Shown: positions 1 through 64,000 of the stretch, piece by piece
Layout: the number at the start of each line of letters is the position of its first letter
Position numbering within the stretch: the stretch's first letter is position 1
Position numbers and translations under genes: made by a program
The notes under the pieces: generated by a model
Told to the model about the DNA's origin: nothing
The model's database searches: none
Seen by the model: the letters and a program-made list of their open reading frames with translations, nothing else
NCBI GenBank assembly: GCA_022843285.1
Contig: JALHNY010000002.1
Coordinates: 21,124 to 85,123 of the forward strand
Length of the DNA stretch: 64,000 nt
Direction: 5' to 3'
DNA from: Minisyncoccota bacterium
Lineage (GTDB): Bacteria; Patescibacteriota; Minisyncoccia; UBA6257; 2-01-FULL-56-20

Positions 1-1025
1 GCCGGCTCTTCTGCTGCGATCGCGGGTGCTGCCTCGCCGCCGGCAATGCGCACGACGTCCTTGTCGATTTTTGCAAACTCCGTGACGGCGGTGTTGTACG
101 CGCTCGCCGCGTTCTTGATTCCGATGCCCACTTTGCGCATCTGCTCCTCATAGCTGCGGACGTGCGCGCCGAGCTCGGTGACGCGCTTCCTGATCTCGTC
201 CGCTCCCTTGGCGAACTGGATCTGCTTCACGCCCTGGAGAATGGTCTGGAGGTACGCGTACAGCACGACCGGGGAAACCGGCACCACCTTCTTCTCGTGC
301 GCGTACTCGATGAGGTTGCGCTCGCGCCCGGCTACGCCCACCTGGCGCACGATGAGCTCGTAGTAGAGGGCTTCGGAGGGAATGAACATGAGCGCGAACT
401 CGAACGTGCCGTCCTCGGGGCGCACGTACTTCGATGACTCGTCGATGCGCTTCTTGAGGTCTGCCTGGATTGCCCTCTCGTGCGTGGCGCGCTCCGCGTC
501 CGTCGCTGCCTCCACGAAGCGGTTGTAGTTATCCAGGGAGAACTTTGCGTCGATCGGAATGAGCTTGTCCTCGTACTTGATCACGGCATCAGCGCGCAGC
601 CCGTCGGGGAACGTGTACTGCATCTGGTACAGGTTGGGGGAGAGCACGTTGCGGAGCGCCGTATCCAGCATGACCTCGCCGAGCGCGCCGCGCTGCGCCG
701 GGGTCTTCAGAATGCGCTGCAGGCCGCGCAGCTCGTCCGCAATGGTGAGAGACTGCTTCTGGTTCTCGTGCAGGGCCGCCATGCGGGTCGCGAGCTCCCG
801 CTCCAGCTGCCCGACGCGCTCCGCCTGCTTGAGCAGGCTCTCGCTGCGCTCCCTGGACGCCTCGGAGAACTTCCCGTCCAGGCGGTCCGTGAGGGACAGG
901 AGCTTTCCCTCCAGGTCTCCGGTGCCGCCCGAGATTTTGCCGCGGAGCGCGACGAGCAGCGCGATGACGCCCAGGGCGGTGATGCCCGAGAGGACGAGCG
1001 CTACGACGAGCAGGGTGGACTCCAC
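1..1025 (-). CDS. rmuC: DNA recombination protein RmuC, C-terminally truncated by the window edge (GTG start at 1025-1023)
   Basis: Reverse-strand translation gives N-terminal TM helix STLLVVALVLSGITALGVIALLVAL, a coiled-coil and the conserved RmuC-like block ...ALRNVLSPNLYQMQYTFPDG / DAVIKYEDKLIPIDAKF. The listed + strand ORFs 480..1076 and 559..1458 are its R/L-rich antisense. Confidence 0.7.
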   Translation of the reverse strand, partial: MESTLLVVALVLSGITALGVIALLVALRGKISGGTGDLEGKLLSLTDRLDGKFSEASRERSESLLKQAERVGQLERELATRMAALHENQKQSLTIADELRGLQRILKTPAQRGALGEVMLDTALRNVLSPNLYQMQYTFPDGLRADAVIKYEDKLIPIDAKFSLDNYNRFVEAATDAERATHERAIQADLKKRIDESSKYVRPEDGTFEFALMFIPSEALYYELIVRQVGVAGRERNLIEYAHEKKVVPVSPVVLYAYLQTILQGVKQIQFAKGADEIRKRVTELGAHVRSYEEQMRKVGIGIKNAASAYNTAVTEFAKIDKDVVRIAGGEAAPAIAAEEP

Positions 1026-1026
1026 G

Positions 1027-1374
1027 CTAGCGGCGATCTATCAGGTGCAGGAACCAGGAGACGAGGCCGAGCGTGACCGAGAAGGCGAGCGCCCACCAGA
1101 AGCCGTTCACCACGAACCCCTCCACGAGATTGGAGGCGAGGAGGATGAAGAACGCGTTCACCACCAGGCCGAAAACGCCCAGGGTGATGATGTTGATCGG
1201 GAGCGTGATGAGGCTCACGACGGGCTTGATGAGCGTGTTAATGATGCCCAGGACGACGGTGGCGAGAATCAGGGCGGTGAAGCCCCGGAACTCGACGCCG
1301 GGAAGGAGGCCAGCCGCAATGGCGACCGCCGCCATGTTCACGACCAGGTGGAGGAGGATGCGCAGCGGATTCAT
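1027..1374 (-). CDS. DUF360/YvlD-like (phage-holin-4 superfamily) small membrane protein
   Basis: 115 aa with 3-4 TM helices (LLHLVVNMAAVAIAAGLLPGV...); its stop at 1027-1029 abuts the rmuC start. Confidence 0.65.
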   Translation of the reverse strand: MNPLRILLHLVVNMAAVAIAAGLLPGVEFRGFTALILATVVLGIINTLIKPVVSLITLPINIITLGVFGLVVNAFFILLASNLVEGFVVNGFWWALAFSVTLGLVSWFLHLIDRR

Positions 1375-1476
1375 GGCTACAGGGTACTCCAGGAGGGGGG
1401 TCTTGCACTATTTCCACTTTGGTGGTATAGTGTTGGCACAGATTTTTTGAAATTTTAATAAAAGGAGATTTGAGCG

Positions 1477-2628
1477 ATGAAAAAAATCATCATGTTCGCG
1501 GCGTTGGTCGCATTGTTCGTGGCCGGCACCGTGTCGGCTCAAGTCAAAGTCACCGGAGAAGGCAAACGCCCGGGTGAGTCACCGAATCGCATCGTCATTG
1601 ATATGGGGTCCAAAACCCCGATCAACACGATGTCGGCGACCCGTCTGAGTGCTGCCCTGAATGAGCTTCAAGCAGCGATCTTGTCCCTGGACGAGATCAA
1701 CGCCTACAGAGAAGCCCTTCAGAGCCAGAGCTGCCCTCTGCCGAATGCTTCGATGCCCACGTCGGTCACCCTGACGCTCTCTGAGGAGGACAAAACTCTG
1801 ACTCAGGACGCTAGCGGAACCGCGACGGCATACGGTGTTCTCTGCAGGAAAACCAACTCCTGCGGTCGCCGGGACTACGAGAAAGTGTTTCAGGTGAACG
1901 GAACCCTCACCGCTACCCTTCGCGGGGTCAGTGAGGACAACCTCGTTCGCAACCTGGGCGCGCTCGTCACCCTGGCGGAATCAGTTCGCACCTACCGTGT
2001 GGCACTGGTTCAGAGCATTGCGGCTTGCCGCAAGCCGGCAGACAATCCGATTACCACCAACCCGACCCCTAACCCGACTCCAACTCCGACCCCCAACCAG
2101 CAGATTGTCTCGAACAATCAGCCGGTTGAGAAAGAGGACAAGGAGAAGAAAAAGGGTTGCGGCTGGGAAACCTTCTGGGGAGCAGTCCTCGGAGGCGGTG
2201 GCGGTGGCTTCGGTGCGAGTCGTGTTGGCAACAACAATCGCACTGCGGCTGGTCTCGTCGGCGGCGGAACCGGAGCATTCACCGGAGCCATGACGGCTCG
2301 TGCCCTCTGCAAGAGTGGCGCGAACTCGTTCGTCTCGGTTCTCGGAGGCGGCGGTCTCGGTGCTGGTGGCGGAACCCTTACCGGTCTCTTCTTCAGAGGA
2401 GGCAAGGTGAGAATTCCACCCGGCGGTGGCAACACCACGGGTCCCATCAGGGTTTGCAACGGCTTGCCGTGCAACATCAGCACTGGCGGTGGCAACACCG
2501 GAGGAAACTGGAACCCCATCCGTATCAACTACGGAGCAGGATCCACAACCTCGACTCCGGTCACAATCCGGACGACCACACCGACTACCAATACCGGGGG
2601 ATCGTGGACCCCCGTGCGGATCAACTAG
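1477..2628 (+). CDS. secreted hypothetical protein with a PT-repeat linker and a Gly-rich C-terminus
   Basis: RBS aaaaggaga 8 nt upstream of the ATG; signal peptide MKKIIMFAALVALFVAGTVSA; TNPTPNPTPTPTP linker; GGGGG-rich C-terminal third. Confidence 0.75.
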   Translation: MKKIIMFAALVALFVAGTVSAQVKVTGEGKRPGESPNRIVIDMGSKTPINTMSATRLSAALNELQAAILSLDEINAYREALQSQSCPLPNASMPTSVTLTLSEEDKTLTQDASGTATAYGVLCRKTNSCGRRDYEKVFQVNGTLTATLRGVSEDNLVRNLGALVTLAESVRTYRVALVQSIAACRKPADNPITTNPTPNPTPTPTPNQQIVSNNQPVEKEDKEKKKGCGWETFWGAVLGGGGGGFGASRVGNNNRTAAGLVGGGTGAFTGAMTARALCKSGANSFVSVLGGGGLGAGGGTLTGLFFRGGKVRIPPGGGNTTGPIRVCNGLPCNISTGGGNTGGNWNPIRINYGAGSTTSTPVTIRTTTPTTNTGGSWTPVRIN

Positions 2629-2735
2629 CGAAATCCACATTTTTGACCAAGGGCGGCCCCAAAAGCCGCCTTTGCCTTTACTTTGACTCAGGAGGGTATA
2701 TCCTCGTGATTCGAGGCAAAGGATAAGAAAATATG

Positions 2736-2764
2736 TTGACATTTCCGGCAACTCGTTATATAAT
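2736..2764 (+). promoter_or_regulatory. sigma70 consensus-like promoter (TTGACA-17 nt-TATAAT) upstream of the surface protein gene
   Basis: ttgaca at 2736-2741, a 17-nt spacer, tataat at 2759-2764 in an AT-richer intergenic stretch; followed by a nested hairpin (gtgctag...agggca cttc tgccct...ctagcac, about 2773-2806) in the leader. Confidence 0.5.
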
Positions 2765-2853
2765 GCAACCATCGTGCTAGAGGTCTCAGGAGGGCACTTC
2801 TGCCCTAGCACGGTTCCTGCTCACAAGGCCGAAACTACTAACTAATCACTACC

Positions 2854-5010
2854 ATGAAGAACAAGCTTTCTAGGGTTCTCGCCGGTATTGGTCTCGCCAT
2901 TGCGGTTGTTGCTACCAGCCAGCCGTTCGTGGCTTCTGCGCTCATCCCGCAGGCCAAGGCTTCCGGTGCGGCCCTCAACGTTCACCCCCAGGACTTCCCG
3001 GTCCTCGAGGTGAGCAACTACTCTCGCTGCCCCGGCAGCAACTCCTGCTGGTCCTCTTCGATCAGCGGCGTGCGCCCCGGTGAGGTCATCGCTTTCGTGA
3101 TGTACGCTCACAACACGGGCACCGATGGTGCGACCAACACCCGCGTCAGCCTCCAGCTCGACGAGAACGGGTCCCAGGCTCGCGGCATCGCAACGATCTC
3201 AGCTGACAACGCCAACAGCGTCAGCGGCCAGGTCCTCGTCGGCTTCGACCAGAGCGTGCAGACGCCGGTCTCGCTGACCTACGTTGGCGGCGAGTACTAC
3301 CGCCAGTCCAGCCTCGACCCGACGGGTCCCGACGCTCTCCCGAGCGGCCAGACCCCGCGCGGCGTCACCCAGGGCGGCGTCAACATCGGCACCCTGCCGG
3401 CTGATGCCTACGGCTCCTGGAACAACGACATGCAGCTCGTGGTCCGCTTCCGCGTTGACGGGAACACCACCTCCTGCACCGATGCGACCCTGAACGTCAC
3501 CCCGGACACGCAGACCGTGCGCGTCGGTGAGACGACCCAGTACCGTGCCATCTACGACAGCAACGGCAACTGCGCTGGCGGACAGACCGATGTCACGAAC
3601 TCCGCATCCTGGACCGACGGCGACTTCGCCTCCGTGGCGACCTCGCTCGGCCAGGGCCGTTTCCGCGGCACCCGCGAGGGTACCGGATCGGTCCGCGCCA
3701 GCTACAACGGCCTCTCCGACTCGGCGACCATTCGCGTCACCGACGGCGGCGGCACCGGCTGCAGCGCGGCCACCCTCCGCGTGAGCCCGACCAGGGACAC
3801 GGTGGACGTGGGTGACGAGGCGCAGTACCGCGCAACCTACGACAGCAACGGTGACTGCTCCGGCGGCGAGCGCGACGTCACCAACGACGCAGACTGGTCC
3901 GTTGACTCCTCGAGCATCGCGACCGAGCTCGGCGACGGAGAGTTCCGCGGCCGCCGCGAGGGCAGCACCACGGTCCGCGCCCGCTACAGCGGCCTGACCG
4001 ACACGGCGACCCTCCGCGTCACCGATGACAACGGCAACGGCGGCTCGTGCGACGACGACGATGCGACCCTCGTGATCGTCCCGTTCACGGCAACGGTTGG
4101 CGTCAACCAGACCTTCCAGTACCGCGCGCTCTACGATGCAGACGGCCCCGGCTGCTCTCGCAACGGCGACCGCGACGTGTCCGGAAGCGCAAACTGGTCC
4201 ACGAGCAACTCTGGCATCGCCAGCTCGCTCGGAAGTGGCTCCGTTCGCGGCAACGCGGGTGGCACCACCTCGGTCTTCGCTCGCTACAACGGCATCACGG
4301 CTAACGCCAACATGACGGTTGTCGCGACCGGTGGCCCGACCCCGCCCCCGGTGATCATCCAGCAGCCCCCGGTCATCATCGGCGGCGGCACGGTGGTCCA
4401 GCCGATCGTGGCAGGCGTCTCCACCGACTCGAGCGTCGCGTGCATCACGGTGACCCCCTCGGTCGACGTGGACACCATGCTCCCGAACCAGGAGTTCGTG
4501 TATACCACCCTGTACCGCAACGACTGCCCGTTCGCGCTGAACAATGCGGTTCTCCGCGTGTTCATGCCCAACGAGGTGGACATCCTGTCCTCGAGCAACC
4601 CCTTCTTCATCCGCGAGGGTCAGAAGATGAGCTACAACCTCGGCACGCTTCCGCCCGGCGGACAGGGTTCCGTGGCAATCACCGCCTACGTCCGCAAGGA
4701 CTCCAAGATCGGTGACACGCTCACCTACACCTCGTCGATTGAGTTCCTCGACAGCACCAACCGCATCCAGAACGCGTCCTCGTACCTGGTGGCGATCCTC
4801 GGCGGCACGATCTCGCGCCCGCTGACGGCATCCCTCACGGATACGCTCGGCATGATCTTCGGCAGCGGCTGGTTCTGGCTCCTGTTCATCCTCCTGGTCA
4901 TCCTCGGCATCGGCTGGTTCCTCTGGACCCTCCTCGCTCGCCGCAACGAGACCAAGGTAGTGGTGGCTCGCGCAGACGAGGACCCGCTCCGCGCTCTCCG
5001 CAACGCGTAG
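2854..5010 (+). CDS. large cell-surface protein: signal peptide, tandem Big_2-like Ig domains, C-terminal TM anchor
   Basis: 718 aa; signal peptide MKNKLSRVLAGIGLAIAVVATSQPFVASA; four roughly 95-aa repeats (VTPDTQTVRVGETTQYRAIYDSNGNC...ATIRVTD); C-terminal TM WFWLLFILLVILGIGWFLWTLLA followed by a basic tail. Confidence 0.85.
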   Translation: MKNKLSRVLAGIGLAIAVVATSQPFVASALIPQAKASGAALNVHPQDFPVLEVSNYSRCPGSNSCWSSSISGVRPGEVIAFVMYAHNTGTDGATNTRVSLQLDENGSQARGIATISADNANSVSGQVLVGFDQSVQTPVSLTYVGGEYYRQSSLDPTGPDALPSGQTPRGVTQGGVNIGTLPADAYGSWNNDMQLVVRFRVDGNTTSCTDATLNVTPDTQTVRVGETTQYRAIYDSNGNCAGGQTDVTNSASWTDGDFASVATSLGQGRFRGTREGTGSVRASYNGLSDSATIRVTDGGGTGCSAATLRVSPTRDTVDVGDEAQYRATYDSNGDCSGGERDVTNDADWSVDSSSIATELGDGEFRGRREGSTTVRARYSGLTDTATLRVTDDNGNGGSCDDDDATLVIVPFTATVGVNQTFQYRALYDADGPGCSRNGDRDVSGSANWSTSNSGIASSLGSGSVRGNAGGTTSVFARYNGITANANMTVVATGGPTPPPVIIQQPPVIIGGGTVVQPIVAGVSTDSSVACITVTPSVDVDTMLPNQEFVYTTLYRNDCPFALNNAVLRVFMPNEVDILSSSNPFFIREGQKMSYNLGTLPPGGQGSVAITAYVRKDSKIGDTLTYTSSIEFLDSTNRIQNASSYLVAILGGTISRPLTASLTDTLGMIFGSGWFWLLFILLVILGIGWFLWTLLARRNETKVVVARADEDPLRALRNA
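3470..4320 (+). repeat. tandem, roughly 280-bp diverged coding repeats (Big_2-like domains) inside the surface protein gene
   Basis: Protein repeats TLNVTPDTQTVRVGETTQYRAIYDSNGNCAGG / TLRVSPTRDTVDVGDEAQYRATYDSNGDCSGG / TLVIVPFTATVGVNQTFQYRALYDADGPGCS. Confidence 0.7.
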
Positions 5011-5158
5011 CCCGGTAGCGGCTGCCCGAGCAGGAACCGCAACCGGCACACGGGGCCCCGACGAAAGTCGGGGCCCCGTTCCGTTTCATTGCTAAAATCT
5101 TAAAAAGTTGTATAATGCTTTCGCACTTTGATTCTATTTTTACGAGGAGGACAGCGCC

Positions 5159-5623
5159 GTGGGCTTTGTCGTGGAGAAGGTGAAGCCTGAGGAGACTCAG
5201 GATTTCATCGAACTAGATCGCCTCATTTTTTCTGAGGCGGATGCTTTCAACCCGGAGTTCTTCGACCTGTTCGAGAACTTCTGGATCATCATTAACGGCA
5301 GGAGAGCTGGAGCCATAATGCTCGGTCTGCACATGGACCGCTGGAGCCAGGAGGTTCCGCCGCCGAGGGAGGGTTCGCTCTACCTGGCGAGCACCGGTCT
5401 CCTGAAGCGGTACCGCGGGTTCGGTGCGGGTCGCCAGGCGAAGCTCTGGCAGATTGCGTACGCGCGCGAGCACGGGTTCACCCGTCTCGTTGCAGAAAAC
5501 CGTGCGAGCAACCACGCCATCGTGAACCTGAACAAGTCTCTCGGCTTCGAGCTCATCGGGATCGATCCGGGTTTCTACCCGGATCCGCTCGAGGATGCCC
5601 TCATCATGGAGCTCGTCCTGTGA
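5159..5623 (+). CDS. GNAT family N-acetyltransferase
   Basis: GTG start with gaggagg SD 8 nt upstream; GNAT core RGFGAGRQAKLWQIAYAREHGFTRLVAENRASNHAIVNLNKSLGFE. Confidence 0.8.
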   Translation: MGFVVEKVKPEETQDFIELDRLIFSEADAFNPEFFDLFENFWIIINGRRAGAIMLGLHMDRWSQEVPPPREGSLYLASTGLLKRYRGFGAGRQAKLWQIAYAREHGFTRLVAENRASNHAIVNLNKSLGFELIGIDPGFYPDPLEDALIMELVL

Positions 5624-5682
5624 TGCAACGCGCCACCCGCAAGGGTGGCCATTTCTTTTTCCCGGCGTGCTATCCTCGCTCC

Positions 5683-6396
5683 ATGGAGCAGATCACGTAC
5701 CCCGTGCGCATCAACAAGTACCTCGCCCTGGTGGGCGAGGAGACGCGCCGCGGCGCAGATCCGCTGGTGAAGGCGGGCCTGGTGCTCATCAACGGCAAGC
5801 GGGCCGAACCGGGGCAGTGGGTGAACGAGGGGGACAGGGTCGAGGTGAAGCGGAAGGCTCCGAAGAGGTACGCGTACTTCGCGTACAACAAGCCCTTCGG
5901 GATCATCACGCACTCGCCGCAGGAGGGGGAGCGGGACATCAAGCAGGTGACGCGCAAGTCGGCCATGCCGCCGGACGTGTTCCCGCTCGGGCGCCTGGAC
6001 AAGAACTCGCACGGCCTCATCATTCTCACCAACGACGGGCGCATCACGGACCGCCTCCTGCACCCCAGCTACGAGCACGAGAAGGAGTACGTCGTGAAGG
6101 TGCAGAACAAGCTGCAGGGCAACTTCAAGCGCGTCATGGAGCGCGGCGTGGACATCGAGGGCTACGTGACGAAGCCCTGCACGGTGAAGGTGCTCGACGA
6201 CCACACCTTCTCAATCCGCCTCACCGAGGGCAAGAAGCACCAGATTCGCCGCATGGTGGTGGCGCTGAAGAACGACGTGGCCAACCTGAAGCGCACGCGG
6301 ATCATGAACGTGGAGCTCGGGCGCCTCGCGCCGGGCGCATCGCGCCCCATAGAGGGCGAGGAGCTGGCGACCTTCCTGCGCAGCCTGGGCTTCTAG
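5683..6396 (+). CDS. RsuA/RluB-family 16S/23S rRNA pseudouridine synthase (an upstream start at 5620 is possible)
   Basis: N-terminal S4 domain (VRINKYLALVG...GLVLINGKRA) and the catalytic GRLD motif (FPLGRLDKNSHGLIILTNDG). Confidence 0.8.
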   Translation: MEQITYPVRINKYLALVGEETRRGADPLVKAGLVLINGKRAEPGQWVNEGDRVEVKRKAPKRYAYFAYNKPFGIITHSPQEGERDIKQVTRKSAMPPDVFPLGRLDKNSHGLIILTNDGRITDRLLHPSYEHEKEYVVKVQNKLQGNFKRVMERGVDIEGYVTKPCTVKVLDDHTFSIRLTEGKKHQIRRMVVALKNDVANLKRTRIMNVELGRLAPGASRPIEGEELATFLRSLGF

Positions 6397-6836
6397 CCCT
6401 TCTCGCCTTGCCGCCTCGCGTGCTCCGCGAGGGCCTCGGTGGGATCGAACTGCAGGGCAACCGAGTTGATGCAGAATCGCTGCCCGGTGGTCTCGGCCGG
6501 GCCGTCTGGGAACACGTGCCCCAGGTGGCTGCCGCAGCGCGCGCAACGGACCTCGGTGCGCACCATGCCGTGGCTCGCGTCGTCCTCAAAGATCACGGAG
6601 CCGGGGACTGCCTCGTCGAAGCTCGGCCACCCGCAGTGCGCGTCGTACTTCTTCTCCGAGGAGAACAGCTGGTTGCCGCACGCGCCGCACCGGTACATTC
6701 CGGGCTCCCAGTTCTGGTCGTGCTCGCCGGAGAAGGGCGCCTCGGTGCCAGCCTGCCGCAGGACGCGGTACGCGTCCTCGCCCAGGGCCGCCCGCCACTC
6801 CTCTTCGGTTCTCTGCACGGGGAAATTTTCCTCCAT
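6393..6836 (-). CDS. msrB: peptide-methionine (R)-S-oxide reductase MsrB
   Basis: CxxC...CxxC zinc site and the catalytic RCARCGSHLGHVF motif typical of SelR/MsrB. Confidence 0.9.
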   Translation of the reverse strand: MEENFPVQRTEEEWRAALGEDAYRVLRQAGTEAPFSGEHDQNWEPGMYRCGACGNQLFSSEKKYDAHCGWPSFDEAVPGSVIFEDDASHGMVRTEVRCARCGSHLGHVFPDGPAETTGQRFCINSVALQFDPTEALAEHARRQGEKG

Positions 6837-6845
6837 GTGCGAATG

Positions 6846-8219
6846 CTACGCCGGCTTCCCGCCCGGGTCGAGGGCGGCCACGCGCTCCACGTACTTTTTG
6901 ATGTCGAACTTCTTGTCCGCGCCGCTGCGGTTCATGTACCGGACCACGCCGTACACGGGGCGGTCGAACCAGGGGCGGTCGTGCAGCCCGCCGATGGACC
7001 AGGCGATGCCGGCGTACCCGTTGGGATCCCGGCCGTCCAGGAAGTAGCGGTCGTTGAGGTAGGTTGCGGTCTGCTGCGCCTCCTCGTACGTGGCGCTCCA
7101 CTCCAGGATCTTCTTCGCCCAGTACATGCGGAGGTACCCGTGCATCTTGCCGCGGCGCAGCATCTCGGTCTGGGCGGCGTTCCAGAGGTCGTCGTGGGTC
7201 GCCGCGCGCTCCCACTCGCCGCGGGTGTACACGTACTCGCGCCGGTCTCCCGCGTGCGCGTCGAGGCTAGCCCTGGCCCACGCGGGGAACGCCGCGGGGG
7301 AGTCGTACCCGGGTTCGTGCAGGCAGAAGTTGTCAGAGAGTTCCCTCCGCACGATGAGCTCCTCGAGGAACGCGTCGCGATCCGCGGCCGGCGCGCGCGC
7401 CGCCCTCACGGCGAGTGCCACGCGCTGCGCGGCGACGTGCCCGAAGTGCAGGTGCGGGGAGAGGTCGCTCTGGTGCTCCTCGTTCGGGTCGTTGCGCCCC
7501 TCCGCGTACCCGTTGAGGCGCCTCTCGGTGAAGCGCTCCAGCTGGCGCCTGGCGGCGCGCTCGCCCGGCTCGATCCACGTCACCGGTGCCACGGACTCGT
7601 CCACCTCGAGCGACGCTCGCACGGTCGCCCAGTCCGTCCTGCCGAGATCCGGCAACCCGGTGCCCTGCGGCAAGACGCGCGGGAACTCCTCCAAGTACAC
7701 GGGCAGGAGGCGGCTGATCTTGGGCCGCAGCGTGCGCGCGCCCACCTCGCGCTTACCCGACGCCACCCAGCACGGCACGACGTTGTGCGCGTCCACCTCG
7801 TGCACGGGGCACGGGGATGCTGCGCTCACGCGCTCGCGCCACTGCCTCGGCAGGCGCAGCGGGTTGAAGTCCGTGACGATGAGGCTCGCGCCCAGTTTGC
7901 GCGCGAGGCCCGGCACTGCCTCTCCCGGATCTCCGGAGAGCAGCTTGAACGGCACGTGCCGCGCGGCGAGGTCACGCTCCAGCTCCTCGAGGCCGCCGAG
8001 CATGAAGTCGTACTGGCGGAGCGTCGCGCCGAGGAACCCGGGAGAGAGCGCGAAGCAGGCGACCAGTGGCACCCCGAGACGCTTGGCCTGCCCGTGCGCG
8101 TACAGGGCAGCCCAGTTGTCCCTGAGCCGCTGGTCTCGCTGGATCCACCACACGACCGGCCCCGAACCTCCCGAGTTGAAGCCAATTTGCCGGATGCGCT
8201 CCGGGCGAATGGTGGCCAT
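6846..8219 (-). CDS. phr: deoxyribodipyrimidine photolyase, class II-like
   Basis: 457 aa; N-terminal photolyase alpha/beta domain and C-terminal FAD-binding region with GIAWSIGGLHDRPW, characteristic of class II CPD photolyases. Confidence 0.8.
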   Translation of the reverse strand: MATIRPERIRQIGFNSGGSGPVVWWIQRDQRLRDNWAALYAHGQAKRLGVPLVACFALSPGFLGATLRQYDFMLGGLEELERDLAARHVPFKLLSGDPGEAVPGLARKLGASLIVTDFNPLRLPRQWRERVSAASPCPVHEVDAHNVVPCWVASGKREVGARTLRPKISRLLPVYLEEFPRVLPQGTGLPDLGRTDWATVRASLEVDESVAPVTWIEPGERAARRQLERFTERRLNGYAEGRNDPNEEHQSDLSPHLHFGHVAAQRVALAVRAARAPAADRDAFLEELIVRRELSDNFCLHEPGYDSPAAFPAWARASLDAHAGDRREYVYTRGEWERAATHDDLWNAAQTEMLRRGKMHGYLRMYWAKKILEWSATYEEAQQTATYLNDRYFLDGRDPNGYAGIAWSIGGLHDRPWFDRPVYGVVRYMNRSGADKKFDIKKYVERVAALDPGGKPA

Positions 8220-8232
8220 GCGGTGAACCCAG

Positions 8233-8688
8233 CTACGCCTCGTCCTCCGCGGCGTACACCTCCCTGCCCGCGCCGAACCAGCCGAGCTTGCGGTCCAGCG
8301 AGTACCAGCCCGCGCCCTGCAGAGCCACGGCGAGAGACCCCACGAGGAGGGCGATGTCCAGCTCGGCGCCGACGCCCACCTTGGCGATGAGGCCGAGCTT
8401 CGCCTTGATGGTCAGGATCGTGATGATTGAGATCACGGAGAGGAGGCCCGCCGCGACGGGGGACGCCACGCCCAGGACGAGCGCGATGCCGCCGAAGAGC
8501 TCGATGAAGACCGTGAGCCACGCGAAGAGGTTCGGCAGCGGGAAGCCGAGGTCCGCGCCGAGGAGCGTCGCGAGGCTGCCGATGCCCACCTGGAGGTGCA
8601 TCAGGGCGTGCGCGATGAATACGGTTCCGATGCCGATGCGGATCATCAGGAGGGCGAGGTCTGCCCGGTGCGTGTGCTTGCTGTTCAT
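8233..8688 (-). CDS. DoxX family membrane protein
   Basis: 151 aa, 4 TM helices, DoxX-like N-terminus (ADLALLMIRIGIGTVFIAHALMHL). Confidence 0.7.
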   Translation of the reverse strand: MNSKHTHRADLALLMIRIGIGTVFIAHALMHLQVGIGSLATLLGADLGFPLPNLFAWLTVFIELFGGIALVLGVASPVAAGLLSVISIITILTIKAKLGLIAKVGVGAELDIALLVGSLAVALQGAGWYSLDRKLGWFGAGREVYAAEDEA

Positions 8689-8729
8689 GGGTGGTGCGGG
8701 GGAATGTGTGCCTCCCCAGTATACCAGCC

Positions 8730-9431
8730 CTAGCTCGAGGTGAAGTACTCCCGCGACAGGAAGTGCTCCGCGAGCTCCCCGGGGAAGACCCGGTACGGGT
8801 CCAGCCCGCCGAACTGGGACGCGTGGTGCCTGAGCGCCTCGAGCTTCCGCTCCGGGCTAACCGGTACGCAGATGTCCGGCTCGCAGGTCGCCACAGCGTC
8901 CTCGTACGTGCCGGCGGCGCGCTTCTTCTGGAGGCAGTCCTGGAACGCCTGGCGGTGCCCCTCGCCGGGCAGCGAGAACGCCCAGTACGGAACCCCCGCC
9001 TCGCGCGCGAGGTCGCGCGCGACCTCGCCCATGGCGATGTGATCCGCGTGCCCGGTGTACCCGTCCGGGCCGAACCCCAGGATTGCCTCCGGCTGGACCT
9101 TCGCCACGATGGGCCGCAGCGCCGCCGCGATGTCCGCCGCGTGGCTCGCAATCTCGCCGTCCGGGAAGTCCAGCACGTGCACCTCGTGCACGTCGAGGCA
9201 GCCGCTCGCGCGGTGCAGCTCGTCGAAGCGGAGCTGCTTGAGCTCCTCGTCCGTCAGCTCGCGGTCCAGGTGCGCGCGGCCGCGGCCGCCGAGAGACGCG
9301 CAGGCGAGCGCGGTGGTGCCGCCGGCTTCCGCGTTCGCGTGGATGGTGCCACCCGAGGTAAAAGCCTCGTCATCCGGGTGTGCCGTGATGACGAGGAGGT
9401 TCCTGCCGAGGATGGGGTGGCGGCGGTCCAT
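8730..9431 (-). CDS. PIG-L/LmbE family N-acetylglucosaminyl deacetylase
   Basis: Zinc-binding AHPDDE motif at the N-terminus (LLVITAHPDDEAFTSGGT) and an HxxH motif further on. Confidence 0.8.
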   Translation of the reverse strand: MDRRHPILGRNLLVITAHPDDEAFTSGGTIHANAEAGGTTALACASLGGRGRAHLDRELTDEELKQLRFDELHRASGCLDVHEVHVLDFPDGEIASHAADIAAALRPIVAKVQPEAILGFGPDGYTGHADHIAMGEVARDLAREAGVPYWAFSLPGEGHRQAFQDCLQKKRAAGTYEDAVATCEPDICVPVSPERKLEALRHHASQFGGLDPYRVFPGELAEHFLSREYFTSS

Positions 9432-9433
9432 CG

Positions 9434-9862
9434 CTAGTGCTTGTGGATGCGGTCGTGAAGGTCGTCAGCCGTGACGGCCATGAAGAGTGAAGTCTTCCAG
9501 AGCAGGCGGTACCCCATGCGCCAGAAGCTGGTCACCAGGCCCACCGCGAACCAGCCAGCTAGGATGCGGAAGAGTCCGTCCAGGAGGGCAAACCCCGCGC
9601 CGATGCGCCACGGGATGGACCAGCCCGCGAGGGGATCAATGAGAATAACCGCGAGCAGGCTGAGCCAGTACCCGAGGCACAGCGGGCAGCGGATTGCCTG
9701 CTGGATGTTTTCGGGCAGCACGTCGACAGCCTTGTCGAGCCAGGTCTCCTCGCGGAGCTTGGTGAAGACGACGACAAAACCTGCGACGATGAGGCCGAGT
9801 AGGAAGATGGTGTAGATCATAGTGTTGCAAAAACAGGGAGAGCTAAGAAAGAAGGGCACCAC
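9434..9862 (-). CDS. hypothetical membrane protein
   Basis: 142 aa, 3-4 predicted TM helices, internal CPLC motif. Confidence 0.55.
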   Translation of the reverse strand: MVPFFLSSPCFCNTMIYTIFLLGLIVAGFVVVFTKLREETWLDKAVDVLPENIQQAIRCPLCLGYWLSLLAVILIDPLAGWSIPWRIGAGFALLDGLFRILAGWFAVGLVTSFWRMGYRLLWKTSLFMAVTADDLHDRIHKH

Positions 9863-9898
9863 GTCGGGCGCCCTCGTTTTCGTACCTTCGGCGGTGTT

Positions 9899-9952
9899 CT
9901 AGCAGTCGCAGCCTGAGCCGTGACCGCAGCCGCCTTTGACAGTGCGTTTCAT
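9899..9952 (-). CDS. candidate 17-aa Cys/Gly-rich micropeptide (MKRTVKGGCGHGSGCDC)
   Basis: ATG preceded by aggagacaac (SD at 7 nt) in a 170-bp intergenic gap; a GC hairpin plus T-rich tract lies downstream on the minus strand (9852-9880). Confidence 0.3.
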   Translation of the reverse strand: MKRTVKGGCGHGSGCDC

Positions 9953-10031
9953 GGTTGTTGTCTCCTTGTTATTAAGATGCGCCTTTAGGGCAATTTCCAC
10001 TCTAACCTACCTGCCACAAAGTTGCAAGTCC

Positions 10032-10829
10032 TCAGCCGGCGGGGGCAACCTCCACCCAGCGGGCCTCAATCACGCGCTTCCCGCTGGACTGGAACTCGAA
10101 GAAGACGCGGTAGCTGCCCTCCTCGGGGAAGGTGAGCGAGAAGGTGGTCGCCGAGTCGGAGGGCAGGAGCTCAGCTGGCATGGGGTCCCCCAGCACGAAG
10201 AGCCCGCCGCCCTCCCTGAACGCGATGGCCGACCCGCGGCTCCCGCGGTACGTGTCGAGCGGGACCTTCGTGTCCGTCCGCTCCACGCTGTACGTGAACG
10301 TAGCCTGCTCGCCGGCGCGCAGCGCGCCGAGGTCGGGAATGGAGGAGAGCGTCACCTTGTACCCCTCGCGCGCCGCGGACTGCTCAGCCGGGGGGAGATC
10401 ACGTGACGTGCCGCGCACGCGAATGGACGTCCCGGCGGTGGTGACGCGCGCGTCCGCCCTCGCGATCAGTGCCATGCGGTACGTGCCGGGCTCGCTCGGC
10501 GTGATGCCGAGTTGCGTGGTGGACGTCGCGCCACCGTGCTCGCCCGTGACGTGCTGCACGAACGTCAGGTCGTCGCGCACCAGCCAGCCGTCCACGAGAC
10601 CCTCCCACGCGTCAATCGGCTCACCCTCCTCGCTCACGGACACGAACGACACCGTGCTCGTGACCCCGGTCGTGATGATTGCCGGGTCAATCTGCACGCT
10701 CACGTTTTGCACCGGCGGCCTCACGCCGAAGGGATCCCGCGCACTGCGAAAGCTCACGGCCACGGCTCCCAGCACGACGAGTATGCCCAGGAGCGCCCAG
10801 GCTGCAATCTTGTGGTGCGGGGTCGCCAT
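10032..10829 (-). CDS. hypothetical exported/membrane-anchored protein
   Basis: 265 aa with an N-terminal signal-anchor (IAAWALLGILVVLGAVAVSF). Confidence 0.6.
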   Translation of the reverse strand: MATPHHKIAAWALLGILVVLGAVAVSFRSARDPFGVRPPVQNVSVQIDPAIITTGVTSTVSFVSVSEEGEPIDAWEGLVDGWLVRDDLTFVQHVTGEHGGATSTTQLGITPSEPGTYRMALIARADARVTTAGTSIRVRGTSRDLPPAEQSAAREGYKVTLSSIPDLGALRAGEQATFTYSVERTDTKVPLDTYRGSRGSAIAFREGGGLFVLGDPMPAELLPSDSATTFSLTFPEEGSYRVFFEFQSSGKRVIEARWVEVAPAG

Positions 10830-11225
10830 CTAGTTGCTGAACGTGATGTACGTCTGGAGGGTGGTCGCGGTGGCGACCCAGGCGAGGTACGGCAGCTGCG
10901 CGATGGCTACCCAGCGGTGGTGGCGCCACACGGCAGCCATGGACCAGACGATGCTCGCGAGGACGATGAGGATGTCGATCCAGGCGAGCGTGAGGTTTTG
11001 CAACCCGAACTGGAGCGGCGTGAACGCGAGGTTCGCCACGATGTTCACGGCGAAGGGGAGCGCGACGCGCGCCGGCAGGCGCCCGCGGAGCACCTGCACG
11101 AACACGAAGCCGTGCGTGATGGCGATGATGGGGTACAGGACGCCCCAAATCATCCCAATCGTTCCCGCCTCGGGGGTCCAAGACGGCTTGGCCAGTCCGT
11201 CGTACCAGTCGCGCCAGGCTTCCAT
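10830..11225 (-). CDS. tspO: TspO/MBR family tryptophan-rich sensory protein
   Basis: W..W...L.KPSWTPP....WGVLY signature (MEAWRDWYDGLAKPSWTPEAGTIGMIWGVLYP) and 4-5 TM helices. Confidence 0.7.
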   Translation of the reverse strand: MEAWRDWYDGLAKPSWTPEAGTIGMIWGVLYPIIAITHGFVFVQVLRGRLPARVALPFAVNIVANLAFTPLQFGLQNLTLAWIDILIVLASIVWSMAAVWRHHRWVAIAQLPYLAWVATATTLQTYITFSN

Positions 11226-11234
11226 GCCTCTACT

Positions 11235-11666
11235 TTACTGCAGGCGCTCCGCGAGGTCGATGACGAAGAGCGCGAGTGACCCCCACCACGTCACCACCGA
11301 GACGAGGAAGCTCACCGTGATGCCAGCCTGCCAGGAGCTCGGCAGCAGCTCGGACGCGTGCCCCTCGCGCTCTCGGCGCAGCAGGAAGGGGCTCACCGCG
11401 AACGTGAGGAAGAGCCCGTTCGCGACGAGCACCGCGAGTCCGGCCCACTGCAGCGTGGTGGCTGCTCCCGCCCAGAGCCCTGCCGCGTAGAGCAGCGTGC
11501 CGATCCAGATGAGCGGCTTCGTCACCTTGTGTGCGCGCGTGGTCGCCTCGGTCCAGTACGCGGAGTTTCTGCCGAGGAAGCCGTGCACGTCGATGACGGT
11601 CACGGCACCGAGCGCGATGGTGAAGCCGGCGATGGTCAGCGCGAGCGAGGCGAGCTCCATGCCCAC
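11235..11666 (-). CDS. hypothetical membrane protein
   Basis: 143 aa, 4 TM helices. Confidence 0.55.
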   Translation of the reverse strand: MGMELASLALTIAGFTIALGAVTVIDVHGFLGRNSAYWTEATTRAHKVTKPLIWIGTLLYAAGLWAGAATTLQWAGLAVLVANGLFLTFAVSPFLLRREREGHASELLPSSWQAGITVSFLVSVVTWWGSLALFVIDLAERLQ

Positions 11667-11721
11667 ATCATAGCACCGCAGCTTGACGCTTCATGCCCAA
11701 AGGCGTACTCATAAAGGTCCA

Positions 11722-12198
11722 ATGCCAAAGAAGCACGATACTGAGCAGGAGCCGCTCGCGGAGCGCTTCATCAGCGGGGCCACCAAGTGGCTCGGCAGCA
11801 CCACGTCGCTCATCGTACACACGGTGTTCTTCGTCGCGTGCTTCGTGCTCATCCTCATGGGCTTCTCGTTCGAGAAGGTCCTGCTGACCCTCACCACCGC
11901 CGTCTCGCTCGAGGCTATCTACCTCGCGCTCTTCATCCAGATGTCCGTGAACCGCACCACCGAGTCGCTCGAGGCGGTCGAGGAGGAGCTCGCCGAGATT
12001 GAGGAGGACGTCCAGGAGATTCACGAGGACGTCGCGGAAATCGAGAAGGACATCGACGAGATCCAGGAGGACATCGACGAGATCGAGAAGGACGAGGACG
12101 AGTGGCGCAAGCGCGACGCTGCCGATGCCCAGAGCCTGAAGGCAATCGAGGACCGGCTCTCCGCGATTCTCGCGGACCTCGAGAAGCTCCGCCGCTAG
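11722..12198 (+). CDS. DUF1003-like membrane protein with an acidic coiled-coil C-terminus
   Basis: aaagg SD before ATG 11722; two TM helices followed by an EEELAEIEEDVQEIHEDVAEIEKDIDEIQEDIDEIEKDEDE repeat tract. Confidence 0.6.
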   Translation: MPKKHDTEQEPLAERFISGATKWLGSTTSLIVHTVFFVACFVLILMGFSFEKVLLTLTTAVSLEAIYLALFIQMSVNRTTESLEAVEEELAEIEEDVQEIHEDVAEIEKDIDEIQEDIDEIEKDEDEWRKRDAADAQSLKAIEDRLSAILADLEKLRR

Positions 12199-13208
12199 CG
12201 GATCAGCATCGCGTCTCCGAAGGAGAAGAGGCGGTACCGTTCGCGCACCGCCTCTCCGTACGCGCGGAGCAGCTCGCCACGCCCGGTGAGGCTGGCAACG
12301 AGCTGCATGAGGCTCGAGCGGGGGACGTGAAAGTTCGTGACGAGCTGGTCCACGACCCGGAACTCGTACCCCGGCCTGATGAAGAGGTCCGTTTCGCCGC
12401 GGGAGGCGACGCCGCCCGATGACTCGAGCGCGCGGGCCACGGTGGTGCCGACCGCGACCACCGGCTTGCCCGAAGCCTTGGCGCGGGCGATGGCGCGCGC
12501 CGCGCCTGCCGGCACCTCGTACCACTCGCGGTGCAGCGCGCCAGCCTCCACCTGCTCTGCGGTCAGCGGTGCGAACGTGCCGAGCCCCACGTGCAGCGTG
12601 ATGGTCACGACCCTCACGCCCTTCGCCTCGAGCTTCTTGATCAGGCGGTTCGTGAGGTGCAGCGACGCGGTCGGTGCGGCGGCAGACCCGGCTGCACGCG
12701 CCACCACGGACTGGTACGCGGCGCGCGTCGCGCTCGCCGAGAGCGGGCGTGACTTGATGTACGGGGGCAGCGGCACGGTGCCGTACCGCGCGAGGAACGC
12801 GTCCAGGTCCTCGAAGTCGGGCTCCAGCACGTAGGTCGCGCCGTCCCGGCTCACGACTCGCAGCGACCTCTTGCCCGGCAGCTGCACGCGCGACCCCGCC
12901 GCGAGCGTGCGGTCCGCGAGCGCCTCGAACCGAGCGCCCCGGCTCTTCAGGAAGAGGATGCGCACGGCGCCGCCCGTCTCCTTTCGCGCCTCGAACCGCG
13001 CGGTTATGACCTTGGTGTCGTTCACGACCAGCACCGACCCCGGCTCGAGGAGGTCCGGCAGGTCCGTGAAGGTGCGGTGCGTGGTGCTCCCGTCCTCCCG
13101 GCTGTAGACGAGGAGGCGCGCCGCGTCTCGCGGCTTTACCGGCTGCTGCGCGATGAGCGAATCCGGGAAGGCGTAGTCGTACGCGTCGGGGTTCCAGTCT
13201 TTCCTCAT
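12195..13208 (-). CDS. queA: S-adenosylmethionine:tRNA ribosyltransferase-isomerase QueA
   Basis: MRKDWNPDAYDYAFPDSLIAQQP... and LLVYSREDG / VLVVNDTKV blocks match QueA; the ORF-track upstream extension (to 13478) lacks homology. Confidence 0.85.
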   Translation of the reverse strand: MRKDWNPDAYDYAFPDSLIAQQPVKPRDAARLLVYSREDGSTTHRTFTDLPDLLEPGSVLVVNDTKVITARFEARKETGGAVRILFLKSRGARFEALADRTLAAGSRVQLPGKRSLRVVSRDGATYVLEPDFEDLDAFLARYGTVPLPPYIKSRPLSASATRAAYQSVVARAAGSAAAPTASLHLTNRLIKKLEAKGVRVVTITLHVGLGTFAPLTAEQVEAGALHREWYEVPAGAARAIARAKASGKPVVAVGTTVARALESSGGVASRGETDLFIRPGYEFRVVDQLVTNFHVPRSSLMQLVASLTGRGELLRAYGEAVRERYRLFSFGDAMLIR

Positions 13209-13263
13209 TGCCGAGAGGTTAGCACGCTTTGAGAGGGGGCTCGCGTGCGGTACTATCCTGCCC

Positions 13264-13680
13264 ATGCCCCAAAAGAAAGTTGCCCCTCCCATCGTGCACG
13301 TCCGGAAGTCTTCCGCTGGCCTCGGCCTCTTCGCCGGCGAAGAGATCAAGCGCGGGCGCTTCATCATCGAGTACGTCGGCAACCGCATCTCGACCGACGA
13401 GGCTAACCGCAAGGGAGGTAAGTACCTCTTCGAGGTGAGCTCTCGCACCACGATTGACGGGACGCCGCGCTGGAACACGGCCCGCTACATCAACTACTCC
13501 TGCAAGCCCAACGCGGAGCCGGTCTTGGATCGGGGCCGCGTGATGATCAACGCCATCCGCCGCATCGAGGAGGGCGAGGAGATCACCTACGACTACGGCA
13601 AGGAGTACTACGACGACATCATCAAGCCGCACGGGTGCCGGTGCGCCTCGTGCCTCGCGGGCAACAAGCCTCGGTACTGA
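13264..13680 (+). CDS. SET domain-containing protein (putative protein lysine methyltransferase) with a Cys-rich post-SET tail
   Basis: RFINHSC-like NYSCKPN, EEITYDYG, and a C-terminal CRCASC cluster. Confidence 0.8.
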   Translation: MPQKKVAPPIVHVRKSSAGLGLFAGEEIKRGRFIIEYVGNRISTDEANRKGGKYLFEVSSRTTIDGTPRWNTARYINYSCKPNAEPVLDRGRVMINAIRRIEEGEEITYDYGKEYYDDIIKPHGCRCASCLAGNKPRY

Positions 13681-14330
13681 TGCCCCGGCTCTCGGTGAAA
13701 GCGCGGTCCGCGTACCTCGCCGAGCGGGACCCCGTCCTGGGCGCCGTGATTGCCCGCGTGAAGCTGCCGCCCCTCAAGAGCGCCGGTGCCATCAAGGACC
13801 GGGCGGGCGCGCACCACTTCGCGACGCTCACGACGTCCATCATCTGCCAGCAGATCTCTAACGCCGCCGCCGCGACCATCGTGCGGCGCTTCCGCGGCCT
13901 CTTCGGCGGCAGGGACCCGAGCCCGCTGCAGGTGCGGAAGGTACCCGCCGAGAAGCTGCGGGGCGCTGGGCTCTCGGGCAGCAAGGTCACGTACATTAAG
14001 GACCTCGCCGAGCACGTGCTGGATGGCCGGCTGGACCTGGATCACGTCTCGACGCTCCCGGACGACGAGCTCATGCGCGAGCTCGTCGCGGTGAAGGGGA
14101 TCGGGCCGTGGACGGCCGAGATGTTCATGATTTTTTCCGCCGGGCGCGGCGACGTGTTCTCGTTCGGCGACGCCGGTTTGGTGAACGCAATGGCGCGGCT
14201 GTACAAGCTGCGCAAGCCCGCGTCGCGTGCGCGCCTCGAGAAGATTGCCGCGCGCTGGGCGCCGCACCGCAGCCTCGCCGCGCGCTACCTGTGGGCGAGC
14301 CTGGATGCTCCGGGTGGTCCCTGGGATTGA
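13680..14330 (+). CDS. HhH-GPD superfamily DNA glycosylase (AlkA / 3-methyladenine glycosylase II-like)
   Basis: ATG overlaps the SET stop (TGATG); helix-hairpin-helix GIGPWTAEMFMIF with catalytic Asp (FSFGDAGL). Confidence 0.8.
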   Translation: MPRLSVKARSAYLAERDPVLGAVIARVKLPPLKSAGAIKDRAGAHHFATLTTSIICQQISNAAAATIVRRFRGLFGGRDPSPLQVRKVPAEKLRGAGLSGSKVTYIKDLAEHVLDGRLDLDHVSTLPDDELMRELVAVKGIGPWTAEMFMIFSAGRGDVFSFGDAGLVNAMARLYKLRKPASRARLEKIAARWAPHRSLAARYLWASLDAPGGPWD

Positions 14331-14365
14331 CGAAATCTTTCCTTAATGTATGGTGTGTACAGCAC

Positions 14366-14393
14366 TGCTCGCGGCGCGAGCAAATTTATTTTT
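14366..14393 (+). terminator. rho-independent terminator after the SET/AlkA operon
   Basis: Palindrome tgctcgcg gcgcgagca followed by aatttattttt. Confidence 0.6.
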
Positions 14394-14614
14394 AGGAGGT
14401 GTTGCCATGACCAACACGGATATTACGGTGAACTTCGTCGTCTTCGGGACGATCGGTCTCATCGTCGCTGTTTTTCTTTTCATCTTCGTGGCTCTGCCAC
14501 TCATCGGCTTATTTTTAGCCTTTTACCCGCTCATTCTGAGCGACAAGGACTTCTGCAAGGACGCGGGAGTCCGTTTTTTATTCGGGAAATCCTCGCGTGA
14601 TACCATTAGCCCGT

Positions 14615-15190
14615 ATGGCCCACCTCGACACGAGCCGCACGCACCGCCTGGGCATTCGCGCGTTTTTCCTCTTCCTCGGCTGGGGCGCCTTCTACATACT
14701 GCTCCTCCTGGCGCTCCTGTTCGCCTGGTGGTGGTACGGCGCGCGCTTCGTGCCGGACGCCTACGTGGAGTACTACGTGTACTCCGTGAAGCTGTTCGCG
14801 CTGGTCATTACCGGCTACGCGGCGTACCGCCTCCTCCACGCCTTTTTCGACTACCGCTCGCACCGGTACCGCTTCGACAGGGAGTTCTTCCACGTGGAGA
14901 AGGGGTACATCAACAAGCGCGAGGTGGGCGTCGTGTACCACCAGATCCAGACCGTGACGGTGGAGCGCCCGCTCGGCGCGCGCATGGTGGGCGTCGCGCA
15001 CCTGGACATCATCACCAGCAGCTCGGGCCACGCCCAGAACGCGAAGCTCCACGGGCTGGACATGAAGAAGGCGCGCCTGATCCAGAAGGAGCTCCTGGAG
15101 CGAGCTCGGAAGAGCCAGCACGGCGGAGAGCCCGCGTACCGGCAGGTCCCATTTGAGGACGACGAGGACGGCGAAGAGGACGAGGACTAG
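14615..15190 (+). CDS. bPH_2 (YdbS/YdbT-like bacterial PH domain) membrane protein with an acidic tail
   Basis: TM hairpin (RAFFLFLGWGAFYILLLLALLFAWWWYG) followed by a PH-like domain; ends in DDEDGEEDED; an alternative GTG start at 14597. Confidence 0.7.
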   Translation: MAHLDTSRTHRLGIRAFFLFLGWGAFYILLLLALLFAWWWYGARFVPDAYVEYYVYSVKLFALVITGYAAYRLLHAFFDYRSHRYRFDREFFHVEKGYINKREVGVVYHQIQTVTVERPLGARMVGVAHLDIITSSSGHAQNAKLHGLDMKKARLIQKELLERARKSQHGGEPAYRQVPFEDDEDGEEDED

Positions 15191-15233
15191 CCGTTGCCGA
15201 GGGGGTCCTCCTCCGCTACCATGAGGCGCGTCT

Positions 15234-15305
15234 TCCGGCGTAGCTCAATGGTAGAGCGTCTCGCTGTTAACGAGGGGGTTGTAGGTTCGAATCCTACCGC
15301 CGGAG
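15234..15305 (+). tRNA. tRNA-Asn (anticodon GTT)
   Basis: Manual cloverleaf: acceptor tccggcg/cgccgga, D-stem gctc/gagc, anticodon stem tctcg/cgagg with loop ctGTTaa, T-arm gtagg ttcgaat cctac, discriminator G, no encoded CCA. Confidence 0.85.
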
Positions 15306-16901
15306 CATTACAGGATTTTCAGCGTAGATTGGCCCCATATCGCCCGTATTTGCTGGCGTTTTCACAGGTTCTAACCTCGTATTTATCGCTCGGACCTCTT
15401 TTGCCATCTCCAGCATAGGGAATAGCAAATCGTCCCAGGAAATGCTGAGTTCTTTGTCTTTGAGGGTGAGGTTATAACCTAGCGCGGCGAATAGGTCCTT
15501 TTTCACGGTAAGGTCGTTCTGCTCTTGTGCGTTGGCAAAGGCAGCAGCCGCTTTCTCAGCGAAGCTGAAGCCTGCCTCGGCTATGTCCAGCCAGTTCTCC
15601 ACGCGCTGGTCCGTGTCTGTGAGCTGGGCGGAGAGCCGCTCCTTCTCTCCCAGGAGGATTGCCTTCCTGTCAGCGAACTCGTCCTCGGTAATCTCGCCTC
15701 CCGCCCGCATATCTATCAGGTTGTTCAGCTTCCTGACGCAGGCCTCGTAAGCGCGGCGCTGTGCCCCGTAGATGCGGTCGCGGTCCTCGGTCTCCTGGGT
15801 ATTGGCTTCCTTGAGCGCGGCGAGCGCCCAGTCCTTGAAGTCGGCGGGTATCTCTATCTTGGCAAGCTCGCGGGCAATCTGCTTCTCCAGCTCTTTCTCC
15901 TCAATGGCGGGCTGGGTGCAGGTCGGGTCTTTCCGCCGCGTGCAGTGGTAATAGGTGTAGCGGTGCGTCTTGCCGTTCTTCTGGTGCTTCACCTTCTCCT
16001 CGGCGGTTATCATCGCGCCGCATCCGCCGCAGTGCAGAGGACCGCGGTAGGCAATCTCGTGCTCCTTGCCTCGCGGGGTGCTTTTCCTGCCGAGCAGGAA
16101 CTGGATACGCTCGTACTCCTCGCGCGTAATCATCGGCTTGTGGATGCCCTTGTGCCAGTTGCCGCTGTCCACGGGATACTCAAAGTCACCGTAGTAGAAC
16201 GAGCGCGTGAACATCAGATAGACATTGCTCCTAGTGAGCGGCTTGCCCTTCGGCATCCGCAGGCCCCACTCCTTCGTCGCTATCTCCAGAATGCGGGGAG
16301 GGGAGTGCTGGCCCGTGAGCATCAGGTCAAACATCTTCCGCACGATGTCAAAGCGCTCTGGGTCGGGGTGGATGGTCTTGTTGCCCTTCTCGGCGTACTT
16401 GTCGTTCATATAGCCGACAGGCGCTTGCGCGGGATAGACGCCCATCAGCGCCTTCTGGCCGAGGCCGCGCTTTACATCGCGCCCCTTCTTCGCGCTCTCG
16501 TACTGGCTCTGGGAGAGCGCCATCTGGAGCATCCAGATGCCCTCGGGGGTGTTCTCAAAGTGGTAGGTAACGAGCTTGAGGTCGCCAATCACATTCGTGC
16601 GGAGCATATAGGTGATTTCTCCCGCGTCCTTCTCGTTGCGTGAGAGGCGGTCTGGGTGCCAGGCGATGATGCCCGTGCGCTCGCCCTTGCGGATACGCTC
16701 CAGCATATCGGCGAACGAGGGGCGGTTGAACGGCTTGAAGGCGCTGGCCTTGTCCTCAACGAACTCAATATCCAGGTCGCCGAACTTCTCCCTGAGCTTC
16801 TCTTTCTGGGCAGGGATGGAGAGCGCCTGGCGCTCCTCGCCTTCGCTGGATTTCCGCACATAGGCGAAGTACTTGATTGTGGTTGATGTTGATTTAGACA
16901 T
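15294..16901 (-). CDS. large serine recombinase (resolvase/invertase N-domain, recombinase domain, zinc ribbon)
   Basis: N-terminus MSKSTSTTIKYFAYVRKSS(catalytic Ser)EGEERQALSIPAQ...GIIAWHPDRLSRN; C-terminal CGGCG...C ribbon and coiled-coil; the last 4 codons overlap the tRNA T-arm. Confidence 0.85.
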   Translation of the reverse strand: MSKSTSTTIKYFAYVRKSSEGEERQALSIPAQKEKLREKFGDLDIEFVEDKASAFKPFNRPSFADMLERIRKGERTGIIAWHPDRLSRNEKDAGEITYMLRTNVIGDLKLVTYHFENTPEGIWMLQMALSQSQYESAKKGRDVKRGLGQKALMGVYPAQAPVGYMNDKYAEKGNKTIHPDPERFDIVRKMFDLMLTGQHSPPRILEIATKEWGLRMPKGKPLTRSNVYLMFTRSFYYGDFEYPVDSGNWHKGIHKPMITREEYERIQFLLGRKSTPRGKEHEIAYRGPLHCGGCGAMITAEEKVKHQKNGKTHRYTYYHCTRRKDPTCTQPAIEEKELEKQIARELAKIEIPADFKDWALAALKEANTQETEDRDRIYGAQRRAYEACVRKLNNLIDMRAGGEITEDEFADRKAILLGEKERLSAQLTDTDQRVENWLDIAEAGFSFAEKAAAAFANAQEQNDLTVKKDLFAALGYNLTLKDKELSISWDDLLFPMLEMAKEVRAINTRLEPVKTPANTGDMGPIYAENPVMLRR

Positions 16902-17048
16902 AGGAAAAGCCCGAGAGGGACGGCCTGGTTGACCCGATATATGCAACCACAGGGATTAGCAGATAGCGGCAAACCGCCCCTCTCGGGCTACTATCAACGC
17001 TAATAACTGGAATGGTATTCATAATCGGGTCAACATAGACATTATAAG

Positions 17049-18191
17049 CTATTTGTCGCCTAAAAGCCGCCGCAGGTACGCCCGCACCTCGTCTGGTAGC
17101 TCTACCGTGCCGTCGCTGTTTTGGAAGTCCCGCAGCTCGCGCACGATGTCCACCGCGCGTTCCACGCCCATACTGCCGTACCCATACGCGCCGAAAGTTG
17201 TGCCGATGTTCTCGTGCCCGAGCGTCAAGCTGATAGCCCGCTTTTCCTCCTCGGTGAGGCGCATCTTGCTCATCAAGCTCACCACCAAGTGTCGGTACGA
17301 GTGAGGATGGTAGTACTTCACGCCAGCGTTCACGCACCGCTTCTCAAATATCTTCCGAGCGCTTCCCGTATCGTTCCAAAAGGAACGGCCGATACTGTCC
17401 TTGCTGTACGCCTTCTTCGTGCTGATTTCGCTTGAGGTAGCGGGGAAGATAGGGTCGTCTGGGGCAAATCCCTTGCTCTCCAGGTACTCGTACCACTCCA
17501 GGAAGTAGCGGCTGGGCTCATCCCATCCGATAGGGAAGAACGTCGTGATGATGGTCTTTGAGTTCTTTGTCCGCACGCCATCCGCAGGGTTCTGATGGAT
17601 GCGACGGGTCTCTTTGTCAAAACTCTTCATCTTGAGCGAGATGATGGCGCTGATGCGGCAGCCCGTAATGAGGGCAAAGCTGATGAGCGCCCTGTCGCGC
17701 ATAGCTATCTCGTTCGTGGGTTCAATGCTCCCGATTACTTGTTGCACCTCCTCAAGCGTGGGCATCGCCTTCGTCGTACCCGATAGGACAATCTGCATAT
17801 CCTTCTTGGAGATGCGTAGGAAGTCAGTATCTGCCTTGACCAGCTTCTGGCTATATTCGGGTTGAGAGGCAAGCCACTGGAAGAACTCCTTTACTCGCCG
17901 CAGGTAGTGATACCGAGTGGCGGGCTTCAGCTTCCCGTCGGGTGTCTTTGTCGTTTTCCGAATGAGCCACTCGCAGTACGCGGCTGCTTTGGACTTATTG
18001 AAGGTCGCAAAGTCCTCGCCACCAGAGAAAACCTGCCACTGACCGATGGCGTCGGCATAGTCGTTTACGGAGCTCTCGGAGAAGCCCTTTGCTCCGCGCA
18101 GGTGCTCAAAGAAACCGCGCTTTGCCTGCTCGTTTCGGTATGGGGTTTTGTCTTGTTGGTTGGGAGTGTTCATATTCGTGCAAACCGACAT
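17049..18191 (-). CDS. tyrosine-type site-specific recombinase/integrase
   Basis: 380 aa; N-terminal SAM-like domain; C-terminal catalytic region with ...HPHSYRHLVVSLM... and R..LGH..I..T (R-H-R-Y family pattern). Confidence 0.8.
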   Translation of the reverse strand: MSVCTNMNTPNQQDKTPYRNEQAKRGFFEHLRGAKGFSESSVNDYADAIGQWQVFSGGEDFATFNKSKAAAYCEWLIRKTTKTPDGKLKPATRYHYLRRVKEFFQWLASQPEYSQKLVKADTDFLRISKKDMQIVLSGTTKAMPTLEEVQQVIGSIEPTNEIAMRDRALISFALITGCRISAIISLKMKSFDKETRRIHQNPADGVRTKNSKTIITTFFPIGWDEPSRYFLEWYEYLESKGFAPDDPIFPATSSEISTKKAYSKDSIGRSFWNDTGSARKIFEKRCVNAGVKYYHPHSYRHLVVSLMSKMRLTEEEKRAISLTLGHENIGTTFGAYGYGSMGVERAVDIVRELRDFQNSDGTVELPDEVRAYLRRLLGDK

Positions 18192-18542
18192 TTACATCTG
18201 AAATAACGGTTTCTGATAGTACTTTTGAGAGGGTTTGATTGTCCTGCTCATTTTCACGCTACAGACCGCGCACAGCCCCTTCTCCTTGTCGCCCACGACC
18301 TTCTTTGAGCCGCGCTTTGCTCGCCGCGGGCGCTTACAGCCGAAGCAAAAGAACTCGTTTTGCTTGAGCGGTGCCTTGCGCTTCTCGTCTTTGCTTTTCA
18401 GGAATGCTTGCAGGTCCGAGCCATAAATGAGGTATGGCTTTGAGCAGCCAGCAACGGTCTTGAGGCCGCTCTCCATCCAGCGAGAAACCGTCTTTTCGTT
18501 GACGCCGAGTATGCTCGTCAGCTCTGAAACGGTGTAGCTCAT
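18192..18542 (-). CDS. HTH DNA-binding protein with a C-terminal CxxC...CxxC zinc ribbon
   Basis: Starts MSYTVSELTSILGVNEKTVSRWMESG (HTH), later CFGC...CAVC; the ORF-track N-terminal extension overlaps the upstream small ORF and is rejected. Confidence 0.6.
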   Translation of the reverse strand: MSYTVSELTSILGVNEKTVSRWMESGLKTVAGCSKPYLIYGSDLQAFLKSKDEKRKAPLKQNEFFCFGCKRPRRAKRGSKKVVGDKEKGLCAVCSVKMSRTIKPSQKYYQKPLFQM

Positions 18543-18546
18543 ATTT

Positions 18547-18720
18547 TTATGTATTCCTTGCGGATTGATTTTGCTCATACGCGATGGCACGGCTCACGAT
18601 TTCAAGCAGGCGGCAAAGACGGAGCCCCTTCTCAAGGGCTTCGTCTTTGCTGATGTCTTTCCCAAAGTGCTTTTTGTAAAGCGCTTGGAACTCGGCAATC
18701 TGCTTGTCCGAGAGCCGCAT
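18547..18720 (-). CDS. 57-aa hypothetical protein (MRLSDKQIAEFQALYKKHFGKDISKDEALEKG...)
   Basis: ORF not in the track (<60 aa); its stop TAA lies 4 nt before the ATG of the HTH gene, suggesting an operon. Confidence 0.4.
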   Translation of the reverse strand: MRLSDKQIAEFQALYKKHFGKDISKDEALEKGLRLCRLLEIVSRAIAYEQNQSARNT

Positions 18721-18722
18721 CT

Positions 18723-19076
18723 CTACTCGCTGTAGAGGCGGTTCTTGAGCATCTTGAGCGTGTCAAAGTAGCTGCGTGCTTTGACCTCAAGACGGTCCGA
18801 CCAGTACTCGTCCACGACACCGTCCAGCCCGTCAGTGCGCTCAAAGACGAACTGGACCTTGTGCTTGTCGCTGCGCTTCAGGGAGGCGAGCTTGAAATGG
18901 GCGCAGACCAGCGCCGTTGCCAGCCCCAGGTCGTATGAGTAAAAAAAGTTGACGCTATCCTCAAAGGGGACGAGCTGGTAGCCCTCCTTTGGACGCTTCT
19001 TCGGTTTGTTCTTGTCCATCGTAATCTGTAGTAATGGGTTATTGAGAGCGCTTCGCGCGAAACGAAAAACGCACAC
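18723..19076 (-). CDS. small hypothetical protein (tentatively DUF5659-like; probable internal start MDKNK at 19022)
   Basis: Pattern ...YSYDLGLATALVCAHFKLASL...VQFVFERTDGLD...YWS...LKMLKNRLYSE resembles small proteins common on phage/mobile elements. Confidence 0.45.
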   Translation of the reverse strand: MCVFRFARSALNNPLLQITMDKNKPKKRPKEGYQLVPFEDSVNFFYSYDLGLATALVCAHFKLASLKRSDKHKVQFVFERTDGLDGVVDEYWSDRLEVKARSYFDTLKMLKNRLYSE

Positions 19077-19137
19077 TCATCGTGTGCGCTGGAGACCTCT
19101 ACTTCGGTCTGCTATTTCTCCCTTTTCTCCCGCTTTT

Positions 19138-20055
19138 CTACGGGCTCGGTTCCCTCAACATATAGTGGCCGCTGGTAGGAGTTACGAGTATGTCGTCTAT
19201 GCCCGCATACGCTTTCTTGATGCTGCTTTTCATCTTGTGGCACACCTTCTGTGCCGCGTCAGCAACATCGTGGCCGAGCTTCTTTTTCATATAAGCAGCG
19301 ATGTCCCTATGCGTTGCTTGCTCCTGCCAGTGCTCCCAGAGGTAGCTCAGGAAGTGGTGCTCGGGGCTATTGAGGCCCGCCGTGTAGACGAGAGTGCCGT
19401 CCACAAAGAGCTGCGCCTGCGACGGGTCAAAGCGGACGCGCCGCCCACCCTCCATACGCGCCTTGAACGCCTGCGCATCAAAGAGTGTTTTTGCCCTGGG
19501 CTTTGCCAAGATGTCCGCGAGGGCACACTGGCGCGTGGCGTCCGCTCCAGCGGCAAGCGATACCTCGGCGAGGTTCGTGAGCAATACCCTCGGCTCGTTC
19601 CCCATCGTGGCGAAGCGCAAGGATGCCTCCTGAGCGTCGTGCGTGCGGAGATAAAAGACCTGCGTCGTGGCGGTCTCCGTCGTATAGCTTCCCAGGGCCG
19701 AGAAGGGGTCGCCTGAACGCGCCGTCGCGTCAGCCGCTTGGATGCCTAGCTCCTGGGCAATCAGCTCAGTGAAGGCAGGGTGGTCGTATTCGTATACCGT
19801 TAGCTTCTCGTCCGTGAGGAGCTTCTTCCCGCCACCGTTCTCGCACACATAGGAGAGCACGCCATCGTCGTTCCGTACCTGGCACTCGTGCCCTTCGTTG
19901 CAGAGCCCGCACTCCACGCTCTCCAGATTGGAGACCCGCTTGAGGACTTTCTTGGCAACCAGCGCGGCGAACCCCACCTCGTGCCCCTTCTTATCGGCAA
20001 TGCCGAAAGAGACGCGTGAGGAGCGTGCGGTGATGCGCTCCAGGAACCAGCGCAT
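19138..20055 (-). CDS. hypothetical protein with a Cys cluster (ECGLCNEGHECQV...YVCENGG), island cargo
   Basis: 305 aa, lower-GC codon usage, no recognizable enzymatic motif. Confidence 0.55.
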   Translation of the reverse strand: MRWFLERITARSSRVSFGIADKKGHEVGFAALVAKKVLKRVSNLESVECGLCNEGHECQVRNDDGVLSYVCENGGGKKLLTDEKLTVYEYDHPAFTELIAQELGIQAADATARSGDPFSALGSYTTETATTQVFYLRTHDAQEASLRFATMGNEPRVLLTNLAEVSLAAGADATRQCALADILAKPRAKTLFDAQAFKARMEGGRRVRFDPSQAQLFVDGTLVYTAGLNSPEHHFLSYLWEHWQEQATHRDIAAYMKKKLGHDVADAAQKVCHKMKSSIKKAYAGIDDILVTPTSGHYMLREPSP

Positions 20056-20059
20056 TGGT

Positions 20060-21220
20060 TTATGCGACCGCGATGCCCCAGTCTTTCAACAGCCTACGCA
20101 CCGTATCGTCCTGGGCGCGGTTCTTGAGGTCGCAGTTGTTCGGAGGCGAGATAGTAACCGAGACCTGCTTGCGGCGACCCTTGCCCACCTGGGCGAATAT
20201 GACCGTGATTGTGATGCTCTCCGTCTCCCATCCGTCGTTCCTGTCCAGCCCGAGCTCCTTGAGGATTTCTTGCACGGCATCGGTGCCCGTGTACTGCCCC
20301 TTCCCGCGCACATCAATGAACAGCCTGTGCGGTACGCCCTTGCTCTTGAGGCGGATGGACTTGAGGAAGGAGCGCTCCACGCCATAAGAGCTGTCAGCGA
20401 CGAGCGTGAGCTTTGAGAGGTCGGTCGTGGGCGCGAGCGAATAGCGCGGCTCCTCGGTATTGAGGTCGCTGATGCCGAGGAAGTGCTTGGCAAAGCGCAG
20501 CTGGAGGTCCCTGACTATATCCTTGCCGCCAATGGCACGGACGCCGAGGTGCATTAGCTCGGGCTTATAAATGAAGATGGCGTCAAAGACGGGCTTGCGG
20601 GTGATTTTCTCGTCCAGCTTGCCGTCAACGAAGGCGGTATCGCGCGTCGGCAGGTCCTCCAGGTAAGCGCGAAGGATGATGTTCTCGCCCTCTCGGAAAG
20701 CCTTTATCTTGCACTGCTCGCCCTTGTAAGTGTTCTTATACGCGGCACGCACCTCCGCCTCAAACGCATTTATCTGCGCATCGGTGATTTCGTCCACGGG
20801 CTTCGTGCTCGGGAGCGACACCTCGGTAACAGCGTGGCTCTCTATGTTGGCTCGGCTGTAGTAGGTATCAAACTCGTCTGGATAGTTGATGTAAGCCAGC
20901 AGCGCACGCTCGTCGTTGTTCTGAGCCCGCTTCTCAATGTGCTCGGTGCGATTGATATCAGGGAAGTAGTCGCAGAGCGCCTTGATGTGGTTCTCCGAGG
21001 ACAGGGAGTTGATATAGGCGAACTCCATAAACACGCGGTCGCGTACCTGCTCGTCCTGTTCGTGCATAAAGACCATAAAGCGGTCCGCGCAGTCCTCGCG
21101 GCTCTCATCCTTCGGACCAGACGGGAAAGTAACGCCGTGGCGCTTCTGGAGGTACTCGGCGAGAAGCTCGCAGCTTATGTGCTGCGCGAAATCACGCGGG
21201 TCAGAGTAATGCGATGCCAT
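20060..21220 (-). CDS. hypothetical protein, island cargo (386 aa)
   Basis: Tandem with 19138..20055 (5-nt gap); no recognizable domain by eye. Confidence 0.55.
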   Translation of the reverse strand: MASHYSDPRDFAQHISCELLAEYLQKRHGVTFPSGPKDESREDCADRFMVFMHEQDEQVRDRVFMEFAYINSLSSENHIKALCDYFPDINRTEHIEKRAQNNDERALLAYINYPDEFDTYYSRANIESHAVTEVSLPSTKPVDEITDAQINAFEAEVRAAYKNTYKGEQCKIKAFREGENIILRAYLEDLPTRDTAFVDGKLDEKITRKPVFDAIFIYKPELMHLGVRAIGGKDIVRDLQLRFAKHFLGISDLNTEEPRYSLAPTTDLSKLTLVADSSYGVERSFLKSIRLKSKGVPHRLFIDVRGKGQYTGTDAVQEILKELGLDRNDGWETESITITVIFAQVGKGRRKQVSVTISPPNNCDLKNRAQDDTVRRLLKDWGIAVA

Positions 21221-21300
21221 TGTAATCGTAATGGGGAGGGCCGCTTCATCAGTGCGCGGATTTACCGCGTGAGCCCGATACTGTAAGGTAATGGTACTAA

Positions 21301-21522
21301 ATGGAGCGCACTAAGCAACCAAAGCAGGGGAATGGCAAGCTGCCTGAGCTCCTGACGCTCAAAGAGGCCAGTGAAATCCTCAAAGTCCATCCCAACACGC
21401 TCCGCGCCTGGGATAAGAAGGGCATCCTCGTTGCTATACGGTTTGGAGAGCGGGGCGTTCGCCGTTATCGTAAGGACGACATCCTGAAGCTCATCTCACA
21501 GCCACGCCACTCACCAAAATGA
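21301..21522 (+). CDS. MerR/excisionase-family HTH DNA-binding protein (Xis-like, or the R-M controller)
   Basis: LLTLKEASEILKVHPNTLRAWDKKGILVAIRFGERGVRRYRKDDI = HTH_17-like. Confidence 0.65.
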   Translation: MERTKQPKQGNGKLPELLTLKEASEILKVHPNTLRAWDKKGILVAIRFGERGVRRYRKDDILKLISQPRHSPK

Positions 21523-21577
21523 CCTAATCACACCCAAAAAACATCTGCCTAAACCAGCACGGCACGGCAGAAAATAT

Positions 21578-21624
21578 CCCGACCAAGATAGTACGCTGTC
21601 CATCTATGGGCACTCTTGGTCGGG
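21578..21624. promoter_or_regulatory. 11-bp inverted repeat cccgaccaaga N25 tcttggtcggg (candidate operator) upstream of mod; a third half-site cccgaccaa at 21717-21725 abuts the mod ATG
   Basis: Read directly in the sequence; lies between the HTH gene and mod. Confidence 0.45.
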
Positions 21625-21729
21625 TCGCAGTCCGAAAGGTCTGTGGGCAGTCCGCGAGGATTGTCGCTTCCGCTAGGTGGGCAGCGTTCTATCGTCCAGA
21701 GCGGAGGCACATAAATCCCGACCAAAAAA

Positions 21730-23529
21730 ATGAAAAGGCCTATTACCATTACCCAAGCAAAGGGGCGTCCGCTGCTGCACTGGGCAGGCAAGCGTCCACT
21801 AGAGAGCGTTCAGTTCTATCCCGCGCAAGAGAAGGAGGTTTACGGCGACAAGAGCGCAAGCGAGTTCAATAAGCTGTTCTGGGGCGACAACCTCCAGGTG
21901 CTTTCGCATCTCTTGCAGGAGTACCGCGGCAAGGTGGACCTCATCTACATTGACCCGCCATTTGATAGTGCGGCCGACTATGTGAAAAAGATAAAAGTGC
22001 GTGGGAGCGTGCTAGAGGCTGCGCCCCAGAGCATTCTGGAAGAAAAGCAGTATACGGATATTTGGGAGAGGGATGAGTATTTGCAGTTTTTGTATGAGCG
22101 ACTTTTGTTGATGCGTGAGCTGCTTTCAGATACGGGAAGTATCTATGTTCATATGGATGAAAAGCGCTCCCATTACATCAAGGTCATATTGGATGAAGTG
22201 TTTGGCCCTGAGAACTTCCAGCGCGAGATTGTTTGGGACATCACGGTTCTTTCAGGTTTCAAGACCATCGCCCAAAACTGGATACGCGGCCACGATACGA
22301 TTTTGTATTACACAAAATCACCCAAAAAGACCTTCAATAAGCTCTATCAGTCCCACACCGAAAAGTACCTCTCTATGTTCAATCGGGAAGATGAAAATGG
22401 TGAGAAGTACTTGGTCGCACACGGCAGTAAGCGCTACCTCAAAGACGTTGAAAGTAAGGGCAAGCCATTCGGCGACGTATGGGATGATATTATGTCTTTT
22501 CAACAGCAGCCTACCGCGGCAGAAAATGTCCAATATCCAACTCAGAAACCAGAGACGCTATTGGAGCGCATCATCAGTGCGTCTTCCAATGAAGGCGACC
22601 TGGTGTTGGATTGCTTCGTAGGTTCAGGCACGACCTGTGCTGTGGCCCAGCGACTGGGACGCCGATGGATAGGGTGCGACATCAATATCGGCGCGATACA
22701 GACGAGCACCAAGCGCCTCAACCAAGTTATTTCCCAGCAGCTCAAGGAAAAGCAGAAGGGTAAGGCTGTTCTCGGTTTCAAGGTGCTGAACGTCAATGAA
22801 TACGATGTCTTCAAGAACGAGGTGGAGGCAAAAGAGATAGTGATGGAAATGTACGGCATTGAGCCCCTCAAGCGTTCGTACTTTGACGGCACGCTGGACG
22901 GCGACTTCGTGAAGGTCCTGCCGCTCAACCGCGTGCTTGGCAAGCTGGATATCCGCTCGCTGCTCAAGGGCATCGGCGACGAGATGGACAGCTTTACTAA
23001 GAAGACCACTACTAAGCACGGCGAGCCTGTGTACCGTGAGAGGGTCAATATCGTTTGTTCGGGGCTTGAGCTGGATGCCCAGGACTTCCTGCGTAAGGAG
23101 AACAAGACGGGCGTAGAGGTGAAAATCCTGGACATCCTGAGCGACACCCGTGACCTGGTGTTCAAGCAGCATCCCGAGGCCAAGCTGAAGGTGCAGGTGA
23201 AGGATAAGAAGCTCTCCCTGGATGTGGCAGCGTTCTACTCGCCGCTCTTGATGCGGAAGCTAGAGTTAGAGAACACTAAGCGCCTCAAGAAGGAGGATGA
23301 GGCCAAGGTGTCCGACTTTAGACAAATCGTTGATAGCGTAACCATAGATATTGATTACGACGGCAAGCTGTTCAACGCCGAGGTAATGGACCTTCCCGAG
23401 AAGGGGGATGTCGTGCAGGGCAAGTACGAGTGGCAGTACACCAAGAAAGGTAAGTACACCGTCGCCGTGAAAATCATTGATGTGCTCGGCGAGGAGTACT
23501 TTGAGACCGTTCCCGTAGAGGTGAAATAG
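21730..23529 (+). CDS. mod: Type III restriction-modification methyltransferase Mod (beta-class N6-A/N4-C MTase)
   Basis: Motif IV DPPF (LIYIDPPFDSAADY) precedes motif I (DCFVGSGTTCAVAQRLGRRWIGCDIN), the beta-class order, with a long TRD in between. Confidence 0.8.
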   Translation: MKRPITITQAKGRPLLHWAGKRPLESVQFYPAQEKEVYGDKSASEFNKLFWGDNLQVLSHLLQEYRGKVDLIYIDPPFDSAADYVKKIKVRGSVLEAAPQSILEEKQYTDIWERDEYLQFLYERLLLMRELLSDTGSIYVHMDEKRSHYIKVILDEVFGPENFQREIVWDITVLSGFKTIAQNWIRGHDTILYYTKSPKKTFNKLYQSHTEKYLSMFNREDENGEKYLVAHGSKRYLKDVESKGKPFGDVWDDIMSFQQQPTAAENVQYPTQKPETLLERIISASSNEGDLVLDCFVGSGTTCAVAQRLGRRWIGCDINIGAIQTSTKRLNQVISQQLKEKQKGKAVLGFKVLNVNEYDVFKNEVEAKEIVMEMYGIEPLKRSYFDGTLDGDFVKVLPLNRVLGKLDIRSLLKGIGDEMDSFTKKTTTKHGEPVYRERVNIVCSGLELDAQDFLRKENKTGVEVKILDILSDTRDLVFKQHPEAKLKVQVKDKKLSLDVAAFYSPLLMRKLELENTKRLKKEDEAKVSDFRQIVDSVTIDIDYDGKLFNAEVMDLPEKGDVVQGKYEWQYTKKGKYTVAVKIIDVLGEEYFETVPVEVK

Positions 23530-23534
23530 GGCTG

Positions 23535-23924
23535 ATGAGCGCTATGATTACCCAGGTAATGGCAGTCGCACACGAGGAGCATCTACAGGGCAAGCTGGAG
23601 CTCGCATTGAGCTGCTACAGCGACATCTTTGAGTTGCTCAGCGAGGAGGCGGACAAGCAGGCGAGCGCTGCCGATGGCACGCGCGTGCAGGTAGGGAGCC
23701 TGACAGTCGCTACGACGCTGCTCTCCGAAGCGAAGAAGAAGCAGTACCTGCGGCGCGACAATCTCGCCGCTATCGTGAGCAATAAGATAGGCGTTATCTA
23801 CGCGGAGCTCGGCCAGGAGGAAGACGCGCTGCACTGGCTTCGCCAGGCGATAGAGCTCACGCCCGACGGCGAGGACTATCCCGAGCCGCAGGACAACCTC
23901 AAGCACCTATACCCTGATGGATAG
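23535..23924 (+). CDS. TPR-repeat protein embedded between mod and res
   Basis: 129 aa; TPR-like helices (LELALSCYSDIFELL..., IGVIYAELGQEEDALHWLRQAIELTPD); starts 6 nt after the mod stop and overlaps the res start by 8 nt. Confidence 0.55.
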   Translation: MSAMITQVMAVAHEEHLQGKLELALSCYSDIFELLSEEADKQASAADGTRVQVGSLTVATTLLSEAKKKQYLRRDNLAAIVSNKIGVIYAELGQEEDALHWLRQAIELTPDGEDYPEPQDNLKHLYPDG

Positions 23925-26442
23925 CCTGTTCCTCAAGAAAATCCAGGAGCGCGTCGCGGAATGGCGCGAAGGCGACTATCAGGGTGTCCTGGACGAGACC
24001 CGTACCATTCTCAGGTACATCAAGACGGTGCGCTTCCTTCACGAGCCGCAGGTGGAGGCGCTGGAGACCTACATCTATCTCAAGGAGGTCCTGGGGAACC
24101 GCCCCTCGGCGGAAGTGTTCGGAGCATCCTTCGGGAATGAGCTGGAGTTCCTGCGAGCCCTCGGTATCACGGATGCGCAGGTCGCCGAGCTCGCCTTTGA
24201 CCCCAGGAAGGACGAGAGGATACAGGAGCTGCTCGGCGCTATGTTCGGCAGGTCCGACTACGCGAACCAGGTCTACGCGCTCACTATGGGTTCGGGGAAG
24301 ACCATCCTGATGGCGACGATGATGGTCTATGACTTCGTGCTCGCGTTCCACCATCCTGACGACGAGCGCTTCGCCAAGAACATCCTGGTGTTCGCGCCAG
24401 ACACGACCATCATAGACAGCCTCAAGGAGATAAAGACCTTTGACTACACCAAGGTCCTCCCGAAGGGCTACCGCAATATCCTACTCAACATCAAGTACCA
24501 CTACCTGGAGAGCCCCGAGACGCCTCTTTCCCCGATAGGCAACTTCAACATCATCGTCTCAAACTCGCAGAAGATAATCCTGAAGCGGAGGTCAGCGGAC
24601 CGTCGCAAGTCGCTGTTTGTTGAGCGCGACAAGAGGCAGATGCAGGAGAACAGCCGCCTCCTGGCAATCCGCCAGCTGGAACGGCTCTCCATCTTCGTGG
24701 ACGAGGCGCACCACAGCTACGGCGAGACGATGGACAAGGAGCTCAAGCGGACGCGCGAGACGATTGGCTACTTGCACGGCAACAAGCCGCTCGTCTCGGT
24801 CGTGAACCTCACGGGCACGCCGTATGTGAAGAACAAGATGGTGGCCGATGTCGTCTATCACTTCGGTCTCAAGGCGGGCATAGAGCGCGGCATCCTCAAG
24901 CAGGTCCGCATTCTGGACTACGGCAACGTGAAGTCGGAGCGGTTCGTTGATGAGGTCGTGGAGACCTTCCTGGGCGAGTACGGCGAGCAGCGTCTTGAGG
25001 GCAGGCTTCCCAAAATCGCCTTCTACGCGGCGAGCATCGCCGAGCTGCGGCAGGAACTCAGGCCAAGGATAGAGAAACTCCTCGCGCAGCGCGGCGTGTC
25101 CCTGGACAAGGTGCTGGAGTACCACACCGCGGCGGAAGGCAACAAGGATGAGTTCAAGCGGCTTGATACGGCGGAGAGCAACAAGCAGTTCGTGCTTCTC
25201 GTAGGCAAGGGGACGGAGGGCTGGAACTGCCGCTCGCTGGTGGCGTGCGCACTCTATCGTAAGCCCAAGAGCACCATATTCGTGCTCCAGTCCTCAACGC
25301 GCTGCCTGCGTTCCATCGGCGACAACTCCACCATCGGCCGCATCTTCCTGTCTCGCGAGAACTACCAGGTGCTGGACAAGGAGCTGCGCAGCAACTTCTC
25401 TGTCAGCGCGAGCGAGCTCTCGGCACAGGACCAGCGGACGGTTGACCACGAGCTGAAGGTGGAGAAGCGCAAGACGATTACGGTCAAGAAGGTCCTCAAG
25501 GAGGTGGTCTCCGCGAAATCCGTGGACGCCTCGCGCATCAAGGTGGACTTCAAGCGTTTCAAGCCAGCCGACTACCAGGCCTATGTGAGCGAGGGCGGCA
25601 TCCTGCTCGGCGCGAACAAGCGGGCTGGTTACAAGGAGGCGCGGGCAGTCCGCAAAATCAGCGAGACGGGGGACTTCACCTACTACGAGATTGTGGAGCT
25701 TATCAATCGGCATACGCACCTGCCGTGCTCGGTCGTTGACGACATCCTCTCTGGCAGCGGCAAGACGCAGGAGGCGCTGGTGCGGGATGCCAACAAGACG
25801 CCAGCCCTCGTGCCTTTCCTCATCCAGGAGGTCCTGATGGCTGCCTACCAGTACGAGGAGCGCACCGAGGTGGTGGAGGAGGAGCTTGAGCTGACCAAGC
25901 TGTTCCCGTTCAAGATAAGCGTCCAGAAAGGCAGGAGCGCCCTGGTCGTGTATCGGGAGGAGGGAGAGGAGGACGGGCACACAGGCCGCCTAGGGTTCCA
26001 CATCAATCCTTACAGCTTTGACAGCGGGGACGAAAAGGACCTGTTTCGTTACCTGCGCGACTACCTGGAGAAGGACGAGGGTATCGCGGACATCTACTTC
26101 ACGGGCGGCGCTCCCTACGCAGTCCATAACGACTTCCACTTTGAGTACTGGAGCCCCGAGCTCAGGCGGATGGCACGCTACTTCCCCGACTTCCTCATTG
26201 AAACCACGAAGGGTCGCTACCTGGTCGTGGAGGTGAAGGGGAACGACGAGAAGCTGGATTACGAGGCGAACCAGAAGTCCTATAAGGGCAAGCGAGAGCA
26301 GCTGACCAACGAGGTCTTCGCCAAGGAGGTGGGCTTCACCGAGTTCCAGAAGGTGAACAAAGGGTTTGAGTACCGCATCGTCTTCAACGCGACCGCGAAG
26401 CAAGCCCAGATGCGCCTCCTGGAAGACATCAAGCGCCTATGA
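23917..26442 (+). CDS. res: Type III restriction enzyme Res subunit (SF2 helicase-nuclease)
   Basis: Walker A TMGSGKT, DEAH box FVDEAHH, and a helicase C-terminal region; 841 aa. Confidence 0.8.
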   Translation: MDSLFLKKIQERVAEWREGDYQGVLDETRTILRYIKTVRFLHEPQVEALETYIYLKEVLGNRPSAEVFGASFGNELEFLRALGITDAQVAELAFDPRKDERIQELLGAMFGRSDYANQVYALTMGSGKTILMATMMVYDFVLAFHHPDDERFAKNILVFAPDTTIIDSLKEIKTFDYTKVLPKGYRNILLNIKYHYLESPETPLSPIGNFNIIVSNSQKIILKRRSADRRKSLFVERDKRQMQENSRLLAIRQLERLSIFVDEAHHSYGETMDKELKRTRETIGYLHGNKPLVSVVNLTGTPYVKNKMVADVVYHFGLKAGIERGILKQVRILDYGNVKSERFVDEVVETFLGEYGEQRLEGRLPKIAFYAASIAELRQELRPRIEKLLAQRGVSLDKVLEYHTAAEGNKDEFKRLDTAESNKQFVLLVGKGTEGWNCRSLVACALYRKPKSTIFVLQSSTRCLRSIGDNSTIGRIFLSRENYQVLDKELRSNFSVSASELSAQDQRTVDHELKVEKRKTITVKKVLKEVVSAKSVDASRIKVDFKRFKPADYQAYVSEGGILLGANKRAGYKEARAVRKISETGDFTYYEIVELINRHTHLPCSVVDDILSGSGKTQEALVRDANKTPALVPFLIQEVLMAAYQYEERTEVVEEELELTKLFPFKISVQKGRSALVVYREEGEEDGHTGRLGFHINPYSFDSGDEKDLFRYLRDYLEKDEGIADIYFTGGAPYAVHNDFHFEYWSPELRRMARYFPDFLIETTKGRYLVVEVKGNDEKLDYEANQKSYKGKREQLTNEVFAKEVGFTEFQKVNKGFEYRIVFNATAKQAQMRLLEDIKRL

Positions 26443-26939
26443 AGCTCCTACTGCTCATCATCGTGCTCGCTGGGCTCGCGGCACTTGCCGTATGGAAGAC
26501 GCGCGAGGAGGGCGGCGTTGAAGCAGCGAAGTACCACTACAAGCGGCGGGGTTTCCTGATGTCCCGTGCCGAGCACGAGTGCTACGACGCCTTGCTCGCG
26601 GCCGTCGGCGGCGAGTACCACATCTTCGCCCAGGTGCATCTGCCGAACCTCGTGGACAGCAAGGTAGTGGGGCAGAACTGGCGCGGCGCGTTCAAGCACA
26701 TCAGCCAGAAGTCCGTGGACTTCGTACTCTGCGACAAGGCGTACATCGCGCCGCGGCTCGCCATTGAGCTGGACGACAGGAGCCACGAGCTACCCGAGCG
26801 GCAGATACGCGACGCCGAGGTTGAGCGCATCCTGCGCGAGGCAGGTGTGCCCCTGCTCCGTTTACAGAACCGCGGCAGCTTCAATCCCGTGGAGCTCGCG
26901 CAACAGGTCCGAGAAGCAGTAGCGCCAGGGGTGGGGTGA
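26439..26939 (+). CDS. DUF2726 (NERD/PD-(D/E)xK-like) domain protein coupled to res
   Basis: ATGA overlap with the res stop; N-terminal TM; conserved ...CYDALLAAVGGEYHIFAQV...DFVLCDK...IELDDRSHE pattern. Confidence 0.55.
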   Translation: MKLLLLIIVLAGLAALAVWKTREEGGVEAAKYHYKRRGFLMSRAEHECYDALLAAVGGEYHIFAQVHLPNLVDSKVVGQNWRGAFKHISQKSVDFVLCDKAYIAPRLAIELDDRSHELPERQIRDAEVERILREAGVPLLRLQNRGSFNPVELAQQVREAVAPGVG

Positions 26940-27589
26940 ACATCTACCTGGACATAGACGGCGTGCTCCTCACCAAGAAGGGGGAGCCAGCCGAGGGCGT
27001 AGCGGGCTTCCTGCGTCGCGCCGTGGCCTCCCACGAGGTCTACTGGCTCACGACCCACTGTAAGGGCGATACAGGCCCCGTGGTGGCCCACCTGCGCCAC
27101 AGGCTGCCCCAGGAGGCCGTAGAGCTACTCCAGGGCATCAGGCCGACCACCTGGGGCTTCCTCAAGACGGATGCCCTGGATTTCAGCCAGGACTTCCTTT
27201 GGTTTGACGACTACCTGATGGATGCCGAGAAAGTGGTCCTGGAGCGGCACGGCAGTCTCCAGAAGCTCGTAGGAATGATTTGCCATTCGTATGGCCTCGC
27301 AGAGCCCGCATCGCTCTCAGGGCGCATCCACATTGAGCACGGCCTGGTAATCAGCGCATCGCCCGATGCCGTCTTAGGTCTCTACCGCGATGTCGCGGCC
27401 GACCGAGAGGCCGTTGAGAGCGCCTTCTGCTACTACGCGCTCTTGCTTCTGAAGGAGGGTGAGCGGGGAGGCAACTTCACGATTGAGCGCATCAAGGAGC
27501 TGTTGGAGAGCGACAAGGACCTCGCTGGCTCAAGGGCAGCCGCGCTGCTCAAGTCCTATCTCCTGAGAGCGGACGCTTCCTGGTCCTGA
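26936..27589 (+). CDS. HAD-superfamily-like hydrolase, hypothetical
   Basis: GTGA start/stop overlap with the previous gene; N-terminal HAD motif I-like IYLDIDGVLL. Confidence 0.5.
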   Translation: MNIYLDIDGVLLTKKGEPAEGVAGFLRRAVASHEVYWLTTHCKGDTGPVVAHLRHRLPQEAVELLQGIRPTTWGFLKTDALDFSQDFLWFDDYLMDAEKVVLERHGSLQKLVGMICHSYGLAEPASLSGRIHIEHGLVISASPDAVLGLYRDVAADREAVESAFCYYALLLLKEGERGGNFTIERIKELLESDKDLAGSRAAALLKSYLLRADASWS

Positions 27590-27593
27590 GCGA

Positions 27594-27923
27594 TTAGAAG
27601 CAGAAGGTATCGGTCTCGCTGCACACGCGGTCCACGTTGTCCTCAACATCGTCCATTCTCTCCTGGAGGTCGTAGATTTCGCTCTCCGCCCATCCGCCAT
27701 CTCCGTCATTCACCTTGTCCTCCAGGTCGCTGATGCGCGAACCGTAACTGCTCTGTCCGTAAGAGGAGCTCTCCACATCGTCAATCCTCTCATTGAGGCC
27801 AGCTATCTGCGCCCACTGCCAGAAGAACGCAATCACGAGTATGGCGATGATGATAGAAGCGGCCTTATTGCCTTTCACCCACGCCTTGAGGTCTGCCAGG
27901 CGATTGCCGTGCGGGGTGCTCAT
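27594..27923 (-). CDS. small hypothetical membrane protein with acidic DDVE repeats
   Basis: 109 aa, one TM helix (AASIIIAILVIAFFWQWAQIAGL). Confidence 0.45.
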   Translation of the reverse strand: MSTPHGNRLADLKAWVKGNKAASIIIAILVIAFFWQWAQIAGLNERIDDVESSSYGQSSYGSRISDLEDKVNDGDGGWAESEIYDLQERMDDVEDNVDRVCSETDTFCF

Positions 27924-27933
27924 TGTCTCGCGC

Positions 27934-28179
27934 TCAGGGGTGGAACTTCGGGTTAGGGTTCCTTCCTATCACCTCAAGCGTGTCCTGGTGGAGGATGCGC
28001 CCGCAATCGGCGCAGACATACAGGCCGTCCCAGTCGCTGCCGATTACTGGCTCCATCTCGTTGCCCTCCTTGTCGCAGGGATAGAAGCCGCCTCCAGAGG
28101 GGGTGTTGCCGCAGATGCAAATCCAGGCCTCGTCGTTATCTGGCTCGTGGGTGATACGTTCCTTGGTCGGGGTTTCCAT
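27934..28179 (-). CDS. small zinc-ribbon protein
   Basis: CICGN...CDKEG...CADCGR motifs. Confidence 0.45.
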   Translation of the reverse strand: METPTKERITHEPDNDEAWICICGNTPSGGGFYPCDKEGNEMEPVIGSDWDGLYVCADCGRILHQDTLEVIGRNPNPKFHP

Positions 28180-28232
28180 AATGCTCTAAGCGTACCGCAT
28201 CAGGCTCTAAAACAAAGGGCTTTTCTGCTACA

Positions 28233-28261
28233 TAGACATTTCTCTCCGTATTATGTATAAT
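28233..28261 (+). promoter_or_regulatory. promoter of the DGR target gene (TAGACA-17 nt-TGnTATAAT extended -10)
   Basis: tagaca at 28233-28238; tgtataat at 28254-28261; the aggaga SD precedes ATG 28333. Confidence 0.5.
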
Positions 28262-28332
28262 ATGGATAGTTTCAGGAGGCGCTGCACGGCAGTTGCTCAC
28301 CCGAAATCAAAAGAGAATATAGGAGAAAAGAA

Positions 28333-28926
28333 ATGGGAAAAGTCATTGGTATTGAACAGTCCCACGCACTCTTGGCTATCTTGGCTCAGAACGTGGATTG
28401 GAGCGCGATTGAAGCGCAAACGGCGCAAGCCATCATCCTCGACCCGAAAGGGGCGGGCGCGAACTTCACGAAGTTCATCCAGCAGGGAGCGCGTGTCCTC
28501 AACGGCACGGGCAAGCTGATGGTTGACTACTCAGTGAAACCGTCGCTCATCTCGCTCGCCGTTGAGAGCCACGTTGACCGTTCGGACATCGCAGAGATAG
28601 ACATCAGCAAGCTCACCCGCGTGCAGATGCTCCGCGACGGAGAAAGCAGCATCTCAGGACACGATTACCTGAAACGCCTCAAAGAAAGCGGCGTGCCGAT
28701 GCTTGATGTCCGCGTGATGGAGGAGCTGCTCAAGCCCGAAAACCAGCACCTCATCCCCGAGGACTGGAAGAAAGGTCTGACCTACTTCTTCGGAACGATT
28801 TATCGCGTCTCGGTCGGCTTCCTCTACGCCCCCTACCTCAACTGGCACGTCGGCGAGTGGTTCTGGGACTACTACTGGCTCGGCCTCGACTGGGACGTCG
28901 GCGAGTTCGGTGCGTCCCTCGCGTAA
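28333..28926 (+). CDS. DGR variable (target) protein; the C-terminal VR in a putative C-type-lectin-like fold ends ...EFGASLA
   Basis: The C-terminal 40 codons are near-identical to the downstream TR except at TR adenines; no signal peptide. Confidence 0.85.
   Translation: MGKVIGIEQSHALLAILAQNVDWSAIEAQTAQAIILDPKGAGANFTKFIQQGARVLNGTGKLMVDYSVKPSLISLAVESHVDRSDIAEIDISKLTRVQMLRDGESSISGHDYLKRLKESGVPMLDVRVMEELLKPENQHLIPEDWKKGLTYFFGTIYRVSVGFLYAPYLNWHVGEWFWDYYWLGLDWDVGEFGASLA
28803..28923 (+). repeat. DGR variable region (VR)
   Basis: 121-nt alignment to TR 29264-29384 with 21 mismatches; 20 fall at TR adenines; GC-rich 3' IMH-like end ggtgcgtccctcgcg. Confidence 0.85.
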
Positions 28927-28980
28927 TCCCTCCGACCTCATTTCGCTTAGTAAGTTCGGGACCTTTGTCCCTTTGGATTT

Positions 28981-29020
28981 CACCCCTGTTCGGTTCTACC
29001 GCAGGGGTGATTTATATTTC
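28981..29020 (+). terminator. stem-loop plus T-rich tract downstream of the VR (terminator or DGR-associated hairpin)
   Basis: cacccctg ttcggttctaccg caggggtg followed by atttatattt; a smaller hairpin gggac cttt gtccc lies at 28958-28971. Confidence 0.5.
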
Positions 29021-29263
29021 AGGCCTTGCGTGATACCGTCGGGTCGGACAGTAGGCCCGCGTGCCCGCGGCTACGGTTGCGGACAGCCGAGCTCCGAGAG
29101 CCCTGGAGGTGGAATGTCGCGGGGTACGCCTCGCGCCAGCGCCCTGCCTGGCACTCAAAAAGAAATCTAAATCGGTGCAGGACGCTATGGGATTACTATC
29201 CCGAATACGATGCAGCCCCGAGAGCATTCAAGGGGCGGTGGCACTGGCGGCATCCTGTACAGT

Positions 29264-29384
29264 TCGCAACTCGGACGGCAACCTCTACGCCCCGTACCTC
29301 AACTGGAACGACGGCAAGTGGAACTGGAACTACAACTGGCTCGACAACGACTGGAACGACAACGAGTTCGGTGCGTCCCTCGCA
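29264..29384 (+). repeat. DGR template region (TR), non-coding RNA template
   Basis: Adenine-rich in AAC codons (in-frame reading ...NLYAPYLNWNDGKWNWNYNWLDNDWNDNEFGASLA); the cognate of the VR. Confidence 0.85.
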
Positions 29385-29416
29385 ATCTGGATTTCTCCTC
29401 CCGCCTGGTTCCCCAA

Positions 29417-29716
29417 TCAGGCGGGAGTTTCCTTACGAGCCACGGCCTGGCGGCTCCAGCCGCCGAGCATCCTGCCTATCTCCGCGAGCGGCTCTGACAG
29501 CGCGACATACTTCTTGTTATCCAGCGCCTTCACCTCCCAGATGAGCTGGAGGAAGAACTTGAGGAGGTCCAGCTTGGCGATGGCCCGACCGAGGACCGCC
29601 GCCTTCTGCTCCTTCGGCGCGTAGCTGGCGACGAACACCAGCTCAATCGTGTCGGCGAACACCGCGTCTATCTTCTCGCCCAGGGTGTAGCGAGCGGTCT
29701 TCGGGATGTGGGGCAC
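29417..29716 (-). CDS. avd: Avd-like accessory variability determinant (four-helix-bundle protein family)
   Basis: 99 aa, helical; C-terminal ...YVALSEPLAEIGRMLGGW resembles the conserved ...IGKMLxGW end of four-helix-bundle/Avd proteins; lies between TR and RT on the opposite strand. Confidence 0.5.
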   Translation of the reverse strand: MPHIPKTARYTLGEKIDAVFADTIELVFVASYAPKEQKAAVLGRAIAKLDLLKFFLQLIWEVKALDNKKYVALSEPLAEIGRMLGGWSRQAVARKETPA

Positions 29717-29775
29717 GAACTCGTGCCACTGCTTGTAAGCCGATACCAGGTGCTGGATTATCGGGATATTACTGC

Positions 29776-29786
29776 GGGGGGGGGGG
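29776..29786. repeat. G11 homopolymeric tract in the avd-RT divergent intergenic region
   Basis: gcGGGGGGGGGGGcg at 29776-29786. Confidence 0.9.
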
Positions 29787-29805
29787 CGTTCTAAGAACAG
29801 TCATT

Positions 29806-30804
29806 ATGAGAAGTCAGTTACCCATTACCTACGACGACATCACGAGCGCAGAGAACCTCTTGAGCGCGTGGGGCGAGTTCGTGCGTGGGAAGCGGGCTAA
29901 GAAGGATGTACAGGATTTTTCGTTCCGCCTGATGGACAACATAATGCAACTAAGGAGCGAACTCGTCAATATGCAGTACGAGCACGGCCCCTACGAGGCG
30001 TTCAACATATCCGACCCCAAGCCGCGGAGCATCCATAAGGCCTCCGTGCGCGACAGGCTGCTGCACCACGCCATCTACCGCCAGCTCTATCCCTTCTTTG
30101 ACCGCACCTTCATCGCCCAGTCCTACTCGTGCCGCAACGAGAAAGGGGCGCACAAGGCGATGGACACCTTCCGCTCTTACGCCTACGACGTGAGCCACAA
30201 CCACACGCGGACCTGCTGGGTGCTCAAGTGCGACATCCGCAAGTTCTTCGCCAGCGTGGACCAGGCCGTTCTCCTTGAGGTGCTGCGAGCCTACATCCCT
30301 GACCCCAAAATCCTCTGGCTCCTGGAGCGCGTCGTAGGGAGCTTCAACTCAGGCAGGGAAGGCAGGGGACTGCCGCTTGGCAACCTCACCTCGCAGCTCC
30401 TGGTGAACATCTATATGAACGAGTTTGACCAGTTCGCCAAGCACGGCCTCAAGGCGCGTCGCTATCTGCGCTATGCGGACGACTTCACCTTCCTCTCGGA
30501 CGACAGGCAGGAGCTCGTGGACCTGATACCGCGCATCAGCGAGTTTCTAAGGGAACGGCTCAAGCTGGAGCTGCATCCCGACAAGCTGTTTATCAAGACC
30601 TTCGCCTCGGGCGTGGACTTCCTTGGCTGGGTGCATTTCCCCGACCACCGCGTGCTGCGGACCGTTACCAAGCGGCGAGCGCTCAAGGGCTTCAAGAGCA
30701 AGCCGACCCCAGGGACACGCGCCTCCTACCTCGGCCTCCTGACGCACGGCAACGCCCACAAGCTCTCGCGGACACTGACACCTGCGCCTACTCCAGAGCA
30801 GTGA
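29806..30804 (+). CDS. DGR reverse transcriptase
   Basis: RT motifs: GLPLGNLTSQLLVNIYMNEFD (LGxxxSQ typical of DGR RTs), YADD box RYADDFTFL; 332 aa. Confidence 0.9.
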   Translation: MRSQLPITYDDITSAENLLSAWGEFVRGKRAKKDVQDFSFRLMDNIMQLRSELVNMQYEHGPYEAFNISDPKPRSIHKASVRDRLLHHAIYRQLYPFFDRTFIAQSYSCRNEKGAHKAMDTFRSYAYDVSHNHTRTCWVLKCDIRKFFASVDQAVLLEVLRAYIPDPKILWLLERVVGSFNSGREGRGLPLGNLTSQLLVNIYMNEFDQFAKHGLKARRYLRYADDFTFLSDDRQELVDLIPRISEFLRERLKLELHPDKLFIKTFASGVDFLGWVHFPDHRVLRTVTKRRALKGFKSKPTPGTRASYLGLLTHGNAHKLSRTLTPAPTPEQ

Positions 30805-31081
30805 GCGCGAGGGCGGGGTAAATCACGCGACGGCCTGGCGGAAGTAAAAGAGGGACTTTCCAGAGAGCAAAGCGGTTCTAACTTCGTCCAGTCCGCGGAG
30901 CCAGTTAGCCGAATTCGGGCAAGAATATCGTCAAAACCGTTCTTAGCTTCATATTTCACAAGTGTTTTGTTTGTGAGGACTAGTTCGGTAAATAGCAAAG
31001 TCGCGATTTCGTTTCGCTCGCTGTCCAGGAGTAGACTGAGTTTTTCCTAAAGTGCAATAAGCTAAAATAGACCACATTGCC

Positions 31082-31825
31082 ATGGGTACCTGGGGAACGT
31101 CACTCTTTTCCGACGACACCGCTTCCGATGTTCGCGGTGACTTCAGGGACTACCTCGGAGACGGCAAATCGACCGAGGAGGCGACCCAGCTCATCCTGAA
31201 AGACTACGAAGGGTACGTGGATGACCCGGACGACGGCCCCGTATTCTGGCTTGCTCTCGCGAGCACGCAGTGGAAACTCGGCCGGCTGCTGGACTGGGTC
31301 AGGGACCGGGCCATCCAGGTCATCGATGCTGGCGCCGACCTGGAACAGTGGGCAGCGGACAACCCCAAGGACCTGCCCAAGCGTAAGGCCGTGCTCGAGA
31401 AGCTGCGGGCGGAGCTGCTGTCTCCGCAGCCCGCGCCAAAGAAGGTCGCCAAGAGGTACCGGGATACCACTCCCTTCGAGGTGGGCGACGTCATCAGCTA
31501 CCGGACCAGGGCGGGCAAATTCGTGCTGTTTCGTGTCATCGGTCACCACGAGGACAAGGGTGGCAGGTCACCCGTGGCGGAGCTCCTGGACTGGGTTGGT
31601 GAGCGCTCTCCCGAGGAGAAAGAAATTCGCAAGATGAAACCCTTGCAGCACCCCGTGTGGGGCAGCAAGATGCTCCTGGGAGCGGTTTCCGCGAGAGAGT
31701 ACCCCGCGGATCGCGTAAGCTTGGTCATGAAGGGCAGTAAGCCGGCACAGAAAATGGGGAGACATTTTGTTGAGCTCTGGCGTGGACTCGATGACTCCCT
31801 TGAACGTCAATATGGGATCCAGTAG
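31082..31825 (+). CDS. hypothetical protein (MGTWGT... N-terminus, DUF4259-like)
   Basis: 247 aa; high-GC codon usage resumes. Confidence 0.55.
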   Translation: MGTWGTSLFSDDTASDVRGDFRDYLGDGKSTEEATQLILKDYEGYVDDPDDGPVFWLALASTQWKLGRLLDWVRDRAIQVIDAGADLEQWAADNPKDLPKRKAVLEKLRAELLSPQPAPKKVAKRYRDTTPFEVGDVISYRTRAGKFVLFRVIGHHEDKGGRSPVAELLDWVGERSPEEKEIRKMKPLQHPVWGSKMLLGAVSAREYPADRVSLVMKGSKPAQKMGRHFVELWRGLDDSLERQYGIQ

Positions 31826-32159
31826 CTTTTTTAAGAAGACGCCATCAGTCGCGCCGGAAGAGGCGATCTTGATCTACCTCGACGCCTACAGTCTTCCGCA
31901 GGAGGTGTACGACGAGAATGACCTCGAGACCCTCGAGAGTCGCCTCGAGGAAGTCATCAGTGGCAGTGAGGGTTTGGGCGAGTACGATGGCAATGAGTTC
32001 CGCCCCAAGGAGGTCGTTCTGTTCATGTACGGTCCCGATGCCGAAGCTCTCTTCAGTGCGATTGAGCCAACGCTCAGGGACTACCCGCTGTGCAAGGGTG
32101 CGCGCGTGCAGATCCGGAAGGGTCCTCCAGGTTCGGCAGAGCGTGAGGTGAGGCTCTGA
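31812..32159 (+). CDS. hypothetical protein
   Basis: 115 aa from MGSSSFFKK...; overlaps the previous stop by 14 nt; a strong hairpin cagctgggct-gacacgtgt-agcccagctg at 32164-32192 follows. Confidence 0.45.
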   Translation: MGSSSFFKKTPSVAPEEAILIYLDAYSLPQEVYDENDLETLESRLEEVISGSEGLGEYDGNEFRPKEVVLFMYGPDAEALFSAIEPTLRDYPLCKGARVQIRKGPPGSAEREVRL

Positions 32160-32334
32160 TTTCAGCTGGGCTGACACGTGTAGCCCAGCTGCCCCATCCT
32201 CTCGAGGCTAGCAAGCAGGAGCGGTGCCCGGTTGTAGAGTTCGGAAAATAGGATAACGGGGGAGCCAACACTTCTTAGCCGCTGCTGCAGAGTGGCACGT
32301 CGAGCTTTTTGCTCTTTAGCGTCATACTTACCAG

Positions 32335-32895
32335 GTGAAAGAAACACTGGCGGTTGCCGCCGCGCTACTGGCCATTGCGGGCAACGTGCCGTACATCCGC
32401 GACGTGCTCCGCGGGCGCGTGCAGCCCCACGCGTACACGTGGCTGGTGTGGACCCTCGTCACGGGAATCACGTTCTTCGGCCAGCTCGCCAAGGGCGCGG
32501 GAGTGGGTGCGCTGCCGACGTTAGCGTCGGGGCTTTTCACCGTCGCCATCTTTTCTCTCTCGCTCCGCTACGGCTTCAAGAACCCTACCCGCAGCGACCG
32601 CGCCTTCCTCGCCGTCGCGCTCGCCGGCCTCGTCCCGTGGGTGCTCACCAGCGACCCGACCTGGTCCGTGGTCATAGCCGTCGGCATTGACCTCGTCGCC
32701 TTCGTGCCCACGCTGCGCAAGACCTGGCGAGCGCCCACGACCGAGACGCCGCTCCTGTACGCCATGAACATCGCGCGGCACGTGCTGGCGCTCTTCTCTC
32801 TCCAGGCGTACAACGTCGCGACCGTGCTGCACTCTGCCGCCATGATCGTGACTAATGCGCTCATGACCGCCTTCATCCTGCGGCGTGGGCGCTAG
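32335..32895 (+). CDS. hypothetical membrane protein
   Basis: 186 aa, 5-6 TM helices. Confidence 0.6.
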   Translation: MKETLAVAAALLAIAGNVPYIRDVLRGRVQPHAYTWLVWTLVTGITFFGQLAKGAGVGALPTLASGLFTVAIFSLSLRYGFKNPTRSDRAFLAVALAGLVPWVLTSDPTWSVVIAVGIDLVAFVPTLRKTWRAPTTETPLLYAMNIARHVLALFSLQAYNVATVLHSAAMIVTNALMTAFILRRGR

Positions 32896-33137
32896 CGGTG
32901 CGGGCAGCCCGCCCAGCAGCACGGCCGCCTTTGCCCCGCTGCCAGCTCTTCGCGGGTGCGCCGGACTCTCCGCTCTCTAGTCTCAGGTCGCTTGGGAGAG
33001 ATCACCCAGCAGATCCACTCGTTGCGCGCGAGGGGAGTGATGTTTTCCCACGCGGTGAGCATGGCAACATTCGCGAGGAGCGCCCTGCGCAGATCTTCTG
33101 GCAGGTCGTGCGCCACGCCTCTCGACACTCTTCCCAT
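32892..33137 (-). CDS. YdeI/OmpD-associated family (bacteriocin-protection-like) small protein
   Basis: ...DLPEDLRRALLANVAMLTAWENITPLARNEWICWVISPKRPETRERRVRRTREELAAG matches the family pattern (EY..WI..AK.ETR.RR...L..G). Confidence 0.5.
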   Translation of the reverse strand: MGRVSRGVAHDLPEDLRRALLANVAMLTAWENITPLARNEWICWVISPKRPETRERRVRRTREELAAGQRRPCCWAGCPHR

Positions 33138-33146
33138 GCTCTGATT

Positions 33147-33932
33147 CTAGCGCTTCCCGCGCACCAGCTTCTCCCTGTAGATGATGGAGACCAGCGCGAA
33201 GCTCAGGACTAAGAGCAGGAACCAGGAACCCATCTTGCTGAAGCCCACCAGCTCCCACTGGTCCAGCTGGTTCGGGTACAGCCAGATGCTCGTGAACGTT
33301 CCAATGTTTTCCGCAATCCACACGAAGAGCGCGGTGAGCGCCGCGGTGGCCAGGAACGGCATGCTGCGCTCTTGCCGGTACACCCTGAAGTGCACCTGGG
33401 TCTTCCAGAAGAGGACGAGTACGTACGCGAAGAGGACGTAGCGGATGTCGAAGAGGTAGTGGTGCGTGAAGAAGTTCACGTAGATGAGCGTCGCCAGGAC
33501 CCAGAGGTGCACGTGCGAGGGGAAGTTCTCGTACGAGAGCCTCAGGAAGGTGAACGCGCGTGAGATGTAGCTGCCGATTGCCGAGTACAGGAAGCCGGTG
33601 AAGAGCGGCACGGTGCCGAGCACGAAGGTCCCGCTCGCGAGCCCCGGGTACGACCAGGATCCAATCTGCGGGTTCGTCTTGAAGAGTTCCATGCCGGTCG
33701 CGAGCACGTGGAAGATGAGAATGACGAGAAACTCGCGCGGCTTCTCGAACCGGAAGAGGAGCGCGCACGCCTGGAACGCGATGGCACACAGGAAGATGAA
33801 GTCGTACCGGCTGATGAGGGGGACGGTGACGACCTCCGTGAGCAGGAACACCCCGAGGAGGAACGCGCCGAAGTAGCTCGCGCGCAGGTTGGCGAGGAAG
33901 AAGTGCCAGAGCTCGGCGAGGCGCTCTCTCAT
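33147..33932 (-). CDS. polytopic membrane protein (DUF817-like)
   Basis: 261 aa, 7-8 TM helices. Confidence 0.55.
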   Translation of the reverse strand: MRERLAELWHFFLANLRASYFGAFLLGVFLLTEVVTVPLISRYDFIFLCAIAFQACALLFRFEKPREFLVILIFHVLATGMELFKTNPQIGSWSYPGLASGTFVLGTVPLFTGFLYSAIGSYISRAFTFLRLSYENFPSHVHLWVLATLIYVNFFTHHYLFDIRYVLFAYVLVLFWKTQVHFRVYRQERSMPFLATAALTALFVWIAENIGTFTSIWLYPNQLDQWELVGFSKMGSWFLLLVLSFALVSIIYREKLVRGKR

Positions 33933-34040
33933 GCAGAGCCAGCATAGCGGACACCTGCTTATTAGACATATTCGTTAATTTGTGGTAATATTTTGCCAGC
34001 TAGGATATTCCAACTACCTCAATTGATAAGGAGAAAACGA

Positions 34041-34490
34041 GTGAGACATTTAAACGATAGCGAGCAAGCATTCCTCGAGTACCTCTGCTGGCAGTACCCC
34101 ATTCCCGAATCTGATCCCCACCGCGAGGCGAAGGTCATGTTCAGCGCCATCCAGGCTGCATTCACCAAGAACCACACGCAGCTCGCGGACGAGGAAGTTT
34201 CCATTCCCTGGGAGCTCGCCGCGTACCTCGCAGCCTGCGCGAACACCGCCCTGGAGTACGACGTTGCGGCAGGCATGCCCTGGGATCGCGGTGACCACGA
34301 TCACATCGCCCTGAGGCTCTTCCAAACCTTCGTCAGCACCATCGTCCGCAGCTTCCGCAGCGGAAGCATCACGCGCGATAAAGAGACAGTGAAGGTTGAG
34401 GGGGACGTCGACTACGTCGACCGTGTGAGCTTCGGCTGCCTCACGCTGCCAGACTGGTTCGAGACGGCGTTCGTCTTCCAGGAGTCCTGA
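34041..34490 (+). CDS. hypothetical protein
   Basis: GTG start with aaggaga SD; 149 aa. Confidence 0.5.
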   Translation: MRHLNDSEQAFLEYLCWQYPIPESDPHREAKVMFSAIQAAFTKNHTQLADEEVSIPWELAAYLAACANTALEYDVAAGMPWDRGDHDHIALRLFQTFVSTIVRSFRSGSITRDKETVKVEGDVDYVDRVSFGCLTLPDWFETAFVFQES

Positions 34491-34572
34491 ACCCTAGACA
34501 GTGCCACCCCCCCGCGGGTGGCACTAGCTGTTTTCACACGCGCCACGCCACGTGAAGCGGTACAATGTACGC

Positions 34573-34920
34573 ATGCTCTCCAACCGCCTCGCAGCAGCAG
34601 TGGGCTGGCTCTGCGCCGCGCCGTTCGTGCTGCTCAACTTTCTCGCCGCCAACCAGGTCGAGTCGTTCGCCTCGCTCATCCGCCCCGGGGGAGAGACCTC
34701 CAGCCTGGAGCACCTCATCATCTTCGGATCGGTGCTGCTCATGCTCCTGGGCGGGCTCATCGCGCTCTCTCCAGCCCGGAGCAAGCTGGGCAGGGGGCGC
34801 CTGCCGGTTCTGAACCTCGTCTCGGGCATCCTGCTCATCGCCTTCGCCGTGGCGCTCGGGTACGACCTCGGCATGGAGGCGTACCGCTGTGACGTTCTGG
34901 GCGTGTCCGACTGCGGCTAG
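34573..34920 (+). CDS. hypothetical membrane protein
   Basis: MLSNRLAAAVGWLCAAPFVLLNFLAAN..., 3 TM helices. Confidence 0.5.
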   Translation: MLSNRLAAAVGWLCAAPFVLLNFLAANQVESFASLIRPGGETSSLEHLIIFGSVLLMLLGGLIALSPARSKLGRGRLPVLNLVSGILLIAFAVALGYDLGMEAYRCDVLGVSDCG

Positions 34921-34944
34921 TACTTCTGAGGTACAATCGGGGGT

Positions 34945-35835
34945 ATGCACACCCTCCGCGTGCCACTCGCCGCCCTGCTCGCGATTTTCCTCGCGGCGCC
35001 GGCTAGCGCCGCCCTCGCCGCGGACGCGAGCCCGCAGGTGCAATCTGCCACGGTCAACCTGTACTGCACCGCGAAGGTTGGCCGGCGCACGTACAGCGTC
35101 ACCGGCAGCGGCTCTTTCATCAGCGCCCGCGGCGTCATCCTCACGAACGCGCACGTCGCGCAGCAGTTCCTCTTGCAAGGCGAGGAGGGCGTGGACTGCA
35201 GCGTGCGCACCGGATCACCAGCCAGGGCGACGTACGAAGCTGAGGTTCTGTACATTCCGCCGCAGTGGCTCGCGACCAGCATCAGCAGGGTGACCGGGAG
35301 CGGGGAGAACGACTTCGCCCTCCTGCACGTCACGGGTGCGGCTCGCGGCGTGACAATCCCGCAGCAGTTCCCGGCGCTCCCGCTCGATGCCCTCTCCGCC
35401 CTCGCCGAGGGGGACGAGGTGGCAGTCTCCTCGTACCCGACCGGGAGGCTCAACTTCAACGGCGTGAAGAGCAAGCTCCGCCAGGCGTTCGATGAGAGCT
35501 CGGTGCTCAACGTCCAGGGGTACACGCGCTTTCGCTTCGATGACCTCATCACGCTCGCCCCGTTCCCGTCCGGCGGCCCCGGCGCGTCCGGCGGCCCCGT
35601 GCTCGATGCTGACGGCGAGGTGGCGGGGCTCGTCATGGGCGTCAGCACCGCGCGCCGGAACCCCACCGTGCGCATCCTGACGCTGCCGTACGTGAACCGC
35701 GCGATCACGCTCCAGACGGGGAGGTCGCTCCCGGCTATTCTCGCCGAGGACTTCGGGGTGCGCTCACGCGTGACCCGCATCTTCGTGACCGACGACGTGC
35801 TGGCCGAGATTTCTCGGGCTTTCCGGGGGCGCTGA
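34945..35835 (+). CDS. secreted trypsin-like (S1 family) serine protease
   Basis: Signal peptide; His motif ILTNAHVAQQ; Ser motif GGPGASGGPVLDADGEVAGLVMG. Confidence 0.8.
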   Translation: MHTLRVPLAALLAIFLAAPASAALAADASPQVQSATVNLYCTAKVGRRTYSVTGSGSFISARGVILTNAHVAQQFLLQGEEGVDCSVRTGSPARATYEAEVLYIPPQWLATSISRVTGSGENDFALLHVTGAARGVTIPQQFPALPLDALSALAEGDEVAVSSYPTGRLNFNGVKSKLRQAFDESSVLNVQGYTRFRFDDLITLAPFPSGGPGASGGPVLDADGEVAGLVMGVSTARRNPTVRILTLPYVNRAITLQTGRSLPAILAEDFGVRSRVTRIFVTDDVLAEISRAFRGR

Positions 35836-35878
35836 GGCTCCGGGTGTATACTGGTAGCGGATTCAGCCCACCACTACC

Positions 35879-36406
35879 ATGCACACCATTTTCAAAAAGG
35901 CTACCGTTTTTCTGGTCGTGCTGGCGATCGCGTTCGGCGCCTTTGGCGCTCCGAACCTGAACGCCGCACGCGCCTCTGAGAACGGCGGCTCCGCTCAAAT
36001 TTCTGAGGAGCAGCTCATCAAGCTGCTCACCCAGCTCATCTCGATGCTGCAAGAGCAGCTCCGCATTCTCCAGGAGCAGTCTGGCGATGATGACTCCAGG
36101 CGTGGCCTCACCGAGGCAGAGGCAGAGATCTTCACCAACGAGACGCTCGTCAAGATTGAGCTCAACGGCAAGAAAACCATTTTCTCAACCACGGCTACCA
36201 GCCGCGATGATATCATTGACGAGATTGTGAGCCGCTACGACCTCTCGGAGGCAACCGTCAGCAGCGTCCTGACCGTCGAAGAGGAGGATCGCGCCAGCAG
36301 GGACAGCGATCGCGATTGGGCAGACGATGATGACGAAGACGAAGATGACGAAGATGAGGATGAGGATGAGGATGAGGATGAGGATGACGAGGATGAAGAC
36401 GATTAG
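35879..36406 (+). CDS. secreted protein with a poly-acidic (D/E repeat) C-terminus
   Basis: Signal peptide MHTIFKKATVFLVVLAIAFGAFGAPNLNA; a (gat/gag) trinucleotide repeat encodes DDDEDEDDEDEDEDEDEDEDDEDEDD. Confidence 0.7.
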   Translation: MHTIFKKATVFLVVLAIAFGAFGAPNLNAARASENGGSAQISEEQLIKLLTQLISMLQEQLRILQEQSGDDDSRRGLTEAEAEIFTNETLVKIELNGKKTIFSTTATSRDDIIDEIVSRYDLSEATVSSVLTVEEEDRASRDSDRDWADDDDEDEDDEDEDEDEDEDEDDEDEDD

Positions 36407-36426
36407 CTAACACCGTGGAACGGTGT

Positions 36427-36460
36427 GGGGGCGTCCGATTCGGACGCCCCCGCTTGCTTT
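36427..36460 (+). terminator. rho-independent terminator
   Basis: gggggcgtccg att cggacgccccc (11-bp stem) followed by gcttgcttt. Confidence 0.6.
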
Positions 36461-36524
36461 CCCGCTGATTTCAAGGATACTCAGTCCGGCTTCGGCTTAA
36501 TCCAAATAACTTTTGAGGAGATTT

Positions 36525-37547
36525 ATGCTATTAAAAAAGCACCTAACCCCTGAGCTCCGCGAAGAGCTCAAGAATCGCGTCACACCCAACGGGGTGACGC
36601 TCGACTACGTTGCGAACTCTGGAATGCAGAATCCGGACGCGAAGATTGGCGTGTACGCCGGTGACGAAGAATCGTACAGCCCCGAATTTTTCGGCAAGCT
36701 GTTCGACGCAATCATCGCCGACTACCACGTCTTCGGTCCCGAAGACCGCCACGTCAGTGACCTGAACCCGGCGCACCTCCACGGTGCACCGAACCTTGAC
36801 CCCGACGGGTCGTTCATCATCTCGACGCGCATTCGCGTGGCGAGGAACCCCGCTGGCTTTGCCTTCACCCCTGCCATCTCTGCCGAAAAGCGCCTGGAGG
36901 TGGAGCGCCTGATGGTCTCGGCTCTCGAGTCACTCTCGGGCGACCTCGCGGGCACCTACCACCCGATCACGGGCATGGACGAGGAGACCCGCAAGCAGCT
37001 TGTCGAGGAGCACCTCCTGTTCCGTGACGACGACAAGCACGTCGCCGATGCGGGCATTTACCGCGACTGGGCTGAGGGACGGGGCGTGTTCCTGTCTCAC
37101 GACCGCAAGTTCGGCGTCTGGGTCAGCGAGGAGGACCAGCGCATCTTCTCCCTGGAAGATGGCGCCGACCTCTCGAGCGTGTTCGACCGGCTCTGCCGCG
37201 CCGCCCTCGCGCTCGAGGATAAGGTTCCCTTCGCCAAGCACAGCCGCTACGGCTACCTGACGAGCTGCCCCACGAACGTCGGCACGGGCATGCGCGCGAG
37301 CGTCATGATCAAGCTGCCGAAAATTTCTCGTGATGAGAAAGCGTTCAAGGAGCTTTGCCTGTCCATGGGTCTGCAAGCTCGTGGCATGCACGGCGAGCAC
37401 AGTGAGTCTGGAGCAGGGGGCATCTACGACATTTCCAACAAGCAGCGCCTGGGCAAGAGCGAAGCCGAGCTCATCCAGATTCTGCACGATGGCATCCTCA
37501 AGCTCATCGAAATGGAAAGGGAGGCACCACAAGCCGCAGCGGCGTAG
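36525..37547 (+). CDS. ATP:guanido phosphotransferase, eukaryote-type arginine (phosphagen) kinase
   Basis: Both the N-terminal domain (VYAGDEESYSPEFFGKLFDAIIADYH, DLNPAHLHGAPNLDP) and the catalytic domain (CPTNVGTGMRASVMIKLP, LQARGMHGE...GGIYDISNKQRLGKSEAELIQILHDGILKLIEME) align along the full length with metazoan arginine kinase; GAGGAG SD. Confidence 0.85.
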   Translation: MLLKKHLTPELREELKNRVTPNGVTLDYVANSGMQNPDAKIGVYAGDEESYSPEFFGKLFDAIIADYHVFGPEDRHVSDLNPAHLHGAPNLDPDGSFIISTRIRVARNPAGFAFTPAISAEKRLEVERLMVSALESLSGDLAGTYHPITGMDEETRKQLVEEHLLFRDDDKHVADAGIYRDWAEGRGVFLSHDRKFGVWVSEEDQRIFSLEDGADLSSVFDRLCRAALALEDKVPFAKHSRYGYLTSCPTNVGTGMRASVMIKLPKISRDEKAFKELCLSMGLQARGMHGEHSESGAGGIYDISNKQRLGKSEAELIQILHDGILKLIEMEREAPQAAAA

Positions 37548-37589
37548 CGCACGAAACGAGAAGAGGCCCGGTTGCACCGAGCCTCTTTT

Positions 37590-37778
37590 CTATTTGCCTC
37601 CGTTCCTCATGGATGCGGGAACGAGGATTATGATAATTACGTCTCGTATGAAGACCGCGAGGGTGAGCGCGATGAGCTTGGCGCCCGTGACCGGATCTGC
37701 CGGCAACCAGAACCAAAACTCGAGTCGCGCCACTTCGCGCAGCCCTGCGAACAGTGCAACCAGTTCTTTTTTGGTCAT
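37590..37778 (-). CDS. small hypothetical membrane protein (62 aa)
   Basis: AGGAGG SD 8 nt upstream of the ATG; one or two TM helices. Confidence 0.45.
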   Translation of the reverse strand: MTKKELVALFAGLREVARLEFWFWLPADPVTGAKLIALTLAVFIRDVIIIILVPASMRNGGK

Positions 37779-37846
37779 CGCGTTGACCTCCTGCTGCGGG
37801 TATTAGAGCACGCCGGCTGTGGTCTGGGAAAGTGTATACTGCCCGC

Positions 37847-38728
37847 ATGAATGCGAGCTCCAGGAAACCCCTGATTGCCCTCGGAGCTTTGGCGCTCCTT
37901 GCAGCTGGGCTCGCCGCGTGGGGCGGGTACAGCTACCGCGGCGCAACCCGCGAGCTCGAGTCCGTGCGCGCCACCCTGGCCTCCGAGTCAGAGCGCGCAC
38001 GCAAGCTCGACGCGGAGCTCGCGGCGCTCCGTGACGAGAAGTCTGATACTGAGGAGGAGCTGCGAACGGAGAAAAACAAGAACGAGTCGTTCCAGCGGCA
38101 GATCGACAAGATTGCCGGCACGGTGGGGACGCTCGAGAAGCTCAGCAAGACGGACGAGGAGCTCCTGCAGAAGTACTCCAAGGTGTACTTCCTCAACGAG
38201 CACTACGTGCCGTCCCAGCTCACGGACGTGCCGTCCCGCTACGTTCTCAGCGGCAAGGTGCAGTCCTTTCACCGGGACGCGCTCCCGTTCCTCGAGAGCC
38301 TCCTCGAAGCCGCAGAGGAGGACGGCATCGAGCTGCGCGTCGTCTCCGCGTACCGCTCCTTCACGACGCAGGCCCAGCTCAAGTCCGGGTACCGGGTCAC
38401 GTACGGCTCTGGCGCGAACCAGTTCTCTGCGGACCAGGGCTACTCGGAGCACCAGCTGGGCACCACCGTGGACTTCACGACCCCCGACCTGGGATCCAAC
38501 TTCACCGGCTTCGATAAGACCGAAGCGTACGAGTGGCTCCGAGAACGTGCCCACCGGTACGGGTTCGTCCTGTCGTACCCGCAGGGGAACGCGTACTACC
38601 AGTTCGAGCCCTGGCACTGGCGCTTCGTGGGCACCGACCTCGCCCGCGACCTCGCCCGTCGCGGCGAGAGCTTCTACGACCTGGACCAGCGCGAAATAGA
38701 CGAGTACCTCGTCGGCATCTTCGACTAG
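37847..38728 (+). CDS. D-alanyl-D-alanine carboxypeptidase, VanY/M15B family, with an N-terminal TM and coiled-coil
   Basis: SAYRSFTTQAQL, YSEHQLGTTVDF and EPWHWRF zinc-peptidase motifs. Confidence 0.8.
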   Translation: MNASSRKPLIALGALALLAAGLAAWGGYSYRGATRELESVRATLASESERARKLDAELAALRDEKSDTEEELRTEKNKNESFQRQIDKIAGTVGTLEKLSKTDEELLQKYSKVYFLNEHYVPSQLTDVPSRYVLSGKVQSFHRDALPFLESLLEAAEEDGIELRVVSAYRSFTTQAQLKSGYRVTYGSGANQFSADQGYSEHQLGTTVDFTTPDLGSNFTGFDKTEAYEWLRERAHRYGFVLSYPQGNAYYQFEPWHWRFVGTDLARDLARRGESFYDLDQREIDEYLVGIFD

Positions 38729-38744
38729 GCTGTATACTTGGCGC

Positions 38745-39794
38745 ATGGCAGGGTCTCACCTCAGAGAGCGGCTGGCGCGCAAGAAGCCGCGGGGCACTTC
38801 CTGGGTGGGCATCGCCGCGATTGCCGTCCTGGCCGTGGGCATCGGGAGCACGCTCGCGGTGCAGAAGGTCGCGAACCAGCGCGAACGTGAGTACCTCCTG
38901 AACCTCGCGCGCACCGCCGCGACGTCTATCGATCCGCTGGCCATGTCCGCGCTCACCGGCAGCGCCGAGGACCTCTCGCGCCCGCAGTACAACTCGATCA
39001 AGGCTACCCTGCACCAGATTCGCGAGGCGAACCCCGACGTCCGCTTCGCCTACCTCATGGGAAACCGCGGCACGGACAAGATGTTCTTCTTCGCGGACTC
39101 CGAGCCGCCGACGTCCGACGACTACTCCGCTCCGGGAGACGTCTACGAGGAAACCACGCTCGCCCAGCTCGAGGGCTTCCGCCAGGGCAGGGCCTTCGTG
39201 GAGGGGCCCACGAGCGACGTGTGGGGGGAGTGGATCAGCGCCATGGCTCCGGTCCGGGACCCCGCGTCCGGGCGCACCATCGCGCTGGTGGGGCTGGACA
39301 TCGACACGACGCTCTTCAACCAGCGCATCTTTGAAGCGGCCGTGCTCCCGCTCTCCGTGACCGGGGGCGCGCTGGTGGTTCTCATGGGGTACTGGCTGTA
39401 CGCGCGCCGCGTGCGCCGCGCCGCTGAGGACGTCGCCCAGGAGCGGGAGATCTTCCGCGTGGTCCTGGATGACATGCCCAGTGGCGTGATCGTCGCGAAG
39501 TTCCCGTCCGGTGAGGTGGTACTGGAAAACCCGCAGGCGTGGTCGCTGTCCGAGCGCCGCGACGAGCACGGCCACGTCAGCGACTACCGCTTCGTGGACT
39601 CCCAGGGCAAGCGGTACCCGCCGGGTGAGGTGCCCATCGCCATGACGCTCGCGAGCGGGGAGCGCGTCGTGCGCGACGACCTCCACGTGGAGCGGGCTGG
39701 CGGGAAGCTGCGCCTGCGCGCGGAGAGCGCCCCCGTGCGTGACGTGGAGGGCCACATCCGCTTCGCGGTGATGGTGCTGACCCAGCTCGACTAG
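38745..39794 (+). CDS. membrane-anchored sensor-domain protein, hypothetical
   Basis: TM1 WVGIAAIAVLAVGIGSTLAV, a periplasmic region, a second TM, then a cytoplasmic PAS-like region; no kinase domain. Confidence 0.55.
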   Translation: MAGSHLRERLARKKPRGTSWVGIAAIAVLAVGIGSTLAVQKVANQREREYLLNLARTAATSIDPLAMSALTGSAEDLSRPQYNSIKATLHQIREANPDVRFAYLMGNRGTDKMFFFADSEPPTSDDYSAPGDVYEETTLAQLEGFRQGRAFVEGPTSDVWGEWISAMAPVRDPASGRTIALVGLDIDTTLFNQRIFEAAVLPLSVTGGALVVLMGYWLYARRVRRAAEDVAQEREIFRVVLDDMPSGVIVAKFPSGEVVLENPQAWSLSERRDEHGHVSDYRFVDSQGKRYPPGEVPIAMTLASGERVVRDDLHVERAGGKLRLRAESAPVRDVEGHIRFAVMVLTQLD

Positions 39795-40966
39795 GGCGCC
39801 GTGCTCGTCGAGCTCGTAGCCGCGGGAGCCGGCTTCTCAGGTGCGGGCTTCAGCGGCAGCGCGAACCCCTCCGGCTCGTAGCGCGCCGTGGCGTTCCACG
39901 CCATCCAGCTGTCCCCGAGCCCGTTGTCCGCGATGGCCTGGCGGCTCGCGCGAATGAGCGAGGGCGTGTACTCCGCGCCCATGTCGAAGGCCTGGATCCA
40001 GGGCCGCACGATGGGGCGCTGGTCCTCGGGCAGGCGCGCGAGCATGGAGAGCCCCTTCTCGAGCGTCCCGTCCGTGACCTCGTACGGGTGCGCGGCGGGG
40101 TTGGCGAACCCGAAGTTGCCCGCGGAGTAGTGGCTCGGGTAGATCATGGGCGCGATGACGTCCACCGTGGGGCCGAGCGCCACGATGTTCTGCCCGATGC
40201 CCACGTCGCCCTCGACGAGGAACGAGAACGCGTACAGGTCCGCCGAGATGGTGACGTGCGGGTATTCCGCCTTCACGCTCTCGGTGATGCGCGAGAGCGC
40301 CCTCGCGATGACCGGGGCGCGCGGCGTGTCGCGCACGTAGTGGGGGAAGTGGATGGCGTCCACGTTGCCATCGGTGGGGAAGCGGACGTAGTCCAGGTTG
40401 ATTTCCAGGAAGCCGAGTCCGGCTGCCCGCTTCGCCACCTCGACGGTGTGGTCCGTGGCACTGGGCGCGGCGGGGTCGAGCCAGTACAGGCCTTTGTGCA
40501 CCCACAGGCTGCCGTCCGCGTTCTGGAGCGCCGCATCCGGGTGCGCCCTCGCGAAGCCGTTGTCCTGGAAGACGACGACGCGCGCGATGGGAACGAGGCC
40601 CGCCTCGCGCACCTCCCCGACCCAGTCCCCGAGCTCCTCCGGCATCACCACGCCGGTGGTGTCCTTCACGTCTATGACGAGGGCGTTGGCGTTGGCTGCC
40701 TTCGCGGTCTTGATCAGGTCCGCGCGGCGGTCTGCTTTCGCGAAAATCCACGCGGGCGTGTACAGCGAGCGGACGTCGGCCGGGTCGGTGCCCGCTTGGG
40801 AGGGCGGCTCCGGTTCCTCTGCTGCTTCGGCGGTCTCGGCTTGCTCCGCTGGCTCTGCACCCCCGTTGTCCACTGTGACGCTGCCCATGCGCGCGAGGCC
40901 CACACCGCCGAGCACGAGGATGGCTGCCGCCACTGCGAGCGCGATGAGCCATCCGGTGAGCTTCAT
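39791..40966 (-). CDS. putative glycoside hydrolase (GHL/DUF4015-like TIM-barrel), membrane-anchored
   Basis: TM MKLTGWLIALAVAAAILVLGGV, then a domain with ...ANALVIDVKDTTG...LDYVRFP...IAPMIYPSHY...; the overlapping frame 39837..41129 is rejected. Confidence 0.55.
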   Translation of the reverse strand: MKLTGWLIALAVAAAILVLGGVGLARMGSVTVDNGGAEPAEQAETAEAAEEPEPPSQAGTDPADVRSLYTPAWIFAKADRRADLIKTAKAANANALVIDVKDTTGVVMPEELGDWVGEVREAGLVPIARVVVFQDNGFARAHPDAALQNADGSLWVHKGLYWLDPAAPSATDHTVEVAKRAAGLGFLEINLDYVRFPTDGNVDAIHFPHYVRDTPRAPVIARALSRITESVKAEYPHVTISADLYAFSFLVEGDVGIGQNIVALGPTVDVIAPMIYPSHYSAGNFGFANPAAHPYEVTDGTLEKGLSMLARLPEDQRPIVRPWIQAFDMGAEYTPSLIRASRQAIADNGLGDSWMAWNATARYEPEGFALPLKPAPEKPAPAATSSTSTAP

Positions 40967-40992
40967 GCGCGCATTGTACCTGTACCCGCGCT

Positions 40993-41418
40993 CTACTTCG
41001 AGCGCGCCGCGCACGCGGCGCAGGTTCCGTGGAACTCCAGGGAGTGGCTCTCGATTGAGGCGAACGCCTTGGCGCTTCGCAGCACTCTCCGGACGTCTTC
41101 CGGATCGGGGCAGAGCGCCACGTCCGCAATCTTCCCGCACGAGGTGCAGATGAGGTGGTGGTGCTCCTCGCCGACGGCTGCCTCGAAGTGCGCGTGGCGG
41201 TGCCCCACGTTTACCTTGCGCGCCAGCCCCGCCCTCACGAACGTCTCGAGGCTGCGGTACACGGTGGTGCGGTCCAGGCCGCGCGTCGCCTCCAGCAGGT
41301 CCTTGCTGCTTGCCGGAGCGGGGGACGCGAGCAGCGCCTCGAGGAGAGCCACGCGCTCCGCCGTGACCTTCAGGCCAGCAGACTGGATCATGGAACGCGC
41401 CTCGTCACCCCGCTTCAT
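40993..41418 (-). CDS. fur: Fur family transcriptional regulator
   Basis: DNA-binding N-domain (TAERVALLEALL...TVYRSLETFVRAGL) and metal sites HRHAHFE..., HHHLICTSCG..., LEFHGTCAAC. Confidence 0.8.
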   Translation of the reverse strand: MKRGDEARSMIQSAGLKVTAERVALLEALLASPAPASSKDLLEATRGLDRTTVYRSLETFVRAGLARKVNVGHRHAHFEAAVGEEHHHLICTSCGKIADVALCPDPEDVRRVLRSAKAFASIESHSLEFHGTCAACAARSK

Positions 41419-41474
41419 GCGGCTAGTGTAGCGCGCCCCTTCAGCTTGGGAAGAGGTACTGGTACACTGGGCCA

Positions 41475-41903
41475 ATGAGAAAGTCGCGCGCTACCCTGGC
41501 AGTCCTCGGTATCGCGCTCGCCCTGGCCACGGTCACCTGGTTCCTGGGCTCGGAGCAGCAGCCCGCCGAGGTTGCCTCCGTCGTGACGCCCGATGCTCCC
41601 GCGCTCATCGCGGGCTCGTGGGTCAGCGAAGATGACGCCCATTACGGGGTCGTGTTCGGCGCCGACGGCACGGTGGTGGAGTCGTACGCGGGCGTGGCGG
41701 TAGCCAGCGGCACGTACCACTTCGCCGCCTCTCCGGACGGGTACACCGCCGAGGCGCACGAGCCCTCGCACCCGCACGCGTTCCTCCTCGAGGAGATCGA
41801 CGGGGAGCGCTACGCGTACCGCGTGGGCACCCTGACCCCGGACAAGCTCGAGATCATGTACCTCGAGCGGGGCAAGCCACTCACGTTCACCAAAGTCCGC
41901 TAG
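41475..41903 (+). CDS. hypothetical secreted protein/lipoprotein
   Basis: Signal peptide MRKSRATLAVLGIALALATVTWFLGSEQQ. Confidence 0.55.
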   Translation: MRKSRATLAVLGIALALATVTWFLGSEQQPAEVASVVTPDAPALIAGSWVSEDDAHYGVVFGADGTVVESYAGVAVASGTYHFAASPDGYTAEAHEPSHPHAFLLEEIDGERYAYRVGTLTPDKLEIMYLERGKPLTFTKVR

Positions 41904-41904
41904 C

Positions 41905-42456
41905 ATGGCGAGCCGTCCTGCCGCGAAGGGCAGCTTCAGCGTGCTGCCCCTCGCCCTCCGGGGCGTGAAGAAAACCCGAGACGCGCTCGGGCTGCAGACC
42001 TACCAGGTCGAGTACCTGTTCGTGGGCGCGATCCTCCTCGGGACCCGGCTCCTCGCGGGTGGCTTCTCGCTCGCGCCCCTCGCCGCGTTCTCCGAGCAGG
42101 GGCTCCTCGCCTTCTGGACGGATCCCGCGCTCCGCATCTGGCTGGCAGACTGGCTGGCGCTCATCGGCGTCTCGTACTCTTTCGCCCACGCGTCCGTCGC
42201 GGACCGCCTGGCGGAGGTGGAGGGCGAGCGCGTGACCGCGGGGCAGGCCCCGACGATCGAGTGCTACGGCAAGCTGCACGGCTCGTTCGTGAAGCGCGAG
42301 GTGGCCTGGCTCCTGACCTTCCTGCTCCTGCAGTCCTGGTCTGCGCTCGTGGGCGTGCTCATATTCCTCGCGTACCCGGCGTGGCGCAGGGCGTGGAGGA
42401 GCAGCTACCCGGTCGCGACCTCTAAGCGGCTTCGGGGGAAAGTCGGGGCTCGCTAG
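41905..42456 (+). CDS. hypothetical membrane protein
   Basis: 183 aa, 4 TM helices. Confidence 0.55.
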   Translation: MASRPAAKGSFSVLPLALRGVKKTRDALGLQTYQVEYLFVGAILLGTRLLAGGFSLAPLAAFSEQGLLAFWTDPALRIWLADWLALIGVSYSFAHASVADRLAEVEGERVTAGQAPTIECYGKLHGSFVKREVAWLLTFLLLQSWSALVGVLIFLAYPAWRRAWRSSYPVATSKRLRGKVGAR

Positions 42457-43162
42457 CCGGGCGGCGGTTGCGGCCGCCACGTGACCCGCGGCGGCGCCGC
42501 GGGCGGGGCGCCTCCGCGGCGGCATCGGGCATGCGCGAGAGCACCTGCGGGGATACCCCGGTGCGCTTCATGGCGCGCGCCTCCTCCTTGGCCTTGCGGC
42601 GCTCCTCCTGCGCGGCCTTCATGGCGGCCAGCTTCTCGGGGAAGTTCTCGGCGAAGTAGCGCTCGAAGGCGATCTTGCTGTCCACCTTGGTCTTCTTGGT
42701 GTGGCAGGGGACGCAGAGCAGCTGGCAGTTGTCCACCTCGTTCTTGCCGCCGAGGCTGATGGGGTGGATGTGGTCCAGGGTGAGCAGGACGTCGCCACGG
42801 CCGCAGTCCACGCACTTCTCGCCGAACTTTTCTATGAGCTTCTCCTTCACCTTCTTGCGCGCAGCGGTGGAGCCACCGTCACGCTTGTAGCGGGTGGACG
42901 CGTTCTCCTCGATGTGGAGCGGGCAGTGGCCGTTGGCTATCTTCTGCTTCATGTAGAACTCGAGGCGCTCGAGCTCCTCGATGTTCGCGGTCATGAAGGA
43001 CTCGCCGATGTGCCCGACGATCCAGTGGTTGGCGTTCATGCGGTCCTTGCGGTTGTCCATGTCCCAGAGCTCGGCGCGCAGCTTGTGGCACCGGTACTTC
43101 AGGGCATTGAGCGCACGGCGCTCCCTGTCAGGGAGGCCAGCATTGTTCTGCTGTCGTATCAT
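42422..43162 (-). CDS. HNH endonuclease family protein
   Basis: CVDCGRGDVLLTLDHIHPISLGGKNEVDNCQLLCVPCHTKKT = HNH with zinc ligands. Confidence 0.8.
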   Translation of the reverse strand: MIRQQNNAGLPDRERRALNALKYRCHKLRAELWDMDNRKDRMNANHWIVGHIGESFMTANIEELERLEFYMKQKIANGHCPLHIEENASTRYKRDGGSTAARKKVKEKLIEKFGEKCVDCGRGDVLLTLDHIHPISLGGKNEVDNCQLLCVPCHTKKTKVDSKIAFERYFAENFPEKLAAMKAAQEERRKAKEEARAMKRTGVSPQVLSRMPDAAAEAPRPRRRRGSRGGRNRRPASEPRLSPEAA

Positions 43163-43277
43163 AAAAATTCCTTGTGCTTCCTAGTTCACCCTTCAGGTGA
43201 AGGAGTACTATGACACACTTTTGTTATTTGCGCCAGAGGGCGCCTTCCCGTATAAGGTGTCCAGGAGGTGATTGAAA

Positions 43278-43625
43278 ATGTCACAAAGCTACACCATCGA
43301 GCCGGGCACGTACCGGCACTACAAGGGGAAAGACTACACGGTGATCGGGGTCGCGCACTTCGCCACGAGCATTCCCGAAAACGCGGAACTCCTGGGGCGC
43401 GCGGTGCAGTCTGGCGACGAGATGAACCCGGCTGGATCCCGCGTCGGCGTGTACGAGCGCGACGATGGCACCCTCTGCTACATTTCGTTTGAAGACCTCG
43501 GCTGGCTCGTCGTGTACCGCCCCAACTACGGGGACCAGCTCCTCACGTTCCGTGAGCACGGCGAGTTCATCGAGCGGGTAGACTCTGGGCTCGGATCCCC
43601 GCGCTTTGAGAGAATCGGCGACTAG
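43278..43625 (+). CDS. DUF1653 domain protein
   Basis: GTYRHYKGKDYTVIG signature; AGGAGG SD 9 nt upstream. Confidence 0.7.
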   Translation: MSQSYTIEPGTYRHYKGKDYTVIGVAHFATSIPENAELLGRAVQSGDEMNPAGSRVGVYERDDGTLCYISFEDLGWLVVYRPNYGDQLLTFREHGEFIERVDSGLGSPRFERIGD

Positions 43626-43667
43626 CCACAGCGAGAACGGCGACCACCACGGTCGCCGTCTCCATTT

Positions 43668-44213
43668 CTAGATTCTCCCGAGCACGTCTCTCCAGTTGCT
43701 CCAGTCTCGCGCGATGCGGGGCAGCTCCACGTCGCGGTTGTACCCCTGGTCCACGAGGACGTGTCGCCAGGTGGGGATGCGCCTACCCACGATGGCCGGC
43801 TTGTCGTCGATGAGGACGTCTCCCTGCACGAGCGTCTTGTCGTGAGTGAGAACGAGGTCCCGGGCGGTGCCGGTGCCCAGGTGCTGCTCAATCCAGTGCC
43901 GCTTCTCTGATTCGCACCACCGCGAGCGCACGAGTGGCGCGCTGCAGATGACGAGGTCGTGCCCGTCCGCTGCCATGTCGCGGAACGCCTCGATGGCTCC
44001 CGGCATGGGGTCCAGGTCCGCGAAGAACCCCTCGCCCGAAAAGATTTCCCAGACCGCGTCGTGCTTGTCCGCGGGGTAGCCATCGGTGAGCTCCCAGGTG
44101 GTGCGGTCCTCGAGCCTCGGGTACGGCGCGTCCGGGAAGCGCTCGCGGTACCGCTGTATGAGCTTGCTCTCGTGATCGGCGAGCACGCCGTCCATGTCTA
44201 CGAGAATGAGCAT
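43668..44213 (-). CDS. 5'(3')-deoxyribonucleotidase (NT5C family, HAD fold)
   Basis: MLILVDMDGVLADHESKLIQ... DxDG(V/T) motif; about 180 aa. Confidence 0.75.
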   Translation of the reverse strand: MLILVDMDGVLADHESKLIQRYRERFPDAPYPRLEDRTTWELTDGYPADKHDAVWEIFSGEGFFADLDPMPGAIEAFRDMAADGHDLVICSAPLVRSRWCESEKRHWIEQHLGTGTARDLVLTHDKTLVQGDVLIDDKPAIVGRRIPTWRHVLVDQGYNRDVELPRIARDWSNWRDVLGRI

Positions 44214-44218
44214 CGTGC

Positions 44219-46036
44219 CTACTGCGCCGCCTTCTTCGCGCGGTTCTCCTCGATCTCGGTGAGGTACCGCTTGCGGATGCGCACGGACTCCGGCGTGACC
44301 TCGACGAGCTCGTCGGGCCCGATGTACTCGATGGCGTCCTCGAGCGTCATCTGGCGGGGAACCTTGAGGAACTCCATGCCGCCGTCTGACTTGGCGCGCA
44401 TGTTGGAGAGCTTTTTCTCCTTGCAGACGTTCACGCGCAGGTCCTGCTCCTTGGCGTTTTGACCGACCACCATGCCCTCGTACACGGCAACCCCGGGTCC
44501 CACGAACAGCTCGCCGCGCTCCTCGGCAGCCATGAGGCCGTAACTGCGCGTCGTGCCGCTCTCGTGCGCGACGAGTGACCCGTGCGCGTTCGCATTCACG
44601 TCTCCGGCGAGCGGCTCGTACCCCTCGAAGAGGCTGTGCATGATGCCCTGCCCCTTGGTGAGGGTCGTGAAGCGGCTGCGGAAGCCGATGAGGCCACGGG
44701 TCGGGACCGTGAACTCGACGAAGGCGCTCGTTCCCTCAACCTTGAGGTCCACGACCGTGCCGCGGCGCTTGCCCATTTCCTCGATGACGCCGCCGAGCTT
44801 GTCTTCGGGGACCTCGACGGTGAGGCGCTCGACCGGCTCCATCTTGGTCCCGTCGATCACCTTCGTGATGACCTGCGGCTGCCCCACCTGGAACTCGAAG
44901 CCCTCGCGCCGCATCTTCTCGATGAGAATGGTGAGGTGCAGCTCGCCGCGCCCGGACACGGTCCACGCGTCCGGCGTCGCCGTCTGGTCCACGCGGAGCG
45001 CGACGTCCGTCTCCACCTCCTTGAGGAGGCGGTCGTAGATGTGGCGGCTCGTGACGAACTTGCCCTCCTTGCCGGCGAAGGGGGAAGAGTTCACGCCGAA
45101 GACTACCGCGACGGTCGGCTCCTCGATGGCGAGCTCTGCGAACCGCTGCGGGCGCTCGGGCTCGGTGACGCCGTCCCCGATTGAGACGGTGCCGAGGCCC
45201 GCGAGCGCGACGATGTCACCCGCGTACCCGATCTCGACGTCCGCACGGCCGAGCCCGTCGAACACCGTGATGGCGGACACGGTGACCTTCGCCTCGCCGC
45301 CCTCGCGCTTCACGAGGAGCACCTGCTGGTTGCGGCGGACGATGCCGCCCATGATTTTTCCGATCGCGAGCTTTCCCTTGAACGTATCGTGCGCGAGGTT
45401 CACGACGAGCATCGCGAGCGGGTCCTCGGGCGAGCCGGTCGGGGGAGGCACCTCCTTCACGATGAGGTCAAAGATGGGCTCGATGTCCTTCATGGACTCG
45501 AGGTTCGCCTCGAGTCCCGCCTTGCCGAGCGCTCCCGCGGCGTACACCACGGGGAAGTCTGCCTGCTCGTCCGTTGCGCCGAGCTCCACGAACAGGTCGA
45601 ACGTCTTGTTCAGCGCGAAGTCGGTGCGCGCGCCGTCCTTGTCGATCTTGTTCACCACGACGATGACGCGGTGGCCCGCCTGCAGCGCCTTGCCGAGCAC
45701 GAACTTGGTCTGCGGCATGGGCCCCTCCTTGGCGTCCACGAGCAGCAGGACGCCGTCCACCATCTGCATGATGCGCTCCACCTCGCCGCCGAAGTCGGCG
45801 TGGCCCGGGGTGTCCACGATGTTGATCTTCGTCCCGCGGTAGGAGACGGCAGCGTTCTTGGAGAAGATGGTGATGCCGCGCTCACGCTCCAGCTCGTTGG
45901 AGTCCATGATGAGTTCGGTCTCAGCCCCGCTCTTCAAAGAAAAAGCGTCGCTCTGCTTGAGGAGAGCGTCGACGAGGGTGGTCTTTCCGTGGTCCACGTG
46001 GGCGATGATGGCCACGTTCCTGATTTGCTGCTGCAT
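44219..46036 (-). CDS. typA: translational GTPase TypA/BipA
   Basis: G-domain IRNVAIIAHVDHGKTTL, DTPGHADF, NKID; full EF-G-like domain series; 605 aa. Confidence 0.9.
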   Translation of the reverse strand: MQQQIRNVAIIAHVDHGKTTLVDALLKQSDAFSLKSGAETELIMDSNELERERGITIFSKNAAVSYRGTKINIVDTPGHADFGGEVERIMQMVDGVLLLVDAKEGPMPQTKFVLGKALQAGHRVIVVVNKIDKDGARTDFALNKTFDLFVELGATDEQADFPVVYAAGALGKAGLEANLESMKDIEPIFDLIVKEVPPPTGSPEDPLAMLVVNLAHDTFKGKLAIGKIMGGIVRRNQQVLLVKREGGEAKVTVSAITVFDGLGRADVEIGYAGDIVALAGLGTVSIGDGVTEPERPQRFAELAIEEPTVAVVFGVNSSPFAGKEGKFVTSRHIYDRLLKEVETDVALRVDQTATPDAWTVSGRGELHLTILIEKMRREGFEFQVGQPQVITKVIDGTKMEPVERLTVEVPEDKLGGVIEEMGKRRGTVVDLKVEGTSAFVEFTVPTRGLIGFRSRFTTLTKGQGIMHSLFEGYEPLAGDVNANAHGSLVAHESGTTRSYGLMAAEERGELFVGPGVAVYEGMVVGQNAKEQDLRVNVCKEKKLSNMRAKSDGGMEFLKVPRQMTLEDAIEYIGPDELVEVTPESVRIRKRYLTEIEENRAKKAAQ

Positions 46037-46118
46037 GACTGGGGCAACGTAGCACAGGATTAGCGGGTGCGGTAGGGTATAGGCGTCACAGCAGAGCCTC
46101 CCACTCGTCTCAATTTCC

Positions 46119-47255
46119 ATGACCAAACGCACCTTTACCTACATCGCAGCCAGCCTCTTCGCCTCAGCTGCCCTCACGCAGACTGCCGCCGCGCAGACTG
46201 CGGACCTGACGCGCAGCGTCTGGATTCCGTACTGGAAGGAGGCTGCCGGCATAGCGGAGATTGAGCCTCACCTGGAGGAGCTCGACAGCATCAGCCCCTT
46301 CGTCTTCGAGGTGGACGCCAAGGGCGCCATCGTGGATCGCGGCGGGCTCCGCGCGGATCCCTGGAAAGGCCTCCTCGAAAAGGCAGAGGCAGAGGGCGTG
46401 AAGGTGTACCCGACCGTTTCCTGGTTCGATGGGCAGGCCATTCACGACACGCTCAGGACCAAGAGCAAGCGCACCAAGCACATCAACAAGCTCATGTCCG
46501 CGGTCATCAGCAAGAACAGGTCGGCGGACGGCATCGAGATTGACTACGAGGGCAAGCTCGCGGAGACGAACCCCCACTTCTCCAAGTTCCTCGCGGAACT
46601 CAACTCCAAGTTGGACCGCAAAAAGAAAGACCTCATCTGCACGATTGAGGCCCGCACGCCGCTCGCGGACCGGTACAGCGTCGTGACGCCAGAGCTCGCA
46701 GCCTCCGTTGCCTACGCGAACGACTACGCGGCCATCAGCAAGGCGTGCGACGAGGTCCGCATCATGGCCTACGACCAGGGCAGGGCGGTGGTGTCGCTCA
46801 ACCGCCAGAACGCGGGATCCGGCTACTACGCCCCCATCGCCGACGTGGCATGGGTGCGCAAGGTGATGGCTTCTACGACGCCGCAGATTGCGCCCAGCAA
46901 GCTCGTCATGGGCATCCCCACGTACGGGCGGGTGTACCGCATCGAGCCGAGCGGCAGCTACAGCCAGATCAGCTCCATTACGTACCCCAAGGCCATGGAG
47001 CTCGCCCAGCAGCAGGGCGCGCAGGTGACCAGGGGAGTCTCTGGTGAGCTCGGCTTTACCTACACGGGCCTGACCTCTGGACTCCACGGGAGCGCCACGC
47101 CGACGGGCACCGTGAACCGCTACTACGTGACGTTCAGCGATGCGGTTGCCGCGGGCTCCGCGGTCTCGCTCGCCAAGCAGCTCGGCCTCTCGGGCGTCGC
47201 GCTCTTCAAGGCGGACGGCGAAACCGATCCGGCCACCTGGGACAAGTTTTTCTAG
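46119..47255 (+). CDS. secreted glycoside hydrolase family 18 protein (chitinase/YaaH-like)
   Basis: Signal peptide; catalytic DxxDxDxE motif DGIEIDYEG. Confidence 0.75.
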   Translation: MTKRTFTYIAASLFASAALTQTAAAQTADLTRSVWIPYWKEAAGIAEIEPHLEELDSISPFVFEVDAKGAIVDRGGLRADPWKGLLEKAEAEGVKVYPTVSWFDGQAIHDTLRTKSKRTKHINKLMSAVISKNRSADGIEIDYEGKLAETNPHFSKFLAELNSKLDRKKKDLICTIEARTPLADRYSVVTPELAASVAYANDYAAISKACDEVRIMAYDQGRAVVSLNRQNAGSGYYAPIADVAWVRKVMASTTPQIAPSKLVMGIPTYGRVYRIEPSGSYSQISSITYPKAMELAQQQGAQVTRGVSGELGFTYTGLTSGLHGSATPTGTVNRYYVTFSDAVAAGSAVSLAKQLGLSGVALFKADGETDPATWDKFF

Positions 47256-47277
47256 CTCGCAGCGCCGGGACGTGAAA

Positions 47278-47307
47278 GGGGCGCAGCGTGACGCTGCGCC
47301 CCTTTCC
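47278..47307. terminator. bidirectional terminator between convergent genes
   Basis: ggggcgcagcg tga cgctgcgcccc followed by tttcc. Confidence 0.6.
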
Positions 47308-47327
47308 TCAGTTACGCGAGCTCTCGC

Positions 47328-47552
47328 TTACTCAGCTGCTGGCTCGGTGCCGATGTTCTCCAAATCGCTGGGATTCGGAACCGTGACGTTGATCGTGTTG
47401 TCGCCTTCCTCAGCTGCGGGCGTTGCATCGCCACGGAAGAAGAGGAAGTAGCCGGCGATGAGCACGAGCACGATGATGGCGACGATGCCAACCACCGATG
47501 CTGAACCCTCACCGCGCCGGTTGCTAATGAAATCGTGCATGTACGTATTCAT
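47328..47552 (-). CDS. small hypothetical membrane protein (74 aa)
   Basis: One TM helix (SVVGIVAIIVLVLIAGYFLFF). Confidence 0.45.
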   Translation of the reverse strand: MNTYMHDFISNRRGEGSASVVGIVAIIVLVLIAGYFLFFRGDATPAAEEGDNTINVTVPNPSDLENIGTEPAAE

Positions 47553-47693
47553 GTGAACGGTTGAGTAAGCGACCTTTAGCCAATTCTACCAGCTCGCACC
47601 CTGTGGATAGGAGTCAAGAGCTGCTCACTCGTTTTGCTAGGCTTTACGTAGGCACAAAGGTCGGCTGATCATTCACGAAACAACCACACAACC

Positions 47694-47942
47694 ATGTCTT
47701 TTCTCATCTGGATCATCTTCGGAGCGCTGGCGGGATGGCTCGCGTCGCTCATCATGAAGTCAGACGCCCAGCAGGGCGCCATGATGAACATCATCGTGGG
47801 CATCGTGGGAGCCTTTCTCGGCGGCTTCATCTTCGAGCAGTTCGGCGCCTCGGGCGTCACGGGCTTCAACCTGTACAGCCTGCTCGTCGCAGTCATCGGT
47901 GCGGTGCTCCTCATCTGGATCGTACGCGCGGTGCGCCGCTAG
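47694..47942 (+). CDS. GlsB/YeaQ/YmgE family (transglycosylase-associated) stress membrane protein
   Basis: FLIWIIFGALAGWLASLIM...IVGIVGAFLGGFIF. Confidence 0.8.
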   Translation: MSFLIWIIFGALAGWLASLIMKSDAQQGAMMNIIVGIVGAFLGGFIFEQFGASGVTGFNLYSLLVAVIGAVLLIWIVRAVRR

Positions 47943-48016
47943 CTCTCCTGAGCGACAAAAGAGCCTGTCTTCGTGACAGGCTCTTTTGTCTTTCGCGTGT
48001 CCCTTCCTGCTAGACC

Positions 48017-50833
48017 CTACGCACAGCCACCAGAGCTCTCTCCGCACTGGAGACAGGTCTGGCACGATCCCGTGCGCACCATCATGCCGCCGCACTTGCG
48101 GCAAACCGTTTCGGAGATGTGCATTCCAGTCTTACCGGGTGCCAGCGTTGCAACCGGGGCGGCCTGGACCGGCGGTGTCGCCGGAGCCTCCTCGACCTTC
48201 TCTGCTTCCGGAACCTCCGGCTTGCTCGCCGCGAGGTCTCCCATGTTGGCGAGAGGCTCGGCGCCCTGCGCCACGGTCGGCTCGGCGACGCCGAGGTCAA
48301 AGAGGTCGTCCTTGCTCAGGTGGCGGAGCGCCATGTACCTGAAGACGTAGTCCACGATGCTGGTCGCGGTGCGAATGTCCGCGTTGTCCGTGAAGCCGGA
48401 CGGCTCGAAGCGCGTGTAGATGAACTTCGCTCCGAGCGTCTTGAGCGGCACGCCGTACTGCAGGGCCATCGAGATGGCGATGGAGAACGAGTCGAGGAGC
48501 CCGGCGAGCGTGGAGCCCGAGCGGGACATCTTCACGAAGATCTCTCCCACCTTGCCGTCCGGGTACATGCCGGTCGTGATGTAGCCCTCGTGTCCAGCGA
48601 CCGAGAACTTGTGCGTCTCAGACACGCGGGTGCGCGGCAGCTTCTTGCGGAACGATTCGGGCAGGGGAGCGCCCGGCGCGACCTCCTTCTTCTTGTCGTC
48701 CTTCTTGCCCGTCGAGAGCGGCTGCGCCGCCTTGCTGCCGTCGCGGTACACGGCGAACGCTTTCAGCTTGAGGTCCCACGCGAGCATGTACGCCTCCTCC
48801 ACCTCTTCGACCGTGGCCTCGTTGGGCATGTTGCAGGTCTTCGAGATTGCGCCAGACACGAACGGCTGCGCCGCTCCGAGCATGCGCACGTGGCCGCGCC
48901 AGTCGATGGAGCGCGAGCCGTTCGCCGGTGCCACCGCGCAGTCGAAGATGGAGAGGTGCTCCTCTTTCAGGTGGGGTGCGCCCTCGATGGTGCCCTTCTC
49001 GACGATGTAGTCGCTGATCTCGCGGCGCTGGTTCTCGTCGTACCCGAGGCGGCGGAGCGCTTCCGGAACAGCCTCGTTGACGAGCTTCATGAAGCCGCCG
49101 CCGACGAGCTGCTTGAACGAGACGAGCGAGAACGCCGGCTCGATGCCCGTGGTGGCGCAGTCCATGAGGAACGAGATGGTTCCCGTCGGCGCGATGACCG
49201 TGGCCTGCGAGTTGCGGTACCCGTGCTCCTTGCCGCCGGCGAGCGCCTGGTCCCACACGGTGCACGCGGCAGCCGAGAGCTCGGGGTCATCGATGAGCTG
49301 CGTGTCGATTTCGTAAGCCGCGTCGCGGTGCTTCCCGATGACGCGGAGCATGGGCTCGGCGTTCTTCTCGTAGCCGGCGAACGGGCCGACGCGCCGGGCG
49401 AGCTTGGTGGAGTAGCGGTACGCCTCGCCGGTCATGAGCGAGGTGATGGCTCCGGCCCAGGCACGGGCGACGTCGGAGTCGTACGCGAAGCCCTTGGTCA
49501 TGAGGAGGGCGCCCAGGTTTGCGTAGCCGAGGCCGAGCTGGCGGTAGTCGTAGGAGTTCTGCGTGATCTCCGGGGTCGGGTAGCTGGATGCGCCCACGAT
49601 GATGTCCTGGGCGAGGATGAAGGTGCGCACCGCGTGGGTGAACTCTGCCACCCTGAAGCTGCCATCGTCGCCGAGGTACTTCATGAGGTTGATGCTCGCG
49701 AGGTTGCACGCCGAATTGTTGATGTGCATGTACTCGGAGCAGGGGTTGCTCGCCTCGATGGGGCCGGTGTTCGGGCAGGTGTGCCAGTCGTTGATGATGT
49801 CGTGAAACTGGAGGCCCGGATCAGCCGACTTCCACGCCGCCTGTGCAATCTGGCGGAACAGGTCCCGCGCCTTGTACGTCTTCGCGACGGTGCCGTCGAG
49901 GATCCACTTCGTGCTGAACTCGCCGTCGCTTTTCACGGCCTGCATGAACTCGTCCGTCACGCGCACGGAGTTGTTCGCGTTCTGGTACTGGATGGAGTAC
50001 CACGCCGGGTCGTTGAGGTTGCTCATGTCGTAGCCCGCTTCCATGAGCGCGCGGATCTTGTCCTCCTCGTCTGCTTTGCAGTTGATGAAGTCCTCGATGT
50101 CCGGGTGCTCGATGCCGAGCACGATCATCTTCGCCGCGCGGCGCGTCGTGCCGCCGGATGCGATCATGCCGGCGACGGAGTCCGCGCCACGCATGAACGA
50201 GACCGGACCCGATCCCTTGCCGCCGCGGCTCATGCGCTCGTTCTTCCCGCGAATCTTTGAGAGCGAGGTGCCCGCTCCCGATCCGCCGTTGAAGATGACG
50301 CCCTCGTTCTGGATCCACTGGAGGATGGAGGGGAGCGTGTCCTCTACCTCTAGGATGAAGCACGCGGAGCACTGCGGCTTCTCCTTCGTGCCGACGTTGA
50401 ACCACACCGGGCTGTTGGGGGACGCGTGCTGGTTGACGAGCAGGTACGTGAGCTCTGCCTCGAGGGTGTCCGCCTCCGCGTCGTCTGCAAAGTACCCGCC
50501 GGCCAGGCCCCACTTCTTAATCTCCGACGTCACGCGAGAGATCATCTGCTTGAGGCTCGTCTCGCGCTCCGGCGTGCCAATCTTGCCCCTGAAGTACTTG
50601 GAGGTGGTGATGTTGACGGCGTTTTGCGACCAGAAGTCGGGGAACTCGACCCCGGCCTGCTCGAAGGACTTCTTGTCTCCTGAGCCGATTACGGCATCTC
50701 GCTTGACCCAGGTGATCTCATCGAAGGGATGAACACCTGGCTTGGTATGCACGCGTTTCAGTTGCAGCTTGTAGCCCTTGGTGGCAGCCGAATCTGCCTT
50801 GGCCGTGGATGCTGAGACTGAGCGTGTGTCCAT
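48017..50833 (-). CDS. nrdJ: adenosylcobalamin-dependent ribonucleoside-diphosphate/triphosphate reductase, class II (NrdJ) with a C-terminal zinc ribbon
   Basis: 938 aa; RNR barrel motifs (NPCSEY, active-site Cys region) and a C-terminal CRKCGGMMVRTGSCQTCLQCG; the track ORF start at 50956 is an N-terminal over-extension. Confidence 0.85.
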   Translation of the reverse strand: MDTRSVSASTAKADSAATKGYKLQLKRVHTKPGVHPFDEITWVKRDAVIGSGDKKSFEQAGVEFPDFWSQNAVNITTSKYFRGKIGTPERETSLKQMISRVTSEIKKWGLAGGYFADDAEADTLEAELTYLLVNQHASPNSPVWFNVGTKEKPQCSACFILEVEDTLPSILQWIQNEGVIFNGGSGAGTSLSKIRGKNERMSRGGKGSGPVSFMRGADSVAGMIASGGTTRRAAKMIVLGIEHPDIEDFINCKADEEDKIRALMEAGYDMSNLNDPAWYSIQYQNANNSVRVTDEFMQAVKSDGEFSTKWILDGTVAKTYKARDLFRQIAQAAWKSADPGLQFHDIINDWHTCPNTGPIEASNPCSEYMHINNSACNLASINLMKYLGDDGSFRVAEFTHAVRTFILAQDIIVGASSYPTPEITQNSYDYRQLGLGYANLGALLMTKGFAYDSDVARAWAGAITSLMTGEAYRYSTKLARRVGPFAGYEKNAEPMLRVIGKHRDAAYEIDTQLIDDPELSAAACTVWDQALAGGKEHGYRNSQATVIAPTGTISFLMDCATTGIEPAFSLVSFKQLVGGGFMKLVNEAVPEALRRLGYDENQRREISDYIVEKGTIEGAPHLKEEHLSIFDCAVAPANGSRSIDWRGHVRMLGAAQPFVSGAISKTCNMPNEATVEEVEEAYMLAWDLKLKAFAVYRDGSKAAQPLSTGKKDDKKKEVAPGAPLPESFRKKLPRTRVSETHKFSVAGHEGYITTGMYPDGKVGEIFVKMSRSGSTLAGLLDSFSIAISMALQYGVPLKTLGAKFIYTRFEPSGFTDNADIRTATSIVDYVFRYMALRHLSKDDLFDLGVAEPTVAQGAEPLANMGDLAASKPEVPEAEKVEEAPATPPVQAAPVATLAPGKTGMHISETVCRKCGGMMVRTGSCQTCLQCGESSGGCA

Positions 50834-51106
50834 GCGTTGTAGTGGGTTGGTGAGTGCTTGCCGTGCAGGCGGATTATGACCAAAAAGCAATGTGCAAAAA
50901 ACGTGTACAACAGCCCATTTTGTGTCCGAGCAGGGCACGGAAAGGGGAGCCGTCAAAGTGTCAGATTTTTCAATCTTGCAGAGACTCCGAGGATATTGAC
51001 TTCAGGACTCATTTATTTCGCAGATTTGTAACTTTGTTGCAGCTCCTACGTTTAGCGACGGAGTTATTCACAGTTGGGTATAAAGTAGGGGCGAGATATA
51101 GACAGT

Positions 51107-51502
51107 TTGGGGAAAATGTCTCACTCTGAGGTCAGTTCTAATCCCAAATACAAAGATGACGAGGTGAGGCTTATGGCCCTAGATGGCGGCAGCAAATCAA
51201 CACAAGGTAAGGAGGTCATGGGAGTCATGACATACGGCAACACAACCCAGCTCAGGCTGGCAGTCAGCAGGGGCATCGCGGTCCTTGATGCTCACAGCGA
51301 GCACTGGCGGAGGCGGGTGCGCTGGCAAAGATTGAACATCGGTTCTCCCAGACGCTGCCTCCTCGCCCAGCTGTTCGGCAATTTCACGGACGGACGGGCG
51401 AAGCTCGGGCTGACCATTGAGGAAGCCATCGCGTGCGGATTCGACAGCGAAGACGAGCGCAACTACATCCCGCTCTCCGCCCTGTGGAGAGAGGTTCACT
51501 GA
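51107..51502 (+). CDS. hypothetical protein (paralog of 51649..51957)
   Basis: C-terminal block RRCLLAQLFGNFTDGRAKLGL...ACGFDSE matches EDCALGQVYGSYDAALQALDL...DYGFDAS in the next gene. Confidence 0.45.
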   Translation: MGKMSHSEVSSNPKYKDDEVRLMALDGGSKSTQGKEVMGVMTYGNTTQLRLAVSRGIAVLDAHSEHWRRRVRWQRLNIGSPRRCLLAQLFGNFTDGRAKLGLTIEEAIACGFDSEDERNYIPLSALWREVH

Positions 51503-51648
51503 ACACGTGCGCTTCGCACACTGACTCGAGCCCCGGACTTCCGGGGCTCGAACTACGTCCGGAGTGGACAACCACCCAGTTCGGCATATCCTTTGAGTTA
51601 GCACCGCTCCCCGCGGTAGCACAATCCAATACTAGGGAGACAAAACGT

Positions 51649-51957
51649 ATGTTCGATGGCTGCTATCCGCCTAAAGTGGTGGATGAACCTCGCACCGCCG
51701 CTGAGGCGGTCGAGAACGGATACCGGTTTTTACTACGATTTCCGGGGGCGATTGATCGGATCAACCCGGCTACCCTGCGCATCGCGTCTGAGGAAGACTG
51801 CGCGCTCGGTCAGGTGTACGGGAGCTACGATGCAGCTCTCCAAGCCCTGGACTTACCCGCGGACGTGAAGCCCAGCGACTACGGCTTCGATGCCTCGCCC
51901 TTCTTCTCCCTCAGCGATCTCGATGTCGCGTGGCAGGCAAAGCTTGCCCTCCACTGA
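51649..51957 (+). CDS. hypothetical protein (paralog of 51107..51502)
   Basis: gggaga SD; 102 aa. Confidence 0.45.
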   Translation: MFDGCYPPKVVDEPRTAAEAVENGYRFLLRFPGAIDRINPATLRIASEEDCALGQVYGSYDAALQALDLPADVKPSDYGFDASPFFSLSDLDVAWQAKLALH

Positions 51958-52028
51958 GAGCGCCGTCACTGAAACATAGGAATGTCCCTGCCTGCGCGCA
52001 GGGGCATTTTCTCTTTGCAAAAGGTACA

Positions 52029-52751
52029 ATGCTCCCAATGGATCGCCTGATTGTTGCCAACTGGAAGCAGAACCCCTCCACGCTGGCCGATGCACTCACG
52101 CTCGCGGCTGGCGCCGCGGGCCTCAACGTTCCCGCCGGCGTCACGGTGGTGGTGGCGCCGCCGCTCCCGTACGTGGCGAGCATCGGCCAGGCCAACCCGT
52201 TCCTCGTTCTCGGGGCGCAGGACCTGTCCCTGCTGCCTCCCGGCGCCCACACGGGCGAGGTGGGGGCGGACATCCTCAAGGATTTGGGCGTCCGGTACGT
52301 CATCGTGGGGCACTCGGAGCGCCGGGCACTGGGCGAGATGGACGGCAACGTGGCCGCCAAGGCGCAGGCCGCGGTGGAGTCCGGCATCACGCCCATCGTG
52401 TGCGTCGGCGAGCCGCGCGGCGTGCGCGAGCAGGGCACGGAGGCGGTGAAGATGTTCCTCACCAGCCAGCTCGCGTCAGTGCCCGATGGCGCGGATGTCG
52501 TCGTCGCGTACGAACCCATCTGGGCAATCGGATCGGGCACCGCAGATGACCCGGCAAGCGCCGCGGACATTGCGCGCTGGATTGCCGGATTGCTCGAGCC
52601 TCGCGTGAAGAGCGTGCGCGTCCTCTACGGTGGTTCGGCAACCCCTGAGAACGCGAGCGCGTTCCTCTCTGACCCGGCAATCGGCGGGCTGCTCGTCGGC
52701 GGGGCGAGCCTCGATGCCGTGAAGTTCGGCGCGATAGTCAACGCGACCTGA
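52029..52751 (+). CDS. tpiA: triosephosphate isomerase
   Basis: IVANWKQN, GHSERR, AYEPIWAIGSG, YGGS motifs. Confidence 0.9.
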   Translation: MLPMDRLIVANWKQNPSTLADALTLAAGAAGLNVPAGVTVVVAPPLPYVASIGQANPFLVLGAQDLSLLPPGAHTGEVGADILKDLGVRYVIVGHSERRALGEMDGNVAAKAQAAVESGITPIVCVGEPRGVREQGTEAVKMFLTSQLASVPDGADVVVAYEPIWAIGSGTADDPASAADIARWIAGLLEPRVKSVRVLYGGSATPENASAFLSDPAIGGLLVGGASLDAVKFGAIVNAT

Positions 52752-52753
52752 AC

Positions 52754-54196
52754 TTGGCACAATCCACGCACATGCAGTTCACCAAGCGAGACCTGACCAA
52801 GAAGTCCGAGGACGTGTCCGAGTGGTACACGCGCGTCGTCGCGCTCGCCGAGCTCGCGGACTACGGTCCGGTGAAGGGGACGATGATCATCCGCCCGTAC
52901 GGGTACGCCATCTGGGAGCTCATCCAGGCTGACTTCGATAGGCGCATCAAGGCAAACGGCGTCCAGAACGCCTACTTTCCGCTCTTCATTCCGGAGTCCC
53001 TCCTGAAGAAGGAGGCCGCGCACGTCGAAGGCTTCTCTCCGGAGCTCGCCGTCGTGACCATTGCCGGTGGCGAGGAGCTCGGTGAGAAGATTGTCGTGCG
53101 CCCGACGAGCGAGACCATCATGTACCAGACTTTCGCGAACTGGGTGCAGTCCTGGCGCGACCTGCCGCTCAAGGTTAACCAGTGGTGCAACGTCGTGCGC
53201 TGGGAGAAGCGCACGTACCCGTTCCTGCGCACCTCAGAGTTCCTCTGGCAGGAGGGTCACACGGCGCACGCCACGCACGATGACGCGTACGAGACCGTGC
53301 TCTGGGCAATGGACGAGTACGCGGACCTGTACCGCGAGGCGTTTGCCCTGCCGGGTTACGTCGGGCGCAAGTCTGCCTCGGAGCGCTTCGCCGGTGCCGA
53401 TGACACCCTCACCTACGAGGTGCTCATGCCGGGCGGCAAGGTGCTCCAGAGCTGCACGAGCCACGACCTGGGCCAGAACTTCTCGAAGCCCTTCGGCATC
53501 ACCTTCCAGGACCAGGACAGCAAGACCCAGCACGTCTGGCAGACCAGCTGGGGCCTCTCCACGCGGTCCATCGGCGCCCTGATTCTCGCCCACGGAGACG
53601 ACAGCGGGCTGAAGCTCCCGCCCCGCCTGGCCCCGATCCAGGTGGCGGTGCTCCCCATCAAGGGCGCCGACCCCGCCCGCATCAGCGAGCTCACCCGGCC
53701 GCTCATGCACGCGGGGGTTCGCGTGAAGGTGGACGACGCGGACCACGAGTCCCTCGGGAGCCGCATCAACACCTGGGAGCTCAAGGGCGTGCCGCTGCGC
53801 ATGGAGATCGGCACGCGCGAGCTCGACGAGGGCGTCGTGACGCTCGTGCGCCGCGACACCGGAGAGAAGTTCCAGGTTGCGCACGCCGACCTCGCGCAGC
53901 GCGTCGTGGAAGTCCTCGACGAGATTCAGGCGAACATGCTCTGCGAGGCCGAAGACTTTCTCAGGGACAACACCCGCGATGCGCTGGATTACTCCGCGTT
54001 CAAGGAGATCCTCGCCGGACCTCGCGGCTTCATCCGGGCGTTCTGGTGCGAGGACCCCGCGTGCGAGGCGTTCATCAAGGAAGAGACGAAGGCGACCACG
54101 CGCTGCCTGCCCCTCGATGCGCCCGAGGAGCGGGGGAGCTGCGTCCGCTGCGAGAAGGATGCCAAGCACCGCTGGCTCTTCGGCCAGGCGTACTAG
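52754..54196 (+). CDS. proS: proline--tRNA ligase, archaeal/eukaryotic type (no INS editing domain, C-terminal zinc-binding domain)
   Basis: Class II motifs; 480 aa; C-terminal ...CLPLDAPEERGSCVRCEKDAKHRWLFGQAY. Confidence 0.85.
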   Translation: MAQSTHMQFTKRDLTKKSEDVSEWYTRVVALAELADYGPVKGTMIIRPYGYAIWELIQADFDRRIKANGVQNAYFPLFIPESLLKKEAAHVEGFSPELAVVTIAGGEELGEKIVVRPTSETIMYQTFANWVQSWRDLPLKVNQWCNVVRWEKRTYPFLRTSEFLWQEGHTAHATHDDAYETVLWAMDEYADLYREAFALPGYVGRKSASERFAGADDTLTYEVLMPGGKVLQSCTSHDLGQNFSKPFGITFQDQDSKTQHVWQTSWGLSTRSIGALILAHGDDSGLKLPPRLAPIQVAVLPIKGADPARISELTRPLMHAGVRVKVDDADHESLGSRINTWELKGVPLRMEIGTRELDEGVVTLVRRDTGEKFQVAHADLAQRVVEVLDEIQANMLCEAEDFLRDNTRDALDYSAFKEILAGPRGFIRAFWCEDPACEAFIKEETKATTRCLPLDAPEERGSCVRCEKDAKHRWLFGQAY

Positions 54197-54276
54197 GCGA
54201 TTTGCCCGCCGGAACCTTTGGGCTATTATCTCCCCGCATTTGCCGTACCGCGCCGGCGCGGTAGGCTAGACCACAC

Positions 54277-55317
54277 ATGGCATTTTCCTCCATTTTCCCC
54301 GACGTTGGCATTGATTTGGGCACGGCCAACACCCTGATCCACGTGAAGCACCGCGGGGTGGTCGTCAACGAGCCCTCCGTGGCTTCGACCAACACCAAGA
54401 CCGGCACGGTGGTTGCCGTGGGAGACGATGCCAAGAAGATGCTCGGCAGGACCCCGGCGCACATCTCCGTGACCCGCCCGCTCGTCGGCGGCGTCATCTC
54501 CGACTTCGACATGACCCAGGAGATGCTCCGCATGTTCCTCAAGCGCGCCCGCGGCTCGTCCCTCTTCGGCTTCCGCCGCGCGGTCGTCGCCATTCCGGAC
54601 AACCTGACCGAGGTGGAGCGCAAGTCCGTCGAGGATGCCGTCCTCGCGGCGGGCTCCGCGAAGGCGTACCTCATCGAGTCTCCCGTTGCCGCAGCACTCG
54701 GCGCCGGCCTCCCGATTGACTCACCGACCGCATCGCTCGTGGTGGACATCGGCGGCGGCACGACGGACATTTCCGTCATCAGCCTCGGCGGCACCGTGGT
54801 CAGCAAGACGCTCCGCGTCGCCGGCGACAAGCTCAACGACGACATCGTCAAGTTCGCGCGCGAGGAGTTCAAGCTCGCCATCGGCGAGTCCAGCGCCGAG
54901 GCAGCAAAGATCCTCGTGGGGAGCGCCATCCCGCTCGATGACAGCCTCGAGACCACGCTCCGTGGCCGCGACATTGCGACCGGCCTGCCGCGCGAGGTCT
55001 CCATTCGCAACACGCACGTCCGCGCCGCGCTCAACAAGAGCCTCCGCACCATTGCCGAGGCAATCCGCGAGGTCATCGAGAGCACCCCGCCCGAACTCGT
55101 CGGCGACATGGTCCACCAGGGCATCGTCCTGTGCGGCGGCGGCGCCATGCTCCGCGGCCTCGACGACCTCATCGCCGCCGAGACGGGAGTCTCCGCCAAG
55201 GTAGCCTCGGAGCCGCTCACGTGCGTCATCCGCGGCCTCGGCCAGATCGTGGACGACATGGAGGGTCACGCAGCCCTGCTCGACAATCCGCTCAAGCCGA
55301 TCTCAATCACCCTCTAG
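54277..55317 (+). CDS. mreB: rod shape-determining protein MreB
   Basis: Actin-fold motifs IGIDLGTANTLI, DIGGGTTD. Confidence 0.9.
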   Translation: MAFSSIFPDVGIDLGTANTLIHVKHRGVVVNEPSVASTNTKTGTVVAVGDDAKKMLGRTPAHISVTRPLVGGVISDFDMTQEMLRMFLKRARGSSLFGFRRAVVAIPDNLTEVERKSVEDAVLAAGSAKAYLIESPVAAALGAGLPIDSPTASLVVDIGGGTTDISVISLGGTVVSKTLRVAGDKLNDDIVKFAREEFKLAIGESSAEAAKILVGSAIPLDDSLETTLRGRDIATGLPREVSIRNTHVRAALNKSLRTIAEAIREVIESTPPELVGDMVHQGIVLCGGGAMLRGLDDLIAAETGVSAKVASEPLTCVIRGLGQIVDDMEGHAALLDNPLKPISITL

Positions 55318-55320
55318 GGT

Positions 55321-55983
55321 ATGCGCGTCTCACAGGCCACCGCCGCCACCGTCGCCGTTGCCCTCGCCATTCTCCTCGCGCCCCGCTCGTTCGTGGCGCC
55401 GCTCTTCGGCGCGCTCCGCGAGCCGGCGCCGGACCCGCTGCCCGTCTCGAGCTCGTCGCTAGAGGCTGCGTACCCCCCGGAGCTCTTCACCGCTCCGCGT
55501 CCAGCTCGCGTTGCAGCTCCGGTCTTCGCACTCGGCATCGGCCCGTACCGCCACGACCTGAAGCTCGCGCTCGGCGCGTCGAGCGGCATCGCCGCCGGGG
55601 CCAGCGTGGTGCTCCCGGGTGACGCGGTGAACCCCGTGCTCGTCGGGCGCGTGCGCGACGTCTCCGGCTCCTCTGCGACCGTGGAGACGATCAGCAGCCC
55701 CGAGTGGAAGAGCGCGGTGCGCATCGGCACCTCGTCCGTTGACGCGCTCCTGGTCGGGGGACTGAACCCCACGCTCACCCTGATTCCCCGGGGCGCCCCG
55801 CTCGCCGAGGGCGACGCCGTGGTCTCGGTGGACGCCGCCTTCCCGTACGGCCTCGTGGTCGGCACGGTCACGGACGTCCGCGATGCGGCTGACGGCGTGC
55901 TGCGCGAGGCGACGCTATCCACGCCGTACACGCTCTCGGGCTTGCGCGCGGTGGACGTGATGATGGGCGCCGATGTTCGCTAG
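55321..55983 (+). CDS. mreC: rod shape-determining protein MreC
   Basis: Position after mreB, N-terminal anchor, beta-rich body. Confidence 0.6.
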   Translation: MRVSQATAATVAVALAILLAPRSFVAPLFGALREPAPDPLPVSSSSLEAAYPPELFTAPRPARVAAPVFALGIGPYRHDLKLALGASSGIAAGASVVLPGDAVNPVLVGRVRDVSGSSATVETISSPEWKSAVRIGTSSVDALLVGGLNPTLTLIPRGAPLAEGDAVVSVDAAFPYGLVVGTVTDVRDAADGVLREATLSTPYTLSGLRAVDVMMGADVR

Positions 55984-56437
55984 CGCCCTCTCGATACTCC
56001 TCGTGACGCTCGTCGCCGTGCGCTTTCCCGGCGTCCCGCTCCTCGCGCTCCTGCCCGCGACGCTCGGCGCCGCGCTGGCGGCGGGCGCCCCAGCCGGACG
56101 CGGGACGTGGGCCGCGGGCGTCCTCGCTGCAGCCTGGCTGCTGCGCATGCCCGGTGGCGGCTACCTCGCCCTGGTGGTGCTCCTCGCGCCCGTGCTGGTG
56201 ACCCTGGTGCGCCGGTGGGGGACGCTGCACCCGGCCGTGGTGGCGATTTTCGCCGTGCCCCTCTCCGCGTACCTCTCCGGGGTAGCCGGCAGCGGGAGTG
56301 CCACGGTTCCGCTCCTCAACTTCCTCGACCTCTGTGCGGCTGTGGCTCTCGGTGCTACGCTCTCAGCAATAGCCTATGCGCCGACAGAAAGAGAACGACT
56401 GGGGCCTGGAGGACGCGCTGGACTTAGGGTTCGGTAG
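55973..56437 (+). CDS. mreD: rod shape-determining protein MreD-like membrane protein
   Basis: Polytopic membrane ORF between mreC and PBP2 (context-based). Confidence 0.45.
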   Translation: MFASALSILLVTLVAVRFPGVPLLALLPATLGAALAAGAPAGRGTWAAGVLAAAWLLRMPGGGYLALVVLLAPVLVTLVRRWGTLHPAVVAIFAVPLSAYLSGVAGSGSATVPLLNFLDLCAAVALGATLSAIAYAPTERERLGPGGRAGLRVR

Positions 56438-58244
56438 CGAGGTTCGCGAGCTCCCGCTCCACCAGGGATCCCTCACGCTCGTGGGGGTGGTCGCCGCGCT
56501 CGTGGTGACCACGATTGTCGGGCGCATGCTCTGGCTCGGCGTCGCGCAGGGCTCGTACTACCAGGACCTCGCGAGCATGAACGTGAACTACGCCGTCACG
56601 ACGGACGCCCCGCGCGGCGTCATCACGGATGTCCGCGGGGAGGTCATCGCGGACAACGCGCCCTCCTTCTCTCTCCAGCTCGACGTGCGCGCGTTCGTGA
56701 AGGAGAGCGAGGCGGAGCGCCGCGCGATCCTCGAGCTCGCGGAGCGCGAGGTGGGCGTGCCCACCGCAGAGTCGCAGCAGAAAATTGAGGCGCACCTCAA
56801 GGCGGGGCGCGGCGAGGCGCTCACGCTGTACGCCGGGCTCTCCGAGCCGCAGGTGGTTGCCATCCGCGCCGCGAAGCGCCCCGCCATCTTCGTGCGCGAG
56901 GGGTACCAGCGCAGCTACCCGTACGGCCCCGCCGCCGCGCACGTCATCGGGTACACCGGCCCTGTCTCTGCCGAGGACCTCGAGCGTGACTCGCGCCTCG
57001 TCCCGTCCGACGTCATCGGCCGGCAGGGCGTCGAGGCGCAGTACGACGAGGTGCTCCGCGGCAAGCTCGGCGTCACCGTGCAGGCGCGCGACGCGCGGGG
57101 TGCGCTCCTCGGCGACGAGCGCACGACCCCCGCGCTCGCCGGCGCTCCGCTGCAGCTCACGCTCGACGCGGAGCTGCAGGAGTACGCGTACGAGCGCCTG
57201 AAGTCGCAGCTGGATACCCTGGGTCGCTCGCGCGGCGCGGTGGTCATCGTGGACCCCCGGAGCGGAGCGGTGCGCGCGCTCGTGTCGCTCCCGAGCTACG
57301 ACCCGACCGCCTTCACGCAGTCCGGGCGCAGCGACGAGCGCGTCGGCTACCTGACTAACCCGGATCGCCCGCTGTACGACCGCGTGGTTTCCGGCGCGTA
57401 CACGCCCGGCTCGACGATCAAGCCGCTACACGGCATCGCCGCGCTTTCCGAGGGGGTCGTCTCCCCGGACTGGACGATCTTCTCTCCCGGCTACCTCGAC
57501 ATCCCGAACCCCTGGAACCCGGACAAGCCGACCCGCTACGTGGACTGGCGCTTCCAGGGAACGATCAACGTCAGGAGCGCCATCGCGCAGTCCTCGAATG
57601 TGTACTTCTACGCCGTCGGCGGCGGCACGGGTGGGCTCAAGGGCCTCGGCATCACGAGGCTCCGCGACTGGTGGCAGAAGTTCCTTCTCGGGGAGAAGAC
57701 CGGCATCGACCTCCCCAGCGAGGGCGTCGGCTTCTTGCCGAGCCCCGAGTGGAAGGAGGAGCAGACGGGTACCCCGTGGCTCCTCGGCGACACGTACAAC
57801 GTGTCAATCGGCCAGGGCGACCTGACCACCACGCCGATCCAGCTCGTGACGTACATTGCGGCCGTCGCAAACGGCGGAAAGGTGTACCGCCCCTTCGTGA
57901 ACGCGAGCAAGGTCCCCGAGCTCCGCGCGGACCTCTCGGGCAACGCGGACGCGTTCAGGCAGGCGCAGATGGGCATGCGGCAGACGGTGACGGCGGACCT
58001 CGGCACGGCGCACACCATGGATGCGCTCCCGTTCGACGTCGCGGGCAAGACGGGCAGCGCGCAGATTCACAACAACGCGAAGGAGAACGCGTTCTTCGTG
58101 GGGTACGCGCCGTACGAGAACCCGGAGATTGCCATCGCCGTCCTCGTGGAAGAGGCGAAGCAGGGGAGCATGAACGCGGTGCCGGTTGCCCAGGACATCT
58201 TCAAGTTCTGGCATGAGAAGCAGGCCGAGGAATCTTCCGAGTAG
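56376..58244 (+). CDS. mrdA: penicillin-binding protein 2 (elongasome transpeptidase)
   Basis: N-terminal TM, PBP dimerisation domain, transpeptidase motifs (STIK, SxN region, KTGS). Confidence 0.85.
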   Translation: MRRQKENDWGLEDALDLGFGSEVRELPLHQGSLTLVGVVAALVVTTIVGRMLWLGVAQGSYYQDLASMNVNYAVTTDAPRGVITDVRGEVIADNAPSFSLQLDVRAFVKESEAERRAILELAEREVGVPTAESQQKIEAHLKAGRGEALTLYAGLSEPQVVAIRAAKRPAIFVREGYQRSYPYGPAAAHVIGYTGPVSAEDLERDSRLVPSDVIGRQGVEAQYDEVLRGKLGVTVQARDARGALLGDERTTPALAGAPLQLTLDAELQEYAYERLKSQLDTLGRSRGAVVIVDPRSGAVRALVSLPSYDPTAFTQSGRSDERVGYLTNPDRPLYDRVVSGAYTPGSTIKPLHGIAALSEGVVSPDWTIFSPGYLDIPNPWNPDKPTRYVDWRFQGTINVRSAIAQSSNVYFYAVGGGTGGLKGLGITRLRDWWQKFLLGEKTGIDLPSEGVGFLPSPEWKEEQTGTPWLLGDTYNVSIGQGDLTTTPIQLVTYIAAVANGGKVYRPFVNASKVPELRADLSGNADAFRQAQMGMRQTVTADLGTAHTMDALPFDVAGKTGSAQIHNNAKENAFFVGYAPYENPEIAIAVLVEEAKQGSMNAVPVAQDIFKFWHEKQAEESSE

Positions 58245-58250
58245 CGTAAA

Positions 58251-58275
58251 GGCCCGGGGTTACCGGGCCTTCGCC
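58251..58275. terminator. bidirectional terminator hairpin ggcccgg ggtta ccgggcc followed by ttcgcc
   Basis: Lies after the mrdA stop and after the convergent small ORF. Confidence 0.55.
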
Positions 58276-58416
58276 TCACTCCTCAGCGTCATCCGCTGAG
58301 CCCTTGCCATGCACGGCATCCGCAAACTTGTGACCCAAGTTCGGATCCATGAACGTCACGCACGCGAGCAGGAGCGTGGTCAGCAAGAACCACGCGATGC
58401 TCCACACTTTGCCCAT
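58276..58416 (-). CDS. candidate 46-aa membrane micropeptide (MGKVWSIAWFLLTTLLLACVTFMDPNLGHKFADAVHGKGSADDAEE)
   Basis: ggaga SD 8 nt upstream; single TM; not in the ORF track (<60 aa). Confidence 0.35.
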   Translation of the reverse strand: MGKVWSIAWFLLTTLLLACVTFMDPNLGHKFADAVHGKGSADDAEE

Positions 58417-58543
58417 TTCTGTGATCTCCGTTTTGAAGAGTGCAGCCAGGGCTGCCTGCTAGAAGCTCACCACGCTGCCCCGGGAGGTGTCAAAGCAGAT
58501 GTTGCGTCTGGTCGGCCCGTCCGCTAGTATCCGTCTCCGTATG

Positions 58544-58849
58544 GACAACTTCGCAATCATCGCCTCGGGCGGCAAGCAGTACCCGGTGACCGTGGGCCAG
58601 AAGCTCAAGGTTGAGAAGCTCGCCGGTGAGGCTGGCGACACCGTCACCTTCGACCAGGTCCTCCTGCAGGGCGGGGCTTCGACCAAGGTCGGCACCCCGC
58701 TCGTCGCGGGCGCCAAGGTGACCGCGACCATTCTCCGCCAGGCGCGTGCCAAGAAGGTCCACGTCTACAAGTACCATTCCAAAAACCGGTACGATAAGAC
58801 GAAGGGTCACCGCCAGCACTTCACCGAGGTGAAGATCGAGAGCCTCTAG
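58544..58849 (+). CDS. rplU: 50S ribosomal protein L21
   Basis: MDNFAIIASGGKQYPVTVGQKLKVEKL... Confidence 0.9.
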   Translation, partial: DNFAIIASGGKQYPVTVGQKLKVEKLAGEAGDTVTFDQVLLQGGASTKVGTPLVAGAKVTATILRQARAKKVHVYKYHSKNRYDKTKGHRQHFTEVKIESL

Positions 58850-58887
58850 CTCTCACGCACAAAGAGCCGCGAGCGGCTCTTTTTCGC

Positions 58888-59166
58888 TCAATCGGCTTCC
58901 TGTCCAACCTCGAGCGGCTCCTCGCTCCCGTCTGTCACGATGCGGAACGTTGCCGATTCGGGGTTGAGTTCATCGTAGAAGAACCCCAGGCCGTGCTCGT
59001 CGAAGTAGGCGAAGAACTCTTCCCAGGAGACGACCTCGATTCCCTCGCTCTGCGTGAACGCGATTGTCAGCGCGTCCTCGGGGAACTCCGCGTCGCGGCG
59101 CCGCGCGGGCTTGCCGCCCCGCTCCTCGACCCACCGCTCTACGGTCTCGTGGTTCGTGGTAACCAT
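58888..59166 (-). CDS. hypothetical conserved small protein
   Basis: 92 aa, acidic. Confidence 0.45.
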   Translation of the reverse strand: MVTTNHETVERWVEERGGKPARRRDAEFPEDALTIAFTQSEGIEVVSWEEFFAYFDEHGLGFFYDELNPESATFRIVTDGSEEPLEVGQEAD

Positions 59167-59210
59167 GGGTTTACGTTGAGTGGTACGCCCCAGTGCCGCC
59201 GTTTCTTTCG

Positions 59211-60677
59211 CTACCGCGCGTCGTAGGCGGCCGCACCCTCGGGAACCAGGTTCGGGTCGGTCACGTAGAAAATCCTCTCGCGCTGCTGTGCTCCCGGCGT
59301 GCCCGTCCCCGTCATGAACATGACCGTCTGCGCGGACGTCGGGATGCCGCCAACCAGCACGTCCGTCTCGCGGACGATCACGTACGCGTCACGGCCGCGG
59401 TCCCGCTCGCGGAGCGCCCGCCCCACCTCCACGTGGTGGGAGGTGAACTCGTCTCGCGTCTCGTACCTCGTCGCGTACGCCGGGTACCGCGCCGCCGTGT
59501 GCCACGTCGCGTACACGACGACGCACGCCGCGAGCGCTGCTCCCGCTACGCTCCAGCCCCGCTCCTCGATGCGGTACCAGGTGCGCAGCAACCCGAACGC
59601 GGTTGCGAGTACCACCGGAATCACGAGCAGGATGCCGCGCAGCGCGTGCGGCATGCCCTCGGCGCTGAGTGCGGCGGGCAGGAGCGCTGCCACGAAGAGC
59701 GCCAAGACCGCTGCATCCCCGAGCTCCCGCCCGCGCGTCCTCCACGTGCGGCTGGTTACGCTCCAGGCTCCGTACGCAAAGAAGGGCACGAGCAGGAGGG
59801 GGAGCGCCGCGGCGGGCGGGTAGTTGTGGCGCCAGTTGCCGTCTCCCCTCCAGACCAGCATGCCGACCTCGAGCGCGACGTTCTTTGCGAGGGTCAGCCC
59901 CGGCTGCTCTCCCGAGAGAATGGAGACGTCGCTCGCGCGCCCGGAGAAGGAGCCGGGGTGCGCCCCGAAGTACCAGAGCATGGGGGACGCCACGGCGAGC
60001 GCCGCGGCTGCTGCCAGCACCAGCGTCCGGAACAGCCTGGCCCCCTCACCTTTCGTCCGCGCGCTCCAGATTGCGACTGCGCCGGTTACGAGCAGTGGAA
60101 CGGCCATGGCCCGGAACCCGATGTACGTGTGCAGCCCCAGTCCGGCGAGGGCGCCGCCCGCGATGACGAGCGCGCGCCCGAACCTCCCGCCGTTGCGGAT
60201 CTTGCGGAGCCCCTCGAGCAGCAGCCCGAACGCCCACACGGCGACCAGCACGGCGAGAATGGCCCGGAACCCGACGCGGGAGAAGTGCACGTGCCAGAAG
60301 CTGCCCGCGAGGAGCGCGGCTGCGAGGAGACCCGCCCTGCGGTTCCAGACAGCACTGCCGAGCACGTACATGCCCGGGATTGCCAGCGTGCCGGCAATGG
60401 CGCTCACGACGCGCAGCACCCAGGGTTCGCGCTCGCCGGTGACCCCCAGCGCGATCGCCTGCAGGTTGATGAAGAGCCCCTCGCGCCCGTTGTTGGCAGG
60501 GTAGAACCACTGCCAGTCTCCGGTCTCGAGCGCGTGGAGCGCGTCGTTGCCGTTCGCCGCCTCGTCCGTGTACAGGCCGGGCGGCGCCTCGCCGATTGCC
60601 GTGAAGCGCAGCGCGGCAGCTGCCACGATGACCGCCAGCAGGAGCCACGTTCTCAAGCTCATGCACCAAGTGTACAC
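59211..60677 (-). CDS. GT39/GT83 (ArnT/PMT-like) membrane glycosyltransferase
   Basis: N-terminal ...EAPPGLYTDEAANGNDALHALETGDWQWFYPANNGREGLFINLQ and 11-13 TM helices. Confidence 0.75.
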   Translation of the reverse strand: MYTWCMSLRTWLLLAVIVAAAALRFTAIGEAPPGLYTDEAANGNDALHALETGDWQWFYPANNGREGLFINLQAIALGVTGEREPWVLRVVSAIAGTLAIPGMYVLGSAVWNRRAGLLAAALLAGSFWHVHFSRVGFRAILAVLVAVWAFGLLLEGLRKIRNGGRFGRALVIAGGALAGLGLHTYIGFRAMAVPLLVTGAVAIWSARTKGEGARLFRTLVLAAAAALAVASPMLWYFGAHPGSFSGRASDVSILSGEQPGLTLAKNVALEVGMLVWRGDGNWRHNYPPAAALPLLLVPFFAYGAWSVTSRTWRTRGRELGDAAVLALFVAALLPAALSAEGMPHALRGILLVIPVVLATAFGLLRTWYRIEERGWSVAGAALAACVVVYATWHTAARYPAYATRYETRDEFTSHHVEVGRALRERDRGRDAYVIVRETDVLVGGIPTSAQTVMFMTGTGTPGAQQRERIFYVTDPNLVPEGAAAYDAR

Positions 60678-60684
60678 TTAGAGC

Positions 60685-61059
60685 ATGCAGACACCCGAGG
60701 CTGGCCCGGTTCGCGTGGTGAACCTCAGCGAGAGCGACGTGCAGCGCGTCAGCGCGGAGATTGACGCGCGCCCCGAGGGCCGCCCCGAGCAGGTGTCTCC
60801 CGAAGTGGTGCGCGAGGCCCTCGTCGCCGTGCTACCCAAGCCGGCACCGTCCCAGCCGGCTCCCGCCGCTCCCAGCGTGGCGCCGGCTGCCTCTGCCGTG
60901 CAGGCGCGCGTGGACGAGCTGCTCCAGATGGCCGTGTCGCAGGGCATCGACGCGGCGCACGCGGCAGCCTCAGCTGACGAGCCGTACGTGCTCGACGAGC
61001 TGCACGACGCGCTGACCGGGTCACTGTACGAGGAGCTCCGGAAGCGCGGGCAGATCTGA
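60685..61059 (+). CDS. hypothetical protein
   Basis: 124 aa, Pro/Ala-rich middle. Confidence 0.4.
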   Translation: MQTPEAGPVRVVNLSESDVQRVSAEIDARPEGRPEQVSPEVVREALVAVLPKPAPSQPAPAAPSVAPAASAVQARVDELLQMAVSQGIDAAHAAASADEPYVLDELHDALTGSLYEELRKRGQI

Positions 61060-63425
61060 TGGTGTCCATTCTGCCGTACGTGGCGATTGTCGCGGTCCTC
61101 GCGTTCGGCTGCGTGCTCGCGTGGTACGTCCGCAGGGTGCTCGCGCACCGGAACCTGGTCCGCTCGCTCGAGTACGAGCTGCTGCTCGTCCGCATGCCGC
61201 GCGAGGAGGGGAAGCAGGGCGATGACGTGAAGGCTCTCATCGCGCGCGCCGAGCAGCTGTACGCGTCGCTCCTGGCGCTCAAGAAGCCGATCGCGTACGA
61301 GGTCGCCGTGCCGCACGTGGGCGAGGAGATGCACTTCTACGTTTCGGTGCCGCGCGACGTCTCCGAGTCCGTGATCCGGCAGGTCCAGGGCCTCTGGCCG
61401 TCCGCGTCCGTTACCCGTGAGCCGGGCGACTACAACATCTTCTCGCCGGGTGGCGCGGTCTCCGCTGCCTACGTCACGACGCGCGAGCAGCACGCCATGC
61501 CGATCCGCTCGTACCGCGAGCTCGAGGGTGATACGACCGCCGCAATCCTCGGCGGCTTCGCGACGCTCTCCGGCATCGGGCAGGGAGCCGCGCTCCAGGT
61601 CATCGCGTACCCCGCGTCCGGTGACGACCGCAAGCGCCTCTCGAAGCTGCTCACCGGCTTGCGCTCGGGCAAGACGCTCAAGGAGCTCGGCGTGACCATG
61701 CTGCCGGGCCTCGGGGACGTGAAGGACGCGCTCTCGGGCAAGGCTACGACCGATGCCCAGGGCCCGAAGACCGTGGACGAGGAGCTCGCCGCCGCGCTCG
61801 AGGGCAAGATCTCGAAGCCGCTCGTGTGGGCGAACGTGCGCATAGTGACGTCCGCGACCACGCAGCGCGACGCGGACCAAATTCTGGAGGGCATCGCCGC
61901 TGGCTTCGCCTCCTTCGCCGCGCCGCGCCGCAACGAGTTCCGCGTGATCAAGCCGCGCTCCGCGAAGAAGCTCGTCCACGACTTCACGTTCCGCGACTTC
62001 TCCATGGGCAGCGCGTCCCTCCTCAACGTCGAGGAGCTCGCGAGCCTGTACCACTTCCCGATTGCGGGCAGCGACATCGGCCGCGTGAAGTCCGTGACGT
62101 CGCGCGAGGCTGCGCCACCGGCTGGCCTCCCGACCGAGGGCCTGCTCCTGGGCGAGAGCGTGTACCGCGGCGCGCGCCTACCCGTGTACCTGAGCGACGA
62201 AGACCGGAGGCGCCACATGTACATCATCGGCCAGACCGGCACGGGTAAGTCGACGCTGCTCGGCAACCTGATTCTGAGCGACATCGAGCGCGGCGCCGGC
62301 GTGTGCGTCATCGACCCGCACGGCGAGCTCGTCGAGACGGCGCTCAAGCACGTGCCGCCGTCTCGCGTGGACGACGTCATCTACTTCGATCCGGGTGACC
62401 TCATGCTGCCGCTCGGCCTCAACATGCTCGAGTACAACCGGGCGAACCCCGAGGAGAAGACGTTCATCGTCAACGAGATCAAGGGCATCTTCAACAAGCT
62501 GTTTCCGCCCGAGACGATGGGCCCCATGTTCGACCAGTACATGTCCAACGCGCTCCTCCTGCTCATGGAAGACGCGGAGAACGAGCCGGCGACGCTCGTG
62601 GAGGTGCCCCGCCTCTTCACCGATGCGGACTGGCGGAACCGCAAGCTCGACCGCGTGAGCAACCCGGTGGTCGTGGACTTCTGGCGCGAGGAGGCCGCGA
62701 AGGCTGGCGGCGATGCCGCGCTCGCGAACATGACGCCGTACATTACATCGAAGTTCTCGAACTTCGTCGCCAACGACTACGTGCGCCCGATCATCGGCCA
62801 GGTGAAGTCGAGCTTCAACTTCCGCGACGTCATGGACAGCGGCAAGATCCTGCTCGTGAACCTCTCCAAGGGCAAGGTGGGGGACATCAACGCGAACCTC
62901 CTCGGCATGATCGTGGTGGGCAAGATCCTCATGGCTGCCTTCCAGCGCGCCGGCACCGATGCCGCGACGCGCCGCGACTTCCACGTGTACATCGACGAGT
63001 TCCAGAACTTCACCACGGACTCCATTTCCACAATTTTCTCCGAAGCGAGAAAGTACCGCCTGACCATGACGGTGGCGCACCAGTTCATCGCGCAGCTGAC
63101 CGACAAGGTGCGAGACTCAATCTTCGGCAACGTGGGCAACCAGCTCGTGATGCGCGTGGGCACCACCGATGCAGACTTCCTGGTGAAGCAGTTCGAGCCG
63201 ACGTTCACCGCAGCTGACCTCGCGAACATCGACAACCTGAACGCCTACGCGAAGATCATGCTGAACGGCCAGGTGTCCACGCCGTTCAACATCGAGGTGG
63301 GCAGGCAGTCCTGGGCCAAGGGTGATCCCGAGTACACGGCGAAGCTCAAGGAGTACGCCCGCGTGAAGTACGGGAGCCCCCGCCACCAGGTGGAAGGGGA
63401 TATTACCCGGAGGCTGAGGAGCTAG
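61059..63425 (+). CDS. VirD4/TraG/TraD-like type IV secretion coupling-protein family P-loop ATPase (membrane-anchored)
   Basis: N-terminal TM; Walker A IIGQTGTGKSTLLGNLI; Walker B HVYIDEFQNF; C-terminal VAHQFIAQL (the AxQ-type motif of coupling proteins). Confidence 0.6.
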   Translation: MVSILPYVAIVAVLAFGCVLAWYVRRVLAHRNLVRSLEYELLLVRMPREEGKQGDDVKALIARAEQLYASLLALKKPIAYEVAVPHVGEEMHFYVSVPRDVSESVIRQVQGLWPSASVTREPGDYNIFSPGGAVSAAYVTTREQHAMPIRSYRELEGDTTAAILGGFATLSGIGQGAALQVIAYPASGDDRKRLSKLLTGLRSGKTLKELGVTMLPGLGDVKDALSGKATTDAQGPKTVDEELAAALEGKISKPLVWANVRIVTSATTQRDADQILEGIAAGFASFAAPRRNEFRVIKPRSAKKLVHDFTFRDFSMGSASLLNVEELASLYHFPIAGSDIGRVKSVTSREAAPPAGLPTEGLLLGESVYRGARLPVYLSDEDRRRHMYIIGQTGTGKSTLLGNLILSDIERGAGVCVIDPHGELVETALKHVPPSRVDDVIYFDPGDLMLPLGLNMLEYNRANPEEKTFIVNEIKGIFNKLFPPETMGPMFDQYMSNALLLLMEDAENEPATLVEVPRLFTDADWRNRKLDRVSNPVVVDFWREEAAKAGGDAALANMTPYITSKFSNFVANDYVRPIIGQVKSSFNFRDVMDSGKILLVNLSKGKVGDINANLLGMIVVGKILMAAFQRAGTDAATRRDFHVYIDEFQNFTTDSISTIFSEARKYRLTMTVAHQFIAQLTDKVRDSIFGNVGNQLVMRVGTTDADFLVKQFEPTFTAADLANIDNLNAYAKIMLNGQVSTPFNIEVGRQSWAKGDPEYTAKLKEYARVKYGSPRHQVEGDITRRLRS

Positions 63426-63493
63426 TTTAGGAAGATTTTATCTCTGTCAGGTATTCTGGTACTGGCCTATTTATTTTGAAAAGGAGAAAACGG

Positions 63494-64000
63494 ATGAAAA
63501 CGGAAATTGTCATTAATGATGGCAGTGATATGCGAGAAATCATGGATCTTCTCAGTAACACTGCACTCCATCGGTTCAACACTAATGCTCCTCCGCTGCT
63601 AGATCAGTTTTGCGTCGCGCGCGAAGGTGATGAGATGGTCGGTTGCTGCGGCAGCTCCCTAGCGCAGAATGGACCCCTGTACTTGGAACAGATTTACCGC
63701 ATCTTCGATGACGCGTTCCTGCCCCTACTTTCGCAGCGAGAACGTCTGTGCGAAATTGGTCGCTGGATGTCTGTAGTGCCTGATGCTGCTCCCCTGGCGC
63801 TCAGGGGAATGATTGCTCATTTAGAAAACCAGGGAGTCAATTTTGCACTTTGCGAGATGGTTCAACCTTCGTACCGCAGAGCGCGAGCTTTGGGGATCCA
63901 CTTTCATGAAGTTGCGACAGAATTAATTCTTGAAAACGTTGATCCAACAGGGCGACGTTATTACCACGAAAAACAGCCACAACTTTACTGGTTTGATTTC
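63494..64000 (+). CDS. hypothetical protein, 3'-truncated at the window end, in a low-GC (about 45%) segment
   Basis: aaaggaga SD; MKTEIVINDGSDMREIMDLLSNT...; composition shift begins at about 63426. Confidence 0.5.
   Translation, partial: MKTEIVINDGSDMREIMDLLSNTALHRFNTNAPPLLDQFCVAREGDEMVGCCGSSLAQNGPLYLEQIYRIFDDAFLPLLSQRERLCEIGRWMSVVPDAAPLALRGMIAHLENQGVNFALCEMVQPSYRRARALGIHFHEVATELILENVDPTGRRYYHEKQPQLYWFDF

Follow-up and report, generated by a model that had tools for sequence, protein, structure and literature searches.

We analyzed a stretch of 64,000 nt (the window) from a Minisyncoccota bacterium (GCA_022843285.1, contig JALHNY010000002.1, 21,124-85,123 of the forward strand), in which a tRNA-Asn gene is followed by a large serine recombinase (LSR) gene, a tyrosine recombinase gene, a predicted Type III restriction-modification operon and a diversity-generating retroelement (DGR). 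The features of the locus, in window coordinates, are:

15234-15305/6, plus strand: tRNA-Asn(GTT), putative target gene and left arm B of attB (ARAGORN, Rfam)
15284-15292, plus strand: T-loop motif GGTTCGAAT, which we propose as the motif for the zinc-ribbon domain (ZD) in the attB half-site (from the sequence)
15294-16901, minus strand: LSR, 535 aa from ATG, with Resolvase, Recombinase and Zn_ribbon_recom domains
15301-15306, plus strand: left core copy CGGAGC (attL), within which the crossover would lie (sequence comparison)
16902-17048, minus strand: intergenic region between tyrosine recombinase and LSR, a possible regulatory leader containing two perfect inverted repeats that interleave
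17049-18173/18191, minus strand: tyrosine recombinase, 374 aa, with SAM-like N-terminal and Phage_integrase catalytic domain (Pfam)
18192-18542, minus strand: HTH_17 protein, excisionase-like, C-terminal CxxC..CxxC motif, encoded directly upstream of the tyrosine recombinase in one operon
18547-18720, minus strand: 57-aa ORF, conserved backbone (gene call)
18723-19019, minus strand: DUF5659 protein, conserved backbone (Pfam)
19138-20055, minus strand: 305-aa backbone protein (unk305) without assigned function (gene call)
20060-21220, minus strand: 386-aa backbone protein without assigned function, matching phrog_37634
21301-21522, plus strand: 73-aa MerR/HTH_17 protein, second excisionase-like gene (gene call in L001 and Pfam, mapped to the window)
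21546-21665, plus strand: LOOT RNA motif (Rfam RF03000) upstream of mod, also in L025
21730-23529, plus strand: Type III restriction-modification Mod (N6_N4_Mtase; PADLOC MTase_III, E 1e-69)
23544-23924, plus strand: TPR protein in the Type III operon
23917-26442, plus strand: Type III restriction-modification Res (ResIII domain, weak REase_III C-terminus)
26439-26939, plus strand: DUF2726 nuclease-like protein (Pfam)
within 26439-28179: three small ORFs without assigned function
28333-28926, plus strand: DGR target gene, VR at 28803-28922
29264-29383: DGR TR, 120 nt like the VR
29417-29716, minus strand: DGR bAvd (match obtained on the identical gene in L008)
29806-30804, plus strand: DGR RT (RVT_1 domain)
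30874-30901, plus strand: the element's right end, which is the attP P arm and now belongs to attR, with GGTTCTAAC at 30874-30882, 13 nt and CGGAGC at 30896-30901

The stop codon of the LSR gene, TAG at 15294-15296, is located within the 3' strand of the tRNA T-stem and accounts for the 12-bp overlap with the T-arm that had already been recognized from the sequence; the final residues (L)RR and the stop are encoded by the tRNA antisense strand. All three LSR domains (PF00239 with E 4e-19, PF07508 and PF13408) scored above the Pfam cut-offs, all of 22 homologues share the motif Y14-R16-K17-S18, the top PHROG match is phrog_95 (integrase) and the C-terminal domain of the A118 integrase gives a weak match. 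IMG/VR contains only 11 relatives of this LSR, which are distant. The tyrosine integrase and HTH partner described next to the LSR in the sequence-only reading are confirmed by the Phage_integrase and SAM-like domains and by the HTH_17 gene directly upstream. With dN/dS values of 0.12 and 0.08, both recombinase genes are under purifying selection.

The cargo was likewise described correctly as a Type III operon, a DGR and further genes, since Mod, Res, RT and the TR/VR pair were all recovered. A Mod methyltransferase beside a Res helicase-nuclease is what would be expected of a Type III restriction-modification system, and the DGR combines RT, Avd and an adenine-biased TR/VR pair, in which 21 mismatches are at TR adenines and one other lies within the repeat. 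LSR, tyrosine recombinase, HTH_17, the 57-aa ORF, the DUF5659 protein and the two proteins without assigned function form a conserved backbone; the Type III genes, the DUF2726 protein and the DGR are exchangeable cargo. Neither capsid, terminase or tail genes nor relaxase or type IV secretion genes were matched by Pfam in the scanned ORFs (small ORFs such as those of 57 and 81 aa left out), and ten of the scanned ORFs gave no PHROG match to phage structural or conjugation genes.

Sequence comparison places the element between the last 6 bp of the tRNA-Asn gene and the second CGGAGC at 30896-30901, a span of ~15.6 kb with CGGAGC at both ends. Five of six RT-carrying metagenome contigs terminate at 30901, and the similarity of the variant element L019 to the window stops exactly there, the sequences being unrelated beyond. 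The earlier estimate of a horizontally acquired, integrated element of about 16 kb at tRNA-Asn was therefore nearly exact, and the "weak resemblance" seen at 30887-30903 is the real right junction. The right boundary, then regarded as uncertain, is now settled, and the genes at 31-34 kb, then considered a possible part of the island, lie outside the element; for 32386-33131, homologous chromosomal genes are present in a relative without an intact element. The failure to find a direct repeat by eye was reproduced, as no copy of the 24-nt tRNA 3' end with up to 3 mismatches is present elsewhere in the window.

The GC content of the element is 0.576 versus 0.654 and 0.657 in the two host flanks. 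The tetranucleotide distance from the host background reaches 0.030-0.041 at 15-30 kb compared with 0.012-0.023 elsewhere, and this deviation is confined to 15-30 kb. Of the abrupt GC drop proposed after the tRNA, the shift itself is real, but it is modest and, in 300-bp steps, not razor sharp at the tRNA. The right end is not marked by GC alone. GC is still low in the segment 30902-32385 to the right of it.

Insertion leaves the tRNA gene intact and of host origin: in host C, the occupied site retains a host-specific acceptor base and the compensated acceptor pair TCCGACG/CGTCGGA of this host. No tRNA copy is supplied by the element, and CGGAGC alone is common to both ends. The right arm contains a T-loop mimic, GGTTCTAAC, exactly 5 bp further from the core and crossover than the real T-loop, with a motif-to-core distance of 22 nt in the P arm versus 17 nt in the tRNA. 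In the LI integrase, the ZD motif occupies positions 11-19 in attB and 16-24 in attP, and the recognition motif of serine integrases is 5 bp nearer the centre in attB than in attP (PMC3783163). If GG at 15302-15303 is the crossover dinucleotide, GGTTCGAAT would correspond to attB positions 19-11. As judged from the sequence, the 6-bp shared core combined with the 5-bp displacement is the arrangement expected for serine-integrase sites. The offset of 11 versus 16 recurs family-wide in relatives of the LSR, whose C-termini fall into an antisense-tRNA class (..LLRxxDSN.., offset 11) and an attP class (..LLRxLDEVRT.., 21 proteins, offset 16). L108 has nothing but the 28-nt P arm in common with the window; in L108, this arm adjoins a different LSR gene and a tRNA is missing. 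End pairs with the +5 shift were recovered for the window element and L019 only and in none of 80 related loci, probably because these were searched with flanks of only 8 kb. In the right-hand half-sites P' and B', there is no clear inverted T-loop motif.

In 60 of the 80 related genome loci, nearly all from the candidate phyla radiation (CPR), the LSR lies directly against a convergent tRNA gene or overlaps with it, nine isotypes being represented (23 Gln, 15 Asn, 8 Ser, 5 Lys, 3 Gly, 2 Arg, 2 Asp, 1 Trp and 1 Ile). In six further loci, an antisense T-arm was recognized with an unchanged offset, and one of these contains a group I intron. Neighbouring loci within LSR subclades usually have the same isotype, and several clusters are mixed, mostly Asn and Gln. 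The linkage between LSR and tRNA is evident from this sequence comparison. The window LSR belongs to a widespread and apparently undescribed tRNA-targeting family; tRNA genes are an unusual target for large serine recombinases. It is probably the integrating enzyme here, and we consider it likely that 15301/15307-30901 is a 15.6-kb integrative island placed by its own LSR at the extreme 3' end of tRNA-Asn.

Alternatively, the tyrosine recombinase with its excisionase-like HTH_17 partner could be the integrase and the LSR could serve inversion or resolution, which we regard as improbable. In its favour, tyrosine integrases classically use tRNA genes as targets (PMC4383910), and the enzyme has an Xis-like partner, is under purifying selection and, in a by-eye reading of the translation, apparently contains the residues of the catalytic motif. 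Furthermore, a partial dyad (TCCTAC..GTAGGA in L019) is centred on the identical 6-bp core, which would fit a tyrosine recombinase whose overlap region is 6-7 bp long as well. However, a tyrosine recombinase match is absent from 54 of the 80 related loci, most of which are still at a tRNA 3' end, and L036 is located at tRNA-Gln despite a tyrosine recombinase 88% identical to that of the window, its LSR being only 60% identical. A duplicated tRNA segment is missing, the tyrosine recombinase has no recognisable arm-binding domain, and the displaced motif is a hallmark of serine integrases (PMC3783163). Moreover, it is the LSR reading frame and not the tyrosine recombinase gene that spans the att site family-wide. 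With the LSR as the integrating enzyme, our guess for the tyrosine recombinase/HTH_17 pair is a role in excision or directionality control, or in multimer resolution. Serine integrases recombine attP with attB in one direction through a 2-bp staggered cut and require a directionality factor for excision, for which both HTH_17 proteins (18192-18542 and 21301-21522) are candidates.

The two recombinase classes side by side had been taken to suggest a composite or nested element, that is, two independent elements, each with its own recombinase, at the same place. Mosaic cargo among the variants (in L025, Mod is 71% and unk305 74% identical to the window, the neighbouring genes 95-100%) and the lack of a tyrosine recombinase in the nearest LSR relatives (L028-L035) would fit such an origin. 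We nevertheless hold it to be similarly improbable, as the order HTH_17, tyrosine recombinase and LSR on one strand with gaps of 58-250 bp is found in 26 of the 80 loci and in several LSR clades, including ones with LSRs only 41-46% identical, and the Peribacteria loci among them share the entire six-gene backbone. Both recombinases are kept in all three element variants (window, L025 and the compact L019), no second att-like repeat pair is present within 15.3-30.9 kb, and the element moves as a single unit.

This unit was recovered with 99.87% DNA identity at the tRNA-Asn of a different host, host H (L020), whose flank proteins bPH_2, HhH-GPD and QueA are 54%, 62% and 58% identical to those of the window. 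The host's own tRNA variant extends to 15292. Only 15 nt separate its last specific bases (15291-15292) from the first bases specific to the element (15307 onward), both hence lying within single 31-mers, so that the junction is read-level and not a graph artefact. The occupied tRNA in host H has a U6-G67 wobble pair, which counts against the proposed integration by the LSR. A third host species was found both with the element and without an intact copy. The host flanks of L024 and L025 are nearly the same, their first 4.7 kb differing at 20 bases; the element is present in L025, and in L024 only a decayed LSR fragment is left. The comparison with empty sites proposed earlier thus reveals a polymorphic site within one host species, and the "empty" site in L024 does not count as a pristine attB, since part of an older LSR gene is left there. 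Between window and L019, dS is 0.22-0.33 in the element versus 0.63-0.69 in the host flanks. Independent assemblies from JGI, NCBI and other SRA data contain diverged variants at the same site. Mobility of the element is evident from these sequence comparisons, and it moves between related hosts, probably of a high-GC CPR lineage. An old, fixed and now immobile island, with its apparent spread due to homologous recombination or to assembly chimeras via the shared tRNA, is very improbable in view of the read-level junction, the independent variants, the polymorphic site and the two intact recombinases under selection, even though no excised circle, no empty window-host site and, in JGI metagenome contigs and IMG/VR, no predicted attP junction was found, all near-identical copies trace back to a single sample series (SRR28154521-30), and contigs of host H in other samples break within the tRNA at the equivalent of 15278, which hints at tRNA variants.

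For integration by the LSR, we propose that attB consists of the tRNA T-loop, the 3' strand of the acceptor and whatever sequence follows downstream. The crossover would occur inside CGGAGC, which comprises the four final bases of the acceptor, the discriminator and one further base, so that the tRNA would stay wholly host-encoded without a replacement copy from the element; the exact dinucleotide may be GG, GA or AG. The corresponding attP would be formed by the P arm of the right end (GGTTCTAAC-N13-CGGAGC) and, joined to it, the LSR gene's own 3' end. The LSR, as the presumed catalyst, probably recognizes GGTTCGAA in the T-loop through its zinc-ribbon domain; in attP, this motif would be shifted outward from the centre by 5 bp, as is seen in characterised serine integrases. 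Since attP would lie inside the LSR reading frame, integration would swap the tail of the protein: the predicted ~25-aa end (..MLRGLDEVRTALLSGKSLFYFRQAVA) would be replaced by ..MLRR from the antisense tRNA, an exchange that may have a function.

The closest comparison are phage serine integrases (A118/LI, Bxb1, phiC31), which have the same set of Resolvase, Recombinase and zinc ribbon domains, a recombinase gene beside attP, a very short shared core and the same 5-bp motif shift (PMC3783163). Unlike these, the window LSR targets a tRNA 3' end instead of a protein-coding gene, has attP inside its own frame and a tyrosine recombinase as conserved neighbour, and is carried by a small island without recognised phage genes that is known from sequence alone.

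SCCmec is inserted at the 3' end of rlmH (orfX) by the Ccr serine recombinases CcrA and CcrB. Both systems have variable cargo, lack transfer genes of their own and lie at the extreme 3' end of a conserved housekeeping gene, which is not inactivated by the insertion, in the window element probably likewise the work of an LSR; SCCmec differs in its non-tRNA target, in that both recombinases are serine enzymes and in host range. Broussard et al. reportedly described in 2013 an integration-dependent immunity of mycobacteriophages, in which attP lies in a gene and integration alters the C-terminus of the protein. Free and integrated tails would differ in the window element as well, but there a repressor gene is affected and a tyrosine integrase is involved, whereas here the serine recombinase itself would be altered.

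Williams is said to have distinguished sublocation classes of tRNA/tmRNA islands in 2002. Like such Islander-type islands, the window element lies beside a tRNA gene with the recombinase gene proximal to it. It differs in that the tRNA 3' end is host-derived with no duplicated segment to regenerate the gene, and it is a serine recombinase that is linked with the site family-wide, the target not following the tyrosine integrase. Repeated use of the site leaves remnants in both cases, here the LSR fragments in L024 and L019.

The right end of the integrated element could be placed at position 30901, within the stretch 30887-30903 in which the sequence-only reading had seen a weak resemblance to the tRNA end and had left the boundary uncertain. 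Five of the six metagenome contigs carrying the RT end at 30901 and the sixth at 30907, the DNA similarity to L019, a JGI contig with a compact variant of the element, stops exactly at 30901 with unrelated sequences beyond, and the hexamer CGGAGC is present at both ends, which together identify this stretch as the true right junction. The left core reads ..CCTACCGCCGGAGC followed by ATTACAGG.. with CGGAGC at 15301-15306, and the right core reads ..CCAGTCCGCGGAGC followed by CAGTTAGCC.. with CGGAGC at 30896-30901. A direct-repeat search found no further copy of the tRNA-Asn 3' end in the window, and a general repeat search returned only the TR/VR pair of the DGR, in which 21 mismatches lie at TR adenines and 1 within the repeat at another base. 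Unitig ends were discarded as exact crossover coordinates: the right nodes at 30878, 30900 and 30907 have no unique reading and count here as support for a break near 30901 and no more, and the left node 15293-15322 is fully accounted for by a T-loop difference between two hosts. The element was detected by exact-protein look-ups in ten runs, all from the metagenome series SRR28154521-30.

The drop in GC content behind the tRNA, described earlier as sharp, is real, with 0.576 over 15307-30901 compared to 0.654 and 0.657 for the two flanking stretches of host DNA and a tetranucleotide distance from the host background of 0.030-0.041 at 15-30 kb versus 0.012-0.023 elsewhere, but it is modest and does not by itself place the right end. 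Host DNA resumes by 32.4 kb, as shown by the homology of 32386-33131 with chromosomal genes in a relative without an intact element. The 1.5 kb directly to the right of the element (30902-32385) has a GC content of 0.577, contains a 247-aa ORF (31082-31825) with a weak DUF4259 match and is without counterpart in the relatives that were compared; another insertion may have left it behind.

The target tRNA and the gene content of the element are as follows.

15234-15305/6, plus strand: tRNA-Asn(GTT), detected by ARAGORN and Rfam
15294-16901, minus strand: 535-aa ORF (LSR), convergent with tRNA-Asn, with Resolvase, Recombinase and Zn_ribbon_recom domains
17049-18173, minus strand: tyrosine recombinase, upstream of the LSR on the same strand
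18192-18542, minus strand: HTH_17 protein, upstream of the LSR on the same strand
minus strand, upstream of the LSR: 57-aa ORF and DUF5659 protein
minus strand, upstream of the LSR: two backbone proteins of 305 aa (unk305) and 386 aa (unk386)
plus strand, before the LOOT motif: MerR/HTH_17 gene, 73 aa
21546-21665, plus strand: LOOT RNA motif (Rfam RF03000), score 63 bits, gathering threshold 46
plus strand, after the LOOT motif: Type III Mod, TPR protein and Res
after Res: DUF2726 protein and small ORFs without assigned identity
plus-strand side of the element, after the DUF2726 region: DGR, consisting of a target gene with VR, TR, bAvd and RT

Its three domains identify the 535-aa ORF as a large serine recombinase, and the 12-bp overlap with the tRNA noticed from the sequence alone was confirmed, with the stop codon TAG (15294-15296) inside the 3' strand of the T-stem. 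For unk386 and unk305, sequence and profile searches against the PDB gave no match, and a single-sequence structure model with a pLDDT of 52 was set aside. The gap between the tyrosine recombinase and the LSR (16902-17048) contains two perfect inverted repeats in interleaved arrangement, GTTGACCCGAT..ATCGGGTCAAC and AGCCCGAGAGGG..CCCTCTCGGGCT; ahead of the LSR they may serve as a regulatory leader or fold into alternative structures. The 73-aa MerR/HTH_17 gene precedes the LOOT motif and the Type III mod gene follows it, an arrangement shared with L025 (16921-17040), a contig of the related host C; the motif was found in none of the seven other related loci scanned, L019 among them, and the main text of its source paper contains no discussion of it.

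To decide which of the two recombinases integrates the element, the best 80 of 581 LSR relatives obtained by an alignment scan of genomes were analyzed, almost all of them from metagenome-assembled genomes of Patescibacteria/CPR. In 60 of these 80 loci a convergent tRNA gene directly adjoins the LSR ORF or overlaps with it (23 Gln, 15 Asn, 8 Ser, 5 Lys, 3 Gly, 2 Arg, 2 Asp, 1 Trp and 1 Ile), and six further loci show an antisense T-arm at the same offset. In one of these six, from an Adlerbacteria genome, a group I intron (L028, 9642-9965, minus strand) follows directly beyond the LSR stop; the target tRNA there probably contains the intron, which is why ARAGORN missed it. The tyrosine recombinase had no match in 54 of the 80 best loci, and the order HTH_17, tyrosine recombinase, LSR recurs in the other 26, spread over several LSR clades, with the entire six-gene backbone retained in Peribacteria loci. 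The two recombinases therefore form a conserved module, and the proposal of a composite or nested element, which had been derived from the presence of two recombinase classes, is not supported. The discriminating case is the related locus L036. Its tyrosine recombinase is 88% identical to that of the window and its Mod, Res and DGR genes are also similar; the LSR shows only 60% identity and the element lies at tRNA-Gln. Target choice thus follows the LSR. An insertion of the classical tyrosine-integrase type at a tRNA gene does not agree with these data, because no tRNA segment is regenerated and the target does not track the tyrosine enzyme. The element behaves instead like serine-integrase elements, as far as the features of this family can be read from sequence.

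The geometry of the putative attachment sites is in line with integration by the LSR. The T-loop motif GGTTCGAAT of the tRNA begins 17 nt ahead of the core, and the near-identical GGTTCTAAC in the right arm of the element begins 22 nt ahead of the core, i.e., 5 bp further out. The same displacement is mirrored in the LSR C-termini, which fall into one class ending with ..NPxLLR(x)(x)DSN.. or an early stop, DSN being the antisense reading of the T-loop, and a second class of 21 proteins ending with ..NPxLLRxLDEVRT.., in which VRT is antisense GGTTCGAAC in another frame; the DNA motif starts at offset 11 in the DSN class and at offset 16 in the LDEVRT class. For LI integrase, the motif bound by the zinc-ribbon domain (ZD) lies at half-site positions 16-24 of attP and 11-19 of attB (Rutherford et al., 2013, PMC3783163). 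The motifs of the window would match these positions exactly if the central dinucleotide is GG (15302-15303 and 30897-30898); with GA or AG the numbering would shift by one or two. By analogy, we assume that GGTTCGAA is the putative ZD motif of the LSR att site, and the LSR weakly matches the C-terminal domain of A118 integrase. No clear inverted motif was found in the right-hand half-sites. A search of the 80 related loci for their own T-loop motif, spacer and core recovered the window itself alone, probably because the 8-kb flanks are too short to include other paired ends. The locus L108 has only a 28-nt arm in common with the window, with one mismatch, and this arm adjoins the gene of a different LSR of the family and no tRNA, which is how an unrecombined attP would be expected to look. 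A direct copy of the T-loop-like motif at 30874-30887, GGTTCTAACCTCGT, is located at 15366-15379 within the LSR codons for the family-wide RLEP motif and could be an accessory site or a mere by-product of protein conservation.

The crossover itself can be confined to the core. In host C the acceptor pair is compensated (5' TCCGACG, 3' CGTCGGA) and the occupied site retains the host-type T, so the element does not supply the 3' strand of the acceptor, and the crossover must be sought to the right of 15300. As the left junction is element-specific from 15307 and the identity of the element ends at 30901, the exchange takes place inside CGGAGC. Judged from the sequences, insertion leaves tRNA-Asn intact and alters its 3' trailer alone. 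The predicted empty attB of the window host reads ..CCTACCGCCGGAGC followed by CAGTTAGCCGAATTC.. and the predicted attP junction ..GTCCAGTCCGCGGAGC followed by ATTACAGGATTTTCAG..; a search for the latter as CCAGTCCGCGGAGCATTAYAGGATTTTCAG gave no match in JGI metagenome contigs or IMG/VR. Because attP is located within the reading frame of the LSR, the free form is predicted to end with ..NPVMLRGLDEVRTALLSGKSLFYFRQAVA and the integrated form with ..NPVMLRR. Comparable long tails (LLxGKSxF) occur in several homologues of the attP class, and a regulatory effect of this swap is a matter of speculation. Some genes of this class, with the long ..LDEVRT.. tail and no adjoining tRNA, are found on contigs of 4.2 Mb, 347 kb and 186 kb (P0112, P0111 and L062), which places an unrecombined attP within chromosome-sized sequence; these elements may be kept there by another recombinase.

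Comparison of hosts provides evidence for mobility. In host H (L001/L020) the element is 99.87% identical over 7.4 kb, and the proteins flanking the tRNA share only 54% (bPH_2), 62% (HhH-GPD) and 58% (QueA) identity with those of the window. This records a very recent exchange of the island, with its defence genes and DGR, between hosts that diverge within what is probably one CPR lineage. Up to the window-equivalent position 15292 host H has a tRNA-Asn variant of its own, and from 15293 on its sequence is that of the window; host-specific and element-specific bases are at most 15 nt apart, so that single k-mers support the junction and rule out a graph chimera. Three further contigs of host H from three samples (L021-L023) all end in the tRNA variable region (window-equivalent 15278) and not at the element junction, which points to a second variant of tRNA-Asn in this host or to an allele without the insertion. 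A first scan of genome contigs with the neighbouring bPH_2 protein gave no match. Host C (bPH_2 73% identical) is represented in two forms whose flanks are nearly the same, differing at 20 bases over the first 4.7 kb: L025 carries the element, and L024 has only a 195-aa chimeric ORF (10676-11263, minus strand) adjoining tRNA-Asn. This ORF combines a P-loop ATPase-like N-terminus with about 70 aa resembling the LSR C-terminus, ending with LLRR and a stop inside the tRNA, and appears to be the decayed remnant of an earlier insertion by an older relative; the right flank of L019 looks like a similar kind of remnant. The host of L019 is related to that of the window (bPH_2 87% identical) and carries its compact variant at the same tRNA, with dS values of 0.22-0.33 for element genes versus 0.63-0.69 for host flank genes. 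For both recombinases dN/dS is near 0.1.

No phage structural or conjugation genes were recognised in the element, and the LSR relatives in IMG/VR number 11, all of them distant. In our reading the element is a small integrative island in which a conserved recombination backbone is combined with cargo genes for defence and diversification that can be exchanged. tRNA genes are regarded as the territory of tyrosine integrases, characterised serine integrases mostly hit protein-coding genes, and the mobile elements of CPR are poorly known. With somewhat less than even confidence, we propose a large, CPR-centred family of serine integrases whose natural attB would be the T-loop plus acceptor 3' end of tRNA genes of at least nine isotypes, and whose attP would carry a T-loop mimic 5 bp further out, inside the integrase's own frame, so that every integration or excision would exchange the C-terminal tail. 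Such an exchange could act as a built-in sensor of the integrated versus the free state, and the tyrosine recombinase/HTH_17 module present in many members would constitute a second, functionally distinct recombination system. Searches of the accessible literature turned up no account of serine integrases that target tRNA genes in CPR; island databases may already contain cases. If true, a widespread family that reads the near-universal T-loop and inserts just past the acceptor stem with the tRNA left intact would widen the known target logic of serine integrases, and it would show the 5-bp attP/attB displacement rule at work in nature, with many replicates. Its members would be candidate tools with landing pads pre-existing in most genomes, and the co-retention of a serine and a tyrosine recombinase poses a testable question.

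The named relatives of the host QueA are exclusively Patescibacteria (49-54% identity), for which reason the window host was read as CPR and a non-CPR host that had received a CPR element was dropped. Going by its sequence, the host probably belongs to an unusually GC-rich CPR lineage; its mean GC content of about 0.65 would be unusually high for Patescibacteria. The host DNA also encodes an arginine-kinase-like ATP:guanido phosphotransferase (36513-37547, plus strand) next to a D/E-rich ORF (35879-36406, plus strand).

Follow-up and report, generated by a model that had tools for sequence, protein, structure and literature searches.

In Type I restriction-modification (R-M) loci, unrelated genes are embedded between the R-M subunit genes, as in the case of prrC in EcoprrI and the 'rlo' ORFs in Campylobacter hsd loci. 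These genes are co-transcribed, often defence-related or mobile, and strain-variable, and in these respects they resemble the operon described here. Small HTH proteins often control R-M systems. Hudaiberdiev et al. 2017 (PMC5704561) described UvrD–Cas4 neighbourhoods in which a Cas4-like nuclease is added to Type III Mod/Res loci.

We analyzed a 64-kb stretch of DNA (the window), in which a mod-res locus is accompanied by three extra genes, together with 56 related loci. The locus is probably a Type III-like module carrying the three extra genes as variable cargo rather than as subunits, and it is controlled, we infer, through an HTH protein and a LOOT RNA leader. Overall, the system is ordinary, its cargo is variable, and its leader is of interest.

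The mod-res core and its genomic context

Six ORFs on the + strand were confirmed: an HTH gene (21301..21522), mod (21730..23529), a TPR-like gene (23535..23924), res (23917..26442), a DUF2726 gene (26439..26939), and a 217-aa ORF (26936..27589). The mod gene encodes a β-class N6A/N4C DNA methyltransferase of 599 aa, which matched N6_N4_Mtase (1.3e-51), PADLOC MTase_III (1.3e-69), and EcoP15I Mod (1e-19). The ends of Mod are conserved, and the variable central region (aa ~86-365) is presumed to be the target-recognition domain. Res is composed of an SF2 DEAH helicase followed by a C-terminal PD-(D/E)xK nuclease (GSGKT, aa 125-129; DEAH, aa 262-265; PDF...EVK, aa 757-774), and the helicase and PD-ExK motifs were invariant across 10 homologs. 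[quoted passage not shown] The two genes were directly adjacent in 40 of the 56 related loci and parted by an inserted ORF in 12 (~21%). The dN/dS value of res was 0.03, and the values of res and mod were 0.03-0.04. This is a mod-res system with Type III architecture, as originally predicted. Judging from the sequences, the core HTH-(LOOT leader)-mod-res appears to be a Type III-like R-M module of a large family typical of CPR/Patescibacteria.

By analogy with known Type III systems, Mod would recognize an asymmetric site via its variable central domain and methylate adenine. Res would join Mod, its DEAH helicase-like ATPase would communicate along the DNA, and its C-terminal PD-ExK nuclease would cut unmodified DNA. 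This mechanism is extrapolated from architecture. Res matched Pfam ResIII at 1.9e-7 but the curated Type III Res models weakly (PADLOC, 5e-4; NCBIfam, far below the cut-off), and no PDB sequence match was obtained.

To the left of the locus lie a tRNA-Asn gene (15234-15306, + strand), a serine recombinase gene (15294-16946, - strand), a tyrosine integrase gene (17049-18191, - strand), and a leftward operon (18192..21220, - strand) conserved in the element, which contains 386-aa, 305-aa, DUF5659, 57-aa, and HTH_17-like genes. Homologs of the DUF5659 and 57-aa proteins were found in ~30 of the 56 loci, and the 386-aa protein together with the 305-aa protein in ~11. To the right, two small ORFs (27594..28179, - strand) encode a 109-aa protein with a TM-like segment and a Cys-rich 81-aa protein. 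The tRNA, recombinase, and integrase genes form the mobile-element context, and the R-M locus is carried on a conserved integrase-bearing element.

The predicted gene order and tight junctions proved real and form a compact same-strand six-gene block with no internal signals detected. The res gene overlaps the TPR-like gene by 8 nt and the DUF2726 gene by ATGA, and the latter overlaps the 217-aa ORF by GTGA. These overlaps are as predicted; the gap between the mod stop codon and the TPR ATG, read directly from the sequence, is 5 nt rather than 6. Gene callers place the TPR start at 23544 (126 aa), so this gap could be 14 nt. A scan of all junctions of the block gave no terminator-like sites, and promoter-like sites were at chance level (4 found vs 2.8 expected). 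The extra genes are probably co-transcribed and co-translated for no other reason than their location inside the operon. Tight spacing is unremarkable in this setting: the genes of the element's leftward operon are spaced 2-18 nt apart, and every gene inserted between mod and res in other loci sits 0-8 nt from its neighbours.

The three extra genes

The TPR-like gene encodes a small all-helical protein of 129 aa with a single TPR motif (aa 83-111) barely over the Pfam cut-off. It was found between mod and res in this lineage only; its homologs (37-40% identity) are located outside mod/res and R-M contexts. In L001, whose Res is 95% identical to that of the window, the mod-res gap is 2 nt, none of the three extra genes is found, a DGR target gene lies directly 3' of res, and the 1.8-kb block 26441-28219, including the two minus-strand ORFs, is absent. 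In L011 and L072 (96% nucleotide identity), the order is mod–T5orf172–TPR–res–DUF2726–130 aa–176 aa. The extra genes thus come and go between near-identical relatives and look like passengers. Their dN/dS values (0.09-0.26; 0.22-0.25 for the TPR-like gene) indicate purifying selection on all three, and therefore expressed, useful genes rather than junk.

Genes have been inserted repeatedly at the mod|res junction, a slot occupied in the 12 loci by T5orf172, Bro-N, AIG2-like, or EVE-like genes. In this clade, the slot holds T5orf172 (GIY-YIG-like, homing-endonuclease-type), with the small TPR-like gene in addition in this lineage. T5orf172 is missing from the slot of the window and present there within the clade; we infer that it was lost from the window copy, the alternative being insertion in sister lineages. 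Its conservation across the clade (78-85% vs 73-75% for Res) matches that of Res, which marks it as a long-term resident and not a transient invader.

The 217-aa ORF arose by a deletion that fused a minimal HAD phosphatase-like gene to the gene after it. Its N-terminal ~111 aa derive from a minimal HAD-fold gene of 130 aa and retain all four HAD motifs; its C-terminal ~106 aa derive from a separate 176-aa ORF. The fusion was made by a 276-bp deletion with 8-bp microhomology (AGCTCGTG; junction ~27261-27270), and a Pfam search with the 217-aa ORF gave no match. The gene originally predicted as a HAD-like hydrolase is thus a deletion chimera. Neighbours of this HAD-fold family include recombinases, FtsK, and Type II or ISP R-M genes, and the family occurs in many other mobile contexts.

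The DUF2726 protein (family match, 4.2e-28) has a PD-(D/E)xK/Vsr-like nuclease fold and is a facultative downstream neighbour of res. It is the sole extra gene with a recurrent link to res. A DUF2726 gene lies directly after res in the window lineage, L018, L026, and the metagenome contigs L083, L086, L127, and L129, and with one gene between in L025; whichever side the count starts from, the frequency is ~7–10% of loci. Counted from DUF2726, res lies upstream in 3 of the ~43 relatives with enough upstream DNA, plus L083 (partial res). The other neighbours of DUF2726 relatives include integrases, SNase, AbiEii-like, PDDEXK_1, and GmrSD proteins. Other nucleases were found after res, namely PDDEXK_1/Cas4-like in L002 and L016, NucS-like in L038, and Cas4-RNaseH in L050, and nuclease genes overlap the res end by 4 nt in several divergent lineages. 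This recurrence hints at a functional affinity, and the position after res collects stand-alone nucleases, here DUF2726.

Three other readings of the extra genes were weighed against variable cargo. One, in line with the modified or augmented module originally suggested, takes the five genes as a true augmented defence system. In it, the TPR-like protein would serve as a bridge or sensor between Mod and Res, the HAD-like protein would process DNA ends or nucleotides, and DUF2726 would add a second effector nuclease. The overlapping start and stop codons, the absence of internal signals, the purifying selection on all three genes, the nucleases after res in other lineages, and the Cas4-like nucleases already described beside Type III systems (PMC5704561) speak for this reading. 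We nevertheless regard it as unlikely, as the closest outgroup has an intact res and none of the three genes, the HAD-like ORF is a deletion chimera here, TPR and HAD homologs are mostly located elsewhere, and tight spacing is general in the element and in all slot insertions. Co-occurrence of the five genes gave a mixed picture: the complete order is confined to one lineage, and only the recurrence of DUF2726 after res extends elsewhere.

That recurrence allows, tentatively, for a functional tie between Res and DUF2726 alone, which would be a facultative accessory nuclease, e.g. one degrading DNA after Res cleavage, with the TPR-like and HAD-like genes as passengers. The association spans a Res divergence of 46-100% identity (46% in L083), the 4-nt overlap with res is frequent, and DUF2726 has a restriction-endonuclease fold that is fused to defence domains elsewhere (PMC3710099). 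However, among its closest relatives whose upstream sequence is long enough, ~93% are placed away from this Res, it is absent from the loci of the nearest Res relatives (L001, L002, L013, and L014), Res already has its own nuclease motif, and the N-terminal hydrophobic anchor present in all DUF2726 copies is odd for a partner of a DNA-tracking enzyme. It is doubtful that the slot content reflects selfish homing, in which a free-standing T5orf172 endonuclease gene invaded mod|res and the TPR-like gene co-travelled or was trapped. T5orf172 genes are documented homing-endonuclease-type genes located between essential genes (PMC10448857), gene presence and absence break exactly at ORF borders, where the indel endpoints fall, the cassette is flanked by similar junction sequences (AAATAG-CT-ATGGA), and Bro-N genes, a related mobile-DNA protein class, fill the same slot in other lineages. 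Against homing, T5orf172 divergence parallels Res divergence, indicating vertical inheritance, the mod region exchanged between relatives is the central domain and not the T5orf172 boundary, and the window itself is without T5orf172. Variable cargo thus remains our preferred reading.

The LOOT leader and putative operators upstream of mod

The spacer between the HTH gene and mod contains a LOOT RNA core (21546..21667, + strand) with helices P1, P1a, P2, P3, and P4 and GNRA loops. The element matched Rfam RF03000 with 63.3 bits (gathering score, 46.4; E, 1.9e-11) and the custom model R1 with 90.5 bits. In the covariation analysis, 96% of cells were paired and 18 of 21 pairs showed compensatory change. 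Stem P2 (21578..21624, + strand) has a 5' arm, CCCGACCAAGA (21578-21588), and a 3' arm, TCTTGGTCGGG (21614-21624), and a loop strand (21593-21601) pairs with 21678-21686 in a pseudoknot. The leader has a 3' extension (21668..21729, + strand) with the pseudoknot strand and a hairpin, P5. The extension also carries the P2 5' arm in a third copy, CCCGACCAAAA (21717-21727), and only 2 nt separate the end of this copy from the mod ATG. Among the mod-linked LOOT leaders (13 lineages), all 13 show covariation of the third copy with P2. An arm that abuts the start codon and covaries with the stem suggests an RNA switch. The LOOT leader would probably gate mod translation: pairing of the P2 3' arm with the P2 5' arm would leave the mod start site open, as in the minimum-free-energy fold, and pairing with the third copy would hide it. 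LOOT may in this way switch the translation of the whole operon on or off.

The palindromic operator-like repeats originally predicted do exist, in this spacer, but as the arms of LOOT stem P2 rather than as an obvious operator. It is very unlikely that the three 11-nt arm copies are instead DNA operators for the HTH protein, i.e. C-protein-like transcriptional control. In favour of this idea, the HTH gene adjoins the repeats, control of R-M systems by such proteins is common, and the 2+1 site layout is compatible with it. The arms, however, belong to a structured RNA of a curated family, in which GNRA hairpins and a covarying pseudoknot are present. Moreover, loci whose HTH proteins share 52-79% identity have entirely different arm sequences, which fits base pairing and not a conserved DNA-binding specificity. 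LOOT, which precedes mod in about a quarter of loci, is also found in front of unrelated genes where no HTH gene is present, and many loci have the HTH gene without LOOT.

In regards to the HTH protein, the 73-aa product is a MerR/HTH_17 (excisionase-like) DNA-binding protein (match, 7e-11), and a homolog lies directly upstream of mod in ~25 of the 56 loci, which makes it a conserved upstream partner of mod. The motif GTAATnGTAAT is a better operator candidate than the LOOT-stem palindrome. One copy, GTAATCGTAAT (21222..21232, + strand), is immediately next to the start codon of the divergent 386-aa gene and reads ATTACGATTAC-A-ATG on the - strand; most related loci have the motif in this position too. 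A second copy, GTAATGGTA (21288..21296, + strand), lies 4 nt upstream of the HTH start codon within a conserved -10-like stretch, CTGTAAGrTAATGGTAyyAAATG. An inverted copy, ATTACCATTAC (21742..21752, + strand), lies within mod codons 5-8; in short-spacer loci, the inverted copy immediately precedes the mod ATG. The 64 kb contain GTAATSGTA 3 times (0.1 expected), always within 21222-21752. The MerR-type protein would probably bind these sites at the start codons of mod and the divergent 386-aa gene. Of the C-protein-like control suggested earlier, the conserved upstream HTH gene stands; the protein is MerR/excisionase-type and not Xre, and the palindrome is LOOT RNA structure and not an obvious operator.

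Comparison with known systems

Compared with Type I loci with embedded genes, the window system is Type III-like and its slot contents differ (T5orf172, Bro-N, AIG2-like, EVE-like, and TPR-like genes); no functional coupling of the PrrC–EcoprrI kind is known for mod|res slot genes. As in C-protein systems (C.PvuII and C.AhdI), a small same-strand HTH gene lies directly upstream and motifs are repeated at promoter or start regions. In contrast, the window HTH protein belongs to the MerR/HTH_17/excisionase family whereas C proteins are Xre, its motif GTAATnGTAAT lies at the start codons of two divergent operons, and the system is type III rather than type II.

The window LOOT element fits the full 121-position model with the same helices (RF03000; Weinberg et al. 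2017). In Rfam, LOOT is an sRNA gene of unknown function, whereas here it is the 5' leader of mod, and the 3' extension (pseudoknot strand and P5) and the covarying P2-arm copy lie outside the Rfam model. A search for the gene context of LOOT found no text in the searchable literature.

The Cas4-added Type III loci (PMC5704561) share with the window an extra PD-(D/E)xK nuclease gene adjoining mod-res. Solo Cas4-like genes are common in CPR, and in L002 and L016 of the present family a PDDEXK_1/Cas4-like gene overlaps the res end. The window nuclease differs in being DUF2726 (Vsr/DUF559-like), small, with an N-terminal anchor and without a helicase fusion.

A further close likeness is to Type III systems of the EcoP15I/EcoP1I type (Mod2Res): mod precedes res, Mod is a β-class adenine methyltransferase whose ends are conserved and whose central recognition domain is swappable, and in Res a DEAH helicase-like domain at the N-terminus is followed by a PD-(D/E)xK nuclease at the C-terminus. 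Unlike in these systems, the window Res is very distant from the curated Type III Res models, ~21% of loci have genes inserted between mod and res, and a MerR-type HTH gene, plus LOOT RNA in a quarter of loci, lies upstream of mod.

Operon layout and the Type III-like core

We read the open reading frames of the window and found six genes on the forward strand, which encode an HTH protein (21301–21522), Mod (21730–23529), a TPR-like protein of 129 aa (23535–23924), Res (23917–26442), a 166-aa DUF2726 protein (26439–26939), and a 217-aa protein (26936–27589). These coordinates agree exactly with those of the original prediction. The 390-bp TPR-like gene separates mod from res, and the junctions from mod to the 217-aa ORF were read from the sequence as a gap of 5 nt followed by overlaps of 8 nt, ATGA, and GTGA, respectively. 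No terminator-like sites were found at the junctions of the six-gene block, the promoter-like matches there were at chance level, and internal promoters or terminators in the operon were rejected as at or below chance. Positions 15293–28806 were 100% identical to the public contig L005, and the window proteins were also present with the same sequence on a 101-kb NCBI contig. Runs SRR28154521–30 from the source samples likewise contain contigs identical to it.

Mod matched Pfam N6_N4_Mtase (1.3e-51), PADLOC MTase_III (1.3e-69), and EcoP15I Mod (1.2e-19). The DPPF motif at aa ~75 precedes FVGSGT at aa ~297, which is the β-class order, and the protein is a β-class N6A/N4C methyltransferase with a variable central target-recognition domain. 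The identity of Mod among relatives was 10–60% at aa ~86–365 and 80–100% at both ends; this replacement of the center with retention of the ends is what a swappable recognition domain would show. Window Mod and that of L072, a contig with ~96% nt identity, were 15–63% identical in the central region and 90–96% identical at the ends, which indicates a putative specificity-domain swap. This central region, at about 21985–22824 in the window, is thus replaced between relatives with 99% identical Res.

Res consists of an N-terminal SF2 DEAH helicase-like ATPase (Pfam ResIII, 1.9e-7, aa 118–302) and a C-terminal PD-(D/E)xK nuclease (weak DUF1064 and TnsA-N matches, aa 696–800), and its GSGKT, DEAH, TGTP, and C-terminal PDF...EVK motifs were invariant in 10 homologs. 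Type III R-M enzymes cleave DNA in an ATP-dependent manner and require two inversely oriented unmethylated sites, and their methylation leaves one strand modified (hemimethylated). The core of the locus has the architecture of a Type III R-M system and, by analogy, probably works like one. Res did not belong to the curated Type III Res families (PADLOC REase_III, just 5e-4 over 55 residues), scored 90 bits against a cut-off of 800 for NCBIfam BPTD_3080, and could not be linked by sequence to a solved structure, with no PDB chain found at E ≤ 0.01 even when a profile search was included. We therefore call the system Type III-like. The Res family contained more than 3,600 matches, mostly from Patescibacteria/CPR. 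Homologs with 32% identity, which occur on proteobacterial and Enterococcus plasmids, carry the PGAP name "TnsA endonuclease N-terminal domain protein". In the one plasmid context inspected (L158, Nitrosomonas eutropha plasmid p2), the Res homolog comes after genes for a methyltransferase and a large helicase, and this neighborhood may be the UvrD-type helicase/Type III neighborhood of PMC5704561.

Accessory genes and cargo positions

We surveyed the gene order on the Res side in 59 species-representative loci plus others, and the mod/res spacing was counted over 56 loci. The mod gene was directly upstream of res, adjacent or overlapping, in 40 of the 56, and an ORF was inserted in 12; in the window, the pair is parted by the TPR-like gene and otherwise shows no gaps. 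The inserts at the mod|res junction were T5orf172 (L002, L011/L072, and L014), Bro-N (L037, L039, and L040), an AIG2/GGACT-like protein (L024), a 148-aa protein without a family name (L035), an EVE-like protein of 388 aa (L064–L066, a subfamily with 42% identity), and the TPR-like protein, which was found only in the window lineage. All of these inserts were 0–8 nt from the neighboring genes. The tight spacing thus belongs to the slot itself and says nothing for a shared function. The position after res was occupied by DUF2726 (the window lineage, L018, and L026, and one gene further on in L025), PDDEXK_1/Cas4-like (L002 and L016), NucS/DUF5655-like (L038), or Cas4-RNaseH (L050) genes, and in the other loci by serine recombinases, a peptidase, a kinase-like ATPase, genes without assignment, or nothing. 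The borders of the slot cassettes carry a similar short sequence, AAATAG-(GG)CT-ATGGA (window 23527–23546; L011 8250–8262 and 8860–8875; L002 3845–3855 and 4465–4475), and recombination at this shared sequence could drive both insertion into and loss from the slot.

The accessory genes come and go among close relatives. L001, whose Res is 95% identical and whose flanks are ~88–92% identical, lacked the TPR-like gene and the block 26441–28219; its mod-res gap was 2 nt, and the target gene of a diversity-generating retroelement (DGR) starts 28 nt after res, the same gene being 1.9 kb downstream in the window. Relative to window 18220–21916, this locus, the closest outgroup, has also lost 3.7 kb including the leftward operon, HTH, the LOOT leader, and the first 68 mod codons, and its res is intact (dN/dS 0.07); the L001 R-M system may be decaying. 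In L011 and L072 (~96% nt identity), the order was mod-T5orf172-TPR-res-DUF2726-130 aa-176 aa. Two differences separate the window from these contigs. One is an indel of ~605 bp whose ends are the borders of the T5orf172 ORF. Since T5orf172 was conserved as well as Res across L011, L002, and L014 (78–85% and 73–75%, respectively), its absence from the window would most simply be read as a loss. The other is a 276-bp deletion between two AGCTCGTG repeats, which produced an in-frame fusion of codons 1–111 from the 130-aa gene with the final ~106 codons from the 176-aa gene. T5orf172 was also considered as a boundary for mod allele exchange and rejected, as the divergent part is the central domain of Mod and the last ~230 aa are again 80–96% identical. 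The dN/dS values among three close relatives were 0.03–0.04 for res, mod, and T5orf172, and 0.09–0.16, 0.13–0.26, and 0.22–0.25 for DUF2726, the HAD part of the 217-aa ORF, and TPR, respectively. All of these are real genes, with the extras under weaker constraint.

The 166-aa protein matched DUF2726 (Pfam PF10881, 98 bits, cut-off 24.7, 4e-28), a family placed in the PD-(D/E)xK superfamily (PMC3424549), and showed a Vsr/DUF559-like PD-(D/E)xK fold with an N-terminal hydrophobic anchor. Among the 80 closest metagenomic relatives (55–75% identical), about 43 had enough upstream DNA to show res, and this Res was upstream only in L086, L127, and L129, plus a partial Res (46% identity) in L083. 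The remaining neighbors were integrases, SNase, AbiEii-like ATPases, PDDEXK_1, GmrSD, and recombinases. The setting of DUF2726 is a mobile/defense island and is not Type III-specific. Among the extras, DUF2726 alone is linked to res repeatedly, and this link may be functional.

TPR proteins usually contain at least three tandem helix-turn-helix repeats of 34 residues. The TPR-like protein contained a single motif at aa 83–111 (28.5 bits, cut-off 27.8), and its model was all-helical (pLDDT 78). The top fold matches of the model were TPR proteins, although none was significant (no PDB match at E < 0.3). We rejected the view that the gene is an orphan; a word-indexed search gave just two near-identical proteins, whereas an exhaustive HMMER search gave full-length homologs of ~125 aa with 37–40% identity, one with a lipoprotein-like signal. 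The four contigs of one of these homologs, each just 2–2.8 kb long, contained no mod or res.

The 217-aa ORF gave no Pfam match. Homologs of its N-terminal half are proteins of ~130 aa (1,907 matches), in which D6, T39, K77, and D91-D92 were invariant among 43 family members; the second Asp of motif I is replaced by Asn in some members of the family. The AlphaFold model of this part (pLDDT 94.9) gave only HAD phosphatases (SCP1, Lem4, and TIM50) as top Foldseek matches, with a probability of 0.99, an E of just ~1e-2, and TM values of 0.56–0.60. The N-terminal half thus combines a Rossmannoid fold with HAD motifs I (DxD), II (S/T), III (K), and IV (DD). Family members occurred with a recombinase and Type II R-M, with resolvase/Fic, and next to a Type ISP enzyme at a position following FtsK; in L023, a copy was found 1 kb downstream of res.

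In regards to the augmented five-gene defense module of the original prediction, the locus is best read as a standard module, which was recognized correctly, with cargo that varies among relatives. A gene is not shown to belong to a defense system by its tight coupling within a compact CPR operon, and a better membership test is presence or absence among near-identical relatives. The two recurrent cargo positions of this Type III-like CPR family, at mod|res and after res, offer a handle on new defense and anti-defense genes.

The LOOT leader upstream of mod

The 207-nt spacer between HTH and mod matched LOOT, a structured RNA (Rfam RF03000), with 63.3 bits (gathering score, 46.4) over model positions 1–121, and the full model and covariation place it in this family. 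In an alignment fitted to the model, 96% of the cells were paired, 18 of 21 pairs were compensatory, and none of 500 shuffles reached this level. RNAalifold on the full leaders paired the P2 loop over a long range with a strand 3′ of P4, and this helix forms a pseudoknot with P2. Our own LOOT model, built from 11 leaders, matched in 26 of 160 loci, and in 13 independent lineages the matched RNA immediately precedes mod. In all 13 mod-linked leaders, the P2 5′ arm recurs as an 11-nt copy that ends 0–3 nt before the mod ATG, and this third copy covaries with both P2 arms, of which at least 8 sequences occur. In the minimum-free-energy fold of the window leader (z = −4.3), P1–P5 were formed and the third copy and the ATG were unpaired.

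We tentatively propose, with more doubt than confidence, that LOOT is a conformational switch in cis or a co-transcriptional timer of the R-M operon and that mod|res is a dedicated cargo slot. The P2 3′ arm would pair with the P2 5′ arm, or instead with the third copy, occluding the start site. Translation of Mod and, via coupling, that of Res and the passengers would then depend on how the leader folds. It has long been asked how a new host survives the arrival of an R-M system. The proposal gives an orphan Rfam RNA a concrete role as the leader of mod, and the three-way covariation points to translational gating; if true, it would be the first proposed function of LOOT, an RNA-based control of R-M establishment in CPR, and a new answer to the host-killing problem for Type III-like systems. 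No text on the gene context of LOOT was found in the papers searched.

The other LOOT copies were upstream of membrane-looking ORFs or, in L153/L154, ~240 nt upstream of a 130-aa HAD-fold gene. These non-R-M contexts were L003 (11431–11552), L022, L120, L155, L148, L079, L080, L139, and L153/L154; most neighbors were ORFs that begin with a membrane or signal-like segment, and these copies lacked the P2-arm copy at the start codon. Loci of the T5orf172 clade carry another conserved leader before mod, of ~270 nt (L002 1760–2045; L014 ~3380–3580), with GAAA loops and covarying stems (GTATACCCACCA/TGGTGGGTATAC vs ACATCCACGT/ACGTGGATGT). This leader gave no Rfam family at the gathering score and may be an undescribed RNA. 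A fourth exact arm core, CCCGACCAA, occurs on the reverse strand at window 28163–28171, at a distance from the leader and shortly before the promoter region of the DGR; this pattern was present 4 times in the 64 kb against 0.5 expected.

Mobile context, control and comparison with known systems

The leftward operon (18192–21220, reverse strand) encodes 386-aa, 305-aa, DUF5659, 57-aa, and HTH_17-like proteins. Homologs of DUF5659 and the 57-aa protein were beside mod-res in ~30 loci, and those of the 386-aa and 305-aa proteins in ~11. This conservation next to HTH-mod-res in many CPR genomes indicates that the R-M module is part of a larger conserved element, which is probably mobile and integrative. 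A tRNA-Asn (15234–15306) overlaps the end of a serine recombinase gene (15294–16946, reverse strand), and a tyrosine integrase adjoins them; all three lie beside the leftward operon. To delimit an island, we looked for the 3′ end of tRNA-Asn as a further att copy, and none was present within the window at ≤3 mismatches. A DGR lies directly downstream of the operon block (28333–30804), with a strong promoter-like site (28233–28261), a target gene (28333–28926; variable repeat ~28803–28922), a template repeat (~29263–29383), bAvd (29417–29716, reverse strand), and a reverse transcriptase (29806–30804).

An HTH homolog was directly upstream of mod in about 25 loci. The sequence GTAATnGTAAT lies directly against the start codon of the divergently oriented 386-aa gene, and the mod start is bordered or entered by the reverse complement of this sequence. 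Its occurrence in different reading frames across loci marks it as a nucleic-acid element, and it may be where the HTH protein binds. The GTAATnGTAAT/ATTACnATTAC inverted repeats flank the HTH gene as those of an invertible promoter segment might, but this reading gained no support, with HTH co-oriented with mod in all ~25 loci. Assignment of HTH as mad1 of MADS was rejected; the PADLOC match (4e-9) was taken as generic HTH similarity, since no other MADS gene matched.

What is newer about this locus is the repeated use of the mod|res junction as a cargo slot, together with a LOOT leader that carries an arm copy at the start codon. Embedded genes are known in Type I R-M operons. C-protein-controlled R-M systems use an Xre-type protein on a palindromic C-box upstream of its own gene, whereas no such pair was found in this locus; its HTH protein is MerR/HTH_17/excisionase-like and not Xre, and the palindrome that had been taken for an operator-like repeat is LOOT stem P2. 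In regards to the nucleases, Cas4-like nucleases adjoining Type III loci have been described (PMC5704561) and provide a precedent for a nuclease beside a Type III locus.

Follow-up and report, generated by a model that had tools for sequence, protein, structure and literature searches.

The 64,000-nucleotide stretch of DNA analysed here (the window) very probably carries a complete and recently active diversity-generating retroelement (DGR) of the Patescibacteria (CPR) clade, borne by a high-GC Patescibacterium on an integrative island that is linked to a tRNA-Asn gene. Every defining part of such an element, as proposed in an earlier sequence-only reading, was present: a target gene with its diversified repeat (VR), a template repeat (TR), an Avd gene and a reverse transcriptase (RT). 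The DGR itself is ordinary, a typical representative of a clade that has been catalogued before. The junction between avd and the RT gene contains a simple-sequence repeat, and we consider it possible, at somewhat less than even chances, that in cellular DGRs of the CPR clade this conserved and hypermutable repeat turns expression of the mutagenesis genes on and off, reversibly and at random. It would do so either by shifting the reading frame at the 5′ end of avd or by changing the spacer of an RT promoter.

Repeat pair, target protein and reverse transcriptase

Re-alignment of VR (28803-28923) with TR (29264-29384) reproduced the gap-free match over 121 nt with 21 mismatches, 20 of which fall on TR adenines (hypergeometric p = 1.2e-13, with 32 adenines in TR). 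At these adenines the VR carries T in 10 cases, G in 8 and C in 2, and the sole mismatch elsewhere is a G to C change at repeat position 31. The final column of the alignment (28923/29384) pairs A in TR with G in VR and G was found there in every VR seen, indicating a repeat boundary rather than a mutagenised site; the repeat is therefore effectively 120 nt long (VR 28803..28922 and TR 29264..29383, both on the + strand), and a repeat search of the sequence gave the same limits. The final 20 nt of VR and TR are identical and GC-rich, corresponding in VR to an invariant, IMH-like 3′ segment (28903-28922, + strand, GAGTTCGGTGCGTCCCTCGC), beyond which homology ends abruptly. Read in the frame of the target, TR gives RNSDGNLYAPYLNWNDGKWNWNYNWLDNDWNDNEFGASLA with 10 AAC codons, and its 32 adenines define a sequence space of 4^32 (~1.8e19) DNA variants. 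No additional VR was found within the 64-kb window, where TR matches only itself and the single VR. A simple duplication as the origin of VR and TR, or an assembly artefact as that of the homopolymer described below, is scarcely credible; all that favours the former is that a 120-nt repeat exists, and the latter that homopolymers are known to be hard to sequence. Against duplication, the mismatch pattern is adenine-specific, and TR is invariant and the VRs variable in seven loci.

The target gene (28333..28926, + strand) encodes a variable protein of 197 aa with VR at its 3′ end, specifying the last ~40 residues, which include four beta strands. The protein consists of an N-terminal domain of three helices (residues 7-50) and a compact C-terminal domain (residues ~60-197) that appears to be C-type-lectin-like, for which the nearest C-type-lectin-fold DGR variable proteins are Mtd (1yu0), TvpA (2y3c) and TaqVP (5vf4). 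No hydrophobic segment was found in the target, comparison with Pfam, NCBIfam and PADLOC gave no match, no relatives were found in IMG/VR viral contigs and a viral fold search against BFVD returned nothing significant. Clustered at 50% identity, the family to which it belongs amounts to about 1,950 representatives, mostly signal-less proteins of ~200 residues; it has neither a Pfam model nor a solved structure, so that many CPR bacteria carry a diversified receptor that is still uncharacterised.

The RT (29806..30804, + strand, 332 aa), which adjoins the other components, matched Pfam RVT_1 with E = 1.6e-23, and its translation contains the two motifs reported earlier, YADD (within RYLRYADDFTF) and LGNLTSQ (within LPLGNLTSQ), that is, the YxDD and, in motif 4, the [ILV]GxxxSQ of a DGR-type RT. 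A group II intron model scored 138 bits, under its 300-bit cut-off. The closest genomic relatives (61-68% identity) were Patescibacteria DGR RTs from Saccharibacteria, Paceibacterota, Kaiserbacteria and Doudnabacteria MAGs; RT relatives were almost all from Patescibacteria MAGs and the nearest ones all adjoin Avd genes.

By analogy with the DGR of Bordetella phage BPP-1, the RT (29806-30804), assisted by Avd, would reverse transcribe RNA containing TR (29264-29383), template adenines would be copied unfaithfully into cDNA, and the cDNA would replace VR (28803-28922), thereby rewriting the last ~40 residues of the soluble 197-aa target. Avd, and hence mutagenesis, would depend on slippage at the C11/G11 tract at the DNA or RNA level, as suggested by the lack of a canonical start in the Avd frame in the window allele. 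Ligand binding by the target and a function for the tract are likewise inferred.

Host, relatives and evidence for recent activity

The proposed location of the DGR on an integrated island is supported by a drop in GC and by an integration module (15234..18191) consisting of a tRNA-Asn (15234-15306, + strand), a large serine recombinase (15294-16946, - strand) and a tyrosine integrase (17049-18191, - strand). Beyond the module lie genes for a type III-like methylase, a ResIII helicase and a DUF2726 protein, and the related locus L002 keeps the same order of tRNA, recombinase, integrase, methylase, helicase and DGR. A search for an att site delimiting the island, as a direct repeat copying the 3′ end of tRNA-Asn, found none. 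The GC content outside the island is 0.65-0.70, compared with a median of 0.46 in related loci. Judged by its genes the host is a high-GC Patescibacterium, all named top relatives of the housekeeping protein TypA (a minority of its top matches) being Patescibacteria; on the same grounds, a high-GC host outside CPR that had acquired a CPR-type DGR by transfer was ruled out.

The position of avd on the opposite strand, which had been considered unusual, proved to be standard for CPR. The arrangement TR-(avd)-RT of CPR DGRs corresponds to architecture B3 (Wu et al. 2018, PMC5758913), reverse-strand avd was found in 74 of 74 related genome loci, and the host, as in that architecture, is itself a Patescibacterium; the inverted gene is therefore not unusual for this lineage. 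That avd might be an invertible segment was considered and rejected, as no inverted repeats bracket 29385-29805 and its orientation is fixed in all of these loci. CPR/Patescibacteria DGRs constitute DGR clade 2 of Roux et al. 2021 (PMC8144416), and the best RT matches place the window DGR in the CPR clade. Like the B3 DGRs it has this gene order and orientation, an RT of small size, Avd and a short target protein with the VR at its C-terminus, but it is set apart from them by its high GC and by the tRNA-linked island that carries it together with a type III-like restriction-modification module. Shared with the BPP-1 DGR (mtd-VR, avd, TR, brt) are an RT with YADD and LGxxxSQ, the Avd accessory protein, adenine-specific flow of information from TR to VR, a VR at the 3′ end of a target gene whose product appears to be lectin-like, and a repeat whose 3′ end is invariant and GC-rich. 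However, in the window avd follows TR on the opposite strand, so that a single avd-TR-brt operon cannot form and TR is separated from RT by avd in antisense; it is TR rather than VR that a terminator-like hairpin follows, the target is a protein of the cell that looks cytoplasmic and not a phage tail fibre, and a homopolymer is present at the 5′ end of avd.

Comparison of seven VRs identified variation at 31 of the 32 TR-adenine positions, against 5 of 89 non-A positions. TR was 100% identical in the window and L001-L004, and likewise in all TR-carrying related elements except L093 (6 differences), although the RT genes of these lineages differ by 9-12%. Outside VR the target proteins were identical or near-identical, and they were hypervariable at AAC-templated positions. 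Contigs from 5 runs of one study had flanks that were 100% identical and carried three VR alleles, one of which differs from the window VR by a single A-site change. Mutagenic retrohoming is thus indicated indirectly by the invariant TR together with A-site VR differences in otherwise identical contigs, and the DGR is read as recently active from these comparative data, that is, from an invariant TR and VRs that differ almost only at A sites.

With a template invariant across lineages and three VR alleles in identical DNA, the locus also serves as a clean natural example.

The avd gene and the repeat at its junction with the RT gene

The avd gene (29417..29804, - strand, stop codon 29417-29419) lies between TR and the RT gene. 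The 99-aa minus-strand ORF (29417-29716) that had been described as Avd-like matched Pfam PF22296 bAvd at 44.2 bits (cut-off 40) and NCBIfam NF033474 at 71 bits (E = 9e-20), under the 80-bit cut-off of the latter; as a call of the full gene, however, it is N-terminally truncated. Starting at GTG 29716, it is without the first ~18 Avd-profile positions, and the Avd domain extends 19 codons further upstream, in frame up to 29773, where it reaches a poly-C tract. These 19 codons show 11 nucleotide changes and 1 amino-acid change across three lineages, and three pairwise comparisons of avd gave 36 changed codons with 4 amino-acid changes; by these codon patterns avd, including the region upstream of the GTG, is under strong purifying selection.

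The tract is a homopolymer of G11 (C11 on the avd strand) at 29776..29786, 19 nt upstream of the RT ATG. It separates the sole upstream ATG (29804..29802) from the Avd reading frame, leaving this codon one base out of frame, and a tract length of 10 would bring an upstream ATG/GTG into frame. No canonical start in frame with Avd was found in the window, L001-L004 or L088-L093, a caveat to the identification of the Avd accessory protein in the window allele, and avd is without one in all 9 assemblies of the window lineage. In 9 assemblies, which belong to three lineages, the tract was G11, and in L002 it was G9. The same G11 was present in independent assemblies from six runs, and G/C runs of at least 8 nt (68 in 774 kb, in 64 of 80 loci) are essentially confined to the avd/RT junction, both of which argue against an assembly artefact.

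Of 74 related CPR loci, 71 have a repeat at this junction, either poly-G, (GT)n or (CT)n. Roughly one in three of these tracts is in frame with Avd, in-frame and out-of-frame alleles being mixed, and close relatives differ in tract length (9 vs 11; 10 vs 11). No junction repeat was found in seven inspected viral relatives with inverted avd, and tract-length variants, sought by exact pattern in JGI metagenome contigs, gave 0 matches. The tract is not mentioned in the DGR surveys and papers searched. A role for the poly-G as the Shine-Dalgarno sequence of the RT was rejected, since its spacing is wrong (19 nt here and 12-45 nt elsewhere) and (GT)n or (CT)n can substitute for it.

As none of the 9 assemblies has an in-frame avd start, the DGR could be off or decaying. 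In the case of decay, avd would be a frameshifted pseudogene and the VR differences relics, consistent with the lack of a canonical Avd start in the window, L001-L004 and L088-L093 and with a tract of G11 or G9 but never the in-frame G10. This explanation is nevertheless improbable, given the low number of amino-acid changes in avd, the perfect conservation of TR despite the divergence of the RT genes, the three VR alleles within otherwise 100% identical DNA of one study, and the presence of the tract, about a third of the time in frame, in nearly all related loci.

Simple-sequence repeats are characteristic of contingency loci, such as the poly-G/C tracts of Campylobacter and Neisseria and the (TA)n repeat between the divergent hifA and hifB promoters of Haemophilus influenzae. 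As in phase-variable loci, the avd/RT junction holds a potentially hypermutable simple-sequence repeat in a 5′ coding region or promoter, and the likeness (drawn partly from PMC4965091 and PMC5084427) extends to a G/C homopolymer of 7-14 nt, or a dinucleotide repeat, that occupies the 5′ end of an ORF and separates divergent genes, to tract lengths that differ between close relatives and to the mixture of in-frame and out-of-frame alleles. Contrary to a rapidly drifting tract, however, three diverged DGR lineages all keep G11, and the DGR tract lengths are those of consensus assemblies.

Alternatively, the tract could be a promoter spacer for a (nearly) leaderless RT mRNA, its length tuning RT transcription with no switch of the avd frame, and Avd would then start at a TTG or GTG (in the window, a near-cognate ATC) just past the tract. 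Directly after the tract, TAnnnT was found in 23 of 69 loci against a background of 4%, exactly 7 nt before the RT start codon in 12 of these 23; the distance from a -35-like xTGGCA to TAnnnT was 17-19 nt in 14 of 16 such loci, and tract length and non-tract spacer were anticorrelated (r = -0.74), counts that come from loci that are not phylogenetically independent. In addition, the codon before the conserved Avd Pro was TTG in 30 of 69 loci, compared with 17% of Leu codons elsewhere in avd. However, the window lineage has neither TAnnnT after the tract nor a -35-like hexamer before it, its codon at the putative Avd start is ATC or ATA, and in many called Avd proteins the sequence runs across the tract as M-x(n)-PPP-x-LPIIQ, so that we regard this account as rather unlikely.

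Slippage-dependent control of the DGR via the tract is plausible. If it operates, the G11 of the window would be one base off the in-frame length and would keep the present VR fixed, diversification would resume through rare G10 variants arising by slippage or through slipped transcripts, and the DGR would be a phase-variable hypermutator. The regulation of DGR activity in nature has been called an open frontier (PMC12875486), for which a conserved, slippery junction repeat provides a concrete and testable candidate for on/off control; such control would also bear on DGR engineering.

Promoter-like sites, spacer and hairpins

A promoter-like site for the target gene, identified by consensus match only, is located at 28233..28261 (+ strand, TAGACA-17-TATAAT, 11/12), and a second site, a weak consensus match, lies within the RT 5′ end facing avd (29941..29969, - strand, TTGACG-17-CATTAT, 9/12). 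No + strand promoter for TR or RT was found in this simple consensus scan. A GC-rich hairpin 57 nt after VR (28980..29019, + strand, TCACCCCTG / CAGGGGTGA with a 13-nt loop, followed by TTTATATTT) is likely the terminator of the target gene, with the DGR downstream stem-loop only as a candidate role. The non-coding spacer upstream of TR (29026..29263, + strand) is 94-95% identical between lineages, a conservation exceeding that of the RT (88-91%) and the target body (90-92%), and is a candidate for the 5′ part or the promoter of the TR RNA. The TR region had no Rfam match and its fold was overall insignificant (z = -1.3). A GC-rich, terminator-like hairpin of 13 bp (29398..29427) begins 14 nt after TR, overlaps the avd stop codon and is followed by TTTCCTT on the + strand; it is a candidate for the 3′ end of the TR RNA and/or the terminator of the convergent avd.

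Adenine-specific diversification and signs of recent homing

The variable repeat (VR, 28803-28923) and the template repeat (TR, 29264-29384) were re-aligned without gaps at an offset of 461 nt, and 20 of the 21 mismatches fell at TR adenines, of which there are 32 in 121 nt (hypergeometric p = 1.2e-13), in agreement with the alignment proposed in the sequence-only reading. An independent repeat search of the window returned the same pair. All VRs examined have G in the last alignment column, which places the repeat boundary there and gives a repeat of 120 nt; read in the target frame, the TR holds 10 AAC codons. The reverse transcriptase (RT) ORF (29806-30804, + strand) matched RVT_1 and carries RYLRYADDF and LPLGNLTSQ, in which the YADD and LGxxxSQ motifs named earlier were both recovered; its nearest relatives among 185,579 species genomes searched were 61-68% identical and came almost all from Patescibacteria/CPR MAGs. 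Given the VR/TR, RT and Avd matches and the comparative evidence of activity, the initial interpretation was correct: the locus is a complete diversity-generating retroelement (DGR), and it belongs to the known, well-surveyed CPR-clade type termed architecture B3.

Close homologues of the target were rare, with only six found among 5.8 billion proteins. Their alignment shows little or no change over the first 157 target residues, the differences being concentrated at AAC-templated positions. VRs on the contigs encoding these homologues differ from the TR at 17-24 positions and, when seven VRs were pooled, 31 of 32 adenine positions were variable versus 5 of 89 other positions. The TRs of four related contigs (L001-L004) are 100% identical to that of the window, and this perfect conservation extends across lineages with just 88-91% nucleotide identity between their RT genes. 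An exact look-up of the RT protein retrieved the same element, with 100% identical flanks, from five runs of one study, in which three VR alleles were seen: that of the window, the same allele with one extra change at an adenine site (L090), and a completely different one (L001/L088). Over 3.9 kb of these identical-flank contigs, all 25 differences are confined to the VR. Such alleles within identical flanks point to recent mutagenic homing, for which they are strong indirect evidence, and the comparison as a whole offers good evidence that the DGR is active.

A near-consensus promoter-like site (28233-28261) precedes the target gene, which is followed by a hairpin with a T-rich tail (28980-29019). 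The 238 nt of non-coding sequence upstream of the TR (29026-29263) are 94-95% identical between lineages, above the RT or target coding sequence, and gave no Rfam match and no significant fold z-score; they may form the 5' part of the TR RNA or its promoter. At 29398-29427, 14 nt past the TR, is a 13-bp hairpin that overlaps the stop codon of avd and has TTTCCTT after it. On the basis of this fine anatomy, the TR RNA may be transcribed on its own and not as part of the RT mRNA.

The target protein and its family

The target matched nothing in Pfam, NCBIfam or PADLOC. When 1.84 billion cluster representatives were searched with a profile, 1,953 relatives had E <= 1e-3, among them 498 with E <= 1e-10; most have about 200 residues and a few contain 2-4 tandem domain copies. 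P0017, P0019, P0039 and P0092 are family members in which the variable lectin-like domain is present 2-4 times in tandem, in polypeptides of up to 804 aa, and in P0046 one copy is fused to a Cys-rich N-terminal region starting with a hydrophobic, lipoprotein-like segment. An alignment of 109 members had no meaningful Pfam family match and no PDB sequence match, and with it the AlphaFold model of the target reached a pLDDT of 94.4, versus 55.6 with seven sequences. The earlier proposal was of an intracellular protein with no signal peptide. The target lacks a hydrophobic segment (19-residue Kyte-Doolittle score at most 0.99) and only 3 of the 109 members have one at the N terminus, so that a cytoplasmic location is plausible. 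This uncharacterised family deserves follow-up.

A 72%-identical copy of the target C-terminal domain was located in a phage-like early region with ERF, NinG/HNH, YopX and HTH genes (contig L005, 4767-5447), where 21 of the 25 differences between its VR and the window TR are at adenine sites. No TR was found on this 7.3-kb contig and no RT or Avd gene was called; the copy could belong to a phage DGR that extends beyond the contig, or it could be a target carried by a phage and diversified in trans.

The avd start and the repeat at the avd/RT junction

The minus-strand avd ORF (29417-29716) matched Pfam bAvd above the cut-off, as expected of the 99-aa Avd-like ORF first described; the NCBIfam Avd profile alignment begins upstream of it, at 'PIIQ', and the ORF is therefore short by about 18 profile positions. 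Its opposite-strand placement had been considered unusual. This was not borne out, since avd is inverted and directly upstream of RT in 74 of 74 scoreable related loci, which, together with Wu et al. 2018 (PMC5758913) and the DGR clade confined to Patescibacteria described by Roux et al. 2021 (PMC8144416), makes the layout the norm for the lineage.

Upstream of GTG 29716 the Avd frame is open, reading ...RPPPRSNIPIIQHLVSAYKQWHEFV, with no ATG, GTG or TTG. The 19 codons there, with 11 nucleotide changes and 1 amino-acid change across three lineages, are judged to be under purifying selection. Immediately upstream of them lies a C11 tract on the avd strand (G11 on the + strand, 29776-29786), and beyond it an ATG (29804..29802) that is out of the Avd frame and one base from the opposite-strand ATG of RT; a tract length of 10 would join this ATG to the Avd frame. 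Nine assemblies, from three diverged lineages, carry a G11 tract and L002 carries G9, each a single base away from the length that would be in frame.

A repeat occupies the same junction position in 71 of the 74 related CPR loci, usually as G7-G14, as (GT)n in L008, L041 and L061 and as (CT)n in L066. G/C runs of at least 8 number only 68 in 774 kb (median GC 0.46), occur in 64 of 80 loci and lie essentially all at the avd/RT junction. An in-frame canonical avd start is present only upstream of the tract in 14 loci, both upstream and downstream in 13, only downstream in 23 and not at all in 24, the window included; three loci were tabulated as having no repeat. Many database Avd proteins have the form M-x(n)-PPP-x-LPIIQ, reading straight through the tract. 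In one sub-clade, a -35-like and a -10-like hexamer flank the tract, which is 13 nt from the RT start.

For the window lineage, the reading that best fits is that the tract would serve as a frame switch for avd, as in classical contingency genes. A second reading, in which it would be a promoter spacer for a leaderless RT mRNA, draws on a TAnnnT hexamer found directly after the tract in 23 of 69 loci (background 4%), preceding the RT start codon by exactly 7 nt in 12 of those 23; of 16 such loci, 14 have a -35-like xTGGCA 17-19 nt away, and tract length and non-tract spacer are anticorrelated (r = -0.74). TTG is the codon before the conserved proline of Avd in 30 of 69 loci, versus 17% from Leu codon usage, an excess that fits either a start codon there or an overlapping -35. 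The window lineage lacks the motifs of the promoter-spacer reading. Slippage of RNA polymerase at the tract, instead of DNA slippage, is a further possibility and would account for the stable retention of G11.

The tract was absent from all seven scoreable viral relatives with inverted avd directly upstream of RT among ten retrieved from IMG/VR, in which avd starts with a normal ATG, so the tract is not part of the core DGR mechanism. No mention of a repeat at the avd/RT junction was found in the DGR literature searched, to which Paul et al. 2017 did not belong. The natural regulation of DGR activity has been called an open frontier (PMC12875486, 2026), and this conserved slippery repeat deserves follow-up.

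Host and genomic island

The named matches of the housekeeping protein TypA were exclusively Parcubacteria, Liptonbacteria, Wolfebacteria and Paceibacterota, most top matches, including the closest, being without an organism name; from the named matches, the host was concluded to be a Patescibacterium, unusually GC-rich (0.65-0.70 outside the island). Between about 14 and 37 kb the GC content falls to 0.53-0.60, and this drop, with a tRNA-Asn (15234-15306), a large serine recombinase overlapping its 3' end and a tyrosine integrase, supports the integrated island of the sequence-only reading; no att repeat was found for it. The integrase and an HTH gene are followed by genes for a type III-like methylase, a TPR protein, an 841-aa ResIII helicase and DUF2726, and then by the DGR. 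Contig L002 keeps the order of tRNA, recombinase, integrase, methylase, helicase and DGR.

The helicase, whose C-terminus has a weak type III restriction-enzyme match, the DUF2726 protein and an unmatched 217-aa protein are encoded directly upstream of the DGR (23917-27589, + strand) with overlapping stop and start codons; these genes and those for the methylase and TPR protein resemble a type III-like restriction or defence module that moves together with the DGR. A LOOT RNA, an orphan RNA (Rfam RF03000; 21546-21665, + strand; 63.3 bits, gathering score 46.4), is found a short distance upstream of the methylase gene, as it is in L003 (2333-2452, +); it is missing from L002, where the methylase directly follows the integrase. 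Two small genes divergent from the target (27594-28179, - strand) encode a Cys-rich, zinc-ribbon-like 81-aa protein and a 109-aa protein with a hydrophobic stretch at its N terminus. No family match was found for either; the pair is kept beside the target in L001 and L003 and absent from L002. About 4 kb downstream of its DGR, L002 also encodes a second RVT_1 reverse transcriptase (16213-17361, 382 aa), beside an IS1595 transposase and a ClpP gene.
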